Source: Rhodosorus marinus CCMP1338 (Eukaryota; Plantae; Rhodophyta). From it: a stretch of 64,000 nt of DNA. Both the position numbers and the translations under genes were made by a program. Below, piece by piece: positions 1 to 64,000 of the stretch. Under the pieces are notes generated by a model, which made no database searches, was not told where the DNA came from, and saw only the letters and a program-made list of their open reading frames with translations. The first letter of the stretch is position 1. Each line of letters starts with the position of its first letter. The stretch lies in the NCBI GenBank assembly GCA_029953675.1, contig JAMWBK010000003.1:1302001-1366000 (forward strand), in the 5' to 3' direction.

Positions 1-856
1 TCACAGTCTTCTTCTTCTTTTCCTCTTCATCGGGCTTCTCCTCGGTGACATCCTCGACCTTCACTTCGTCAGTGTCCATATCCTCATCTTCCTTCTTTTC
101 CTCTTCGGTCTTTTCAGCGCCTGCTTCTGCTTCCTTCTTCTCCTCACTCTTCTCGGCGTCATCTTCCATGGCCTCGTCGTCTTCAACCTCCTTCTCAACA
201 ATCTTCTCAATCCAGAGGTTGATTGGGTACTGAATGAACTGCGAGTGTTTCTTTACAAGTTCTTTCAGTCGCCTCTCTTCAAAATATTCCTTCTGATCTT
301 CCTTCAAGTACAGGCAAATTGAAGTTCCACGTCCAAGAGGTTCTCCTTCATCCACCTTAATCGTGAATGAACCTCCCGCAGATGACTCCCACACATACTG
401 CTCATCATCGTTATGCTTGGTCCTGACGATCACCTTGTCCGCTACCAGGTAAGCTGAGTAAAAGCCCACGCCGAATTGTCCAATCATACTGATGTCTGCG
501 CCGGCTGTAACGGCTTCCATAAAGGCCCTAGTCCCGGACCTCGCGATCGTTCCAAGATTGCTGACAAGGTCCTTCTTCGTCATTCCCACACCAGAATCCC
601 GGATGGTCACAGTTCGATTCTCCTTGTCAGGGGTGATGTTGATCTCCAATTCACCCTTACTATCCAGGGCGCTCTTGTCCGTGAGCGATTCATAGCGGAT
701 CTTATCCAGTGCGTCCGAAGAATTCGAAATCAGCTCTCGCAAGAAGATCTCCTTATTGCTGTAGAAGGTGTTGATTATCAAGCTCATCAACTGGTTGATC
801 TCAGCTTGAAACTGGTATGTCTCAACGCCATCGGCGCTAGAAGTAGCCGTTGCCAT
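1..856 (-). CDS. HSP90: Cytosolic HSP90, N-terminal part (runs off the window start)
   Basis: My minus-strand translation from the ATG at 856 reads [55 protein letters not shown]...[16 protein letters not shown]...[11 protein letters not shown], then the acidic charged linker. Confidence 0.97.
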
Positions 857-1051
857 CCTGTCCAATTCCAAAACACACTTAACAAGGGCAAACTCAAGAA
901 ACAAACGAATCACTCACCAACTATGCTCTACAATGCTCCCTCCACCTTACCAAGCTGCGTGCAGCTCGATGCCACAAGGATCAGCATAATAAATGCAACC
1001 GTGGCAGTAGTATTTGCCGAAACCCCGCGCTAGTCCGCTGGTCCGGAGAGG

Positions 1052-1093
1052 GTTCCCGAAGTTTCCAGAAAATGAAATTCCAAAGAAGCTTCG
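1052..1093. promoter_or_regulatory. Heat-shock element upstream of HSP90
   Basis: Four perfect alternating pentamers, gTTCc cGAAg tTTCc aGAAa (1052-1071), plus aGAAg cTTCg (1084-1093), about 200 bp 5' of the HSP90 ATG. Confidence 0.8.
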
Positions 1094-3086
1094 AGAGACG
1101 AACGACGATGGTACGCGAAGATGTCAACAACGTAACAAGGCCTCGTACCTCTCGCAAATCCGAATCTTAAACCCCTGGCTACAGTGAGCTAATATCAGCG
1201 TTTTAGCAGACTCGCTTCCATCTCCCCCTCTCAGAAGAAATACGAAAACAATATTTTACAGTATAATAAATATAATTAGAGGGCTTCGCTCATTCATCTT
1301 TTTGCGTGACGGTCGCTTCGCAGGAGCATCAAGCGCTCGGACCTTCGTCCTCTCTCCTTAACCCACCCCTTTCTCAATCTGAAAATCTTGTCATTACTTT
1401 GAGTTTGACCTACCCCCTTGCAACGAACCGATTCGACAAGGATATTTTTAAGCTCAAGCTGGTTCGCCCCCGGTTCTCCCTTCCCCCCCCCAATGGACAA
1501 CCAAGTTTTATGGACAGAAGAATGCGAATGGAATGGACGGCGCATTCTCGCGTGTCTCCTTCGGCGTATTCTATCAACGATCAGAAAACCAAAACACCGT
1601 ACCCCCCCTGGGGGTACGAGTGAACGAGGCTAGAAGTTTCCAGACGGGTTAAGGTTGTCCAAATTCTTACGGGCCATATGCGTGAGACAACGCTATCTTC
1701 TTTCCGGAAATTGCTTTCGCATGATTTTTCAAATTTTACTCAATATTAAGTTGGTTATAAATTTCTATATTTTGAGGGCATTCCATGGCTAGTAAGTGCC
1801 CCATGATTTACTGATGCGGAGGGACTCCGCGAAAGTGCGAGAATTTGGAGAATCAAAAGCAACTCGACTTAGCGGATAGTGTTTTTCAATTATAATCTAA
1901 CAATTTTTACCGCATATCAAACAGAGAAATTTCCCGCCCTGTGGAGATAACGGAAATTTGTTGACTCGGGAAGATCGACGCTCTGCTATGCCAGCACGGT
2001 TGGCCACACTCGGACAATTCGTCCGGCAGGATGGATGGCAAAGTGTCAAATGGGGTGTGCGTGAAGGGGCTTCGTGATACGATGCACGAAAGCTGCTCTC
2101 GTTTTATTATCTTATGCTCTGAGTTGATTTGTCGATAGCACAGAGTGGTGCAAGCTGGGTTTAACACATCTGGGGACTTGCTGCTGGGGTTGTCGCTCGT
2201 GAACATGCTCGTTCCCCGTCTTTGCTGGACAGAACTTCCTCGAGGAAAGATGCAGTCGAGGGGCCGGTTTGGAACCTCTGCCTGAAGCGGCTTCAATCTT
2301 CTCTGATGTGTCAAGACCTGATCGTCCTTCTAGCAGTGCTGCCCTCCCGGTCTTCACGAAACTTTCTGTCCAGAGGTTCCCATCCTTTTTGAGATTCAGG
2401 CGAGTGCGTCACCGTCTGTCCATCCAGAGACCAACGCTACACTTAATACAAGCTACCTATACGGCACATTGAGTCCTTGCCTGCAGTGAATTTGACTAGC
2501 GGTCTACTTGGAAATAGTTCAGAGACAAAATGAATGGTGTTGGAATGGATGAATCCCTATGCCGGAGAAGTTTGTGATTTAATCATAGGGTGAAGGCTCC
2601 CTATGATCAAACCACAATACTTCTCTCATAGAACAATTACGTCGCTTTAATTGAGTTCACATTGATATTAGAATGTGATTTCTGAAATACTTTTCGGAAA
2701 GTTTCCGCCTGCCAATTTCAACTCGACCGAAGCACGCTATCGTAGTTGTTCAGAGTGACGTTGACAACCCTGCCGCTACTTTGTCCAAAACGGGCTGTAT
2801 CGCTGGTGCCAGGCGGTTATAATGAACCACTGTTCGCAGATGGCGCTCATTCCTATTATTTAGTTCTGCTTTCCACATGATCCCCATTGATCAGCTATGC
2901 GGGTGCAGGGAGTTGCCGTCCTCAGCTCTCGTCTGTTTCACGGTGCCATCCTCTTGTCTAGTCTGATTTGGTTCGGAGAAAAAACCTTGCTGTTAGATTT
3001 CCACCACGAAGTAAGAAGTTACGGAATATTCTCGGTCGTTCGCGTAGTGCGAAGGATGGATTCGTTCTCGACCTATTTATACAGCA

Positions 3087-3615
3087 CTACGAACTTACAT
3101 CTCTTCTCTGATTGAGGGCCAAATTTTTCTCGGTGATCTCAACGTTTTCACCTTGGACGCGATTATTTTTGTAGACACGTAGAGCTTCTCGATAGTACGT
3201 TTCCGCGTCACTTCTTCTCTTTTGCCTATCCACCATGACCGCAAGATATGAGAGCAAGTCCCCATGTCGTTCAGGGCGATCGAACCCAATGGCCTTATAC
3301 ACTCCCAGCGCCTTTTTTACGTGGAACTCTGAACGCTTGAAGTCTTGCTTGCTGCCGAAGATATGTGCAAGGTCCTTTCTCAGGGAGGAACAGAAATCCA
3401 AAACTGAGAATACCGGATGGGCTCATTGGATTGTGCAATCTACAACTCAATCGAAAACGCACCACTTGCAAGTCTGCATACTGGATCGTATTTCTCCCAT
3501 TGTTCTCTTCTAGTAAAGCAACTGCTTGATCGTAGAGCACGGCTGCACCCTCGTAGTCTCCCCACTTCTGTAGTGTTCTTGCGTACTCCCGCCATTGCTT
3601 AATTTTCGTGTTCAC
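3087..3615 (-). CDS. Small TPR-repeat protein (kinesin-light-chain-like TPRs), probably two exons
   Basis: ORFs 3295-3615 and 3087-3401 give helical TPR-like text (YEGAAVLYDQAVALLEE; LSYLAVMVDRQKRRSDAETYYREALRVY). They are joinable by an intron of about 3376-3465, with splice sites uncertain. Confidence 0.65.
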
Positions 3616-3863
3616 TTCCTAAGGGAAATGCCAAAAATGATTGTCACAAAAAGCTCGAATCACGGAAGCGTTTTGATGTAGCTCACTGATGCATCAACTG
3701 TGTCCACTGTCAGCGGCGCAGAAACGAAACTGCCCCGATTCAGCTTGAGGGATTTCCTCCAGCTAACTCTAAACCCGCGGTTCCCTGAGAAGTTAACAAC
3801 AAGCGTTGGGTCGTCAGCTTGAGGCACAGGATACCCCGATCAGTTGTGCACAATGTGTCGCTT

Positions 3864-4590
3864 TCATGCCTCAAGTACATGCTTACCATTCACGGGCTGA
3901 TTTTCCTTGGTCAAACTTTGTCGTTTCTCAGCTACAGGTTGCTGTGTCACTGGGTCAGGTTTCTGGGAAGGAGGAACCTTCGCCCTGGGCTCTTGGCTTG
4001 GCGTTTGGCCGCTGGGGCTGGGGGATTTCCGACTGAACATGTCACCGGCGCGCCGCAGTATGGACTTCCTTTCCTTTGGAGGAGGAACTGCCGGGCTCTG
4101 CCCAGCAGTGTGAGGACTGCTCGCTGTACCGCGAAGCGAAGATCCTTCTTCGCGGATAATGGAAGGATTCCCCACTGGACAAACTTGGTTTCTCATTACT
4201 ACGAGCTTGTGGTATCTTGTCCCTTCAGCGTCGTGGACTATTGAGTACTGCTCTGAATCATCACGCACTCGGTACTCACCATCGACAATGTATTTGAACA
4301 AATGCTCGCCTTGAGGTATCTCGATAACTTCGATGCAAAGGTTTTTGCATGAGACAACGAGACGAACATGTGTACAATTTGGTTAGTATTCGGAATTGAA
4401 CAATACAGGAGAATTGCTTCTCACCGGGTACCGTGCAAGTGTACTTACCAGTACCAAAGCTCTTATCCGCTTGTTGCCTCAAAGGGTGTCTCAGGAATCG
4501 GTCGAAGTTCCCAACAACGTACACGGAGCTTGCATAGTCATCGGCTGGCCACGTGAAAGTTGTCCAAACATTTGAATTGCCCTTTTTCAT
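3864..4590 (-). CDS. CBM48 / AMPK-beta-type glycogen/starch-binding domain protein
   Basis: Exon 1 TTFTWPADDYASSVYVVGNFD; intron 4448-4328 (GTAAGT...CTAAC...AG); spliced join SFGTVIEIPQGEHLFKYIVDGEY matches the CBM48 pattern; low-complexity Pro/Ser/Gln tail. Confidence 0.75.
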
Positions 4591-6626
4591 CCGTAGGCCT
4601 GAAGAAAAGTAGGTGGTAGTTTAGTGGAAAGCACGACTCCGTGTTCTGAGCAGTAGCCCTAGCCTCAAATCCCCTTTTCCTTCTCCTCCGTACCCTCCAT
4701 AGCTAGGTTCGCCACCTCGGGGTCCGCTGACTCTTGTGTTGATGCCCTTCTGATTCAAAACGACACTTAGGCGGTCTGAAACGGAGATATTCAGAAGTAT
4801 GCAGTACTTCAGGTCTACTATATAGGTCTCCTCGTATCCTTTGACGTATTCACAAGGTATCACCATCAACGTTCACCTGCACTTACTCTATTCAGCTCGC
4901 GAGAACTCATTGCGCCTTACAAACAATCTTCATCCCTTCAAGCATTTTTGGAAGGTCCAACACGTTTTGCCACTGGAGATGCGCGTCTGCCTGGTCATAC
5001 CCACTCTCTAGACCTATGGCATGTCGGAAACACGTTCAAAGGGAGAAACCCTTGAGTTTCCTACGAAAGACCATATTTTGACCTTGCCGTTATTTGATCT
5101 TCAATCCTGTTTTTGAAGATGGTTCATTTTAATTTTACTATTCATGAGTTTTCAAATATAACTCGAAAATGTTCAAAAAATTGCTGCGAGGGAATATAGA
5201 ATTTTTTGCGGGGTCCATGCCGAAGTCAGGCCCGCTGGGGTACGCCATCAAGATGAAACCTGCAAAAGAAAAACAGGTGGATGCTAAGGGAAACGGTGTG
5301 CGTCGAATCTTCACGTCACATCCTGTTTACGACCTAGTGGGAATGGACGAGCCAAGCCTTCCCGATTGAGTTCTAGCATCATCGAACTTCGGGCGTGCCC
5401 CTTCCCCTTACTATCAAGATGATGTGAAACTCAGTATCAAAGTCCGTTACTGCTTTCCTGAATGAACAACAATAATTGTGGGTACAAGAATAACATCATT
5501 ATTATCACCCAGTGGAGCCTGTTGCTGATGTACGCTCTTGTAGGCTTCCGCGCGCTGGTCCGCACTACCAGAAGTTGTTGCTGCAGATGAACCCCGTCAT
5601 TTTACGGGTCAATGGACGAGGCTATGACTAGGTGGGGGCGTTCCGCAGCTCTTGGCCATCGGTAATGAGCCTCGCTTCGCATGGGTCAAGCGTATATGAA
5701 AATGATCGCAATGAAAGACCGAGCCCTCCAAGTGCAAAGCCAAAACATCGATGATTGGTACTCCTTTTAGCTCAAGCAAACGCCCAAGACCTTCGGGAAA
5801 CCCGCAACTCCCTCTGCTGTGCCAGGTTGTGGCACTCTTCCCTGTATGTCCCTGCTCCTTTCCTGCACATCAGCTTGCCAAGCCTGAACCGAAGCGAAGG
5901 AAGCACTGTGGATCCGGTTGCCAGGATGCGACATGACCCAGCACATCATTTAGCTTGTTCAGCCTTTAATTTGGGATCTAAATTCGACGGCCTTTCTGGG
6001 AGTGGAGATTGCTAAAAAGTGGTTGAGAAGAGCGTACAAACTCCATTATGGCTGCGACCACATGGAAATGTGACAAGCCTATTTCGAGGTCAGCAGTTGA
6101 GGTGAACCAAAGGATTGCCAGTCAGCCCAGAAACAGCGACTTGACAAGCTCGACGGCCTTATCAACCAACCTGCTCCAGGTTGCTATACCTCGGGGAAGC
6201 ACATGGAACCTGATAAGGCTTGCTGCTTCCGAATCTCCGAGAATCCTGGTTGACTCGGACCCTGCACATGATGAAAAAGTGAAAGTCTGTGGTTTTCAAC
6301 GCCCAAGTCCATGGGCGAGGAACCCAATCGTTACCCATCGGTGAGGGGAGGACAAATAGGTTTTGCCCAAACAGCGACAGGGAAGGTGGCAACTCCAATG
6401 GGAGGATTTGATTTCTGATGGGTGGGGGAAGTGAACGACCTCTCCAAATGGGATTTCGGTGTGTTACGTGTTCGAGTAGGTGAATGATAAGGTCAAAGGG
6501 AGATTTTGATGTTTGACATGTCCAGGTAGGTGAATCTCGGGGTCGTGAGGGCGCCGTCTTAGAGTTGCTTGTGCCTCAATCCGAATCTCCGACTTTAGAG
6601 ATTGCGAATCGGCGCGCACAGAGGCG

Positions 6627-7811
6627 TTGGGAATGGTGAGGCACACGCGGTTGTTCCTTTCGGTGATAACCGTTGCGGTGCTGCATGCAGCCGTGGAGGT
6701 GCCATTTGCCAGCGGAGCAGCAGACAATGCTTGTACGCGACGTGCGGTTGGGGAGAGCCTATGCCCCGAACTCTTTCTTATTGGGTTTCAGAAGGCGGGA
6801 TCTACTGCGCTTTGGTTTTATTTGACGTACGAAAAGGGACACTTGGGCCTTAAATATGCGCAGGGTCTGCCTGCTGATGACCACAAAGAGATTCATTTCT
6901 TTGATTCCAAATATGCGAGCGGAATTGAGTGGTACGCAAGTATGTATGGTACTAGAAACACCACTGATGAAATCTCAATGGACGCAACTCCAGACTATAC
7001 GAGAGTTCCTCAGGTTCCGGCGAGAATACAAAAGGAGTTGATTCCGGACAGATGCAGGTTTATTGTGAGTATCCGGGATCCGGTTACTCGCGCCTACTCC
7101 TGGTACAAGCACATCCATGCGGTTTTCCTGCAGCAGGACGACTACGATACCGCGTTACAACCCTTCGGTTACAAGTTTTCTTTAATGGTCAAGTATGTAG
7201 TGCCGCAGGTGTTACGGTGCATAGAGTCAAGCGAGAATGCAAATGACGTGCACGGAAATTGTGGCTATCAGTCTGCATACTTTCACGGACGACACATAGA
7301 GATTGAGGAAACTGGCTTGGAAACCCAATTGTTTGGGCTTGCGAGCTCGCCGTTTTCTGACAGTTTATACGGATATATCCTGCTTCACTGGTGAGATTCT
7401 TCTCTTCGTCGGCGTGCTCAAAGCGGATATCTGATCTTGACGTTTTGATCGTTCAATAGGTTCAAGTATTTCAACCCCCAGCAGTTTTGCGTTGTGGTAT
7501 ACGAGGACCTCCTGGATAATTTCGAAGAAGAAGTTGCCTTCCTGAAACCCTGCTTAAGCTTCTACGGAAAAGAGGTTTCTATCTGGCCCAGCGAGCAGTT
7601 GCCCAAATTAAACGAGCAGCCTTGCGAATCGTGTGACAAACTTGAAACTTTCGAGCCTGAGAATTTCAGAGAAATTGGGGCTGATTTGCAGAAGAACTTT
7701 TTCTTGACTTCAAACGAGTTGGTGAGATCTTCTTTGATGATCTTTTATGGCCGTGCTCAACCGCGGAGATGGGAGGACGCATATGACCTAGCGAGCCCGG
7801 CCTCTGAGTGA
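6627..7811 (+). CDS. Secreted/Golgi sulfotransferase (heparan-sulfate 3-O-sulfotransferase-like fold), two exons
   Basis: N-terminal hydrophobic segment; PAPS-binding motif FLIGFQKAGSTAL, plus KEIHFFD, DATPDY and IRDPVTRAYSWY. A 69-bp intron at 7391-7459 (GTGAG...CAATAG) restores the frame as LHWFKYF...VVYEDL. Confidence 0.88.
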
Positions 7812-8391
7812 CATTTAAAGCTTGGACGTAGGAGAAACTTCAAGCAGCAGGGAGGAGAAGTTCTGAGGCTCTGCAGCACTGGTTTAGCGCAATTAAGCCA
7901 GAGTGTGGGCACTCCGGAATACCTTCCGAGCTCACTGCATAGCTGCTCATTGCGAGCTATCGCTTGCGTATGTTAACGTAATCCTTCCGAATTCAAGTAG
8001 GAGTATTACTACGACGGGATTAGTTTGATCGTTAGTCAGCCTGTTCAAGCCACTGGAGGCAAGCTTACTGTTCCTCAGGCTTCTCCCAAGCATCAAGGAA
8101 AGGTGAGGGCGGAAGTACCGCCTTCACTGGCTTCCCAGTTGCGCGACGTCTGCTTCTGTTGGGATTAACTATTTCCGGCTTTACTATGAAACAGTCCAAA
8201 ACTAAAAAGCTTATTAGGACAACAGACGTATATGGGACAACGCGGGGGCTTGCAGTGAAACAGTTGTGCATTCATCACTAGACTATGCCTAGCATGTAAC
8301 CGTGCCTTGGAGCATCGATAAGTTTTTATGTATGTGTTTTCCATGATGTTCAGGGTCCTGCACAGATGATACGATCTTAGCAGGGCTTGCA

Positions 8392-8411
8392 GGGGTTACC
8401 TTAGTCTGGGG
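8392..8411 (+). repeat. Most gene-proximal copy of the 16-bp telomere-like repeat
   Basis: GGGGTTACCTTAGTCTGGGG, one mismatch to the GGGGTTACGTTAGTCT consensus. Confidence 0.7.
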
Positions 8412-8770
8412 CGAAGCTAGCAGAAGATCCGAAAATGGCACACTACATGGAAGCGATGTCCATCGAGCAGCCTGACGCATTGTACAAAGCAGAGAAGTTT
8501 AAGCTATCTAAATATGACGCGATTGGAGACCACACGGTCGACACCTTTGTGCCATTCTGTGCGGAGACCTTCGGGCGACTAGGCAAACGTGCGGATGAGT
8601 TCCTCCAATAGGTGAGCTCCCATCTACAGAACCCTGTAGGACAAGTGAGAGAAGCCCGAGCGATGCTGAATCGAACATTGTGGAAGGGGAACGCGCTCCT
8701 GGCCACACAAGCTCGTCGAACAGTCCAAGGGAACTACCCGATAGTCCCCATGGTAGAACGTAGCCACACC
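8412..8770 (+). mobile_element. Degenerate 3' end of an RLE non-LTR retrotransposon (old family)
   Basis: Translates AEKFKLSKY...TFVPFCAETFGRLGKRADEFL*...LNRTLWKGNA, the C-terminal restriction-like endonuclease motif, with a stop codon. Confidence 0.7.
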
Positions 8771-8775
8771 ACCCA

Positions 8776-9130
8776 CTAGGGGTTCACCCATAACGCAGTG
8801 GTAGTCTTCTTCTTCAATCTTTGTTCTCCTTTAGGGAGTCCTTTAGTAAATCGTCCACGTATCTGGGGAGTATTGACATGATAAAGTTGGATCCTTTCAA
8901 CGAGATTGATTTGGAAATGACATTTCCAAAGGCTATGCCACCGGATGGAGGGGGCTCTGGCCCTCGACCGATGGACGCTTCTACAGAAGTTGCGCCACCC
9001 CAACCTGTACCTGTACCTGTTCCAGTACCTGCTCCTGCACCTGTTCCTGAAACTGAAGCACATGTTCCACTTTACATCGACAGGAGCTGCGCCGCCCTCA
9101 AACTCCACCGGGATGCACCCCAGGTTACGT
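8776..9130 (+). mobile_element. ORF1 N-terminal remnant (family E), homologous to 12393-13025
   Basis: PPDGGG...(PV)n...IDRSCAALKLHRDAP aligns with PPD*GG...PIPVP...IDMSCGALKLHIDAP at 12.4 kb. It begins after AGGGGTT. Confidence 0.55.
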
Positions 9131-9183
9131 GAGGGGAACGTTCGTGGTGTGCTGCGGTAGGGAGCTGCTGAATAAAGGCTACA

Positions 9184-9841
9184 GGGTTTACGTTAGTCCG
9201 GGGTTCCATTCATCCTTGAGACGTGCGGGCGACTCGGACAGGCAGGGCTTGATTTTCTGCGAAAGGCGACTGGGGTAGACGCTGAACTGCCAAGAACAGC
9301 CCCTACCTATGACAGACGACTGCAGCAGACACTGGAGAGGGGAGAGTGCGGAAACCCCCTCGTAGAGACAACGGTTAGCGCTGATTCTGCCCAAGTCCCA
9401 GCCGCTCGGGAGGACAGCACGCCTGAGACGCCTGCCACGACAGCCCGTGATCGACTAGATTCGGAGCCTGACCCCTCCACCACTAGCGATCAACCAGTGA
9501 CCCCTGCGGAGCCGATGCAAGGACTTTCGACGGCCCAAGACCAGAGACAGGTTGCTCAACCGACTAAGCGCCGCAAGCCCGCCGACGGCGACGACCTGAC
9601 GACTGACTCCCTCTCGACGACCCATTCATGAGCAGCTCCTCGGACGAGTATAGGGTTACTTTAGTCTGGGTGCGTTAGTCTGGACAAAACGACATGATGA
9701 ACTAAAATGGAGCTGAGCCGATGGATGCACATGTGGAAGTTTACGGACCTCAAGTGGAGCCCCAAGGGTTCTTTTCCGGGTCAGGTATTCGATCTGATAT
9801 TGTAGCAAGGCACCCGACCAGCGTTTACGTTAGTCTGGGGT
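9184..9841 (+). repeat. Three telomere-like repeat tracts (9184-9205, 9653-9683, 9825-9841) separating retroelement fragments
   Basis: GGGTTTACGTTAGTCCGGGGTT; GGGTTACTTTAGTCTGGGTGCGTTAGTCTGG; TTACGTTAGTCTGGGGT. Confidence 0.8.
9206..9652 (+). mobile_element. 5'-truncated RLE element 3' end with a long C-terminal extension (family D)
   Basis: Reads PFILETCGRLGQAGLDFLRK followed by a long acidic/Pro/Thr tail with PTKRRKP, stop near 9630. Telomere-like repeats flank both sides. Confidence 0.6.
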
Positions 9842-10140
9842 AGGAGTACAACAAGGAGACCCCCTTGGACCTGCTCTACTCGCTCTTGCACTGGCACCTT
9901 TCCTCGAAGCACTACACAAAAGGTACTCGGAGGTAACTACTGTGGCTATTCAGGATGACATCACGCTAGTGGGCCCAACGGAGTCCCTTAAAGCGGCTCT
10001 ACTATGGAGTCAGAACACGCTCACTACAATTGGAGCACAACTCCAACCCGAGAAATTCACAATGTTTGGGCACGACCTTCCCTTGCTCGGCTGGTCACTC
10101 GAAACATGGCAGAGGTCAACGTTTCCCGAGAGGGAGTAAC
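9842..10140 (+). mobile_element. Reverse transcriptase core fragment, A-related
   Basis: GVQQGDP(L)GP...VAIQDDITLVGP...GAQLQPEK, with frameshift. Confidence 0.8.
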
Positions 10141-11569
10141 TGGATCCTTTACCGGGCAGCTGCCTACTGCAGCGCAACACTAATTCTATCACTATCTAGG
10201 GAAATGATCAGGCTCAACCCCGGCTCCCGAGGTCACTAGTTACGATAAAAAGAAAAATAAGGAATCACGGTTGCTCCGATTGATCCACCCGCAGAGAGCT
10301 TAGTGCGAGCTCTGCGTTGCCTGCCCAAATTGGTTTAATTGCGCTCTCACGTCGCGTAACGCTTCCTGTTTTGTCACCATATGTGCACACACCCATCTCG
10401 TAGGAAATCCTACGTGATTTGACCGGTTCTGCCAAAGGTTTCAATCGCTATCGGGATGAACACATCATCGGGATGTTCAGTCGCCATAGCCTCCTTGTAG
10501 TGCGCTAATTTCCATCTCTCAGCGTGTTTCGCGGCGTATCCGTTGGTGTCGTGGCTCTTAGGTAGGTGTCGTGCTTGGAGGGGTGAGACTACCGTCACAT
10601 CCATGGCAAAATGTTGCCATGTCCTAGGGTGGATGCCCACTATATCAGGTCGCAGATTCGAGTTCGTAAAGTAGTCCATGGGTTCTTGCTTGAACTCTAG
10701 AAATTGCCAACGGTTAAGCCATCTCGCCAGCTCAGTACATACCTCATCATGGCGCCTTTGCCACAGCCCAGTCGAGGTAAGACAGGGTGAACTCTTTCTA
10801 CGCTATTAGTACCATGCGTACTATGACAGGTAGTACACCTCTCCGTCGTGGGTAATCCTGGAACCGGCAGCCCTAGCAGTTGTCGAATATCCACCTGCAT
10901 TCCCGGACCGCTCAATTTTCGTGCGCCAGAGTGTGGTAAATCTCGTAGCCAGACGTCTGAACCGGCTCCTGCAGCGGAGCGTATTCTGGCTCTGAGTTCA
11001 CGATCGATCATGGGATCCGTGACTAGTCGGGTGAAAGCAGTTAGGTGTGCCTCTCTCGAGAGGGTTTGTTGTGTGGAACCTTGCTTTACCTCAGGCTGGT
11101 CCAGAGGGGGGGGGACCGACTCCAGGGGCAATAGGTAGGTACGTCGGGCTTGCTAGTTGGCGAATACGCCGGGAGGTCTCGGGGTTTAGGCGCTTTTTGA
11201 TCGCCTCACTCGCGGTCAGGATTTGAAGTGGTGAGTTGTCTGCAGAGTGAGGGAGACGTCGGGATTGACTCAGAGGCAGTCTTGCCGCTTCCAGGGTTTT
11301 GTCTAACACCATTTTCAGGTGAGGCCAATACCCCTTGTTCACCTCGAAGGTTTGCATCCATCTCGTGTAGAATGAGATGGGTTGGATGCGGCTTCTAGTT
11401 CAGAATCCTAGACCTCCCTACCTGCACGGGAGTGCCACTTGTTGCCATACCCGTGGTGTTCGTTCTGGGTCTTCCTCCATATTTGTTTGTAGACAGCCAA
11501 TTAGGCGTTCTAGTTGTAGTCGGGTCATTGTATCAGCTTCTTTTGCGAGAGTTCGTCCAAATTGATAGG
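10141..11569 (-). mobile_element. A-related element, 3' half, minus strand
   Basis: RARIRSAAGAGSDVWLRDLP, C-x2-C knuckle, LRPDIVGIHP, DVTVVSP, FIPIAIETFGRTG; carries the family-A 3' UTR motif GCTGCAGTAGGCAGCTGCCC. Confidence 0.85.
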
Positions 11570-12243
11570 TCAGTACCCATTCATTCGATCCCGATTGGTA
11601 CACGAAACTATGTGGAGGATGCCACGAGAAAGCTACAAAACCAACATGCAATTTTGGTGAAGGAGATATTCCAACTCTCCCACGAAGAACTCAACACGCA
11701 ACTTGCACTATTCCGATACTGTTCGGAAACTCGGTTGGACTATACGCTCCGGACTCGGGCCTACCAATTCGGACGAACTCTCGCAAAAGAAGCTGATACA
11801 ATGACCCGACTATAACTAGAACGCCTAATTGGCTGTCTACAAACAAATATGGAGGAAGACCCAGAACGAACACCACCGGTATGGCAACAAGTGGCGCTCC
11901 CGTGTAGGTAGGGAGGTCTAGGATTCTGAACTAGAAGCCGCATCCAACCCATCTCATTCTACACAGGATGGATGCAAACCTTGGAGGCGAACAAAGTGTA
12001 TGGTACTCACCTGAAAATGGTGTTAGACAAAACCCTGGAAGCGGCAAGACTGCCTCTGAGTCAATCCCGACGTCTCCCTCACTCTGCAGACAACTCACCA
12101 CTTCAAATCCTGACCGCGAGTGAGGCGATCAAAAAGCGCCTAAACCCCGAGACCTCCCCGCATATTCGCCGACTAGCCAGCCCGACGTACCTGCCAACTG
12201 CCTCTGGAGTCCGTCCCCCCCCCTGACCAGCCTGAGGTAAAGC
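11570..12243 (+). mobile_element. A-related internal fragment, plus strand, overlapping the previous copy in sequence
   Basis: IHSIPIG...LFRYCSETRLDY...WQQVALPC; ends abruptly at telomere-like repeats. Confidence 0.8.
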
Positions 12244-12246
12244 TGA

Positions 12247-12282
12247 GGTTACGTTAGTCTGGGGTAGCGTTAGTCTGGGGTT
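12247..12282 (+). repeat. Tandem telomere-like repeat, about 2.3 units
   Basis: GGTTACGTTAGTCTGGGGTAGCGTTAGTCTGGGGTT. Confidence 0.85.
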
Positions 12283-12289
12283 CTAACGA

Positions 12290-13010
12290 TGACTAGTGCT
12301 ATCGTTCTGGGGTTAAAACTTTTTGGACTTTGGAATATTATCGAGGAGATAAAGCTACAATTGGACTGTTTGTGTGAGAGATATTTTCGAGTATGACTAC
12401 CCTAGAGCCTGTACCTCCAGATTGAGGGGGGTTTCCCATAGACGCCACAACGGAAGATGTGCCGGCCGCACATGGACCTGAGCCTATACCAGTACCTGTT
12501 TCCGACCCCGAACCTGGTTCTACACCTGGCACCGACGTGATTGCTCCCCCGGGAATTGACATGAGCTGCGGTGCATTGAAGCTACATATAGACGCCCCTA
12601 GGCGCAAGGCCTCGCTCTACAACGGGCTTATGGTGCGGTTTATGGATCTTTTAGCCCAGGCCCACGCCAATGGCACTGAGGACCACCTTCTGCAGCAGCT
12701 GAACCCCCCTGCACAATGCCCAACACCGACTTCGCGACCACTACCAGTCTACGAACCGGCAAACTACGCCACTGCAGCCGCCCGCCCGCGATCTCCCGAC
12801 GCCCGTGATCTCGATTCGAATGCATTCCCAGATCTAGAAACGGCCAATGAGCAAGCCCGGACAACCACTCGAGCTCAACCTCGGCCAATGAGCTGGACGA
12901 CACGCGTCCGTACCAATCAGACCCCTGCAGCCGCCAAGCGCTCGTTTTTCGCGAGCATTCATGGACTGCAGTACCAGAGCCAGAAGGACGTTGATGCATT
13001 AGGGGTTTGT
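12290..13010 (+). mobile_element. 5' end and ORF1 remnant of family E
   Basis: Starts right after the repeat tract; Pro-rich ORF (12393/12459-13025) homologous to 8821-9132; cut off by the next A element. Confidence 0.55.
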
Positions 13011-13047
13011 GGAAAACAGCGGTAAAAGTTTATAAGCAGGTACACGT

Positions 13048-14619
13048 ATGATTGTGAAGGAGGTACGGGGGCCGTACCCCGAGCCTCTTGTGATCCCGGG
13101 CCCACACCCCTCGGGTACACGGGAAATGGAGAACGGGCAGCAGCCGCAGCAGCAGCCGCAGCAGCAGCATACAGGAGAAGAACAGGACGCAGAGATGAAT
13201 GCAGAAAACAGAGCAGATCGGCAGGGGGGAGCCGACCCAGCTGCCGCATTTCTCCACCAGCTGCGCAGCTACGACCGGTGCTACAAAGCCCTGGGAATTG
13301 GCGAGACTGACATCGTCGACTTTTACCAGGCAGTCTTCAACCTTTACTCGCGGATAAATTGTGCTAAAGAACTGCAAGGAGTGGCAGCCCGTCTGAACGA
13401 GCTAGCCAAAAAACAGCACATGTGGCAAGGTGGACCAGCCACTACGACCTCGCCTGAACCCGCGGAGCAGCACCCGCGGACGGCGGCAGTCAATCAATAT
13501 GCGCCAGAACCGATCAGCAATCAGCTTCCGGAGGGGACAGGTGTCCTAGCCTCAGTGGACTATGCCACGGCCTTCCCTGTCATCGGGACCAGCAGCACAC
13601 GGCCAACATACGCTCAGCGCACTGTCGAAAATACTCCAGCTCGAGCATCAGAGGCTCAACTGCGACCAGCAGGACGCCCGGGCCCACAGACCCAGCAGGC
13701 AGCACTGCGACAGCTGCATGCCACAGTGGGTGGGTCCTCCTGGGGACCTGAGACCAAACCGGTACTGGCGACCTTGAGGAATGTAAGACCGCCACGGCTG
13801 GACGAGGTAGCCCCATCGGACTTCACCACGGTTCTTTGCAGAGCCTTGGGGATTCCGAGCTCTTATGTGGCGCACGTGGACTTCATCGCTTCCCACGCGT
13901 GCTTACTATGCCATCTGGAAGCGATTCCGATTCTACAAAGCGCCACCTCTCGGGGCGTTTTCAGGACGGGGATTTTCGGATCGTTCACCCGGAGACATCC
14001 CGATCGGCAAGTGACTCTCTACACGGGACAGGCACTGGATACAGACAACCTGCTGGGCTATAATGAACGTCAGCACATTGCCCCAGCGAACATCGGGGCC
14101 CAGACCCTGAAAGGGGCCATTGAACAGACTATCCGGATCTGCGCGAGGCTTCGCAGAAGGAAACTCTCGTTCAACACTCTAGCAGCGATACACGAGTACC
14201 TGGAGAGCAGACTCGGAGACCTACAAGCCAGAGAACGTACTCCAACGGTACAAGGGGAGAGCGCGGAACCCCGAGCGCCTGCAGCCGCCACGAACGCAGA
14301 CCCTGAAGCCTCGTCCCTTACAGGGGACGCACAGGCAGCCCGTGGGACAGTCGACGCTCCGGGTAATCCCCTAGCGACTTCCCAAGTACCTGAAGAGGAT
14401 GCACCCGAGGATAACCCTCATGCGGAGCTCCCCTGCAACCTGCCCCAGCCTCCTCAACACAAGCGGTCGCGAGTATCCACTGATGGCACAGGCCAGGATA
14501 CCGAGATGACTCCGGCAGCCGTCGAGGCTCCACAGGGCAATACTGCACCCCAGGCCGACCACACTGCCACCCATCACGCGATGGACACACAGGACAGCCA
14601 GGGAACACCTACGCAATAA
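13048..14619 (+). CDS. Family A ORF1 protein (523 aa), intact
   Basis: Open ORF beginning MIVKEVRGPYPEP; the start is conserved in copies at 18555, 52225(-) and 63669(-); ends in TAATG. Confidence 0.85.
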   Translation: MIVKEVRGPYPEPLVIPGPHPSGTREMENGQQPQQQPQQQHTGEEQDAEMNAENRADRQGGADPAAAFLHQLRSYDRCYKALGIGETDIVDFYQAVFNLYSRINCAKELQGVAARLNELAKKQHMWQGGPATTTSPEPAEQHPRTAAVNQYAPEPISNQLPEGTGVLASVDYATAFPVIGTSSTRPTYAQRTVENTPARASEAQLRPAGRPGPQTQQAALRQLHATVGGSSWGPETKPVLATLRNVRPPRLDEVAPSDFTTVLCRALGIPSSYVAHVDFIASHACLLCHLEAIPILQSATSRGVFRTGIFGSFTRRHPDRQVTLYTGQALDTDNLLGYNERQHIAPANIGAQTLKGAIEQTIRICARLRRRKLSFNTLAAIHEYLESRLGDLQARERTPTVQGESAEPRAPAAATNADPEASSLTGDAQAARGTVDAPGNPLATSQVPEEDAPEDNPHAELPCNLPQPPQHKRSRVSTDGTGQDTEMTPAAVEAPQGNTAPQADHTATHHAMDTQDSQGTPTQ

Positions 14620-17600
14620 TGCCCAGGGGACAAGGGGGAATCAAACGAAGACGCGATGAGCCTCTGTTCTTCTAGGATCGTCAAGCCTGGGTCAAACGGT
14701 GGACCGACTTCGTTGGCCAAGTTACGACAGGAGACAGGCATTGGACGCGCCTAACACACTGCCCGGTACCCACACGGCGCTTTGTGCCCCGTGCCCACGT
14801 CAATACCTGGAGCCGCCTTCTTCGTGCAGCTCTTGAGATTTCCATGGACACAGGCTAGCGTTGGCGGGTGCGCCAACGCTAGCCTACTTCTTGTCGGACT
14901 TCCAGGCCTGGTGCTAGGACGTTGTGCACTTGACACCGGTATTCAGGTCACACATGTGCTCGAAGGAGAATTCGATACGGTGTGGACCCCGCTTGAAGGC
15001 AGGGCGTCCCTACTGCAGCAGAATACTGCCCCACCGGGAACCGAAGCGACTCGCCGCCAAGCCTTAGGACGCCAGAAACAAGCCCTTAAACTGGCACACC
15101 TCGGTCGCCTGTCGGACGCTGCTCGTCGACTGCAGGCAACGGAAATGGCTCCCTTCACCGAGACTACCTGGCGCCAACTGCAAGGACTCTTCCCAGAATC
15201 TGGCTCAGGTGACTTACCAGACGAGGCGGCGGAGGCCCTGGAATCACTGCACAACCCTGACGACACGAATCTTCAGAGCCGATGAGATGCCACAAAATCC
15301 GCTGATGAGGGTCTCCTGTCGATTGTGGCACGTCTTCCGCAGGGCAGGAGCCCCAGCCCCAGTGGAATGCGCGCGGAACATCTCCAAGGCGCCAATCAAC
15401 AGACGCAAGTGGCTTTGATCCGCGTACTGCGACAACTAGCGACAGCTCCGGAGAAGTTTCCCACTCCGCTGACGCGTGCCCTGCGTAGCAGCAGACTACT
15501 GCCATTCGCGAAGCCACGGAAGGAATCGGCTCCCCAGGAAAACCCAGGCGTTCGGCCCATCGGCGTCCCTGAAGTTCTGCGAAAAGTGGCGACTCAATGG
15601 ACCCTTCGCGGGGTGATCGACAGGGTGCGCACGCTCCTGGTCCATTACAACTAGGGATCGGAGTCAGTGGCGGATGCGAACGCTCACTTCACGCGATCCA
15701 GTCCCATCTGTCATATGAAATAGACGTGGTGGTGCTTAGGCTTGACCTCGAGAATGCATTCAACAGGATTGATCGACGCCTCGCCAAGAAACTCGTGGAC
15801 CAGCACTTTCCGGAGCTTGCGGCGGTTTACAGACTTGGGTATGGAAGCGACGCAGTGGACTCGCCGACGCTCTGCGGCTGGCGCTCTGCACCTGCAGAGA
15901 ATCAAACGGAACACTCACGACTGACGCTCCAACGTAACCCCAGACTAACGTAACCCCGAACTATGCTCCCATCTCTAGGGGCCCGCCTACAACTCAACAA
16001 ATGCATGCTCTACGGACGAGCCTTGACGACGGCGCGAGTCATCAATCGCGAGATACCTGGCATACATGTCACCCGAGAAGGCGTCACTATCCATTCGATC
16101 CCGAGGACCAGCACTTTCCGGAGCTTGCGGCGGTTTACAGACTTGGGTATGGAAGCGACGCAGTGGACTCGCCGACGCTCTGCGGCTGGCGCTCTGCACC
16201 TGCAGAGAATCAAACGGAACACTCACGACTGACGCTCCAAGCAGCTACGGGAGTACAACAAGGAGACCCTCTTGGGCCGGTGCTACGTGCACTAGCACTC
16301 GCACCGTTCCTAAAAGCTCTACGAACAAAGTTCTCCGATCTAACGATTGTCGCTATCCATGACGATATTACGATCGTGGGACCCCTGCAGGAACTGAAGC
16401 AAGCACTAGCCTGGAGCCGAACTATGCTCCTATCTCTAGGGGCCCGCCTACAACTCAACAAATGCACGCTCTACGGCCGAGCCTTGACGACGGCGCGAGT
16501 CATCAATCGCGAGATACCTGGCATAAATATCACCTGAGAAGGCGTCACTATCCATTCGATCCCGATAGGAAACCGGGAACATATCGAGCACGAGTGCCGT
16601 GCGCTTCAAAATAAGCACGAAAAGCTCATCAAGGAAATAGCACAGCTACCGCAACATGAAACTTATGCACAGGTCGCATTGTTCAGGTACTGCGCTGAAA
16701 CGCGCCTAGAACTGAAGCAAGCACTAGCCTGGAGCCGAACTATGCTCCTATCTCTAGGGGCCCGCCTACAACTCAACAAATGCACGCTCTACGGCCGAGC
16801 CTTGACGACGGCGCGAGTCATCAATCGCGAGATACCTGGCATAAATATCACCTGAGAAGGCGTCACTATCCATTCGATCCCGATAGGAAACCGGGAACAT
16901 ATCGAGCACGAGTGCCGTGCGCTTCAAAATAAGCACGAAAAGCTCATCAAGGAAATAGCACAGCTACCGCAACATGAAACTTATGCACAGGTCGCATTGT
17001 TCAGGTACTGCGCTGAAACGCGCCTAGATTACCTGCTACGATGCCTAGCCTACCCGTTCGGCCGCAGTCTGGCACGGGAGGCGGATACCATGACGAGATA
17101 TAATCTGGAAACCTTGCTCGGAGGCCTCGCTACCTCTGGCATGGAGGACGAGGAGCACCTGGGACACATCTGGGAACAGATTGCGCTGCCTTGCCGGTGG
17201 GGGGGATAGGGTTCGCTACTCGACGGCGTATCCAACCTATCGCTTACTACTCGGCTTGGACAAATACCTTTCGAAGCAATACAGGGGACTGGCCTTACAT
17301 TGCTGAGCTGCAGAGGCAGGTCTATACAGACAGAACTCTGGCTACGAACACCGCGACACGACTAAAATGGTCCACAGAACACCTCGCAGACCAGATACAA
17401 TCATCTGCTCGAGCGATACAACGCAGGCTGCGCCCGAAACTCCGCCGCGGATCAGAAGACTGGCCACCCTGCAGCAGACGAGGGAAAACCCCCCAGGAGA
17501 CGCCCCAGGAGACCGTGGCGATTGGAATAATGGTTCTACACAACAATCTCTCTCTCTGGAGGCACACCATTCAGCATTCCAACGCCTGGTTAACAATCCG

Positions 17601-18392
17601 CGCGTCTCTGGCGAACATCGCGCCCGAATCAGGTCCGCGGCGGGCTCTGGATCGGGAGTCTGGCTGCGCGAACTGCCGACGTTGGAGCCGAAAAAGCTGA
17701 GCTCGATCGAAATGCTGGTGAATATCCGACAACTACTGGGGCTACCGATTCCAGGGCTGCGAACTACGGAAAAATGTACTCGATACCGTGGTAAACACGG
17801 AGCAAATGGAGTACAACGCTTTCATCATTGCCCCACGTCAACTGGCCTGTGGCAACGTAGGCATGACGAGATATGCACGGAGATCGCAAGGTGGCTGAAC
17901 CGGTGGAACTTTGTGGACATCGAGCAGGAGCCAGAGAATTACTTTGAAAAATACGGGCTACGGCCAGACATCATTGCTACGCATCCGAGGACATTTCAAC
18001 GGTATGCGCTGGACGTGACGGTTGTGTCTCCTTTGCCAGGGAAGTATCTGAGGCGTAGTCAGGAGGAGAGTGGATATGCAGCAAGACGTGCAGAGAGGTG
18101 GAAGAAAGCGCACTACAAGGAGGCGATGACGATAGAACACCCGGGTGACAAGTTCATCCCAATTGCAATAGAAACATTTGGACGGACTGGACCGATGGCA
18201 CAGGAGTTTCTGCGGGACAGCTGCAAGCATTTGTTGCACTGGAGCCTAGAACTGAGCAATATAAGATCGCAGATAAACCGGCAACTTTGGCGAGGTAATG
18301 CGGAGATAGCGCTAGGCGCTTTGCGCGTAGACCAGTTGGAGAATCCACCTCTGCCTGTTTTTTCTTTAGGACGTAGCATGAGACCCCGGTAG
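14619..18392 (+). pseudogene. Family A ORF2 (RT-ZnF-RLE), disrupted
   Basis: Stops near 14673, 15283 and 16535, frameshifts near 15650 and 17205, and internal duplications; the RLE segment is open over 17367-18392. Confidence 0.9.
15931..15957 (-). repeat. Perfect 27-nt telomere-like tract in reverse orientation inside the A RT gene
   Basis: AACGTAACCCCAGACTAACGTAACCCC is the reverse complement of GGGGTTACGTTAGTCTGGGGTTACGTT. Confidence 0.9.
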
Positions 18393-18472
18393 CGGGGTTG
18401 GAGTAAGCATTCCCCTAGATAGCGATAGAAGTAGTGTTACGCTGCAGTAGGCAGCTGCCCAGTAAAGCTTAC

Positions 18473-18493
18473 GGTTACGTCAGTCTTGGGTTA
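18473..18493 (+). repeat. Telomere-like repeat between two head-to-tail elements
   Basis: GGTTACGTCAGTCTTGGGTTA directly follows the A 3' terminus CCCAGTAAAGCTTAC. Confidence 0.8.
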
Positions 18494-21062
18494 AGTGTAC
18501 GCGGTTAGGGCGTTTGGGAAAGACAAAAGGAAAAGTTCGTAAGAGAGTCCGAAGATGATTGTGAGGGAGGTACGCGGGTCGTACCCTGAACCTCTTGTCA
18601 TTCAGGGCCCGGACCCCTCAGGCACCCGGGAAGTTTTGCAAAGGCACCAGCACCAGTCTGATGGCGACGTGCAGGAGTCACCGACGGAACCGCAAGCAGG
18701 CGATGTTCAAGCAAGAACGCGGACCGAGTCTGCAGCCGCAACCGACCCGGCAGCCACATTCTTGCATCAACTGCGTAGCTTCGACAGATGCTACCAGGAC
18801 CTGGGCATCGCTGCGTCCGAAATTACAGCCTTCTACAAAGCAGTTTTTCAACTGTACTCGCTGGTCAACAGCTCGCAAGAGCTGGAAGGCGTCACCGGAC
18901 GCCTTACGGAGTTGTCCCGGAAACCGGGTATGTGGGAAGGTGGAGCCGCTACTACGAATTCTGCACCATCTCCGCATGATCTCCCGCGACAGGCCGTAGG
19001 CAACCACCTCGCCCCCGAAACCCGTTACCGTAACGGTCGACTGCCAGGAAGTTATGACGTCCATGATTTAGGAACCCAGCTCCCTGCGCCCCAGGGAGGG
19101 ACAGGTGTCCGGGATCTAGGACACTATGCGGAGGCATTCCCAGCCATCGGGGAGGGCCCTACAAGGCCAACCTTCGCCGAGTTTGCAGCTCAGAAAGAAC
19201 CAGGGAGAGGAGAAGATGCTCGTTCCAGAACTTCTGGACGCCCCGGACCCCAGACCCAGCAGGCTGCCCTGCGGCAACTGCACGCTACGGTCGGGGGGTC
19301 TGGCTGGGGACCCGATGTTGCCCCAGTCCTCGCGACGCTACGGAATGTCCGACCCCCAAGGCTGGATGAGGTGGCCCCTGCGCCAAATTATCGCCCGAAT
19401 TTGAATTGCCCCAGAGTGGCAGCGTTGGCAGAAGGCAGTCAACATCAGGTCAATCAACATGAACCTGTCCCGGGACAGGCGAGGGCGTTTGCTTCTGCGC
19501 CGGACAGTACGACGTTGGGGAGCGGCAGGCCGGGCCAAAACGCGCTTCAGCGCTCCGGGACTCGAGGCAATGGTGGTGGTGACTGTGCGGCAACCGGTGT
19601 GGAGGAGACTGCAGCTGTGGACTTCCCTCTCTTGGACCAGCCCTCAGGTGGTCACCAGCTCCCGGCTACTGCGGGGGCACGTGGCGGCCGCAAAGGGGGG
19701 CGCTTCGTACGCATCATTCTTGCGGAAGGGCACCACTGCCACACGTACGGCGGCTATCTCCGTTTCATACCATCTCGCGAGCCTCAGGATGGACCTGTGG
19801 AGACCACTCTCCAATTTCTGTGGGTGCGAAATGTCCGGCCCCAGACTACACGAGGACAGGTTCCGTCTATGCGAGATTTCCGGGACACTTTTGCGGAATC
19901 GTTAGGGTGCAGCCGGGGTGATTTCTTCTTCGCAAACTATGAGGGCCGCGATGTGCTGTTTTTGGTCTCCGAAACCGCCGCCAAGTACCTGGAGGCCTTG
20001 CTGGCGAAGCCTACCGAGCAGTGGCCTGAGAGCGCCCGGTGGCTGCGCTGCAACCCGCAGGTGGTTTTGCACATCGATTTTGACCGTTTCTCGGGCAATT
20101 TCCTGTCTCCGGGAGAAACGGCAGGGCTCTCTGAGCATGAGAGCAGCGTGAAGGCGGCAGCGATCCATTGGCTACGGATTCAGCGCCTTGACAGGATCTT
20201 GTTGGAGCGGTTCCGGTCGGGCCCTCGTCACCTGCGCATGGCGGTGTCCAGCCTCTTCGATCTGGAGAGGCGACTTGTGCTGACTTCGCGCTACAAGACA
20301 GAGCTGCAGCGGGTGGGGATTTTGGAGGGCTCTGCTTCCAGCACCACTTCCAGCGAGAGTGGTGAGGCAGGGGAGCAGACTGAGGGCATGGCGGTGGTTG
20401 ACGCCCAGGTTACTTTGCTGAAGCCCGCGGGATCCGTTCCGCGAGCCTCGCGGAGTGGGCGGCTCACGACTTTGGTGCGGATAGGAGGTAAGAGAGCGAG
20501 GACCGACTCCCCCGGGTCTAAGGGGGAGAGGCACGATTAGCGCTCCAGGCACGGCTGCGAGGTCGCAGCCTATGGATCTAAAGTCTTATGTCCTGAAGGA
20601 GGGCGGAGACTGGGGCATTTGGCGTACGCGTTTTCGGAGTTGGCTCCGGCGGTGGATTTCTTTGGAAGGAGGCTCGCTTCCCCTCCGTGGGGGCATTCCC
20701 CCAGTCGTCCTCCCTCGTGGAGACATTCTAGTAGCTGGAACCATTCTCGATTTCATCTTCACGAGCCTGGCTCGCAACATTCGGGACACAGTCATTTGGG
20801 TTTTTCTGGGGGTCATGCCGCGCCTGATTCTGGCCCCCATTCACACATCGGAGCGCAGATAGCGAGTACGAGACCGACTGGCCCTGTTCTTGAAGGGAGA
20901 CTTCGAAGTACTACAGCGCAGCTATTTGGCGTTGTCAGCACCATCGGCCCGTCGGACTCGGCATGGCACAGTGTCGCCCGTGCCGGCTCGAGTACAGAAA
21001 TTGGTAGCAGTGGGCGATTTAAGTCGAGCGGCGCGGGTTTTGGAGGGCCAGGCGCCTGTCCT
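18494..21062 (+). mobile_element. Chimeric element: family A 5' end fused to family B ORF1/ORF2
   Basis: 18555-19380 aligns with A ORF1; ~19395-21062 is near-identical to the reverse complement of B at 35650-37310; single 661-aa ORF 18555-20540. Confidence 0.88.
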
Positions 21063-21063
21063 T

Positions 21064-21192
21064 AAACGATAGGAGACTTCAGGAAAAATAAAAACGACGG
21101 GAGACGTTGGGAATAATAAAAACGACGGGAGACGTTGGTAATAATAAACGACGGGAGACGTTGGTAATAATAAACGACGGGAGACGTTGGGA
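21064..21192 (+). repeat. Minisatellite, four units of 26-28 bp plus one degenerate unit
   Basis: Core AAACGACGGGAGACGTTGG at 21092, 21120, 21146 and 21172. Confidence 0.9.
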
Positions 21193-21414
21193 AAATGACT
21201 GCACGACGGATTGCTGTTGATTGCCGATGGCTTCAATCATTGTCTTGGTCAAGTTCGGCCCAGCCAGAGGCACCGCCGGGCGTGAAATTGAACATGAAAA
21301 GCCCCCTCTGGGCAGGGCCAGCGGAAAGAAGACCTTGTGGTCACCTCTTAAAACCGCCCACCACAGCCACCACCAACGCCAACCTCATCCTTTCCCAATC
21401 TAGGACGGAGTCTG

Positions 21415-21456
21415 ACGTTAGTCTGAGGTGAAAGTTTACGGTTACGTTAGTCTGGG
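21415..21456 (+). repeat. Telomere-like repeats interrupted by an 11-nt A-type 3' tail
   Basis: ACGTTAGTCTGAGG-TGAAAGTTTAC-GGTTACGTTAGTCTGGG. Confidence 0.75.
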
Positions 21457-23399
21457 AACAAGCACAGATATACGGTGAGGTTTTATTAAGGAAAGCTTTA
21501 TGATCGAGGAGACGCTGGGACAGTACCCAGCACCTCTCCGCCACCCGGGCACCAACGGCCCCGGCCCAGCGCAGAGGGGATGGCGACACCGAATGGAAGT
21601 CGGAGGCCAGAACAGAGCGGCAGGACCACAAGCACCCAGGATTTCGAAGCAGCGAACACACAGGAGGCTTACAGGATGGAGACTCAAGAGGCAACTGGAC
21701 CCGCGGCAGCCTTTTTGCACCAACTTCGCGCCTTCGACCGGTGCTATCAGGACTTGGGAATTGGTGAAGCAGTTATCGCGGACTTCTAGCAGGCTATATT
21801 CAAATTCTACTCACGGATTAACAGCGTCTTGTCTCTCGCTTCTCAGGGTAGTTAGCCTCTGAATAAACGGATCATCGATTAACAGCACCATTGAACTCGA
21901 AGGAATTACCGCACGTCTCTCCGAGCTTTCAGCAATACCTTATATGTGGCACGGTGGAGCCGCAGCATCGAACCCCTCCCAAATCCTGCAACAGCACCCG
22001 CCGGCGGCGGCCATCAATCAACATGCAGCCGGAACGCGACTCAATCAACTACCCCTCAGGACAGGTGTCACGGTCCCAGTGGACCACGCAGAGACCTTCC
22101 CAGTCATCGGGAATGGCAGTACACAACCTACCTACGCTGAGTGTACGGCTCAGAAAGCCTCTGGGCGCGGAGAAGCAGCACAAACCCGCACAGTAGGACG
22201 CCCAGGGCCGCAGACCCAGCAAGCTGCCCTGAGACAGCTGCACGCTACGGTGGAGGGAGCTATCTGGGGACCAGAGACCACACTGGTCCTCGCCACGCTC
22301 AGGAATGTACGACCCCCGCGGCAGGATGAAGTGGCCCCATCAGACTTTGCAACGGTTCTTTGCCGAGCATCGGGGATCCCAAGCTCTTATGTGGTGCATG
22401 TGGACTTCATTGCCTCCCACGCCTGCCTGCTATGCCACCCAGACGCAATTCCGCTTTTCCAAAGCGCCATTTCACGGGGAGTTTTCAGGACCGGGATTTT
22501 CGGCTCTTTTACCCTGTGACACCCCGATCGGCATGTGACCCTGTCAACTGGCCAGGCGCCTGAGGCCGATAACCTACTGGGATACAACGAACGCCAACGC
22601 ATCGCACAGGCGGACATAGCGGCCCAGACACTGCAGAGGGCCATCGAGCAGATTATTCGCATCCGTTCGAGGCTTCGCAGGAGACAACTCTCTTTCAATA
22701 CTCTCGCGGCAATACACGAGTACCTGGACGCAAGACTCGAGGTCCTACAAGTCAGGCAACATCCCCCAAGTGTGCCCGGGGAGAGCGCGGAACCCCCAGC
22801 GCCTGCAGCGGCTACAAACGCAGACCCTGAAGCCTCGTCCCCTCCAGGCGACGTACAGGCAGACCGTGGGACAGTCGGCGCTCTGGGTGATTACAGCGCG
22901 ACATCCCAAATACCTCAAGAGGATGGACAAGAGGACAACCCCCACGCGGAGCTCCTCTCCAACCTGCTGGAACCTCCGCAACAGAAACGCTTGCGAGTAT
23001 CTGCTGACGGCACAGTCACGGATACAGAGATGACTTCAGCAGCCGTAGAGACTGCACAAGCTAACACTGTGCTGGAGGCTGACTTACACGCCCACCATCA
23101 CCAGATGGACACAGGAGACAGCCAGGAAAACACGACACAATAATGCCCAGCAGACGTAGAGGAATCAAACGACGACGGGATGAGTCTGCGCTAACGAGCC
23201 TCTGTTCTTCTCGGATCGTCAAGCCTGGGTCAAACGGTGGACCGACTTCGTTGACCAAGTTACGACAGGAGGCAGGCATTGGACGCGCCTAACACACTGC
23301 CCGGTACCCACACGGCGCTTTGTGCCCCGTGCCCACGTCAATACCTGGAGCCGCCTTCTTCGTGCAGCTCTTGAGATTTCCATGGACACCGCTGCACCA
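21457..23399 (+). mobile_element. Family A element, 5' half (ORF1 plus start of ORF2), 3'-truncated
   Basis: Homologous to 13048-14850; TAATG junction at 23141-23145; ORF1 broken by a stop and a 51-nt insertion. Confidence 0.88.
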
Positions 23400-23509
23400 G
23401 GGTTACGTTAGTCTGGGGTTAGACGTAGTGTTGCGCTGCAGTAGGCAGCTGCCCAGTAAAGCTTACGGTTACTTTAGTCTCGTATTCTGGGGATACGTTA
23501 GTCTGGGGT
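23400..23509 (+). repeat. Telomere-like repeats flanking a ~45-nt family A 3' tail
   Basis: GGGTTACGTTAGTCTGGGGTTA, then GACGTAGTGTTGCGCTGCAGTAGGCAGCTGCCCAGTAAAGCTTAC, then GGTTACTTTAGTCT...CTGGGGATACGTTAGTCTGGGGT. Confidence 0.88.
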
Positions 23510-24405
23510 AAAACAAAGTTCTCCGATCTAACGATTGTCGCTATCCATGACGATATTACGATCGTGGGACCCCTGCAGGAACTGAAGCAAGCACTAGCCT
23601 GGAGCCGAACTATGCTCCCATCTCTTGGGGCCCGCCTACAACTCAACAATTGCACGCTATACGGCCAAGCCTTGGCGACGGCGCGAGTCATCAATCGCGA
23701 GATACCTGGCATACATGTCACCCGAGAAGGCGTCACTATCCATTCGATCCCGATAGGAAACCGGGAATAAATCGAGCACGAGTGCCGTGCGCTTCAAAAT
23801 AAGCACGAAAAGCTCATCAAGGAAATAGCACAGCTACCGCAACATGAACTTAACGCGCAGGTCGCATTTTTCAGTTACTGCGCTGAAACGCGCCTAGATT
23901 ATCTGCTACGATGCCTAGCCTACCCGTTCGGCCGCAGTCTGGCACGGGAGGCGGATACCATGACGAGATATAATTTGGAAACCTTGCTCGGAGGCCTTGG
24001 TACCTCTGGCATGGAGGACGAGGAGCACCTGGGACACATCTGGGAACAGATTGCGCTGCCTTGCCGGTGGGGTGGATTGGGGTTCGCTACTCGACGGCGT
24101 ATCCAGCCTATCGCTTACTACTCGGCTTGGACAAATACCTTTCGAAGCAATACAGGCGACTGGCCTTACATCGCTGAGCTGCAGAGGCAGGTTTATACAG
24201 ACAGAAATCCGGCTACGAACACCGTGACACGACTACAATGGTCCACAGAACACCTTGCAGACCAGATACAATCATCTGCTCGAGCGATACAACGCAGGCT
24301 GCGTCCCGAAACTCCGCCCCGGATCAGAAGACTGGCCACCCTGCAGCAGACGAGGGAAAACCCCCCAGGAGACGCCCCAGAAGACTGTGGCGATTGGAAA
24401 AATGG
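23510..24405 (+). mobile_element. Family A internal fragment (RT motif C to pre-zinc-finger region)
   Basis: TIVAIHDDITIVGP...WEQIALPCRWGGLG; closely similar to 16325-17530. Confidence 0.88.
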
Positions 24406-24710
24406 TTCGAGGATTCCCAACCTTGACCGAAGTCCCGTCAGCCAAACTTCGATAGTTTCTTTATTGTTTCCCTGACCACTGGGGTCGATATCTCCCACTT
24501 AAGTAATCTACTATACCATGGATGTGATCGATGTCTTGTACGGTTCAAACTACTTCAAACGTTTGAACCTCCATCCGGTTAGTCTACCGTATACCATCCA
24601 CACACCGGTTCTACCATATATAGGACGATGTGAGGATTGTCCTTCTACGTGCTGAGAGCGCATGGTCACCGTTGATCGTGTGACCGTTTCAACTTGTTTC
24701 AAAGAGAGCA

Positions 24711-25546
24711 GTGAGTTAAGCGCAGCCAGCGGCAGTTTGGATCCGAAACTTTCCAAAGCTTAAAATCAGAAAACGATAATTAATTCTTCTCCTCGGGGGT
24801 TCCCTGAAGACGATTGGATAACAAAATATGTCGGAGAAAACGGGGATCAGGACCGGTTCAAATAATTTTAATGATACAAACGTTGTTTTTGTTTAATGAT
24901 ATTAAGGTTGAGAATCGTTGTGGATTACTTTGTTGTTTGAACATGCACATATTTCCATTATCTCTCGATCTGAAGTACGTGCATGTTCAACAACAAAGTA
25001 AGAATCGTTGTGTATTCACAACGATTCTCAGCTTTAATATCATTAAACAAAAAAGGGTATATGATACAACCACCGATATTAGCTCACTATTCAAGAAAAG
25101 GGCAATATGATTGCTAATCTAAAAAATGATTTGACGGGAAATTATACTGAAAGTTTTCTTCCGCAAAATGTAGCAGGCTGAAACAGAGTCCTTACGGAAC
25201 AGTTTCTGTTTCAACGAGCCACGCCGTGAGTTGAGCGCAGCGGCAGTTTGGATCCGACATGGTCCAAAGCTCAAAATCAGAAAAGCATAATTAATTAAAC
25301 CAATTTATTCTTCTTTGCGGAGGTTTCCTGAAGACGATTGGATAACAAAATATGTCGGAGAAAACGGGGATCAGGACCGGTGCCCAAATAATTTTAATGA
25401 TACAAACGTTGTTTTTGTTTATTGATATTAATGTTGAGAATCGTCGTGGATTGCTTCGTTGTTGGACATGCACATATTTCCATCCTCCTAAGGGTATACA
25501 AACTACCGAAATTAGCTCACTATTCAAGAAAAAGGCAATATGATTG
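24711..25546 (+). repeat. Two diverged AT-rich direct repeats (24711-25113 and 25226-25546); the first holds a long hairpin
   Basis: Shared blocks such as GAAGACGATTGGATAACAAAATATGTCGGAGAAAACGGGGATCAGGACCGG and ATTAGCTCACTATTCAAGAAAA. Confidence 0.85.
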
Positions 25547-25569
25547 AATGATTTAGATTCTGGAGAAAA

Positions 25570-26112
25570 GAACCTGTTATACCGGGAACTTCGGCCTATA
25601 GTCCGGCAAGCCGGTCTGGAAATCGAACGTGAGAAACCTTTACCCGTCGCGGACTTTCAAAATGATGAACGCCGTGTAGCCGACCTGGTGATCACCTGTG
25701 ACGACAGCCGCCGTACCACATACGTTGATCTTGCTGTTCCTAACCCTCAAGCTAGTCGTTATCTCCCGGCTGCGGGGGAGCGCCGTGGATCTGCCGCCGC
25801 CAGCATGAGACGCCGCAAAGAGATCAAATACGCGGGGGCTTTGTCTTCCCCTGGTGTTCGTGCTTCGGCACTAGCCCATCGCTTGGTACCCCTGATCATT
25901 GAGTGCTTTGGGTTCATGGACTCTGTTGGTTCTCGCTGGCTTCGGGAGTTGTTCCGCGAACGCCCTGACCGTCTTCAATCGTTGTTTACCCGCTTAAGTT
26001 TCCTGCTGTGGCGAATGAATGCCGCTTTGATGTTGGAGGCGCGAGTTCTTCGCCGCACTTAGTCTTTTTTTCCCCTCGGGGTTTTTTCTTTCAGCCTCCG
26101 ATTAAACCATTC
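25570..26112 (+). mobile_element. Family C 3' fragment (RLE domain plus 3' UTR)
   Basis: Essentially identical to 57790-58330; ADLVITCDD, YVDLAVPNP, LVPLIIECFG. Confidence 0.92.
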
Positions 26113-27890
26113 GTCGTATTTCCATCCTCCACGCCGAGCTCCCGCACAACCTTCCGGAGCCTCCCCAGCAAAAACGCACAGACGTGACAGCGGCAGGTGC
26201 AGGCCATGACACCGAGATGCCTCCAGCAGCCTTAGAAGCCCCTCAGCGTGATACCGTTGCGCAGACCCACTCCGCAGCTCACGATAATGCGATGGACATC
26301 CAGACCAGTCAGGAAGACACCCCCCAATAATTGCGAGCCGACGTAGGAGAATCAAACGCAAACAGGAAGAGCCCCTTTTCTTCTCCAAGCGAGAGGATTG
26401 AGCGCTGGAATGTCTTCGTCAACGATATCACGGACAGAGGTAGGTTTTGGACTCGTCTCGCACACTGCCCGGTCCCTACTCGGCGCTTCGTGCCTCCGGC
26501 ACACGTCAACGCCTGGGGCAGCCTCCTTCGGGTCGCCCTGGAGCTCACAATGGACCGCAACGCACCAGTGAATGCCAGCCTCTTCCTCTCCGGGCTCCCA
26601 GGATTTGTCCTCGGGTATACTGCTCTTTAAATCGGCACGCAGGTCACGCATGTACTCGAAGGCGAATTTCACACAGTCTGGACTGCTTTCAGGAATACGC
26701 CTCCAACCAGACACCTCGCACTGCACAAAGCGGATCTGAGATAGCCCAGAAACAGGCGCAAGGGCGCCGAAAACAGGCCCTGAAATTGGCACATCTCGGA
26801 CGCCTTTCACACGCGGCCCGACCACTACAGGCCACCAAACCAGCTCTATTTACCAACGCTACGTGGCACCAATTGGAGGAACTCGCTCTCGGCCCGACGG
26901 AGTGTTCCAGATGGCACTCCCCTGTGGATGGGGAGGACTGGGATTCGCTACGAGAAAACGGATCCAGCCCATCGCCTTCTACTCAGCCTGGTGCGAAGCT
27001 TTCAAAGGTAATCACGGCGAATGGCCATACCTCACCGAGGTACAAGAGCAATCATCTTCGGAAGCGCCTCCAGACACACACACTGAGGAGACTCCAAAGG
27101 TCAACAGCACAGCCTCCTGACCAAATCCGCGCGTCTGCCGCAGCAACACAACGCAGATCGGGCAAAGAGGCCCGCGAGCGAATCAAGAACTTGGTCACCC
27201 TGAAGCAGAGAACCGAAACCGCTCCAGGAGCTGAAGAAGGCCATCCCCCAGGATGGAAACACCAGAGAGGCGCACCATGCAGCTTTCCAAAGATTGGTAT
27301 CCCACCGGCAAATTTTGGCTGAAGATCGGGCCAGAATGCGGTCCGCAGCCAGAGCTGGATCAGGACTGTGGTTAAGGGAAATGGCGACGCTCGCGCCGAA
27401 AAAACTGAGTACAGCAGAACTGCAAGTGAATGTACGACAGCTGTTGGGTTTTGGCGATACCCGGAACACGGACGTCAGCGATTAAACATTCGTTCGACGT
27501 CAGCGAAGTGTACTAGTTTAGGTAGTACTTCTAGTACTAACGGCGTACAAAGTTTCACCACTGCCCAACATCTACGGGACTATGGCAGGGAAGGCACGAC
27601 GAAATCCGTACGGAGCTCGCGCGATGGTTGAATCGCCGGAATTTCATCGAAATTAAAAACAAGAACCCGAAGGGTACTTCGAGAACTAGCGACTAAGACC
27701 GGATATCATTGCCACTCATCCAAGGACGTTCCAAAGGTACGCCCTGGATGTGACGGTTACATCGCCACTGCAGGAGAAATACGTGAATCGGAGTGGGTCA
27801 GGGCATGGATATGCTCCGAAACGAGCGGAGAGGTGGAAAATGGCACATTACAAAGAGGCGATGTCGGTGGAGAAGCCAGACGACAAGTTA
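26113..27890 (+). mobile_element. A-subfamily element with the RT domain deleted
   Basis: ORF1 end and ORF2 start are present; the sequence jumps near 26885 from the ORF2 N-terminus directly to FQMALPCGWGGLG and continues into the RLE (DVTVTSPL, AERWKMAHY). Confidence 0.8.
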
Positions 27891-28540
27891 CCAGCACAAG
27901 TCCTCTGCATCACGGACTGGAAATCGCCTGCCACACCGGAAGAAGAGGGGAATCCGCCAAATCCAGCCGAAAACCCTATGATTGGTTTCATCCAAAAACT
28001 CCTATCGAACTGGAGTCACCGACAGGCGTTTGAGGAATTGGTAGAGAACCGGAGGATTTGTGAAACGGTACATGTGCGTCTCCGTTTGCACCGAATCAGG
28101 AGGAGGGACCTGGCTGCGAACTTCCCATCGAGACACCCGCGGGGTCTGAACACTGACGAAGTGAACCTAAGCCTGAGACAACCGCTGGGATCGCTGCGGG
28201 GAGTACGAACACTTAGTACGGTGTACTATTTGTTCACAACGCCATGACTCTCTAGGCATTCAACGCCTGTACCACTGAACCAGCTCTACAGGGAGCTGAA
28301 ACGTGCGCCACAACATGGCCCGGGACGCTCTTGCTACGCAAGTGAGACAATGGAGACTGGAGGTGACGCTGGAACCGAGCGGACACTACCCAGGCAGCCA
28401 CCTTCGACCGGACATTTTAGCACGCCATCCTCGGACCGGGAAGCTGTACGTGATCGACGTCAAAGTGACCTTGCCGCTGCCAAAGACCTACCTACACAAA
28501 ACGTCCTGGGAGACCGGGTACGACTTGTCACATGTCCCTC
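27890..28540 (+). mobile_element. Degenerate RLE region of a further diverged family
   Basis: VRHNMARD...HLRPDILARHP...YVIDVKVTLP. Confidence 0.7.
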
Positions 28541-28732
28541 GTCTAACGTATCCCAATCTTCAGAAGACATCGCTTTATTTAGAACCCCAGATCATGTATC
28601 CTCGCAAAGATCGTGGACCTTGTGAGCGGGTATTGAACGGTAAGATGGCTGATCACCAATGTTTTTGTCCCAATGCCGTACCCAAATGAGTCTAGTTACA
28701 ATCAGAAATTCATTTAGGAAGCGTGGAGGTTG

Positions 28733-28954
28733 CAGTCACTCAGGCCATTGCTATTAGCGGCACGGGGTACATTTTTCCATCAAGGAAGAACCAGCTTGTT
28801 TCTTATTATGGCGTGTATGCAGACTGCTTTGATGCTGGAGACCCGCGGTTCTTGCCGCTCGTAGTCTTTTCTTTCCTCTCGTTTTTTTTTCTATTGAAAT
28901 TACCTTCCCGCAGAAATGTTCCTCGTTCCGCCAATAGCAATGACCTGAGTGACT
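28733..28954. mobile_element. MITE with ~41-bp terminal inverted repeats
   Basis: The left end CAGTCACTCAGGCCATTGCTATTAGCGGCACGGGGTACATTT matches the reverse complement of the right end with 5 mismatches. Related copies at 32636-32889 and 30881-30975 (partial, preceded by TA). Confidence 0.7.
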
Positions 28955-29117
28955 TCAACCTCCACGCTGCCTACCACTCCTGATTGTATCCATCAGTGCT
29001 CAGTTTAAGTTTCTTGCAGTGGCGTGCTTGAGCCGTTTGGAACCTTCTCGGGGACTTTCATATTCGTCAATAATAAAGAGGTTTACCCTTTGCCCAAAAG
29101 GCAATGATTTTCTGGCT

Positions 29118-29621
29118 TTATTAGCATAGCCTACAGCGCTACGCAAACAGGGAAAGGAACTAAGAACTAGGTAGGGAAGCGTGCAAACCCAGGCGCCGAT
29201 GGCGCGCCTCGGCAAGCATGTTGCTCGAATATCGCCACATAGAGACACTTAAGCGCTGCAAAAGTTCCAAGTATTCAACAGGATGCTCAAGGAAACATTT
29301 CCTCAACCCTCCAAACCCGACTTCTCCACGTGACCAAAGCTTTCCACAATGAAAGGCTGGAACCGGTGGGAGCGACCCTCAGCGCGAGGTAGACTGGCCA
29401 TACTCTGAGCATACCGTCGTTCCTTGACTCGGCGAAGGGCCGAAGCAGCTGCTCCCCGGCGGCGGGCGGCAGCCGTGAGATGGGCGCTTGCCACAGGGCA
29501 TGTAATCGCGAAGTCAACATATGCTGAGCGTCTGGCGGCAGCATCGGAGACGAGGAGATCTGCGATACAGCGGGGCGGTGCCCTATCCGAGACCGATCTG
29601 GGTAGTTCCGATTCCACCTCA
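29118..29621 (-). mobile_element. Family B 3' fragment
   Basis: CIADLLVSDAAARR, HRFQPFIVESFGH; 3' UTR hairpin GCGTAGC-GCTGTAG-GCTATGC. Confidence 0.88.
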
Positions 29622-29701
29622 AATGATTTTCTAGCCTGATTGAATGTCTATTAATGGACTTACGCAGATCCCCGAACCGCATAATAGAAATTTAGTATTA
29701 G

Positions 29702-29895
29702 TAGGGTTGTCGTCTCCGCCCGAGAAAAAAAGGTCGTATCTCGTCCGATTAATATCGGACCTGTATAAAGTATAACTAGAGAATATATTCTGTTGACCCC
29801 TGTCCGATACGAGTTTATCGGACCTGAATATAAAAGATAAAATAGGTCTCGTCCGATAAATGGTCCGATAACGACCGATTGCGTCCGATTTATTT
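29702..29895. repeat. Cluster of GTCCGAT/ATCGGAC motifs after TAGGGTTGTC; possible DNA-transposon end
   Basis: About seven copies in both orientations, including the palindromes GTCCGAT-TAAT-ATCGGAC and GTCCGATA-CGAGTT-TATCGGAC. Confidence 0.5.
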
Positions 29896-30059
29896 TCAAT
29901 GCATGTTTTTCGGTCATCGTGCATGGTCGTTCGCCGTTGGCTTTGGCTTGGCTAGTCACCCCCTAAAAGCAGCAGGGTATTGACCTGCTCAGAATATATT
30001 GGAAACTCAGAGTAGCCGTCGCGGAAGGAACCGGGCAAGTTGTAGAAAGAGGAGACAAG

Positions 30060-30470
30060 GCGGTGGCCAGCTACCGTGTGATAGGGTGTGAGAGTATGAG
30101 CACGCAATCTTGCTCAACTCTGCACTCACACCGCCCACATCCGCGGCTCGACTCCGCGACCTGGGAGGCCATCTATCGCACCTGTGGTTACTACTTTGTC
30201 CTCGTCGCTGGGCCACCGTCTTGATGCCTTCCAACTCCGGACTGCAGCACGCATCTATCTGGGTTTGCCACAAGCTCCGTGGCACTCTAGTCCTCCGTCC
30301 TTCTGCCAAGGCTGTGAGAGTAGGGTTGACGGCTGTGGTCTCCACTTCCTTGAATCATGCGGGCTGTTGAGAGGTCTCCATACGCAACTTCACACTCGAC
30401 TCAAGTACATCCTGAGTGAATACATGACCAAGGTAGGGCATATGGTGGAGGTGGAATCGGAACTCCCAGC
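30060..30470 (+). mobile_element. Degenerate family B zinc-finger region
   Basis: LGGHLSHLWL...FCQGCESRVDGCGLHFLESCG...HTRLKYILSE. Confidence 0.82.
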
Positions 30471-30995
30471 GCAGTCTCTGAAAAGTTTTATAAAAACTGT
30501 AACACAAAGTGCAAAAATCAAGCTGAGATAGTTCAGCTGATGTCATTATGAGAAAGCGCTGAGGCAATTAGGCTGGCGTGAAGAAACGCATAATCAGTCA
30601 TCACATACGGAACTATAAGGAAAAGAGAAAAGTACCTCCTACTAAAGGAAATCTGTCCATCCCCCCCCAAAAAAGAAGCTGATGGTTTGACATCTATCCA
30701 CTAAATTTCTGTTTCCGACGACGAATGGTTTAATCGACCAGTGTGGGGCCAGCGACGGATAAGTCTAGTTCATAGACATCGAAACACGCTAGAAAATTAG
30801 AGCGTTTGGACGCTGCAGAATCTCCATATTAATAATAAAGAGACTTAACCAGTATGAAAGTCTCCGACGCGTGGAGCCTACAGTCACTCAGGTCATTTGC
30901 TATTGGCGGAACGAGGTACATTTCTGGAAGGAAAGGCGGGTCTACTTAATTTCAATAGAAAACAAAATGGGGAGCAAAAACTGCACTTTCTAAAT

Positions 30996-31214
30996 TGAGT
31001 GCTTTGGGTTTATGGACTCTGTTGGTTCTCGTTGGCTTCGGGAGTTGTTCCGCGAACGCCCTGACCGTCTTCAATCGTTGTTTACCCGCTTAAGTTTCCT
31101 GCTGTGGCGCATGAATGCCGCTTTGATGTTGGAGGCGCGAGTTCTTCGCCGCACTTAGTCTTTTTTTCCCCTCGGGGTTTTTTCTTTCAGCCTCCGATTA
31201 AACCATTCGTTCGT
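30996..31214 (+). mobile_element. Short family C 3' insertion with TSD
   Basis: C 3' end with CATTCGTTCGTTC tail; TTCTAAAT at 30988-30995 and 31215-31222. Confidence 0.88.
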
Positions 31215-31516
31215 TCTAAATAGACTCATTTGGGTACGGCGTAGGAAGAAAAACATTGGTGCCCGGCAATCTCACCCATCAATACCCGCTCACAGGTTCC
31301 ACGGTCTTTGTGAGGATACGTGGTCTGGGGTTATATATAAGTAAAGCGATGCCTTCTGAAGATTGGGATGTCTTGGACGAGGGATATCTGATAAGTCGGA
31401 TATTCCCAGAAGCAGGGATTGTGATAAGAGCTCAGATTCGAATTTGGACAGGAGTAAACGAGTTTGTAGACAGTCGGCAGAAGTTTCCTAGTTCGTGCAG
31501 AGGGAAGGGATTGAAC

Positions 31517-32347
31517 ATGATGAGGTTGTGTGGTTTAATTTTTGTCACTCTGGTAGGGTTCACGATGGCGGTTCCATTGATGGAGAAAATTCATCTTGCG
31601 GAGACGGTAGGTTTCGTTCAAGGTGCGGAGCCGGCCGCCCGCGTTCAAACTACGGAGACGGTAGACCGCGTTCAAGGTGCGGAACCGGCAGCCTTCGTGG
31701 ATGCGGAGACGGTAGGCTTCGGTCAAGGTGCGGAGCCGGCAGCCCACGTTCAAGGTGCGGAGCCGGCAGCCCACGTTCAAGGTGCGGAGCCGGCAGCCCA
31801 CGTTCAAGGTGCGGAGCCGGCAGCCCACGTTCAAGCTGCGGAGACGGTAGACCCCGTTCAAGGTACTACGATATTCAGCTGGAATCCGGTATACGCAATT
31901 AATTGGACTGATTTACCCGAAGTAGACTCGGTTCAAGCTGCGGAGACGGTAGACCCCGTTCAAGGTACTAGCGGATTCAGCTGGAATCCGGTATACGCAA
32001 TTAATTGGACTGATTTACCTGAAGTAGACTCGGTTCAAGCTGCGGCGACGGTAGACCCCGTTCAAGGTACTACGATATTCAGCTGGAATCCGGTATACGC
32101 AATTAATTGGACTGATTTACCCGAAGTAGACTTGGTTCAAGCTGCGGAGACGGTAGACCCCGTTCAAGGTACTAGCGGATTCAGCTGGAATCCGGTATAC
32201 GCAATTAATTGGACTGATTTACCTGAAGTAGACTTGGTTCAAGCTGCGGAGACGGTAGACCCCGTTCAAGGTACTAGCGGATTCAGCTGGAATCCGGTAT
32301 ACGCAATTAATTGGACGGATTTACCCGAAGTGCTCCTCGGGGCGTAG
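31517..32347 (+). CDS. Predicted secreted tandem-repeat glycoprotein
   Basis: ATG 31517 gives a signal-peptide-like MMRLCGLIFVTLVGFTMA; four 9-aa repeats (VQGAEPAAH) then five 34-aa (102-nt) repeats, each with an N-W-T sequon; frame fully open. Confidence 0.75.
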   Translation: MMRLCGLIFVTLVGFTMAVPLMEKIHLAETVGFVQGAEPAARVQTTETVDRVQGAEPAAFVDAETVGFGQGAEPAAHVQGAEPAAHVQGAEPAAHVQGAEPAAHVQAAETVDPVQGTTIFSWNPVYAINWTDLPEVDSVQAAETVDPVQGTSGFSWNPVYAINWTDLPEVDSVQAAATVDPVQGTTIFSWNPVYAINWTDLPEVDLVQAAETVDPVQGTSGFSWNPVYAINWTDLPEVDLVQAAETVDPVQGTSGFSWNPVYAINWTDLPEVLLGA

Positions 32348-32635
32348 TATTTACTAAAGTTCAGTAAGACCATAAAACAAAGTGCAAAAATCAAGCTGAG
32401 ATAGCTCAGCTAATGTGAGCCAATTAGGCTGGCATTAAAAAACGCATAATCAGTCATCACATACGGAACTATAAGGAGTTCGCTAGGAAAAGAGAAAAGT
32501 ACCTCCTATTAAATTAAATCTGTCCATCCCCCCCACCCCCCACCAAAAAAACCTGGTAGTTTTACTTCCATCTGCTAAATTTCTGTTTCCAGTGCGGGCC
32601 CACCGAGTATGAACGTCTCCGAAGCGTGGAGCCTC

Positions 32636-32889
32636 CAGTCACTCAGGTCACTCAGGGGATTTGCTAGTGGCGGAACGAGGTACATTTCTGGAAGGAAAGG
32701 CACATCTACTTAATTTCAATAGAAAACAAAATGAGGGGAAAAAAGACTACGCTTTATGCTGGAGGTGCGTTAAGATCGCTCACCTCTGGCATCCAGAGCA
32801 GTGTTCATACGTCATAGTAAGAAACCAGTCGGTGCTTCCTTGGCGGACAAAGATACCCCGTTCCGCAAATAGCAATGACTTAAGTGACT
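32636..32889. mobile_element. Second copy of the CAGTCACT-ended MITE
   Basis: Left CAGTCACTCAGG...GGCGGAACGAGG; right CCCCGTTCCGCAAATAGCAATGACTTAAGTGACT. Confidence 0.65.
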
Positions 32890-33065
32890 ACACGCGTTAG
32901 CCCTGTCCCCACTCGTACGAGCACTACGAAACCGGTTTCAGACGATCACTCTTACCGCAATTCATGACGACCTCACCTGGGTTTATTGGCTTTGGCTTGG
33001 CTTTATTGGACTTTACTGGACTTTACTAGCATAGCCTGAAGCGCTACGCAAGGCGTGAAGATGAA

Positions 33066-36000
33066 CTAATAACTAGGGAGAGAAGCATGCAACCCCAGGC
33101 GCCGATGGCGCGCCTCGGAAAGCATGTCGCTGGAATATCGCCAAAGGGAGACACTTAAACGCCTCAAGAGCGCCAAATATTCAGTAGGATGCTCAGCAAA
33201 ACATTTCCGCAACCACTCTAAACCCGACTTATCGACGTGACCAAAGCTTTCCACAATGAATGGCTGGAACCGGTGAGAGCGACCCTCAGCGCAAGTCAGA
33301 CTGGCCATGCTCTCAGCATACCGTCGTTCCTTAACTCTTCGAAGGGCTGAAGCCGCGGCCCCCCGGCGGCGGGCGGCTGCGGTGAGGTGGGCGCTGGCCA
33401 CGGGGCAGGTAATCGCAAGGTCCACATATGTTGAGCGTCTGGCAGCAGCGTCGGAGACGAGGAGATCGGCTATACAACGGGGCGGTGCAGAGTCCGAGAT
33501 GGATCTGGGCAGTTCCGACTCAACCTCAACCGTATGCCCTATCCGAGTCAAAAATTCGCTGAGGATGTACTTGAGGCGAGTGTGACGCCTCGTACGGAGA
33601 CCTCGCAACAGTCCGCAGGAACCCAGGAAGTGGTAGCCACAAGCGTCAATCCGGCTCTCACATCCCTGACAGAAAGACGGCCGATTAGAGTGCCACGGAG
33701 CCTGTGGCAAACCGAGATAGATCCGTGCGGCAGAACGGAACTGGAAAGCATCGAGACGATGACTCAATGACGACGGTAGAGTGGTTAACCACAAGTGCGA
33801 GAGGTGGCCTCCCATGCCGCGGAGACGAGCGGCAGTGGTAGGCGGCGTGAGAGGAGAATTGAGCATGACTGTGTGAGCGGCACTGTGTTGGCCCCAGGTG
33901 AGGCTATGTTGAATCACATCAGCGCGGGAGCTCCACAATCGGCTCAAACCCGGGTAGTCTGCAACAGGGGACCCGGGGCTAGCCTCTCCGTCATCGGCAA
34001 GAACTCGGTCGAGGGGACAATCCTCAATCGCTTCAGCTCGTCCCCATAACAGCTCCCTCCAGGAACGAAAGCGGGACCGATTTGCGTCCGGCACGGCGTT
34101 GCACCTCCTGAACGCGTGTTGAAGACAATCATAAATTGTCAAAAGCGGGGGCGGCAGGGTCACTGGATCCTCGTTGGTCAAAGCTCGAGCCAAGAGGCAG
34201 GCACTTCGCATCTGGAAGGTCACCAACGTTCGCAGCGCGGTAGCCCAGGAGGCAACCGCCGCTGGCGAGCATACCAGCCCACGGTCTGCGACGCCGAATC
34301 CCCTAATCGCAACGGTAGAGCGATCTGTGCACGAATTAAGTCCCTGTCGGGAGCAGCTTCAAGATCGAGGGGCTCATCCAAGAGCGTTCCCCAGTGTTGC
34401 AGGGTCATTTCGTCGGCTGTAGCCGCGATCCACGAGCCCCAAGCTGGAGGCAGGCTGCGCAACCAGTAGTTGAGTCTGGGACCGGCACAAAAGCGGGAAA
34501 GCAAGCAGGCCGATTGCAGCATGCTGTCGGGTAGGTGCTCAATGGCGTCGGTGAGTTGCTTGTGCCGTGCCAAAACTCGCTCGCAGGATGCTTGGACAAA
34601 GTTGTCAGTCCCCAATCCGACGCCGTGGTGTTCGAACCCTTCACGTTCGCTGATTAGTCGCAGAGTGGGTGGCAAAGAGTTCAGCGACACGTCCCTCGCG
34701 GGGAGAAAGCGACATTTTTCTGTTTCCACAGTCAAACCGACGCGACGTGCAATCGCTTCGATCGCGGTCAGTCCCCTAGCCAGGGTGTCAGGGGTGCCCA
34801 GCAATGTTACGTCATCGTGGTACGCGCAGATTCGAAGATCCGAGACCTCAGTCGAAAGACGTAAAAGTACGAGCTGTAGGGCACAGGCATGAAGAAGAGG
34901 TCCGCAAGGGTCGCCTTGTTGGACGCCAGTATGTGCTTGAAAAACAGTGCCCTCCGTTGTCAAGTAGGGGAGGCTCTCCCCTCCGTAAATACCCGATAGA
35001 AACGGCCACGCCTCCGGAAACACACGTCGGAGCACCTCTAGCGCATGCGTCCGCGACACGCTGTTGAATGCGTTCCGGAAATCAACCACCAAGACTCCCC
35101 AATCCGGCCTACTGGCGCGTTCTAGCTCGATCCCATGGGTGATCAGTTCGCAACCCCCAGAAAATCCCACCCCTACTTGCAAGGGCGCCATAAAAGCTGT
35201 GACGCGCTGGCGAAGGCGCTGGCATAGCCACCTCCCGGCTAACTTCCGTAGGCTCTCCACCATCCCGATCGGCCGGAGACGCGGGTGGGCCGGCTGGTGG
35301 TCAGGTTTCGTGAGCAAGCAAAGCTGTGCCTGCCGGAGATGTTCCCATGGCGCAGACGCACCCGATACGCCCTGGAACAACTTGTTAAGGATCCTCAGAA
35401 GCGCGCTCTGGCCAGGCTGGCTCAGGGCCTGCAATAGCTCTGTTCTTAGTCCGGAGGGTCCGGGACAGCGTCCCCGACGCGAGGTAGGAAGCAAATCCTC
35501 CAGGTCAGACTCACTGAGCGTCAGATCGATGCGAAACCTGGCCAACTCCGGACGGTCCAAGAATACCTCGAATTCAGGGGACAAATCCACGTCGGACTCA
35601 GGGAACAAAGACGACACCGTCTGGGCGAGACTATCATCGTAGGGGAGGACAGGCGCCTGGCCCTCCAAAACCCGCGCCGCTCGACTTAAATCGCCCACTG
35701 CTACCAATTTCTGTACTCGAGCCGGCACGGGCGACACTGTGCCATGCCGAGTCCGACGGGCGGGTGGTGCTGACGACGCCAAATAGCTGCGCTGTAGTAC
35801 TTCGAAGTCTCCCTTCAAGAACAGGGCCAGTCGGTCTCGTACTCGCCATCTGCGCTCCGATGTGTGAATGGGGGCCAGAATCAGGCGCGGCATGACCCCC
35901 AGAAAAACCCAAATGACTGTGTCCCGAATGTTGCGAGCCAGGCTCGTGAAGATGAAATCGAGAATGGTTCCAGCTACTAGAAGGTCTCCACGAGGAAGGA

Positions 36001-36136
36001 CGACTGGGGGAATGCCCCCACGGAGGGGAAGCGAGCCTCCTTCCAAAGAAATCCACCGCCGGAGCCAACTCCGAAAACGCGTACGCCAAATGCCCCAGTC
36101 TCCGCCCTCCTTCAGGACATAAGACTGTAGATCCAT
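33066..36136 (-). pseudogene. Family B ORF2 (RT-ZnF-RLE) with one frameshift
   Basis: RPIGMVE, VDFRNAFNS, GVQQGDPCGP, AYHDD, C-x2-C...H-x3-C, RRHTRL, IADLL, FQPFIVESFG; a 1-bp loss near 34290 at the LGGFG motif. Confidence 0.92.
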
Positions 36137-36167
36137 AGGCTGCGACCTCGCAGCCGTGCCTGGAGCG

Positions 36168-37577
36168 CTAATCGTGCTTCTCCCCCTTAGACCCGGGGGA
36201 GTCGGTCCTCGCTCTCTTACCTCCTATCCGCACCAAAGTCGTGAGCCGCCCACTCCGCGAGGCTCGCGGAACGGATCCCGCGGGCTTCAGCAAAGTAACC
36301 TGGGCGTCAACCACCGCCATGCCCTCAGTCTGCTCCCCTGCCTCACCACTCTCGCTGGAAGTAGTGCTGGAAGCAGAGCCCTCCAAAATCCCCACCCGCT
36401 GCAGCTCTGTCTTGTAGCGCGAAGTCAGCACAAGTCGCCTCTCCAGATCGAAGAAATTGGAAACCGCCATGCGCAGGTGACGAGGGCCCGACCGGAACCG
36501 CTCCAACAAGATCCTCTCAAGGCGCTGAATCCGTAGCCAATGGATCGCTGCCGCCTTCACGCTGCTCTCATGCTCAGAGAGCCCTGCCGTTTCTCCCGGA
36601 GACAGGAAATTGCCCGAGAAACGGTCAAAATCGAAGTGCAAAACCACCTGCGGGTTGCAGCGCAGCCACCGGGCGCTCTCAGGCCACTGCTCGGTAGGCT
36701 TCGCCAGCAAGGCCTCCAGGTACTTGGCGGCGGTTGCGGAGACCAAAAACAGCACATCGCGGCCCTCATAGTTTGCGAAGAAGAAATCACCCCGGCTGCA
36801 CCCTAACGATTCCGCAAAAGTGTCCCGGAAGTCTCGCATAGACGGAACCTGTCCTCGTGTAGTCTGGGGCCGGACATTTCGCACCCACAGAAATTGGAGA
36901 GTGGTCTCCACAGGTCCATCCTGAGGCTCGCGAGATGGTAGGAAACGGAGCATAGCCGCCGTACGTGTGGCAGTGGTGCCCTTCCGCAAGACTGATGCGT
37001 ACGAAGCGCCCCCCTTGCGGCCACCACGTGCCCCCGAAGTAGCCGGGAGCTGGTGACCACCTGAGGGCTGGTCCAAGAGAGGGAAGTCCACAGCTGCAGT
37101 CTCCTCCACACCGGTTGCCGCACAGTCACCACCACCATTGCCTCAAGTCCCCGAGCGCTGAAGCGCGTTTTGGCCCGGCCTGCCGCTCCCCAACGTCGTA
37201 CTGTCCGGCGCAGAAGCAAAAGCCCTCGCCTGTCCCGGGACAGGTTCATGTTGATTGACCGGATGTTGACTGCCTTCAGCCAACGCTGCCACTCTGGGGC
37301 ATTTCAAATTCTCGTCCGAATTTGAATTTGACCTGGCCAGCAATCCCGATTCCAGCCCACCTAGCTTCTGGGTGAGCTGAGGGAGCACTCCAGGATCACT
37401 CGCAGCCGTGATCAGGCTGGTGACAGCGGAGATAAGTGCACGCGCCTGGGTGCCAGAAGCGCCTTCCAAGTCAACCTCGGAAGAAAAGGTGCCGCAGCTG
37501 AGGCGAACACGGAGTCCCCCACCTGGCAGTGCCTCCTTGGGAGGAGGCTCCGTCGAGCGCGGAGATATCCCTACCAT
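36168..37577 (-). pseudogene. Family B ORF1 with one nonsense codon
   Basis: ORFs 37143-37862 and 36168-37109 are in the same frame; the TGA at 37143-37145 is CGA in the chimeric copy (19562). The start is inferred at MVGISPRSTEP. Confidence 0.75.
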
Positions 37578-37855
37578 CCTGAGGGAATCCGCAAAGGAAA
37601 CGTTGCACCACCAATATGAAACCGCACCGAGAGAATAATCGACCAAACCCAACCCAAATAGGAAAGGCCCCGCAACACACCCACCCGGAAGACAGAAGTA
37701 GTTGCAAATGCAAACGACGCCCCGCGGAAAATCGAGGGGAAGGCGTACCAGAGGAAGCGCTTCCCGTAAACGAACACGCTCGCGACCGAAAAAGAAACAA
37801 AACCCCAATCCTCGACAACAACTACGCTGGACCCCGGACTTGCTCAACTCGCATG

Positions 37856-40800
37856 TTAGCATAGCCTAAAGCGCTACGCAAACTTTGAAAAGGAAATAAG
37901 AACTAGGTAGGGAAGCGTGCAAACCCAGGCGCCCATGGCGCGCCTCGGCAAGCATGCTGCTCGAATATCGCAACAGAGAGACACTTAAACTCCGAAAAAG
38001 TTCCAAGTTTCAACAGGATGCTAAGTAAAACCTTTCCGCAACCACTCCAAACCCGCCTTCTCCACGTGACCAAAGCTTTCCACAATGAAAGGCTGGAACC
38101 GGTGGGAGCGACCCTCAGCGCGAGGCAGACTGGCCATACTCTGAGCATACCGTCGTTCCTTCACGCGGCGAAGGGCCCAAGCAGTTGCTCCCCGGTGGCG
38201 GGTGGCAGCCGTGAGATGGGCGCTTGCCACAGGGCATGTAATCGCGAGTTCAACGTATGCTGCGCGTCTGGCGGCAGCATCAGAGACGAGGAGATCTGCG
38301 ATACAGCGGGGCGGTGCCCTGTCCGAGACCGATCTGGGTAGTTCCGATTCCACCTCAACCGTATGCACTACCCGAGTCAAACATTCGCTGAGAATGTACT
38401 TGAAGCGAGTGTGACGCCTCGTACGAAGACCTCTCAACAGTCTGCCTGAACCTGAGAAATGGTAACCACAAGCATCGATCCGACTCTCACATCCCTGACA
38501 GAAAGACGGCCGCTTAGAGTGCCATGGAGCTTGTGGCAAACCCAGGTAAATCCGTGCGGCAGAGCGAGACTGGAACCCATCCAGACGGTGACCCAGTGAT
38601 GACGGCAGGGTCGTTAACCACAAATGTGAAAGATGGCCTCCCATGCCGTGGAGGCGAGCAGCGGTGGTAGGCGGTGTGTGGGGAGAGTTGAGCAAGGTTG
38701 CGTGAGCGGCACTGTGTTAGCCCCAGGTGGGGCTATGTTGAATCACATCAGTGCGCGAGCTCCCCAATCGGCTCAGACCCGGGTAATCGGCAACCGGTGA
38801 CCCGGGGCTAGCTTCCCCCTCGTCGGCGAGTACTCTGTCGATGGGAGAGTCCTCGAGCGCCTCAGTTCGTCCCCATAACAGCTCCTTCCAGGAGCGAAAT
38901 CTGGATCGGCTCACGTCCCGCACGGCGCTGCACTTACTGAATGCCAGTTGCAGAGCATCATAGATACTCAAAAGCGGTGGCGGAAGGGTCACGGGGTCTT
39001 CGTTAGCAGTGCTCTAGCCAAAAGGCAAGCACTTCGCACCCGAAAACTCACCAAGGTGTGAAACGCGGTAGCCCAGGAGGCGACCGCCGCAGCCGAGTAT
39101 ACGAGTCCACGGTCGGCCACTCCAAATCCGCCTAATCGTAAAAGTAGGGCAATCTGGCCACGAAATAGGTCCCCGTCAGGAGCGGCTTCCACATCCAGGG
39201 GTTCATCCCGACTTTACGAGCATAGCCTGAAACGCTACGCAAGGCGTGAAGATGAACTAATAACTAGGGAGGGAAGCATGCAGCCAAGAGCGTTCCGCAG
39301 TGCTTCAGCGTCGCCTCATCCGCCTTAGCTGCCATCCACGAGCCCCAGTGCGGTGGAAGGCTTCGCAGCCAGTAATTCAGTCGGGGGCCGGCACAAAAAT
39401 GGGAGAGCAGGCAAGCCGATTGGAGCATGCTGTCCGGTAGGCGCTCAATGGCGTCGGTGAGCTGCTTATGGCGTACTAAAACTCGTTCGAAAGAGTCTTG
39501 GACAAAGTTCTCACTCCCCAAACCGACGCCATGGTGCTCGAGCTCCGCATGTTCACCAAAGGCTCGGAGACTAGGTGGCAGGGAGCCCCTCGAAACTTCA
39601 CGCGGGCCGAGAAAACGGCATTTTTCGGGTTCCACGGTTGGACCTACTCCACGTGCGATTGCTTCGATCTGGGTCAATCCCCGAGCCAAGTGCTCAGGGG
39701 TGCCCAGCAACGTCACATCGTCGTGGTAGGCACAGATGCGAAGCTCCAGCACCTCAGCCGCCAGTCGCTGGAGCACGAGCTGGAGGGCACATGCGTGAAG
39801 TACAGGCCCACAAGGATCACCCTGTTGAACGCCAGTACGTGCTGCAAAAACAGAGCCCTTCGTTGTCAAGTAAGCGAGGCTCCCCCCTCCGTAAATACCG
39901 GATAGGAACGACCACGCCTCCGGGAATATCCTTCGAATCACCTCCAAAGCATGCGTCCGCGAGACGCTGTTGAACGCGTTACGGAAGTCAACCACCAAAA
40001 CGCCCCAATCCGGCCTACTGGCTCGCTCGAGCTCGAACGCATGAGTGATCATTTCGCAACCCCCGGAAAATCCCACCCCTACCTGCCAAGGCGCCATAAA
40101 AGCGGTGACTCGCTTGCGTAGGCGCTAGCATAGCCACCTCCCGGCGAGCTTCCGTAGACTCTCGGCCATGCCGATCGGCCGGAGACGCGGGTGTGCAGGC
40201 TCGTGGTCGGGTTTCGTTAGCAAGCAAAGCTGTGCCCGTCGAAGATGGTCCCAAGGGGCAGACGCACCCCCTGCACCCTGGAATAGCGTATTCAGGACCT
40301 TCACCAGTGCGCTCTGGCCTGGCTTGCTCAAGGCCTGAAGTAATTCCGTTCGTAGCCCAGAGGGTCCAGACAGCGTCCACGCCGGGAGGTCCGGAGCAAA
40401 TTCTCCAGATCAGCCTCACGGAGCGTCTGGTCGATCCGAAACCTGGCTAACTCTGGACGGTCTAAAAATGCCTCGAATTCGGGGAGCAAGTCGACGTCGG
40501 ACGAGGGGAACAACGCCGACGCAGTCTGGTCGAGGCTCTCGTCGCAGGGGAGTACAGGCACCTGACATTCCAAGACCCGTGCCGCTCGGCTCAGGTCGCC
40601 AACCGCCACCAATTTCTGCACTCGAGTCGTCCTAGGCGAGGCTGTCCCAGCACGAGTCCTCCGGCCGGATGCCTCGGATGGCGCCAAGTAGCTCTGCTGC
40701 AATACCTCAAATTCCCCCTTCAGGAACATGGCCAGTCGTTCTCGGACGCGCCATCTGCGCTCCGATGTGTGAGTGGGAGCCAGAATAAGTCGCGGCATGA

Positions 40801-42200
40801 CTCCCAAAAATTCCCACATAGCGACGTCCCGTTGATTGCTCGCCAGATTCTGGAAAAGAAAATCCAGGATTGTCCCAGCCATGGAGAGCTCTCCTCGAGG
40901 GAGGACAAGAGGCGGAATCCTTCCCCGGAGGGGTAAGGAGCCTCCTTCCAAAGAAATCCATCGCCGGAGCCAACTCCGCAGGCGCGTGCGCCAGATGCCC
41001 CAGTCTCCGCCCTCCTTGAGGACACAAGACTGCAGGTCCACTGGCTGCGACCTCGCAGCGGTGCCCGGGGAGCTAATCGTGCTTCTCCCCCTTAGACCCC
41101 CGGGAGTCGGTCCTCGCGCGCTTGCCTCCTAACCTCACCAAACTGTTCAACCGGCCACTCCGCGAGGCTCGTGGGATGGCTCCCCCGGGATTCAACAAAG
41201 TAATAGGGGTGTTCTCGACCGACATGCCCTGCGGCTCCCCTTCCTCGCCACCCGCACTGGAATTGGTGCTTGGAACAAAGCCCTCTAATACTTCCAAACG
41301 CCGGGCTCTTCCTTGTGACTTGAGGCCAGCACAAGGTGTCTCTCCCGGTCAAAAAAGGTAGAGGCGGCTGCGCGCAGATGGAGTGGACCCGACGCAAAAC
41401 GCTCCAACAGTATCCGCTCCAGGCGATGGATGCGAAGCCAATGAATGGCTGCAGCTTTCACACTGGTCTCGTGCTCAGACAGTCCCGCTGTTTCTCCGGG
41501 AGAGAAGAGAGTGCCGGAAAAACGGTCGAACCCGAAATGCAATACGACCTGGGGTTGAGAACGCAACCAGCGGGCGCTCTCAGGCCACAGCTCGGTAGGC
41601 TTCTCCAGCAGGGCTTGCAGGTACGTGGCAGCGGTTGCAGTGACCACAAAGAGGACATCGCGACCCTCATAATTTGCGAAAATGAAGTCTTCGCGGCTAC
41701 ACCCCAAAGACTACGCAAAAGTATCCTGAAAATCTCGCATGGACGGGACCTGGCCCCGTGTAGTCTGGGGCCGGACGTTGCGCACCCAGAGAAATTTGCA
41801 AAGTAGTCGCCGCAGGCCCGCCCTGCTGCTCGCGCAGGGCGGGCCGCGAACGCCCTGACCGTCTTCAATCGTTGTTTACCCGCTTAAGTTTCCTGCTGGT
41901 AAAGTCCAGTTTCCTGCTGTGGCGCATGAATGCCGCTTTGATGTTGGAGGCGCGAGTACTTCGCCGCGCTTAGTCTTTTTTTCCCCTCGGGGGTTTTTTT
42001 TTTCAGCCTCCGATTAAACCATTCGTTCGCTGCTCGCGAGAGGGTAAAAATCTTAGCATAGCCGCCGTCCGTGCGGCTGTGGTACTCTTCCGCAGAACTG
42101 AGACGTAAGACGGGGCCCCCTCGGGACCACCGCGTGCCCCTGCCTTGGCCTGGAGCTGTCGCCCACCTGAGGGCGGGCCCAGGACGGGAAATTCCGCTTC
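37856..42200 (-). mobile_element. Second B subfamily (B2), long but decayed, containing nested insertions
   Basis: Continuous homology to B1 from ORF1 (SYVSVLRK, 42025-42200) through RT (GVQQGDPCGP, AYHDD) to the 3' hairpin; interrupted at 39209-39283 and 41835-42028. Confidence 0.9.
41835..42028 (+). mobile_element. Short family C insertion inside B2 ORF1 with 10-bp TSD
   Basis: GCTGCTCGCG at 41825-41834 and 42029-42038. Confidence 0.9.
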
Positions 42201-42202
42201 AG

Positions 42203-44187
42203 CTGACATTCGAAGGGGGGTACAACAGGGTGATCCCTTGTCCCCTTTCCTACATGCCCGTGGACTACAACTCGTCTTGCTTTGTCTTCGCTCCGAATTC
42301 CCGCAGGTTCGTACGGTTGCATACCACGACGACGTGTGCCTCCTGGGGCCCCCCGATACTCTAGCGCTCGCTTATGATCGTCTCCGCTCCTTGGCTTCGC
42401 TCCTTGGCTTCGCGGGTTGACCTGGAGGTTAATCATCACAAATCGTTCTACTGGGGAGGTGTAGCTGCACAAGAGCAGCAGGTACCTGCGTCGTTCCAGG
42501 ATATTTGGAGACCGGATGGTTTCGTCCACTTAGGCATCCCCTACGGGCCGCCGTCCTTCGTTGAAGGCGAGTTGCTGCAGCTCCTCGGTAAGCACAGACA
42601 GCTGGTTGCAGAGCTTCGACGGCTACCTCCGGGCTTTCTCCAGTGCTCGTTGTTGCTGTTTCGGTATTGTTGCAGTCAGCGGTTAACCTATTGGCTTCGC
42701 TCACTTCCAACTCATTGGGGCCGGTGGTTGGCCACTCGTGCGGATGCTGAAAGTTTCCGTGAACTTGGGTATTTTCTCGATGAGGAGCTGAGCGCTCTGT
42801 CGCGACCCACCTGTGATGTTGTGCGCGCCCAGGTAGGCCTCCCATTGCGATTGGGGGGACTGGGCCTCTGCAACCGTGTTGTGGTCCAACCTGCAGCCGC
42901 AGTAGGGGCCTGGGGAACCGCACTTCCCACTTTGAGCAGTTTGGGTATCTCGAAGTTTCGCAATTTGATGGCGAGCCTCTCGCGAGGTGTCTTGCTTCCC
43001 AGCGTACCGGAGACCGCCCAAGACTTGTTTCTGGAGCTCCAAACCGCCCTGAATTCCTGTACTAGTCTCCCCGAAACCGTTCAACCCCGTCTTCCTGACT
43101 GGCGAGCTGTATTTGACCGCTCTCGAGGCTCCGCCCCGGGGATTCGTCCTGCGCCTGAACCTGTTCTAGGGGAGATTGACCCAGTGGTTGCCGCAGAAGA
43201 AGAAGTTCCAGTTGATCCTCCTGATGATTCCCAGCGCGCTGGGAGCCGAGCTCAAGCACGCACGGATGCGCTGCAAAATATCCTTTCTTGGGACTTGCAC
43301 CGTGCTGCATATGGCCGACTCCTCGCGCAGATGGTCTCATCTTCTCGCGCTCGCGCCCGCCTACGTAGTCTTGGAGGGGTTCTTAGCTCTCAGTGGCTCA
43401 TGACCGTACCGGCCTTTCCGCCACTCACACTGTCGGATTTCGAAGTTCGTACTTCACTGCGCTTATACCTCGGCTTACATCAGCCCCCCTGGCCGTACGA
43501 GATAGGTTCGTCGTGCCCTCTCTGCTCTCAGACTGAAGACAACGCAGATTTTGGCGCCCACCTGCTCGCTAGTTGCCCGGCGGTGAAAGGTGCTCGAACC
43601 AGCCGCCATACACGGATCTTGAACCTGTTATACCGGGAACTTCGGCCTATAGTCCGGCAAGCCGGTCTGGAAATCGAACGTGAGAAACCTTTACCCGTCG
43701 CGGACTTTCAAAATGATGAACGCCGTGTAGCCGACCTGGTGATCACCTGTGACGACAGCCGCCGTACCACATACGTTGATCTTGCTGTTCCTAACCCTCA
43801 AGCTAGTCGTTATCTCCCGGCTGCGGGGGAGCGCCGTGGATCTGCCGCCGCCAGCATGAGACGCCGCAAAGAGATCAAATACGCGGGGGCTTTGTCTTCC
43901 CCTGGTGTTCGTGCTTCGGCACTAGCACATCGCTTGGTACCCCTGATCATTGAGTGCTTTGGGTTCATGGACTCTGTTGGTTCTCGCTGGCTTCGGGAGT
44001 TGTTCCGCGAACGCCCTGACCGTCTTCAATCGTTATTTACCCGCTTAAGTTTCCTGCTGTGGCGCATGAATGCCGCTTTGATGTAACCATTCGTTCGTTC
44101 GATGTTGGAGGCGCCAGTTCTTCGCCGCACTTAGTCTTTTTTTCCCCTCGGGGTTTTTTCTTTCAGCCTCCGATTAAACCATTCGTC
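42203..44187 (+). mobile_element. Family C, 5'-truncated at the RT motif GVQQGD
   Basis: AYHDDVCLLG, PLRLGGLG, CPLC...HLLASC, RHTRI, ADLVI, LVPLIIECFG; 3' UTR T-tract and tail. Confidence 0.93.
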
Positions 44188-44971
44188 GAAAAAACTGAGT
44201 ACAGCAGAACTGCAAGTGAATGTACGACAGCTGTTGGGTTTGCCGATACCGGGAATACGGACGTCGGGGAAGTGTACTTGTTGTGGTAGTAGTCACGGTA
44301 CTAACAGAGTACAAAGAGTTCACCACTGTCCAACATCGACGGGACTATGGCAGCGAAGGCACGACAAAATCTGTACGGAGCTGGCGCGAAGGCTGAATCG
44401 CTGGAATTTCATCGACATTAAGCAAGAACAGGAGGGGTACTTCGAGAACTACCGACTAAGACCGGATATCATTGCCACTCATCCCAGGACGTTCCAAAGG
44501 TATGCGCTGGATGTGACGGTTACATCGCCACTCCAGGAGAAGTGCGTGAATCGGAGTGGGTCAGAGAACGGATATGCAGCGAAAAGAGCGGAGAGGTGGA
44601 AAATCGCGCATTACAAAGAGGCTATGTCAGTGGAGAAGGCAGATGACAAGTTCATTCCCATTGCGATCGAGAGCTTCGGGCGTACAGGACAAATGGTGCA
44701 AGAATTTTCTACGAGAAAGCTGCAAGCATTTGTTGCACCGGAGCCTAGAGCTGAGCGATGTTCGGGCTCAGATCAACCGGAAATTATGGCAGGGGAACGC
44801 GGAGATAGCGATAGGCGCTCTGAGAGTGGACCAGTTGGCGAATCCACTGGTCCCTGTTTTTTCTTTCGAACGTAGGATGAGACCCCGGTAGCGGGGTTAG
44901 CGTAAGCTTTTCCCTAGATAGTAGTAGCAATAGTGATACGCTGCAGTAGGCAGCTGCCCAGTAAAGTTTAC
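44188..44971 (+). mobile_element. Family A 3' fragment (ZnF + RLE + 3' UTR)
   Basis: KCTCCGSSHG...HHCP, RRHDKI, RPDII, FIPIAIESFG; ends CCCAGTAAAGTTTAC. Confidence 0.9.
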
Positions 44972-45587
44972 GGTTCACAGTGGCGGTTGCATTGATGCAG
45001 AAAGTTCATCTTGCTAAGAAAGTACAGGCAGATGTTCGGGCATGGGCATTCCCAGCAGCCGGGGTTGAGGTTGAGCAGGCCGAAGCTCGCCATGGGGTTG
45101 AAGAACCTGTAGCCCACATTCAGGTTGAGGTTCAGGAGGCCGGACCAGGGGTTCAGGTTGAGGTTCCCGGAGGCTGGATTGAGGGGCACTTAACCCGCGT
45201 TCAAGTTGAGGGGGCTGAAGCCGGGGTTGAGGTTGAGCACACCGAAGCTCGCCGTGAGGTTGAAGAGTCTGTAGCCCACATTCAGGTTGAGGTTCCCGGA
45301 GGCTGGATTGAGGGGCACTTCACCCGCGTTCAAGTTGAAGGGGCTGAAACCGGGGTTGAGGTTGAGCAGGCCGGAGCTCGCCGTGGGGTTGTAGAGCCCG
45401 TTACCCGCGCTGAGGTTGAGATCCCGTAGCCCGCGTTCAAGTTGAGGAGTCCGGAGCCGGGGTTGAGGTTGACGAGGCTGGAGCAGGCGTTGAGGTTGAG
45501 GAGTACGTAGCCGGCGCTGAAGTTGCCGTACAGTTCGTTGGAATTTCGGACAAGAGAGCATATTTTCAACAACTTCAACTAGAGTGA
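44972..45587 (+). pseudogene. Decapitated paralogue of the secreted repeat protein at 31517
   Basis: GGTTCACAGTGGCGGTTGCATTGATGCAGAAAGTTCATCTTGC aligns with GGTTCACGATGGCGGTTCCATTGATGGAGAAAATTCATCTTGC (31557). It has different V/E/G-rich repeats and a frameshift near 45425. Confidence 0.7.
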
Positions 45588-45714
45588 ATCTGGTAACCAA
45601 CTCTGCTCGCTTATTCTAGAAATGTCGCGCGAGCTTAAACGGCTGCTATAGTTATCCTCATAAAATACTCAGATTCTTAGAAATACATATCGCACGAACA
45701 CTGGACTAGAGTTG

Positions 45715-46000
45715 GTGACATGGTTGAAGTGGACGAGGAACTGCCGCGATCAGCCTCGGCTGGCGCCGCCCCGCTTTGCATTGCAGATCTTCTGGTCGCA
45801 GACGTCGCCGCTTGACGCGCAGTATTTGGATCTTGCTGTCACTTGCGCGACATTCCCTTTTATTCAGAGCCCTATCTGCAACTTGCCCCATGTAAAATAC
45901 CTATCTTCCATCTAGCGCCCTACGCCTGGGTGCAGCAACTTCACCAACTGAAGGAACGACGGCATGCCGAGAGCATGGCCAGCACTCCATCAATTGAGTG
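45715..46000 (+). mobile_element. Highly degenerate B-like RLE remnant
   Basis: MVEVDEELPRS...CIADLLVAD...DLAVTC...KERRHAESMAS. Confidence 0.7.
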
Positions 46001-46539
46001 GCACTCCCGCCTGGAAGGGTACCACATAAAGGAATACGAGTACTAAAAGTACGAACAAGTGTAAAAAGTAAATAAAAAGTATAAAAAAGTATAAAAACGA
46101 GGTTAGCTTACCCTGGGCTCACGTAAGTCTGGCGTCCAACAATATAGCAGCATTTGAACTCCCGAGATTCAAATAAAGCTCTGTGGAGAGGCTATCCAGA
46201 CGCCCAGGGCCGCAACAAAAGAGTGCAAGAAGCTAACTAGAATCCACAAGATGCGCTGCTTATGCCTGAATTCTGGCGCAAATGGTCTCCTTTCCCGATC
46301 AACTCGGAGTTGCACCGTGCGCCTCTAGGTCTCTCGTGTTACTTTTTGGAGGCAGCCACACACTTCTGTGGCTGTTTCCCAAGTTTTTCGGCTTTTTGGG
46401 GGACTAGCGCGGGTGTTTTTCAGTGTTTCCTGGGCTGGCTTCGAATTCGAGCAAGTCAGTCATCAATTGTGGGTTTTACATGGCTGCGTGTTCTCGCTTG
46501 CGATGCAGCAGACGGAGCTCTTGGCTCCCTCAGGAGCGG

Positions 46540-47205
46540 ACAGGAATTCGAGATTTAACCTGTGCGGCGGCTCAGTGCCTTCCGGTGATTTTGGTGGGCA
46601 CTTGTTGGCATCTTGTCCGCAGGTCCAAGGAGCCCGGACTCAACGCCATACGCGGCTCTACCGCTTGCTGTTCCGCTATCTTCGTTCTGAGGTGATGGTG
46701 GGCGGGCACGGACCGAGAGGTGGAGTATGAGGCCCCCCTGCCGGTGACAACGGTAATTGCTGAAGCGGTTGACGTAGTGCCGGGTGGCGGACCTCGTGGT
46801 CATTGATTTGAGTGCTCGCGAGAGTGAGTATATCGACCTTTCTATCAATTTTCCACAGGCTACCAGGTACTTGCCAGCGTCTGCTCGACGCCGAGACGGT
46901 GCAGCTCGGTCAATGCGGCAACTGAGGGAATCCCAGTACGCTGCGGCTATGTTAGACTCTACGCTTCGCGATTCGGCATTGTCCTACCGGTTGTTCCACT
47001 TATCATCGAGTGCTTCGGTTTAGTTGATAGTGTGTGTTCTCGTTGGCTTGGTGCGCTCTTTCGGAAAAACCCAGGGCGTCTTGATAGCCTGGTCACGGAG
47101 CTGCCCTTGACCCTGAAGCGTCCAACGCTGCTTTTTTGTTGGGCGCCCGTCATCTGCGTCTTGTTTCTCGCTTCCCGGGTAGTTAGGCTCTAATAAACCG
47201 ACGAT
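46540..47205 (+). mobile_element. Degenerate C-related family F 3' region
   Basis: DFGGHLLASCP...RHTRL...VADLVVID...; distinct 3' UTR CTCGCTTCYCRGGTAGTTAGGCTCT also seen at 48470-48510 and 21826-21876. Confidence 0.72.
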
Positions 47206-47224
47206 GCAGTGGGGCCTAATAACA

Positions 47225-47650
47225 TCGCGTCCCCGTCGTCTGGTAGTACCGAAGCACGTGCCGTTTTGTCGGCGGTGACTAGCTTGGTCGCAACCGCCGG
47301 GGAGAAAGGAGCTCTCTCGCAGCTCACCGAGCGCCTGGGAGCGCTGGAGTCCAGTCTGACGAGGAGCCCGAGTTTAACCGTGTAGAGCGTGGCCACGGCG
47401 GCGACCGGACGGAAGGTCAGTCAACGTGCGGGAGTCAGTCAAAATTCCCGTGTCCCGGGACAACTGCGTTTGGCGGTTCCGGCGCGGGGCAGCGTGAGAG
47501 TCCCGAGTGGCCCCGGGGGCCCTGGCCGGGTCTCAGCTCTCGAAGGCTGGCGGTGATCACGGTGGAGGGCAGGCAGGGCGATGTGCGGACTCCATCAGTA
47601 AAGAGCGGTCGTGGAGAGGACGGAGGAACCCCCGTTGGCGAGAAAGTTCT
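47225..47650 (+). mobile_element. B-like ORF1 N-terminal remnant
   Basis: ARAVLSAVTSLVATAGEKGALSQLTERLGALES aligns with B1 ARALISAVTSLITAASDPGVLPQLTQKLGGLES. Confidence 0.65.
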
Positions 47651-48109
47651 CCACGTACGCCGTCACATGGGCAGGCGGTTCCTCTGCGGAGCAATGCCAA
47701 GAAGGCTGGTCAGTTTCGGGACAAGCGTGTACACTTCGTCGCAGTTGAGACTGACAATGGTGCTGAATACGCCCACGCGCGGTTCCACGAGCTGAGAGAC
47801 GGCAGTGCCAGCAACCTGAAGGGGTCTGGAAACCTCAAACATCACGAAAAAAAAAAAATTGTGGCGAGGAAAACTCTCACCACAAAAGCGCCGCAAAAAT
47901 CTACGAATACCCAACTCAAAGTACCGGAAAAACAACACCACAACCCGGAATGAGAGAAAGCACGCAACCCCAGACCAACCACACACCCACAAAAAACCGG
48001 GAGAATGACGACCGAAGGCAGCGCCTCCTCCGCCGCCTCCCACGAGAAAACACTATGGCAGCCAAAAAACAGCCGACCCAACACCATACATCGTCTAGAA
48101 CCCAAACTG

Positions 48110-48515
48110 GATTGTTGAATGGATTTGTTTAACTTTAGACTTAAAGAAAACCCCCGAGGGGAAAGAAAAGACTAAGCGCGCCGAAGATCGCGCGCCCCAA
48201 TATCAAACCAGCGTTCACACGCCACAGCAAGAAACTTAAACAGGTAAACAACGAGGACAGACGGTCATGGCGTTCGCGGAACACTCCCCGAAGCCAATAA
48301 TAACCAACAGAATCCAGAAACCCAAAGCCATGAAGAGAGGTACCAGGGGGTGAGCTGAAGCCCAAGCACGAATGCCAGGTCGTCTTGATAGCCTCCTCAC
48401 GGAGCTGTCCTTGACTTTGTGCCGTTCCAACGCTGCTTTATTGTTGGACGCGCGTCATCAGGTCTCGTTTCTCGCTTCTCAGGGTAGTTAGGCTCTGAAT
48501 ATACGGATCATCAAT
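48110..48515. mobile_element. Back-to-back degenerate 3' ends: C-like (minus, 48110-48365) and F (plus, 48366-48515)
   Basis: The minus strand gives FLLWRVNAGLILG and a TCCCCTCGGGG UTR; the plus strand ends in the F tail GGATCATC. Confidence 0.68.
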
Positions 48516-48574
48516 GCCTGGTGAAGAAAAAGCCCACCCCCCAATATTTCAACTCTTTGCGATGTCTCATATGG

Positions 48575-51500
48575 ACTGGACTTTACTAGCATAGCCTGAA
48601 GCGCTACGCAAGGCGTGAAGATGAACTAAAACCTAGGGAGGGAAGCATGCAACCCCAAGGCGCCGATGGCGCGCCTCGGAAAGCATGTGGCTGCCGTAGT
48701 AACGAGGCCTCCGAATAGAATTTCCAGATGATATCTCGTCATCGTGTCCGCCTCTCGTGCAATAGTTCTTCCAAACTGGTAGGCTAAACATCTTAGAGCG
48801 TAGTCGAGCCGTGTTTCCGCGCAGAACCTGAACAGGGCGACTTGTGTGTTGAGCTCCTGTGGGGATAGTTTCGCGATTTCTTCGAACAGTTTCTCGTGCT
48901 TACTTTGTAGCGCCCTGCACTCCTGTTGGATGTAATGTCGGCTGCCTATCGGGATGGAATATATAGTAACTCCTTCTCTGGTCACTTGTACCCCAGGAAT
49001 CTCACGATTGACCACTCGCGTTGTAGTCAGTGTTCGCCCGTACACTGGGCACTTGCCGAGTTGCAACCTTGCTCCTAGTGCAGGAGGGACGGTTTTCCCC
49101 CATGCTACGGATTCCTTTAAGGCTTTTAGCGGCCCCACAATGGTGATATCATCGTGAATAGCGACGATCGTTTCATTGGGTAACTTGGTCGCAACGCCCT
49201 TAGGAAGGGCGCCAGGGATAGGGCATGCAGAACCGGGCCCAGTGGGTCACCCTGTTGAACTCCGGTTGCTGCTTGCAGCGTAGGGCGGGAAGTTTGGGTC
49301 TGCCCATGCGGAGTTCGCCAACCACAGAGCGTGGGTGTATCCATGTCGTCGCTTCCGTAACCGAGTCTACATCCTGCCACCAGCTCTGGGAAGTGTTTGT
49401 CGACAAGTTTATTGGCCACGCGTCGATCAATGCGGTTAAATGCATTCTCCAGGTCAAGCCTGAGGACCGCTGAATCAGGTTCGCATGAAAAGTGGGCCTG
49501 GATCGCATGTAGCGAGCGTTCACACCCGCCGCTGACGCCAATACCGAGTTGTAGTGGTACCAGGAGCTCAAGCACCCGGTCGACTACAGCGCGAAGGGCC
49601 CACTGCGTCGCTATCTTTCGTAGAACCTCTGGTACGCCGATGGGCCGAACGCCGGGGTTTTCCTGGGGTGCGGATCCTTGCTTTGGCTTCCGGAATGGTA
49701 GGAGTCAGCTGCTGCGAAGGGCGCGAGTCAGAGTCGGGCCCTTCGCGACTTTCTCCGGAGCGGTTGCGAGTTGTCGAAGTACTCGAATCAATGCCACTTG
49801 TGTATGTTGAGTGGCACCTTGTATGTGTTCCGCTCGGAGTCCGCTAGGGCCTGGGCTCTTGCCCTGAGGGAGACGTGCCACAATCGACAGGAGGCCCTCG
49901 TCAACTGCCTTTGTTGGATCCCACCTGTGCTTAAGGGCGTCGGTATCCAGGTTGAGCAAGAAGTTCAGCTCTTGGGCGATCTCGTCAGGTAGGTCCCCCC
50001 CGGCCGGGTCGGGAAAGAGCGCTTTGAGTTGGCGCCAGGTAACCTCAGTTAAAGGTGCCATGTCGGTGGCCTGTAGTCGACGGGCAGCATCTGAGAGTCG
50101 CCCCAAATGTGCTAGCTTCAAAGCTTGCTTGTGGCGCCCCAGAATTTGGCGTCGAACGGCGTCGGCTCCTTCCATTGCGATGGTATGCGGCAGCGTAGAC
50201 GCCTTGTCTTCTAGCGCGCTCCATACCGTAGAGAATTCTCCTTCAAGTACGTGCGCTGCCTGAGTGCCAGGATCAAGTGCAGAGTGTCCAAGCACGAGGC
50301 CGGGAAGTCCGACAAGAAGCAGGCTGGCGTTCGGTGGTGCGGTGCTGTCCATGGCAAGCTCTAGTGCCGCACGGAGAAGGCGGCTCCACGTGTTGACTTG
50401 GGCGCGTGGCACGAATCGCCGTGTGGGCACCGGGCAGTGTGTAAGACGCTTCCACTGCCTGCATCCTTCCGTCACGTCGTCGACGAAGTCGCTCCACCGT
50501 TTAATCCAGTCTTGACGATCCGAGAAGAACCGAGGCTCGTCGCGGCGTCGTTTGATTCCCCGACCTCCGCTTGGCATTATTGCGATGTGTTTTCCTGGCG
50601 ATCCTGCGTGTCCATTGCGTGTTGGTTGGCGTGAGTATCCGCCTGGCTCACATTCGTATTCTGCGGGGTCTCCATTGATACCGGGGTGTATCTGGTCCGG
50701 GGCCGACAGCGGTTGCTCGCTGTCGCTTCTGTTGAGGTGGCTCCGGAAGGTTGCAGGGGAGTTCTGCGTGGGGATTGTCCTCGCGGTCAGTCTCCGCCGG
50801 TACTTGAGATGTTGCCCCGGGTTCACCCTGAGTGTCAACAATCCCACGGGCTGCCTGTGCGTCACCCTGAGGGGACGAGACTTCAGTGTCTGAGCTCGTT
50901 GCGGCTGCAGGCTCTTGGGGTTCCGCGCTCTCCCCCGGGTACCGCGGGCGGAGATTGTCTTGCTTTGAGGAATTCCAGTCGTGCCTCAAGATACTCGTGG
51001 AGCGCTGCGAGAGTATTGAAGGAGAGAAGCCGCCTGCGGATCCTCGAACGAATCCGGATAAGCTGTTCGATGGCCCGCTTCAGAGTCTGGGCCGCAATAT
51101 CTGATGGGGCAATACCTTGGCGTTCTAGGTAGCCCAGCAGGTTGTTAGGCTCCAGAATTTCGCCAGTGTACAGGCTCACTTGACGATCCGCGTGTCGCAG
51201 GGTAAAGGATCCGAAAATCCCTGTTCGTAAAACTCCCGGAGAAATCGCGCTTTGTAGAATCGGGATCGCATCTGGATGGCAGAGCAGGCAGGCATGGAAT
51301 GCAATGAAGTCCGCATGCGCCACATAGGAGCTGGGAATCCCCAGTGCTCTGCAAAGAACCTTTTCAAAGCCCGCGGGGGCCACCTCATCCATCCTGGGGG
51401 GTCGCACGTTCCGTAGGGCCGGTGTGACGTCGGGTCCCCAGCCTGACCCCCCGACCGTTGGGTGCAATTGCCGCAGAGCTGCCTACTGGGTCTGTGGTCC

Positions 51501-53216
51501 TGGGCGTGCAACAGTTCGGGATCGAGCATCTCCTCTTCCTGGGGGCGGGCTGAGCTGCGAAATCAGCATACGTTGGCCTGGCATTGCCGTTCCCAATGGC
51601 TGGGAAGGCCTCTGCATACTGCACAGGATCGAGGACACCTGTCTCTCCCTGGGGCGCATGGAGGCGGGTTCCTAAATCTTGGGCGCCTTGTCCTTGTCTG
51701 GTTATATCTGGGTATCCCCATCCCCAGATCTCCGGTCCGGTCCGAGATTTGAATTTGCTGCTGTCGTTGCGTAACGGCCCTGTTGATCTCCTGTTGCTGT
51801 CCCTGTGGGGAGGGAGAATTCTCGTTTCCCTGGCCCCAAGTCCACGTCTGGGGTGAGTCTGCTAGCTGGTAGAGGCATCGAGTGACACCAGTGAGGTCGC
51901 TGGTGCTCCCAATGCGGGAGTACAACTTAAAGATCGCCTTGTAGAACTCCTGGACGGCTGCTTCCCCAATGCCCACACCATGAGAAAACTGGTCACAGGT
52001 GCGCAGCTGTTGCATGAAAGAGGCGGCTGGATCATTGGTGGCATCAGTCTCATTCCTGCTCCCCGCCTGCGTAACGTCTTCTGCTGGTGTCGATGTCCTT
52101 GGTTGCTGCTCTGCTCCCAGAGCGCGGTGCTGTAGTGCATGTAACACTTCCATGGGCCCCGGTGCCGGTGAACCGGGGATGAGAATTGGCTCTGGGTACG
52201 GCCCCCGCACCTCCCGCACTATCATATTTCTCTGCTTTCCCAATTCCAAGTTGGCTCCACGCCAACCCCAGAGCTTAGCCGAAAGCTCGCCAAGATACGA
52301 AGCGCGGTGGCCCAGGAGTGTAACTGCCTCTAAAAAGTAACACGAGACACCTAGCGCTCCGAAAATCACCAGAAACGCCTCCCAAAAACTCAAAACCTTT
52401 CACCATGTACGCTTTGCTGAAGAGCTCCCTATTGGAGCCATTAAGAAGCAATAAGGATTCCATTGGTCAGTAAAGAAACCCTTGCTGGGTTGTTTTTGCC
52501 CCCTTGGCCGTACGATATGGGTTCGTCGTGCCCTCTCTGCTCTCAGACTGAAGACAACGCAGATTTCACGCCCATCTGCTCGCTAGTTGCCCGGCGGTGA
52601 AAGGAGCTCGAACCAGCCGCCATACACGGATCTTGAACCTGTTATACCGGGAACTTCGGCCTATAGTCCGGCAAGCCGGTCTGGAAATCGAACGTGAGAA
52701 ACCTTTACCCGTCGCGGACTTTCAAAATGATGAACGCCGTGTAGCCGACCTGGTGATCACCTGTGACGACAGCCGCCGTACCACATACGTTGATCTTGCT
52801 GTTCCTAACCCTCAAGCTAGTCGTTATCTCCCGGCTGCGGGGGAGCGCCGTGGATCTGCCGCCGCCAGCATGAGACGCCGCAAAGAGATCAAATACGCGG
52901 GGGCTTTGTCTTCCCCTGGTGTTCGTGCTTCGGCACTAGCACATCGCTTGGTACCCCTGATCATTGAGTGCTTTGGGTTCATGGACTCTGTTGGTTCTCG
53001 CTGGCTTCGGGAGTTGTTCCGCGAACGCCCTGACCGTCTTCAATCGTTATTTACCCGCTTAAGTTTCCTGCTGTGGCGCATGAATGCCGCTTTGATGTAA
53101 CCATTCGTTCGTTCGATGTTGGAGGCGCCAGTTCTTCGCCGCACTTAGTCTTTTTTTCCCCTCGGGGTTTTTTCTTTCAGCCTCCGATTAAACCATTCGT
53201 TCGATGGGTTGTGTGC
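48575..53216 (-). mobile_element. Long family A element, minus strand, whose 3' end is replaced by a B tail
   Basis: ORF1 ATG 52225 (MIVREVRGPYPEP, frameshifted), TAATG at 50579-50575, ORF2 with RPIGVPE, GVQQGDPLGP, AIHDD; switches to the B 3' end near 48690; 5' end preceded by a telomere-like repeat. Confidence 0.9.
52499..53204 (+). mobile_element. Family C 3' fragment inserted in the 5' UTR of the minus-strand A element
   Basis: TGGGTTGT at 52486-52493 and 53205-53212 (probable TSD, with a few filler bases). Confidence 0.88.
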
Positions 53217-53231
53217 AACCCCAGACCAACG
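53217..53231 (-). repeat. Telomere-like repeat (one mismatch) at the 5' junction of the minus-strand A element
   Basis: Reverse complement CGTTGGTCTGGGGTT. Confidence 0.6.
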
Positions 53232-54126
53232 CTCTAATCTGTCCTTGAGTCTCGGGTGTTGGGGTTCTGGTTGCTGGAGGACAGATGATTGATTGATGGT
53301 GTCCGTTCGGACGACTACCGCAAACTGCTGAACGATTTGAAATATCCCTGATCGGGAGTTATCACCCTAAAGTGACGTACGAACGCTGCTTTGATGTTGG
53401 AGGCGCGCGATCTTCGCCGCGCATAGTCTGTTTTTCCCCTCAGGGTTTTTTCTTTCAGTCTCTGATCAAACCGATTCTATCAACAGGAGAAAAAACAAGA
53501 GTACAGGAGATCGCGCGCCTAGTCTTTCCAACATCGGAGGAGTATTCCTAGGTGAAAGTAGATATCTATCCAAACCAGTGAACGACAAGAAAAGCCGATC
53601 TGATCGCTCGCGGAACACTTCGCGGAGCCCAAGGGAACAAGCCAAAATCGAAACCGTCAAATTGCCAAGGATACCAGACGATGGGCTGAATAAGAAGCTC
53701 GGCTTCCCGGAGTAAACCATATTTCTTGCTATTTGGCTTCTTTGTCAAGTCTCATCTTGGCAGTTGTCAGCTCCACGGCGCATTATTGTCCGTTTTAGTT
53801 TAGTTAACGAAAACAGTCAAAGGTCTAGAATGACACGAGACCAGCGTACTAGATACATGCGGAAGGATCATTCACAAAAAGAGTCGGGAGCCATGAAGGC
53901 TTTCCTCGACACATCCGCTAGGAAACAGTAAAACCACCGGCTTACTAGATACAAAGGCTTCCCTCCATGTACCAGAGGTGTACCAGAGGAGATTTGCAAA
54001 TTACAGCTACACGATACGAGCTTGTTGTTCACAGAAATGCTCGGCTGCCTTTTACCGCTCTAAGAAAGATTAGTTATATGCGTTCAGAGATAGGCAACTT
54101 CTTCACGCTGGGCACAGGGTCGTTGC

Positions 54127-57100
54127 TTAGCCGGAGGCCTCAATTTTTACGAACACGGGGGGTTTCTTCAGAATATACTGGAAATTTGAGTTGGTAACAG
54201 TAATGGTACTCGCGTTAGTCTCGCTCGAGGAGAGGAGTACCGCCCCGTAGTTGAAATGAGTCGTCTTCTTGGGATAAATATCGTCGAGAGATACATTGCT
54301 CGACTCCTTGACGCTAACCACCGTGGATGTCGGTACGCCACCCTTTACCCTCACCTTCTGCATCGAAAAGTTGTTAACGTTATGGATTGAAACGACACTG
54401 GTTGTTGTTGTTGCATTGACGATGTTCAGGTCTGAAAACGTCACATTGCTCAAGTAGAACATGTACACGGGATCTTGGACCCTAGTCGCCGTGACGTTCA
54501 CGACTGTGACATTGGAATGTCCAAAATCATTGAGCTCCGTGACGACGGCGTACGCACTATCTTCGGCGTAGATGTTGCTCGCCCAAATATTATGATTCAC
54601 CTGATCTGGGTGACCGTGATCTTGGATAACCATTCCGTATCGGCAATTGTATGCCTGCACATTCTCAACAGTAACGTCCTGCGAACCATCGGTAACTTCC
54701 ACAGCTCCGTACTGAGCCGTTCCACTCGAGTTCCCATCCGAGGCTGTAATAGGGCAGTTCTCTGCGACAACATTTTCAATGGTAATGTTATAGGTCTTTG
54801 TCAGGCCCAAGTTGCCGGCCTTCCTCTCCACTGAGGCCACCCTGCTGGAAGCCCACCCTGCGTTTGACCTTCTGCCGCCGACTCTTGAGCACCCTTCCTC
54901 CCCTCGCCCTGTCTCCGAGGCTCGTGACACCGACATGGCAGAAGCACCATCGGCCTCTCCGAATCCGCTGGCTCTGGACACCCTCAGTCAAGACTCCGCT
55001 GCTGAAAACCCTGTGTCTACTTTCTTCAGGTCTTTTAGTTCCTTCGTGCGCCCTCCACGTGAGCGTCGTGCGGCTCCTGAGCCTCCCTCCGAGGCACCTC
55101 CTCCGGATATTCGATCTGCCTTCCCGACTGAGGGGAGGCCCGATGTCTGAGTCTTCCTCCTCCGCGTGCGTGTCGTCCCGGTTACCCCTGTTTACCAGTG
55201 ACCGCTCAGCCTGGCATGAGCGTGTTCTCTCGTGGTTTTCGCACCTTGTCGCCTCCTACCCGGACGGTTCCCTTCCCCTTTGTCGTCAGAGCACGGCCGT
55301 ACGGCTCCCTCGTCGACTTCATAAGCCCCTAGGATTGGTGTTGGATTTTCTCTGGCAGCAGGTCGCCGCGAACCCTCACTGCTCTCTTCGCTGGGAACTC
55401 TTGTTCTTTTTTCCCCGCCTCGTGCTCACCTCCTCTACCGTCCCCCTCAACCCACATCCTCGCCGGGTCCACCCTCGCCGAAAACTGCAAATGTTCCTTT
55501 CCGGCGACTTTGAGGACTTCGAACGTCTTTATTTCGCTTCTCTCTCTTCCTTTTCTCCTAGTGCTTCCTCAGCTTTTAGGTCTTCTCGACAGAATCGGGC
55601 GCGTCACACGGTGGCAGGCGGTGATCTGCGGCGGGCAGCCGGGATCCTCCAGCAGCGGCAACCTGTGGTTCCATACTCCGATGATCTTTCTTCACCGCTC
55701 CGTTTGCTCTTTCCCTCGGAAGGCTCCCCTTGGGACTCCTCGTTTGAATCAGTGTTGGAAGAGTACCGCGCCGCGCCACATCCCAGTGCGCGGTTAGCGG
55801 TCAATCTGGAGGCGGTGCGTGAGTTGGTTCATGATGCTCCGAAGGGCCGTTCCCCAGGGCCCTCGGGGCTGCGGGTGGAATATCTCCGTTTCTTAAGTGA
55901 TGAAGGTTTGAAGGCGTTGGCGTGGGTGGTCGAAGCGCTTGTGAATGGTGATCCCCTGTGTGAGTGTGCGTGGTTCTTGGTCGGGCGTTCGCAGTTGTGT
56001 CTGCTTTCGAAGCCCGGCCACACGGCCTCGAGCCCTGCTATTCGCCCTATTGGCCTGGTTGAGGTGGTCCGCAAATTGGCGGCGCGATGGTTAGTGAAAA
56101 TCCTGGTTCCCGAATCCCGCCGTTTCTTTGGGCACGTGCAGTTAGGCGTGGGCTATCGTGGTGGCTGTGAGTTGTTGTCTGTTTTACTCCGTTCGGAAAT
56201 GGCGTACTCCCCAGATTCTGGGCTCCTCTCTGTAGATTTTACCAATGCGTTCAACCGCGTCTCTCGTCCGGCTCTCATGCACGTGGTGCGCGAAGTCTTC
56301 CCTGTAGGCTTTCCCTTTGTTAGTAGACTTTATTCTCCGCTTGGTCGTGGGGCTACCTATGACACCCTTGGCGCTTCCTCACACACGTTTGCGGCGCGCA
56401 CAGGGGTACAACAGGGTGATCCCTTGTCCCCTTTCCTACATGCCTGTGGACTACAACTCGTCTTGCTTTGTCTTCGCTCCGAATTCCCGCAGGTTCGTAC
56501 GGTTGCATACCACGACGACGTGTGCCTCCTGGGGCCCCTGATACTCTAGCACTCGCTTATGATCGTCTCCGCTCCTTGGCTTCGCGGGTTGACCTGGAGG
56601 TTAATCATCACAAATCGTTCTACTGGGGAGGTGTAGCTGCACAAGAGCAGCAGGTACCTGCGTCGTTCCAGGATATTTGGAGACCGGATGGTTTTGTCCA
56701 CTTAGGCATCCCCTACGGGTCGCCGTCCTTCGTTGAAGGCGAGTTGCTGCAGCTCCTCGGTAAGCACAGACAGCTGGTTGCAGAGCTTCGACGGCTACCT
56801 CCGGGCTTTCTCCAGTGCTCGTTGTTGCTGTTTCGGTATTGTTGCAGTCAGCGGTTAACCTATTGGCTTCGCTCACTTCCAACTCATTGGGGCCGGTGGT
56901 TGGCCACTCGTGCGGATGCTGAAAGTTTCCGTGACCTGGGGTATTTTCTCGATGAAGAGCTGAGCGCTCTGCCGCGACCCACCTGTGATGTTGTGCGCGC
57001 CCAGGTAGGCCTCCCATTGCGATTGGGGGACTGGGCCTCTGCAATCGTGTTGTGGTCCAACCTGCAGCCGCAGTAGGGGCCTGGGGAACCGCACTTCCCA

Positions 57101-58857
57101 CTTTGAGCAGTTTGGGTATCTCGAAGTTCCGCAATTTGATGGCGAGCCTCTCGCGGGGTGTCTTGCTTCCCAGCGTACCGGAAAGCGCCCAAGACTTGTT
57201 TCTGGAGCTCCAAACCGCCCTGAATTCCTGTACTAGTCTCCCCGAAACCGTTCAACCCCGTCTTCCTGACTGGCGAGCTGTATTTGACCGCTCTCGAGGC
57301 TCCGCCCCGGGGATTCGTCCTGCGCCTGAACCTGTTCTAGGGGAGATTGACCCAGTAGTTGCCGCAGAAGAAGAAGTTCCAGTTGATCCTCCTGATGATT
57401 CCCAGCGCGCTGGGAGCCGAGCTCAAGCACGCACGGATGCGCTGCAAAATATCCTTTCTTGGGACTTGCACCGTGCTGCATATGGCCGACTCCTCGCGCA
57501 GATGGTCTCATCTTCTCGCGCTCGCGCCCGCCTACGTAGTCTTGGAGGGGTTCTTAGCTCTCAGTGGCTCATGACCGTACCAGCCTTTCCGCCACTCACA
57601 CTGTCGAATTTCGAAGTGCGTACTTCACTGCGCTTATACCTCGGCTTACATCAGCCCCCTTGGCCGTACGATATGGGTTCGTCGTGCCCTCTCTGCTCTC
57701 AGACTGAAGACAACGCAGATTTCACGCCCACCTGCTCGCTAGTTGCCCGGCGGTGAAAGGTGCTCGAACCAGCCGCCATACACGGATCTTGAACCTGTTA
57801 TACCGGGAACTTCGGCCTATAGTCCGGCAAGCCGGTCTGGAAATCGAACGTGAGAAACCTTTACCCGTCGCGGACTTTCAAAATGATGAACGCCGTGTAG
57901 CCGACCTGGTGATCACCTGTGACGACAGCCGCCGTACCACATACGTTGATCTTGCTGTTCCTAACCCTCAAGCTAGTCGTTATCTCCCGGCTGCGGGGGA
58001 GCGCCGTGGATCTGCCGCCGCCAGCATGAGACGCCGCAAAGAGATCAAATACGCGGGGGCTTTGTCTTCCCCTGGTGTTCGTGCTTCGGCACTAGCACAT
58101 CGCTTGGTACCCCTGATCATTGAGTGCTTTGGGTTCATGGACTCTGTTGGTTCTCGCTGGCTTCGGGAGTTGTTCCGCGAACGCCCTGACCGTCTTCAAT
58201 CGTTGTTTACCCGCTTAAGTTTCCTGCTGTGGCGCATGAATGCCGCTTTGATGTTGGAGGCGCGAGTACTTCGCCGCACTTAGTCTTTTTTTCCCCTCGG
58301 GGTTTTTTTTTCAGCCTCCGATTAAACCATTCATTCATTCAGTTGCCGGTAGAAATTTTCACCGCATCGCTCCTAATACCATTCCCGTAAATGTTTCGAA
58401 TGATTCCATTCCTAACAGGCACGGCTTGTGCAGTGTTGTTGGCCCGACATTCAATTCCGTCTCTGGACGAGTTGTAGAAATTGGCCCCGTCGATAAGGAA
58501 CTTGCTCCCCTTGATCTCCAGAAGTGCCGCGCGTTCAGACGGATCTACTGTTCCAAGGTTCCCGACAGCATTCAAATTCTTGATTGTCACTCCATCAGCC
58601 ATAATCCTTATCGCATTAATGGCAGCCCCGGGTACCAAAGTCACCGATATGTCCGAAAGCTTCAAGGGATTGCTTACTACCACCATCTCAGTTAGGTTCC
58701 AGTGGCATCCAGCCCCTGAGAGATGCGCGTTTTCAACCGCATTCGTCACTTGATCGTTGAGGGAGGCAGTGCAGTTAAGTTGAATGTGCCCATACGCTCC
58801 AACGGAGAATATGGAGCATACCGCGATCATCAGCTTTATTGCGGGTCCCATCCTCAT
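54127..58857 (-). pseudogene. Secreted right-handed beta-helix (pectin-lyase-like) protein gene split by a family C insertion
   Basis: N-part 58857-58341 (signal-like MRMGPAIKLMIAVCSIFSVGAYG) plus C-part 54809-54127 totals 1200 nt, an open 399-aa ORF (…KISTGN|LGLTKT…). It is rich in beta-helix-type N/V/I/T repeats and N-x-S/T sequons. Confidence 0.82.
54819..58340 (+). mobile_element. Longest family C copy (3522 bp, 5'-truncated in ORF1) with 9-bp TSD
   Basis: AGTTGCCGG at 54810-54818 and 58341-58349; ORF1 tail to 55150; ORF2 55143-58283 with three 1-bp frameshifts (~56540, ~57025, ~57725); tail CATTCATTCATTC. Confidence 0.95.
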
Positions 58858-59310
58858 AATGTTAACAAATTCCGTTCCGAAATACACTTTCTTCTCCTTC
58901 TTCTCTTGCTGTTGTTCCTGACCCCACTTCTTGTGATTAACTGTCGAGGAAAAGGCATCTCTATTTGTACATGTCTGTTCGGGTACCTTGGGAAACAATC
59001 CTCCATGGGCCCAAAACTGAGCTGGACAAGGTCCAACAAGCGAGAGCTGCCAGCCCGTTGACACTTAGCACCGGGGCCGCAGTAAATAATCATTCATTTG
59101 AGCTCTCTGTGCCCCAAAAATCGATGCAAGTCAGCACCTACTGGGGGCGCGGAGCGACATGGGCGAAGCCCCTGCAGCCGGCGGGGGGGGGGGAGGAAGA
59201 CACTCCAGTTCTATACTTAGCAGCAAACCACTTAGCAGCCCAACCCTAGCAGAAATTCGCCTTTTTAAACATGCTTAAATCTAGTCAAAATTCAAACATG
59301 TTTTATATTT

Positions 59311-59853
59311 GAACGAATGGTTTAATCGGAGGCTGAAAAAAAAACCCCGAGGGGAAAAAAAGACTAAGCGCGGCGAAGTACTCGCGCCTCCAACATCAAA
59401 GCGGCATTCATGCGCCACAGCAGGAAACTTAAGCGGGTAAACAACGATTGAAGACGGTCAGGGCGTTCGCGGAACAACTCCCGAAGCCAGCGAGAACCAA
59501 CAGAGTCCATGAACCCAAAGCACTCAATGATCAGGGGTACCAAGCGATGTGCTAGTGCCGAAGCACGAACACCAGGGGAAGACAAAGCCCCCGCGTATTT
59601 GATCTCTTTGCGGCGTCTCATGCTGGCGGCGGCAGATCCACGGCGCTCCCCCGCAGCCGGGAGATAACGACTAGCTTGAGGGTTAGGAACAGCAAGATCA
59701 ACGTATGTGGTACGGCGGCTGTCGTCACAGGTGATCACCAGGTCGGCTACACGGCGTTCATCATTTTGAAAGTCCGCGACGGGTAAAGGTTTCTCACGTT
59801 CGATTTCCAGACCGGCTTGCCGGACTATAGGCCGAAGTTCCCGGTATAACAGG
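59311..59853 (-). mobile_element. Family C 3' fragment, minus strand, 7-bp TSD
   Basis: TATATTT at 59304-59310 and 59854-59860. Confidence 0.92.
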
Positions 59854-60479
59854 TATATTTTATGCTGACTATCCTTTTTTGATTTTGTATGGATGGTGGA
59901 TTTACGAGCATTTTCTTTTTAGCTTGTGTTGGTTGGCTGAAGGAGGGAATTTGTAGCCATTCCTGGCTTACGCTTGCTCCTGTAAGTGCTTTCTTTTCCC
60001 GTTCTGCAGTTTTGCTGGCGGAGCTCTGTGTATTAGATGTCTCACGGAACTCTTACCGGCTAAACTGCGCTGTACCTTTCTAGAGCAGGGATTCGAACAC
60101 GATGGTGTTACCCGCATTTACTGGCTAAACTGCGTTGTTCATTTCTACAGCAAGGATTCGAACACAATCATGTTACTGGCAAGCTTTGATTCATTTCTAC
60201 AAAAGCCTTTCTGTTCGAGATTTCGATTGTACAAAAAATGAAAACAAAGAAAGTACAAACGGGTTGGCGGGGATTGACTCTGAACAACAACCGGCTGATA
60301 CCAGCAGGGTAGTTCTTCTAATCCCCACTCAAATGCGCCTATATGTGTGTCCCATTTCATGAGCCTTGCCTGAGTATTCCTTTTCCACCTCTTTTTTCTT
60401 TTCAGTCTCCGAAATAAAAACATCCATTCTTGGGGGAGCTGCCACAGTGCGCACCAGTTGCGCACAGCCCAGGTCCCGA

Positions 60480-60705
60480 CAAAGAACTTGATACAAATGC
60501 GTGTAGATTTTATTCAACCAACGCCCTGGGCGTGACCGTCTGATGTCCTCGTCCTGAAGCCGTTTAAGTTTCTTGCCTGTGGCGTACCCCCCCTCCCTCA
60601 CTGTGATGTTGGAGGCGAGCGAGCGACTTCTACGGCCAACTCAACTCTGTTTTTTAGAACCTCAACGATTTTTCTTTCAGCCTTCGACTAAACAAATTCA
60701 TTTCA
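60480..60705 (+). mobile_element. Very degenerate C-like 3' end
   Basis: GTGACCGTCTG...TTAAGTTTCTTGCCTGTGGCG...GATGTTGGAGGCG...TTTTCTTTCAGCCTTCGACTAAAC resembles the C terminus. Confidence 0.6.
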
Positions 60706-62060
60706 GAATTGGATGAAGATGTGAAACTTCAACATTTCAAAGCACTTCAAGACTGTTTTAACGATAAATGAATACGTTTTATCGCATTACATTGTATGTA
60801 CGCATTACAAACGTGCGCCAAAGTTGGCTACAGTTACCCCTTAACGTCTCCCTGACTTTCTGCGCTGTCAGCCAGGCCCTGATAATGTCATTCGTTCGTT
60901 CGATAATGTCGTTCTGTGCGACTACAACCAGGCGCCACCATACGTTTACTGTTCCGTCTTTGAAATACATTGTATATACGTTTACTGTTCTGTCTTTGAA
61001 ATACCCAAAGTTTTATGCTGTTTTTGCCGATGCTTACACCTCAGCCCCTGGGATGCAGACTTTGTCTGCCGGCCCCGGGGCTGATGGAGGACCTATAATT
61101 AGCATGGTTTACAAAAGCATTGCGGCCGAGACGGACATAACACTGGACTATGGAACCATTCTATTTTTAGTACCATGAAGGACCTCTTGGGGCAGGATTG
61201 GGCCTGAGTTGTTGTTCCGTGCATGAGAGAGTATACGAGATGAGTTCTCTGGTAATGTGGATAGGGGGTTAAACCGCTACGAATAAACACACAATTCAAC
61301 AGGTTATGAGCCCAGCTCAAGCTGGAAACAGTTAAGCCGTGGTGAATTGCTCCCTTGGGCATTAAAAGGTTTTGACGAGAGGTGTTCCCGGAAGGATGGG
61401 ACTCTATGGTAGAGAAGGTTGAAGGAAGTCCTTGGCAAAGGAAGACCTCGCCTAGCTGATTGTACCAAAGCAAGGAACTAGAAGGGCGCAATTGAGCATG
61501 ATGACAGACTGCACGCCGTTGCAGAGAGTCTACCAATTCGGGCGGAGGAAGCCTGCAAAGCCCCCCGGGAGGAAGGAGATAAAGATTGTGCTAGGCGGAT
61601 AACATGGACCATGTTTTCCTGGACTATGTTTGCCAATTACATCCGGATGACAGTGAAGACCACCCCACTGGCAGCTCAACGACCACCAGTTTGATGTTGA
61701 CTGAAGCACACAGTCAATCATTTACGATATTGACTGACTTTTCAACAGACTGAATACTGACAATGAGGGGAGAGTTTAGTAGCCGTTATGATGACGATGG
61801 TGCCGCATCGCAACTCCAAATACAAATTATAGAACGATAAGTATTGCAGCAACCTGAAGAAGTTGAAGTCGGAAGGCTGAGAATGGTTTACGCTGCGAAG
61901 TAGGAGAACTGTATCGAATCTATCGTGGTTTACCAGAAAATACTGTACGAATATTGTTCGCGAAACTGAGGGCGAAGCCAATCTTCGTGGCACTATGGCC
62001 GTGGCTGCGTATACGGACTGACTTAAAACTGAGATCTTGGAGCTTATCTAGCAAGAAGTT

Positions 62061-62350
62061 GGAGATTACGATCCGATCTGCGCTCCGACAGTAGGTTTCA
62101 ACACAGCCCGACTGGTAATTGCAATAGCATTACACAACGAATGGGTTCTACATCAATTGGATGTGAAGATGGCCTACTTGAGCGGCAATACCAACGAAGA
62201 TGCATAGATGTAACAGTCAGAAAGCTACGCAGACGGTACAAACCGCGTATGCAAATTGAACAAAGGCCTATATGGTCTAAAACGACGTGCAAAGCATGGA
62301 ATCAGACATTGACAGTTGATCTGGAGCGTATTGGTTTTGAGCGAGGGGAT
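62061..62350 (+). mobile_element. Ty1/copia reverse transcriptase relic
   Basis: My translation: DYDPICAPTVGFNTARLVIAIALHNEWVLHQLDVKMAYLSG...VCKLNKGLYGLK...AWNQTL, with stops and a frameshift; matches the copia RVT_2 motifs. Confidence 0.85.
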
Positions 62351-63039
62351 CGATGCACTGTCACCAGCAGCAAACCCACGAGGTAAAGAAGCAGCCTCCG
62401 AAGGAACGGATTTAAACCTAGACATCGGTTCACGCAAATCCCGAACATGGACGGAAAACGAGGCAATCAGAGCCGGCGACGCTATTTGCAATACGAGCGT
62501 AGAATTGTGCAATAGGAGATGTCGTTGTTGACAGTGGGGTTACGGATCACGTTTTGGGGAATACGAGATTCCTCTCGAAGCTGAGAAGGATCGAGCCGAA
62601 AGAAGTCTGGACAGCAGTTGGCAGCAAACTAACAAGGACAACTACAAAAAAAAGCAAACAGGACAACAGTTTCACAAAACAACGGATGAAGATAGGTGTT
62701 AAGTGACTTTGGTCTGGAGGGGTGGTGTTAAGGCGTACATGCCAAAGTCTACACACAATGGAGCGAACGCTACGTTACGTTCCGGAGCTGACGGGCGAGC
62801 TCATCAGTAGTATTGACGAATGAACCCACGTGTTCCCTTACAAAGGTACTCATCACTAGTATGAACAAATGAACCGAAGTGTTCCCTTACAAAAGTCTAT
62901 CAATGATGCCGTGGTGGAACACTCGACACATCACGAGGAAGAAGAAGAGTCTTCTACGAGGACGCAGAGCTCGTAGAAGAACTAGGCTCAGAAGCTGCGT
63001 CCGAAGATGCGCTAGTAACGGGTCAAGAACTATATCCGA

Positions 63040-63783
63040 TGAAATACAGGCCTTGTCGGCTAGGTCTGGAGCAACCAGCCGTTAACCGCATTACGGCGGA
63101 GCCTAAAGAACCCATGAGTGCAGAAGAAGCCATGGAGAGTAGTTTTTCCACCCGAACGGAGAGATCCGCGGATGCTGACCAAGCGTTGGAATGCACAATG
63201 GTGTGCCTCTCGAGAGAGGGTTTGTCGTATCAGAACCATTATTCCATTCTGCGGTCCGTCTGCCGCGCCTTCCCTGGCCCCAAGTCCACGTCTGGGGTGA
63301 GTCTGCTAGCTGGTAGAGGCATCGAGTGACACCAGTGAGGTCGCTGGTGTTCCCAATGCGGGAGTACAACTTAAAGATCGCCTTGATGAACTCCTGGACG
63401 GCTGCTTCCCCAATGCCCACACCATGACAAAACTGGTCACAGGTGCGCAGCTGTTATATGAAAGAGGCGGCTGGAACATTAGTGGCATCAGTCTCATTCC
63501 TGCTCCCCGCCTGCGTAACGTCTTCTGCTGGTGTTGATGTCCTTGGTTGCTGCTCTGATACCACAGCGCGGTGCTGTAGTGCATGTAACACTTCCATGGC
63601 ACCCGGTGCCGGTGAACCGGGGATGAGAATTGGCTCTGAGTTCGGCCCCCGCGCCTCCCGCACTATCATATTCTTCTGGTTTCCGATTCCAACTTCGCTC
63701 CACGCCAACCCAGAGCTTTTTGCTCCACGCCAACCCCGAGCTTTTTGCTCCACGCCAACCCCACAGTTTGTCCCCCCAGACTA
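63040..63783 (-). mobile_element. Internally deleted family A element, minus strand
   Basis: ORF1 start MIVREARGPNSEP at 63669, near-identical to 51830-52260; joined to a pre-RLE fragment (63040-63260); 5' junction TAGTCTGGGG (63783-63774). Confidence 0.82.
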
Positions 63784-63789
63784 GTCGTG

Positions 63790-64000
63790 CATCAACAGCG
63801 CGAGCGAGTTTGCGAAACTCAAAGGTCGGATGACGGAATTATCCCGAAGACCCGCCCTTTGGCAAACAGGTGCGACCACCACGCACCATTCTCAAATTCC
63901 GGCGCAGCATCCGCAGGCGGCCGTTGTCAATCAACTTGCGACAGGACCCAGCGTCAATCGACTCGAACCCGTAGCCAGCCTCCGCATAGGGTATCACGAC
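63790..64000 (+). mobile_element. A-subfamily ORF1 fragment, plus strand, continuing off the window
   Basis: INSASEFAKLKGRMTELSRRPALWQTGATTT resembles VNSSQELEGVTGRLTELSRKPGMWEGGAATT. Confidence 0.65.

Follow-up and report, generated by a model that had tools for sequence, protein, structure and literature searches.

The question raised by this locus is whether a 16-bp repeat that recurs among decayed retrotransposons of the red alga Rhodosorus marinus is the telomere repeat of this organism, occupied by a dedicated element family, as the first-pass annotation proposed. The observations behind that proposal were confirmed in part and are largely real, and the interpretation is supported in part. 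The DNA analyzed here (the window) is a 64-kb stretch, JAMWBK010000003.1:1,302,001-1,366,000, of a 3,353,001-bp (3.35-Mb) chromosome-scale contig of assembly GCA_029953675.1. The window also shares 17,811 bp of exactly matching sequence with L002. The locus, 1.30 Mb away from one contig end and 1.99 Mb away from the other, is therefore not subtelomeric: the adjacency to a chromosome end that marks a subtelomeric array is lacking at this mid-contig position, and the description of the elements as subtelomeric arrays is not supported. According to the R. marinus genome paper, the genome is compact (8392 genes in 31 Mb) and only 6 of the 13 large contigs extend from telomere to telomere; telomeres are reported there, with the motif itself not printed.

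An island of RLE-bearing non-LTR retrotransposons

Positions 8392-63783 (~55 kb) form a gene-free island of decayed non-LTR retrotransposons of at least three related families, with unique DNA to its left and, probably, to its right. At the left edge (8392..8411, +), unique DNA is followed by GGGGTTACCTTAGTCT GGGG and a 5'-truncated element; the right edge (63747..63783, -) is a remnant, TAGTCTGGGGGG ... TGTGGGGTT, with apparently non-repeated DNA beyond.

In all three families the coding region runs from a reverse transcriptase (RT) through a CCHC knuckle to a PD-(D/E)XK restriction-like endonuclease (RLE); family A has this order and, in addition, ORF1, a separate upstream frame of ~520 aa without a recognisable domain. 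Pfam RVT_1 was matched by Fam1, B and relatives, and by tblastn the RT fragments of family A could be aligned to these RVT_1-bearing sequences. For the closest full-length relative, the top solved structures were R2 proteins, then LINE-1 ORF2p, with the alignment spanning the CCHC knuckle; P0002 is matched by the CCHC region of R2. An RLE alignment of A1, A_44216, P0068, Fam1, B, P0002, P0003 and P0016 showed the columns C-x2-C...H...C, RHD, RPD/AD, D-V, K and E to be common to A, Fam1, B and the outside relatives, and the APE domain Exo_endo_phos was not matched in any ORF scanned. Judging by RT type and the predicted CCHC and PD-(D/E)XK motifs, A, Fam1 and B are RLE-bearing non-LTR retrotransposons. 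The CRE-clade REL motif reads C-x2-C-x6-H-x3-C ... RHD ... E ... RAD ... E (PMC12857005); the family A motifs (C-x2-C...H..C, RRHD, E, RPD, D-V) follow this order with different spacing, and R2-type elements share most of them.

Family A copies, at 66-77% identity, are old. Fam1 is represented by two head-to-tail elements (33012..41834, -), of which 33012-37862 (-) retains intact ORFs including RT (34220-36136) and RLE (33066-34226), and by a fragment (19384..21062, +) 98% identical to 35646-37324 (-). The longest family B element, with RT and RLE, occupies 54798..58337 (+); the other copies (25570-26116, 30994-31216, 42217-44186, 52498-53202, 59310-59854 (-)) are 95-99.6% identical. Both families bear short repeat tails: that of Fam1 is (TCCAGTAAAG)n, without the 16-mer, and family B copies are not joined to the 16-mer either.

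Distribution of the 16-bp repeat

The unit, GGGGTTACGTTAGTCT, is G/T-rich (12 of its 16 positions are G or T on one strand, which includes a G4 run and the core GGGTTA) and telomere-like in look. In the window only one copy is exact; allowing ≤2 mismatches gives 10 copies (0.03 expected after shuffling) and allowing ≤3 gives 13 (0.30 expected). Scanned in every one of the 16 phases with ≤2 mismatches allowed (expectation, 0.07), the window yielded 10 intervals on the + strand, all inside 8390-23512, and - strand intervals at 15928-15963, 47962-47979 (GTTGGTCTGGGGTT, remnant at 47963..47979) and 53215-53232 (GCGTTGGTCTGGGGTT, also a remnant). A further - strand match at 6982, within a gene, is probably due to chance, and weaker - strand remnants occur at 52253-52274 and 63747-63783. 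The range 8392-63783 that had been assigned to the repeat is right for the retroelement island but too wide for recognisable 16-mers, which are missing from most of 24-64 kb.

Tandem copies exist but, rather than being long, reach ~2.5 units at most (9652-9683, 12245-12281, 15931-15957, 23467-23509); 15931-15963 was the only 16-mer array detected by TRF scoring. The association with retroelement junctions, in turn, was borne out for nearly all copies and, on the + strand, for every one, each coinciding with a homology breakpoint of retroelement fragments. The G-rich strand is + in the left arm and - in the right arm, that is, it runs inward from both flanks, and this polarity relative to the flanking DNA is, on both sides, that expected of a telomeric repeat.

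A further 42 kb of R. marinus DNA contained no 16-mer. Exact 20-/24-mers across the unit junction had no match in JGI metagenome/metatranscriptome contigs, IMG/VR or GTDB genomes, and a literature search found no paper with this motif. Canonical telomere motifs were not found in the window or in the other loci compared.

Organization of the family A copies

Elements and units alternate along the left arm. A composite A2-like piece (8412..9183, +), made up of an RLE C-terminal coding fragment, a further segment and a degenerate unit (~9123-9147), ends in ~36 nt (...AATAAAGGCTACA) with the same 3' motif as the L008 element. A unit plus GGGGTT (9184..9205, +) separates it from a 5'-truncated A2-like fragment that comprises the RLE C-terminus onward (9206..9651, +; 78% to L008 1630-1689) and is followed by ~2 degenerate tandem units (9652..9683, +). 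The next fragment (9684..9820, +), internal, RLE-coding and truncated at both ends, is 86% identical to L008 1325-1469; the L008 element extends ~460 nt beyond the matched stretch, and the 3' truncation is capped by a unit plus GGGGT (9821..9841, +). An RT fragment with the YxDD region (9842..10135, +) and an inverted 3' half (10136..11569, -) come next, the latter with a rearrangement junction, and no unit, after its 3' end. After a diverged 3' end (...GGTAAAGCT) stand 2.3 tandem units (12245..12281, +).

The most complete copy, A1 (13009..18472, +; ORF1 at 13048-14619, RT and RLE degenerate), begins after ...TTAGGGGTT and ends in CCCAGTAAAGCTTAC. It is internally rearranged at 15794-16240 and 16391-17028, and the sole exact unit (1.7 units, inverted; 15931..15957, -) lies within such a rearrangement. 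One unit (18473..18492, +) separates the A1 3' end from the complete 5' end of the following copy (18493..19382, +; 62-nt leader, ATG at 18555), which is joined to a Fam1 fragment. Further along are a unit, an A 3' end reduced to 10 nt (GAAAGTTTAC) and another unit (21413..21456, +); a 5' portion whose 3' truncation within the coding region is directly capped by AGGGTTACGTTAGTCT (21457..23398, +); a unit, a 46-nt 5'-truncated A 3' end (23421-23466) and ~2.5 units, with a 4-bp GGTT duplication (23399..23509, +); and a 5'-truncated RT fragment 95% identical to A1 (23510..24408, +).

In the right arm, copies of family A are few and lie in mixed orientations. A 3' part (44187..44971, +) is followed by GGTT alone and then unrelated DNA, a copy at 48699..52263 (-) starts, with its 5' end complete, after GCTCTGGGGTT (52264-52274), and a 5' part at 63160..63746 (-) has its first 19-25 nt triplicated, with GGGTT before each copy. 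Some family A fragments have no adjoining repeat (44971; L007).

Site-specific insertion into a pre-existing repeat

The 3' motif CCCAGTAAAG[C/T]TTAC occurs three times. At 18473 and 23467 it runs directly into GGTTACG..., as had been described for the family at large, but at 44971 it leads into GGTT and unrelated sequence. Diverged 3' ends at 9183, 12244 and 21439 likewise adjoin the unit, and at each 3' junction the sense strand of the element is joined to the G-rich strand (GGTTACGTTAGTCT). The complementary observation, that 5' ends follow the end of a unit, holds for all four complete 5' ends (13009; 18493; 52263, -; ~63746, -), which stand directly after (G)GGGTT.

In all three testable cases, deletion of the insert together with 4 nt (GGTT; 3 nt for 21413..21456, +) regenerates an in-phase 16-mer array, with 1-2 mismatches at the right offset versus 7-19 at all others, so that the 16-mer is a pre-existing target rather than an element tail. 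As read from these junctions, family A inserts site-specifically, by target-primed reverse transcription (TPRT), at one position of the 16-mer, ...TCTGG^GGTT^ACG.... The footprints of TPRT comprise a fixed 3' end, variable 5' truncation (copies sharing the 3' end range from 10 nt and 46 nt to 5.5 kb), the 4-bp GGTT duplication and a sequence-specific target. With conserved RLE columns and site-specific insertion into a tandem repeat, family A is indeed, by its predicted features, an RLE element dedicated to the 16-bp repeat.

The target is shared by diverged elements. In sub-lineage A2 (L008, 9183) the 3' end is different and the abutment to the unit the same, so the two 3'-end lineages, GCTTAC and GGCTAC, have a common 16-mer flank. 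L005, a JGI transcript of a different R. marinus strain (sample 3300016967, in which the relatives are named Rhodosorus marinus), consists of a unit, a 5'-truncated A, a unit and a 5'-truncated A; it keeps GTTACGTTAGTCTGGGGTT intact, yet the element is only ~66% identical to A1 in nucleotides and 62% in amino acids. The 16-mer thus displays conservation between strains, one of the properties of a telomeric repeat.

Origin of the repeat and of the island

The G/T-rich strand asymmetry, the inward polarity, the unit-capped 3'-truncated elements and the conservation in a diverged strain all favor a telomeric origin. It is plausible, with a chance at or slightly above even, that the 16-mer is the telomere repeat of Rhodosorus, most likely telomerase-made and either present-day or ancestral. 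Also on the side of a telomeric reading stand the lack of canonical telomere motifs in the window and the other loci, the failure of canonical and Cyanidioschyzon-type telomere probes when applied to three mesophilic red algae (PMC3622300) and the absence of the 16-mer from the further 42 kb. Given its mid-contig position, the 55-kb cluster probably represents old chromosome ends, buried as a relic, rather than a present-day subtelomere. The complete scenario, in which family A targets a telomerase-made 16-mer and the island is an internalised relic, seems to us about equally likely to be right or wrong. The island would then be the decayed internal remnant of two telomeric arrays, head to head, produced by end-to-end fusion or end joining, as for the MoTeR 'relics', and may now serve as a heterochromatic or centromeric haven. 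Fam1 and B, which are younger and make no use of the 16-mer, would have settled there later.

Element fragments would have been cut on the side facing the old end and then recapped with new repeats. The unit-capped 3'-truncated fragments (9820, 23398) match such erosion and de novo repeat addition because the 3' end would face the terminus; 5'-truncated, telomere-capped MoTeRs are the mirror case (PMC7367193). Alternatively, internal priming or deletion could account for the capped 3' truncations. Against the relic scenario we count the mid-contig locus, the arrays of ≤~2.5 units with a single exact unit, the lack of a match in DNA collections or literature, the few right-arm A copies with their mixed orientations and the repeat-less A fragments.

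Among the alternatives, the 16-mer could be a non-telomeric minisatellite, centromeric or heterochromatic, with family A specialised on a satellite block, possibly the centromere. We consider this a possibility of lesser weight, although the locus is mid-contig, the window contains no terminal array, the gene-free island exceeds 55 kb despite the compact genome (8392 genes, 31 Mb), young Fam1 and B copies are still accumulating in it, and RLE elements target microsatellites and other repeats besides telomeres (PMC4640811). Satellites, however, rarely remain unchanged across strains in which element identity has dropped to 66%; the strand asymmetry and GGGTTA core are telomere-like, the opposite polarity of the arms requires an extra inversion, and unit-capped element fragments are unexpected of a passive satellite.

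It is improbable that the contig is a chimera in which the assembler joined two true chromosome ends head to head, in which case "subtelomeric arrays" would be literally correct. The head-to-head polarity of the arms fits such a join, a 1.7-kb inverted repeat (98% identical; 19397-21062 versus 35646-37311) could mislead an assembler, and telomere-to-telomere status is reported for only 6 of 13 large contigs. But joined live telomeres should show long, clean arrays, whereas the units are degenerate and in ≤2.5 copies; family A copies are old (66-77% identical), and an overlap join of oppositely read ends requires real inverted sequence.

The 16-mer could also be an element-encoded 3' tail repeat, made by the family A RT, with elements inserting into one another's tails, given the short repeat tails of Fam1 ((TCCAGTAAAG)n) and B, the near confinement of the unit to family A surroundings and the resemblance of the A 3' end, GCTTAC, to GGTTAC of the unit. 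This is very unlikely and is disfavored by the in-phase empty sites with a 4-bp duplication (3/3 cases); copies of the unit stand, moreover, after unique DNA (8391; L005:150) and after fragments with an internal truncation (9820, 23398), the GCTTAC and GGCTAC lineages have an identical flank, and the 16-mer is missing after some A 3' ends (44971, 10136). Finally, although many RLE elements (CRE/SLACS, Utopia, R2) target multicopy RNA genes (PMC4640811), membership of the 16-mer in a spliced-leader, snRNA or rRNA gene is effectively refuted by its head-to-tail 16-nt periodicity, by 0 Rfam matches in the window at the gathering threshold, with only two irrelevant bacterial sRNA chance matches at E≤1 in 8-24.8 kb, and by the lack of tRNA genes.

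Comparison with known systems

Like internal head-to-head telomere relics (the human 2q13 fusion site and MoTeR relics), the island has the G-rich strand running inward from the flanks, degenerate repeats and a chromosome-internal position; unlike them, it spans ~55 kb and consists mostly of retroelements, and its center has been overwritten by younger families, so that there is no readable fusion point. R2, specific for 28S rDNA, is the best solved-structure match and resembles family A in its RT followed by CCHC knuckle and RLE, in TPRT, and in the fixed 3' junction with variable 5' truncation, whereas RT similarity is only 25-30%, the targets differ and family A has a separate ORF1.

The telomere-repeat-specific RLE non-LTR elements of the CRE group, MoTeR1/2 (Magnaporthe oryzae), FoTeR (Fusarium oxysporum) and Cnl1 (Cryptococcus), share with family A an RT with a C-terminal CCHC/RHD/(R)AD-type restriction-like endonuclease, a short tandem G-rich target, arrays of full and truncated copies with 1-3 repeat units between them, repeat-capped truncated copies and internalised 'relics' (PMC7367193, PMC12857005). 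Family A differs in its red algal host, in a 16-bp rather than TTAGGG target, only putatively telomeric, and in its clear 4-bp target duplication. In MoTeR and FoTeR, the 5' end points toward the terminus and the sense strand is followed by C-strand repeats; family A has the opposite orientation because its sense strand continues into the G-rich strand, and its 3' end, not the 5' end, would therefore face the terminus. TRAS1 and SART1 (Bombyx mori) resemble family A in endonuclease-dependent, position-specific insertion into telomeric repeats (putatively so for A), but have an APE-type endonuclease (R1 clade), poly(A) tails and a 5-bp target unit. The TRAS1 and SART1 families use opposite strands, so that either orientation is possible.

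Element families of the island

The island (8392-63783), which holds no called genes over the annotated part covered, is a patchwork of retroelements from three related families, A, Fam1 and B. The Fam1 element at 33012-37862 (-) has intact ORFs, with the RVT_1 domain in an ORF of 638 aa. The best solved-structure matches of P0002, the closest full-length relative protein, are R2 retrotransposon proteins, with a second aligned stretch corresponding to the R2 CCHC knuckle. In the region following the reverse transcriptase (RT), alignment of A, Fam1, B and their outside relatives revealed conserved C-x2-C...H...C, RHD, RPD/AD, D-V, K and E columns, a pattern that marks a restriction-like endonuclease (RLE). 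Domain search detected no APE domain in the scanned ORFs of the window elements and their relatives. Given the presence of RT, CCHC and RLE columns and the absence of APE, the elements are RLE-type non-LTR retrotransposons. No identical protein records were found for the window ORFs (638-aa Fam1 RT and 341-aa A RLE), and an initial homology search yielded no match bearing the NCBI name Rhodosorus marinus, so that no annotated retroelement protein of the assembly was detected. Family A is classed here as a new site-specific RLE retrotransposon.

Copies of family A are 66-77% identical, compared to 98% for Fam1 and 95-99.6% for B; by this measure, family A appears to be old, and Fam1 and B young. 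Family B is represented by seven copies with different 5' truncation points (among them 25570-26116, 30994-31216, 42217-44186, 52498-53202, 54798-58337 and 59310-59854 (-)), is strongly clustered in the island and appears to have been recently active. Its 3' end, ...CCCCTCGGGG-T-run...CAGCCTCCGATTAAACC, is followed by an (ATTCG/TTCG)n tail, and the Fam1 3' tail is (TCCAGTAAAG)n. In L001 (positions 1-60 and 1114-1200), a Fam1-like transcript from another Rhodosorus data set (JGI 3300017118), the Fam1 3' end abuts the start of the Fam1 RT ORF, and an internal deletion fuses the N-terminal part of RT to the 3' end; these joins indicate that Fam1-like elements are transcribed, and are arranged head to tail there too. 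A 661-aa open frame at 18555-20540 (+), which begins as family A ORF1 and continues as Fam1 beyond the junction (19383), may represent a chimera of the two families or have arisen by recombination between homologous ORF1 regions.

A 16-bp repeat at retroelement breakpoints

The 16-mer GGGGTTACGTTAGTCT is found in the window once exactly, 10 times with two or fewer mismatches and 13 times with three or fewer (shuffle expectations, 0.03 and 0.30). Because junction copies may begin in any phase, all 16 rotations were scanned at two or fewer mismatches (expectation 0.07). The plus strand yielded ten intervals, every one within 8390-23512, with all copies at breakpoints between retroelement fragments. 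Minus-strand matches lie at 15928-15963, 47962-47979 and 53215-53232, with one more in the sulfotransferase gene that is probably due to chance. At 52264-52274 and 63747-63783, weaker minus-strand remnants of the unit lie just before the 5' ends of family A copies. The longest arrays in the window span about 2.5 units, and a further 42 kb of R. marinus DNA, from two loci, lacks the 16-mer. The first-pass annotation, which had reported the repeat at retroelement junctions, was largely right in substance, but just one of the copies is exact, and most recognizable units fall within the left quarter of the range that it gave.

The repeat as the target of family A

Because Fam1 and B have repeat tails, a serious alternative was that the 16-mer is a tail made by family A itself, which reconstruction of the empty sites makes very unlikely. 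Both flanks are kept for three insertions: one of 46 nt (23421-23466), a remnant of 10 nt (21430-21439) and one of 2 kb in L005, a transcript with an A-like element. Once the inserted sequence is taken out along with 4 nt (in one case, 3 nt), an in-phase, unbroken 16-mer array with 1-2 mismatches remains, compared to 7-19 mismatches at all other offsets. Thus, the repeat array predates the insertion. The family A insert is bounded by a 4-bp GGTT duplication, with the upstream flank ending in ...TCTGGGGTT and the downstream flank starting with GGTTACG...; from these flanks, the target nicks would be staggered by 4 bp. Complete family A 5' ends are preceded by GGGTT in four of four cases, and the 3' end is common to truncated copies; junctions of this kind are typical of target-primed reverse transcription. 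Together, the endonuclease columns and the in-phase empty sites bear out the earlier claim of a site-specific RLE element that targets the repeat. Should the telomeric reading discussed below fail, the element would still add a clear-cut case to the RLE LINEs that are specific for a repeat, and one for which the stagger of cleavage is defined.

The endonuclease ORF of family A matches L005 (JGI sample 3300016967), and related proteins in the same data set carry the name Rhodosorus marinus. Between the L005 element and A1, the most complete copy (13009-18472 (+)), identity is about 66% at the DNA level and 62% at the protein level, yet the two share one anatomy: ...CAAGTC, GGGGTAACGTTAGCCTGGGGTT, a 5'-truncated A ending ...AATAAAGCTTAC, CGTTACGTTAGTCTGGGGTT and another 5'-truncated A. 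A second transcript, L008, defines the sub-lineage A2, which terminates 3' in AATAAAGGCTAC; the copy at 9183 has this same 3' end and adjoins the unit at the same place. Across these sequences, the 16-mer target is much better conserved than the elements that parasitize it. The segments 9206-9651 and 9684-9820 were considered as element 5' ends and rejected, L008 showing them to be RLE-coding fragments. The contig encoding P0002 has no recognizable telomere-like flank, and at another locus, an A-like fragment lies beside an NHL-repeat gene with the unit absent, indicating that relic A fragments occur outside the repeat too.

Possible telomeric identity of the repeat

The evidence tips slightly towards a telomeric identity of the 16-mer. 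One strand of the unit consists of G and T to 75% and contains a run of four Gs (G4) and the core GGGTTA; as leads, TTAGTCTGGG is one base off the repeat of Yarrowia, and fission-yeast repeats have GGTTAC as their core. The G-rich strand is the plus strand in the left arm of the island and the minus strand in the right arm, so that on both sides it runs inward from the flanking DNA, which is unique on the left and apparently non-repeated on the right; two chromosome ends set head to head would have this polarity. The unit directly caps two securely 3'-truncated copies (9684-9820 and 21457-23398), and also comes after unique DNA (8391) and, in L005 (position 150), after sequence that is not part of an element. 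Capped 3' truncations are what would be expected if elements with the 3' end towards the terminus were eroded and repeats were then added de novo; these truncations could also result from internal priming or deletion. The mirror image is seen in MoTeRs, the 5' ends of which face the terminus and which include 5'-truncated, telomere-capped copies and internalised 'relics' (PMC7367193).

Counting against telomeric identity are the internal position of the repeat, its short, degenerate arrays and the right arm, where family A copies are few and in mixed orientations. The locus (JAMWBK010000003.1:1,302,001-1,366,000, assembly GCA_029953675.1) lies deep within a chromosome-scale contig of 3,353,001 bp, far from its ends, which refutes, for this island, the subtelomeric location proposed in the first-pass annotation. 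Next to the island, the product of the sulfotransferase gene (6633-7808) is identical, save for one intron, to KAJ8906663.1, a protein from the unicellular red alga Rhodosorus marinus (class Stylonematophyceae); the DNA around the gene for this protein agrees exactly with the window over 17,811 bp, which gives the contig position above. Membership of this gene in a subtelomeric family was rejected: its two paralogues are found on other contigs, one at 1.65 Mb and the other at 1.05 Mb, where the DNA is ordinary and gene-dense and the 16-mer is lacking.

Neither the window nor any of the loci contains a canonical telomere motif as a dimer (TTAGGG, TTTAGGG, TTTTAGGG, AATGGGGGG and others). In the genome paper, one or both telomeres are reported for 12 of the 13 large contigs, six of them being telomere-to-telomere; telomeres are mentioned, but the motif is not printed in its main text or supplements. 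Exact 32-, 24- and 20-mers over unit junctions had no match in IMG/VR, JGI metagenome and metatranscriptome contigs or GTDB genomes, and the unit, in several rotations, was not found in the literature. Experiments on mesophilic red algae (Porphyridium, Rhodella and a third class) were unsuccessful with TRAP primers and with probes of the canonical and the Cyanidioschyzon type (PMC3622300); red-algal telomere data are still described as 'missing or fragmentary' in a review from 2020 (PMC7046594). With most red-algal telomere sequences unknown, the locus supplies a concrete candidate motif. If the unit is telomeric, the template in the telomerase RNA would be expected to be a rotation of AGACTAACGTAACCCC and to cover more than a single unit.

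The fuller proposition, namely, that the 16-mer is the telomerase-made Rhodosorus telomere repeat, parasitized by an RLE lineage oriented oppositely to the fungal telomeric elements, and that the island is a fossil of an end-to-end fusion or a centromere derived from telomere arrays, is tentative, and we put it somewhat below an even chance. If true, this would be the first telomere motif for mesophilic unicellular red algae, an unusually long, yeast-like unit within Archaeplastida and a long irregular telomere unit outside fungi, along with a red-algal lineage of telomere-specific RLE retrotransposons in reversed orientation and a datable chromosome-fusion or telomere-internalization event.

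History and other features of the island

Fam1 and B never adjoin the unit. In the simplest history, telomeric or telomere-like arrays would have been invaded by family A, the A-bearing arrays would then have been internalized, and Fam1 and B would have colonized the island later. A present role of the island as heterochromatin or a centromere is possible.

Several rearrangements involve family A sequence. Its RT region contains a perfect (100%) 318-bp tandem duplication (16391-17028). A duplicated 139-bp segment adjacent to it (15794-16240) encloses 1.7 units of the 16-mer in inverted orientation and a 149-nt piece copied from downstream. An RT/RLE segment forms a hairpin-like inverted duplication (11083-11569 and 11760-12243, 94%) with a 190-nt spacer. 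At 63697-63765 (-), the first ~19-25 nt of the family A 5' end (GGCGTGGAGC AAAAAGCTC) are triplicated, with GGGTT before each copy, which could reflect 5'-junction template jumping or repeated short insertions.

Directly after a truncated Fam1 fragment, the 26-nt unit AATAATAAACGACGGGAGACGTTGGT is repeated four times in tandem (21087-21190). An ORF of 363 aa at 31256-32347 (+), with a signal-peptide-like start, MMRLCGLIFVTLVGFTMA, followed by 9-aa (27-nt) and 34-aa (102-nt) tandem repeats, is related to a repeat ORF at 44980-45525 (+); Pfam gave only a weak DUF6438 match, and the two look like a pair of repeat-protein genes embedded in the retroelement island. The 3.3 kb at 59855-63160 are lower in G+C (about 46%), lack long ORFs and match none of the three families.

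Comparison with known systems

Family A functionally resembles TRAS/SART as well as MoTeR, FoTeR and Cnl1, the fungal RLE elements in telomeric repeats. It differs from the latter three in its red algal host, 16-bp target and clear 4-bp duplication. FoTeR and MoTeR elements have the 5' end towards the terminus and lead into C-strand repeats (PMC12857005), whereas the sense strand of family A runs into the G-rich strand.

Follow-up and report, generated by a model that had tools for sequence, protein, structure and literature searches.

The junction at 44971/44972 raises the question of whether a retrotransposon that is otherwise found next to a tandem repeat, here called element A, once integrated at a non-repeat site within an open reading frame (ORF), and of what such an event would say about the sequence at which the element starts its integration. 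The junction lies in a 64-kb stretch of DNA, analyzed over its whole length and referred to below as the window, with a G+C content of 46 to 60%. Non-LTR retrotransposons from no fewer than three families (A, B, and C) crowd this eukaryotic DNA; they are nested within one another, and most of them are 5' truncated. We regard off-target target-primed reverse transcription (TPRT) at a GGTT microhomology, by which the A tail was joined to the gene in its usual register, as the best account of this junction, with a probability somewhat better than even. The evidence for this reading comes from the structure of A, the sequence that A usually adjoins, the bases on either side of the junction, and the fate of the DNA upstream.

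Judging from its motifs and profile matches, A is a non-LTR (LINE-type) retrotransposon of R2/CRE-type architecture, with an ORF1 and with an ORF2 that contains a reverse transcriptase (RT), a CCHC knuckle, and a restriction-like endonuclease (RLE). The longest copy is rearranged and spans about 12.3 to 18.47 kb. It contains ORF1 (13048-14619), for which a Pfam search returned no match, and an RT fragment (16001-16537) that scored 31.6 bits against RVT_1, with the gathering cutoff at 29.6. The plus-strand segment used as the reference for the ORF2 C terminus and tail (17367-18472) belongs to this rearranged copy of about 6 kb. The C-terminal motifs of A are the CCHC knuckle and RPDI…ALDVTV…K..Y. 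A profile built from the C termini of the three families was compared with the PDB and matched the knuckle and RLE region of R2 (9nl2, E=9e-8), and the residues C-x2-C…H…C, (R/K)PD, and D-V-T lined up in this match. The second cysteine of the knuckle is mutated in the 18-kb copy, and C-x2-C is intact in the 44-kb copy. The RT of the sister family C found its best match in the R2 RT (5e-11) and also matched L1 ORF2 structures. The C-terminal ORF of A (17367-18392) has three database relatives only, among them an MMETSP sequence annotated as Rhodosorus marinus, a red alga, that is 77% identical and a sequence from a JGI sample that is 62% identical; the relative P0003 bears RVT_1. These relatives place the window in Rhodosorus or in a near relative of it. 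RepeatMasker labeled 9.04% of the R. marinus CCMP1338 genome as "LINE/CRE" (PMC10250338 supplement). Going by this label, A-type elements may belong with these Rhodosorus marinus repeats and hence with the CRE clade.

The A copies of about 6 kb, 785 nt, 47 nt, and 12 nt share a common 3' end, vary in 5' truncation, and have no LTRs. The copy at the junction is the 785-nt one (44187-44971, plus strand), which aligned to 17689-18476 as the end of ORF2 plus the 3' untranslated region, with a complete tail; identity between 44187-44975 and 17689-18476 was 74%. Its ORF2 remnant (44216-44875, plus strand) is open over 219 aa and, by profile, contains the CCHC knuckle (CTCC…H…C) and the RLE motifs RPDI, ALDVTV, and K…Y. 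The tail (44940-44971, plus strand) consists of a conserved sequence, GCTGCAGTAGGCAGCTGC, which is predicted to form a hairpin, and then CCAGTAAAGTTTAC. The hairpin was predicted in all of the four tail copies that were folded, among which no compensatory changes were found. Another A copy is 3' truncated at 27889. A divergent copy, A', lies on the minus strand (10106-11080), and AGTTAC and degenerate units (TCTCGGGAAACGTTGACCTCTG) come after its tail, …GGTAAAGGATCC. The end of A' at 10146 was weighed as a further case of A joined to non-repeat DNA; on inspection by eye, its flank resembles degenerate units, and it was not counted as such a case.

The A tail has the consensus …GCTGCAGTAGGCAGCTGCCCAGTAAAG(C/T)TTAC in six occurrences, including that in an external transcript. 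These tails end at 18472, 23466 (the 47-nt stub), 21444 (the 12-nt stub), 44971, and 10146 (minus strand) and within the transcript L001. Apart from 44971, the tails in the window (18472, 23466, 21444, and 10146) run on with [G/A]GTTAC, and L001, a Rhodosorus-like transcript, has CGTTAC after the tail, with the register unchanged. All five A-type tails other than that at 44971 are followed by NGTTAC, which corresponds to one register of a 16-nt tandem unit, GGGGTTACGTTAGTCT, read on its G-rich strand. If registers were random, the calculated probability of four further matches would be (1/16)^4. This constancy, five of five, indicates that A inserts in a register- and orientation-specific manner. 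The preliminary description of this locus had named the heptamer GGGTTAC as the repeat. A (GGGTTAC)n array had zero matches in the window, and the heptamer must give way to the 16-mer, within which it is contained.

Only one to three GGGGTTACGTTAGTCT units stand between elements, and they are often degenerate. The canonical 3' flank of A (18473-18518, plus strand) comprises about three degenerate 16-nt units (GGTTACGTCAGTCTTGGGTTAAG…), after which the 5' end of the next element begins. At 23399-23512 (plus strand), units cap a 3'-truncated element, with …CACCA directly followed by GGGTTACG…; the 47-nt A stub (23420-23466) comes next and then more units, starting from GGTTAC. The 12-nt A stub (GTGAAAGTTTAC; 21433-21460 with its flanks, plus strand) has repeat units on either side, and its 3' flank begins with GGTTACGTTAGTCTGGG. 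Repeat units thus stand on both sides of stubs, and they also stand before the 5' ends of elements. The units at 23399 look like the product of repeat addition to a broken end. The two-sided flanks of the stubs, the cap at 23399, and the units before element 5' ends argue, independently of the junction at 44971, that the 16-nt units are target or chromosomal DNA and not the tail of the element.

A telomeric identity of the 16-mer is plausible in view of its G-rich GGGGTTA core, the tandem order of the units, and the capping. No long terminal array of the 16-mer was found in the 64-kb window, and a literature search for the 16-mer gave no relevant match. The genome paper for R. marinus mentions telomeres and states no motif (PMC10250338). 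A more far-reaching proposal is that GGGGTTACGTTAGTCT is a telomere repeat made by telomerase, that several RLE LINE families have specialized on one register of it, and that GGTT (…AACC-3') suffices for priming by A, so that the choice of site would largely be a matter of RNA-DNA annealing and less one of recognition by the endonuclease. We put this forward tentatively and consider it doubtful as a whole. If it were true, a 16-nt telomere unit in Rhodosorus-like red algae would be unusually long outside yeasts.

At the junction itself, the A tail, …CCCAGTAAAGTTTAC, terminates at 44971 and GGTTCACAGTGGCGG comes directly after it (44961-44971, GTAAAGTTTAC; 44972-44983, GGTTCACAGTGG). The tail is full to its last base, since 44829-44971 aligned end to end with 18330-18472 at 87% identity. 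The sequence after the tail has its homologue in an intact ORF, as TAGGGTTCACGATGGCGG at 31554 (31556-31568, GGGTTCACGATGG), and BLAST aligned 44969-45014 with 31554-31599 at 87% over 46 nt. The translations match in frame (RFTVAVALMQKVHLAKK… in the truncated copy and GFTMAVPLMEKIHLAET… in the intact paralogue), and the 27-nt repeat units farther 3' in the truncated copy are likewise related to those of the intact paralogue. These data confirm two points of the preliminary description, namely, that the tail abuts the signal-peptide region of a repeat-protein paralogue and that the register is that of the repeat junctions, with the exact A 3' end followed by GGTT.

The GGTT at 44972-44975 (plus strand) is a microhomology: both the gene and the repeat that A usually targets contain it, and the A RNA may do so as well. 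The C at 44971 is specific to A (the paralogue has G), the C at 44976 is specific to the gene (the repeat has A), and the breakpoint is confined to the interval 44971-44976, with GGTT available on both sides. The junction had been said to expose the cleavage site. What it does is narrow the nick to five positions within this interval; it does not fix the exact nick. A junction with non-repeat DNA also means that the flank past GGTT is not carried by the element, and under every explanation weighed below, the sequence that A carries beyond TTAC is GGTT at most. The proposal that the flanking repeat is target DNA therefore stands for everything beyond GGTT and has to be relaxed for GGTT itself, which could be target DNA, a target-site duplication, or RNA templated.

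The gene on the 3' side of the junction is a 5'-truncated, frameshifted paralogue of a repeat ORF (44972-45575, plus strand) that is missing its first 13 codons. Its frame is open up to a TAG near 45427, and the repeats carry on in another frame. The intact paralogue (31517-32347, plus strand; ATG at 31517) encodes 276 aa with a signal-peptide-like N terminus and with repeats of 9 aa and 34 aa; GGGTTCAC, at 31556-31563, occupies the position equivalent to the junction. No homologue of either copy was found among 5.8 billion proteins, and we therefore treat the supposed host gene as a putative member of a lineage-specific family of orphan ORFs. Its earlier designation as a host gene was too strong, the sole support for that status being the intact 276-aa paralogue and its signal-peptide-like start. 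A BLAST search found the promoter and first 13 codons of the truncated gene to be absent from the 64-kb window.

Upstream, the A copy is bordered by a 5'-truncated copy of B (42217-44186, plus strand), an RLE LINE that is not site specific and has a (TTCG)n-type tail. The 3' end of B, …CCGATTAAACCATTCGTCG, is complete at 44186/44187. Since this complete end abuts A, B appears to have inserted into A and to be the later arrival. The 5' end of B, at 42217, sits in the 5' region of an unrelated C element on the minus strand. Target-site duplications of B are usually 9 to 14 nt, and none was found around 42217-44186. Elsewhere in the window, a β-helix-like gene is interrupted by a full-length B (54819-58340); the 9-nt duplication there (AGTTGCCGG) is perfect and the reading frame can be restored, as befits a demonstrable insertion in this genome. 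The intact paralogue, too, has a B tail on its upstream side, at a distance of about 300 nt. The lack of a duplication, together with the unrelated C element on the 5' side, means that the flanks of B at 42217-44186 are not contiguous, and we infer that a deletion, or recombination between two B copies, took the rest of A and the DNA upstream of it. Within the window, neither a 5' junction nor a target-site duplication nor an empty site exists for the A copy at 44187-44971, and the contiguous flanks that mark a bona fide insertion into a gene are absent. The earlier statement that A inserted into the gene thus goes beyond what this locus can show, as only 785 nt of A is present, A is cut by B at 44187, and the 5' part of the gene is missing.

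The sequence of events that we favor is as follows. A would integrate by TPRT at one register and in one orientation of the 16-nt repeat, which is presumed to be telomeric. The C-rich strand would be nicked near 5'-GTAACC^CC-3', and the 3' end thus freed would prime cDNA synthesis, with copying of the A RNA starting precisely at its 3' terminus. The junction at 44971/44972 would record a single instance of this reaction outside the repeat, in the signal-peptide region of the orphan repeat ORF, where the gene supplied GGTT (…AACC-3' on the primer strand) and hence the usual register. B would afterwards have inserted at 44187 into this copy of A; the rest of A and the start of the gene would then have been lost by deletion or recombination associated with B, and the gene remnant would have decayed by frameshift. 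An insertion is favored over a rearrangement because gene homology begins 0 to 4 nt from a complete A terminus and a rearrangement breakpoint has no reason to fall there. It also takes one event fewer than a deletion does, the B-associated loss being needed either way. Against an insertion stands the fact that the junction at 44971 is the sole non-repeat A junction at hand. Metagenome contigs searched with a loose hairpin pattern, GCTGCRGNAGGNRGCTGC, yielded chance matches only, none with an A tail or repeat units, and exact-protein look-ups recovered no additional DNA for the A ORF, P0002, or P0003; only L001 added a junction. The region is, moreover, heavily rearranged, and deletions are common in it, which also speaks against an insertion.

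The weight of the GGTT match depends on how often GGTT occurs. Its frequency is 0.0045 (0.45% of positions) in the whole window, 0.011 in the intact paralogue, and 0.036 in the truncated gene, and GGTT.?AC is found at 0.05% of positions. Taken as a pre-specified test of a single case, the match is better than chance, not overwhelmingly so, with p roughly 0.005 to 0.04. The argument from coincidence is weakened because the gene family is rich in GGTT. All that the site shares with the repeat is GGTT, plus AC after a 1-nt indel. To this extent, the description of the site as a repeat mimic survives; a broader likeness does not, since 11% of random 31-nt windows equal the paralogue site in likeness to the repeat by local alignment. 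A longer mimic spanning the nick (TCTGG..GGTT.ACG) was also considered and was rejected, as its local alignment score was not significant.

An alternative that would yield exactly the same sequence is that the junction is a deletion breakpoint. A would then have been inserted in a normal repeat tract upstream, and a microhomology-mediated deletion, running from the first GGTT of the tract to the GGTT of the gene, would have removed the tract, the intervening DNA, and the start of the gene. A microhomology of 4 nt is typical for end joining, GGTT makes up 1 to 4% of positions in the gene family, and rearrangements abound in the window, as seen in the non-contiguous flanks of B, the A copy that is 3' truncated at 27889, and the truncated element at 23399. 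Such a deletion must, however, have had its left breakpoint at the very first GGTT after the A terminus, and not within A or in a later unit. It also requires an extra event compared with an insertion, and no remnant of a repeat unit was left behind, ACGTTAGTCT being absent. For these reasons, we consider a deletion unlikely, while giving it real weight.

Another possibility is that A was captured independently of its endonuclease. A break or nick in the gene would have bared a 3' end reading …AACC, which would have annealed to an A transcript with a read-through GGUU and primed reverse transcription, and the upstream part of the gene would have been lost at the break. Endonuclease-independent insertion is known for L1, at breaks and with microhomology and deletions, and this was counted in favor of the reading. 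Transcription of A is seen to continue into the flanking repeat, as L001 illustrates, and a capture would account both for GGTT at the junction and for the loss of the 5' part of the gene with no later deletion. The complete 3' end of B at the point where A is truncated nevertheless implies that the upstream loss is at least partly tied to B and not to the original event. From the letters of the junction alone, capture and endonuclease-dependent TPRT look identical. We judge a capture to be improbable, at a level of belief clearly lower than that for a deletion.

A further reading denies any mimicry. GGTT would be the last four bases of A, or of its RNA, the site would be arbitrary, and the GGGTT of the paralogue would be coincidental. 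Every A copy has TTAC followed by [G/C/A]GTT, so GGTT could be borne by the element, and the GGTT downstream of the stubs at 21433 and 23420 is accompanied by GGT or GGGGT on their upstream side, which fits either a duplication or an element-borne GGTT. The paralogue, however, has its GGTT at the exactly homologous position, for which the chance is 0.0045 at window-wide frequencies and reaches at most about 0.04 at those of the gene family. A GGTT in the RNA would, in addition, still serve as a priming microhomology, and the reading then merges with off-target TPRT. It is, in our estimation, very improbable.

The remaining candidates were rejected: a 5'-truncated retrocopy of the gene beside A (there is no poly(A) and no repeat unit 3' of the gene piece, the 3' side of which enters a C-like fragment), chromosome healing at a break in the gene (the polarity is wrong, and the sequence joined is the element tail and not repeat units), and a duplicated unit of B tail plus gene, suggested by the B tail near the intact paralogue, in which A deleted the approximately 345 nt between the two (the B/A junction falls exactly at the complete B terminus, and the B copies are unequal, 217 versus 1,970 nt).

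Should off-target TPRT hold, the locus would be a natural experiment on the minimal target of a repeat-specific LINE, and the true 3' end of A would be bounded to within 4 nt, unlike the ends of copies embedded in repeats. The junction is nonetheless a decayed, half-lost event in a transposon graveyard, and it teaches little that is new on mechanism. Its context may outweigh it. Telomere-repeat-targeting RLE LINEs, so far fungal (MoTeR and FoTeR), would reach red algae, and the wider context points to a possible 16-nt telomere unit.

The systems closest to A are MoTeR1 and MoTeR2 of Magnaporthe oryzae and the FoTeRs of Fusarium oxysporum, non-LTR retrotransposons that target telomere repeats and have a CRE/SLACS-like RT and a REL-endo domain. 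Like A, MoTeR combines an RT with a restriction-like endonuclease. MoTeR elements form head-to-tail arrays of variably 5'-truncated copies separated by repeat tracts of half a unit to more than 20 units, and interstitial telomere-like tracts accompany rearrangements (PMC7367193). The window resembles this organization in its arrays, in its short repeat tracts between elements, and in its interstitial tracts found with rearrangements. A differs from MoTeR in its 16-nt target unit, which is not TTAGGG, in its red algal host, and in its 5' end, where no run of telomere-like sequence was seen. The polarity would also differ if the unit is telomeric, as MoTeR 5' ends are reported to point toward the chromosome end, whereas the 3' end of A precedes the G-rich strand.

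SART1 and TRAS1 of Bombyx mori, which are LINEs specific for TTAGG, share with A a fixed register and orientation within the repeat, and SART1, like A, is followed by the G-rich strand. In SART1 and TRAS1, a short repeat-derived sequence at the 3' end of the RNA helps precise initiation. The SART and TRAS elements have an APE-type endonuclease and poly(A) tails, whereas the RLE of A is C terminal and its tail lacks poly(A). R2, the RLE LINE specific for 28S ribosomal DNA, resembles A in its CCHC knuckle and RLE by profile, in its RT, and in a precise 3' junction without poly(A). Its TPRT from a defined structure of the 3' untranslated region was counted as a further likeness to A. Rare R2 copies at non-canonical sites with partial similarity to the target are known. 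R2 has a single ORF with N-terminal zinc finger (ZF) and Myb motifs, whereas A has a separate ORF1 and no recognized ZF or Myb motif, and the targets of the two differ. The trypanosomatid spliced-leader elements CRE1, CRE2, SLACS, and CZAR share with A an RLE-type architecture and site specificity for a tandem repeat; their target is the spliced-leader gene, which is not the target of A. RepeatMasker places most Rhodosorus marinus LINEs (9% of the genome) under CRE/SLACS (PMC10250338 supplement), and the families in the window may be among them. By analogy with MoTeR, SART, and R2, an off-target copy of A would most likely be an ordinary by-product of a known kind of element.

A full-length element of family B, one of the non-LTR retrotransposon families (RLE LINEs) in the window, lies on the plus strand at 54819-58340 (whole site, 54810-58349) and interrupts a minus-strand gene for a β-helix-like secreted protein. 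The halves of this gene were located on either side of the element, at 58339-59064 and 54127 to ~54818 on the minus strand. The element is surrounded by a clean target-site duplication of 9 nt, AGTTGCCGG, and once its flanks are joined, …DAVKISTGNLGLTKTYNITIEN… is regained. For this B element, insertion into a host gene can be demonstrated, unlike for the junction at 44971, where a tail of family A meets a truncated repeat gene.

B tails terminate in short runs of (TTCG)n or (ATTC)n; including that at 58340, they lie at 26114, 31210, 42028, 44186, and 53200 on the plus strand and at 59311 and 48137 on the minus strand. The B insertion sites are mutually unrelated, with target-site duplications of 9 to 14 nt (for example, CTGCTCGCG… at 41824 and 42030). 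Since B inserts at unrelated sites, the RLE LINEs of the R. marinus genome are not all repeat-specific.

The intact repeat ORF (31517-32347, plus strand) has a 3' flank, 32373-32744, that is duplicated with 77 to 86% identity at 30500-30980, just upstream of the B tail preceding this ORF. These two copies suggest a local segmental duplication of the ORF's neighborhood. A plus-strand ORF at 6627-7394 begins with a signal-peptide-like sequence and encodes a sulfotransferase domain (PF00685, E = 9e-8); it is among the few apparent host genes in the window.

The 16-nt tandem unit, at one fixed register of which A normally inserts, also occurs at the end of a truncated element, between fragments and within an A copy. 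At 23380-23512, a 3'-truncated element (…CGCTGCACCA) is capped directly by G-strand units, which a 47-nt A stub later invaded. This capping looks like repeat addition onto a broken end and is the best hint within the window that the 16-mer may be made by telomerase. At 8390-9845, short transposon fragments stand in series with one unit between each (units at 8393, 9186, 9653, and 9826). The fragment tails vary (e.g., …AATAAAGGCTAC joined to AGGGTTTACG and …GAGTATA joined to GGGTTAC), so several families appear to use this one repeat, not always in A's register. Inside the long, rearranged A copy, two C-strand (reverse-oriented) units lie between duplicated RT segments (15926-15963) and are followed by a perfect 318-nt tandem duplication (16391-17028).

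A chimeric ORF1 at 18555-20540 on the plus strand was compared with 35646-37311 on the minus strand. Its N terminus (MIVREVRG…) matches those of the A-type ORF1s at 13048 and 52393 (minus strand); the part from 19397 on shares 98% identity with the ORF1 region in family C, a further RLE LINE family. The element may be recombinant or template switched. Family C tails, at 29108, 33012 and 37857 (-), carry a hairpin-like sequence, GCGTAGCGCT..AGGCTATGC, followed by (A/G)TAAAG motifs. The (A/G)TAAAG motif near the 3' end, common to A and C, may serve as a signal for polyadenylation or for recognition by the RT. Together, the hairpin-like sequence and these motifs in C echo the A tail.
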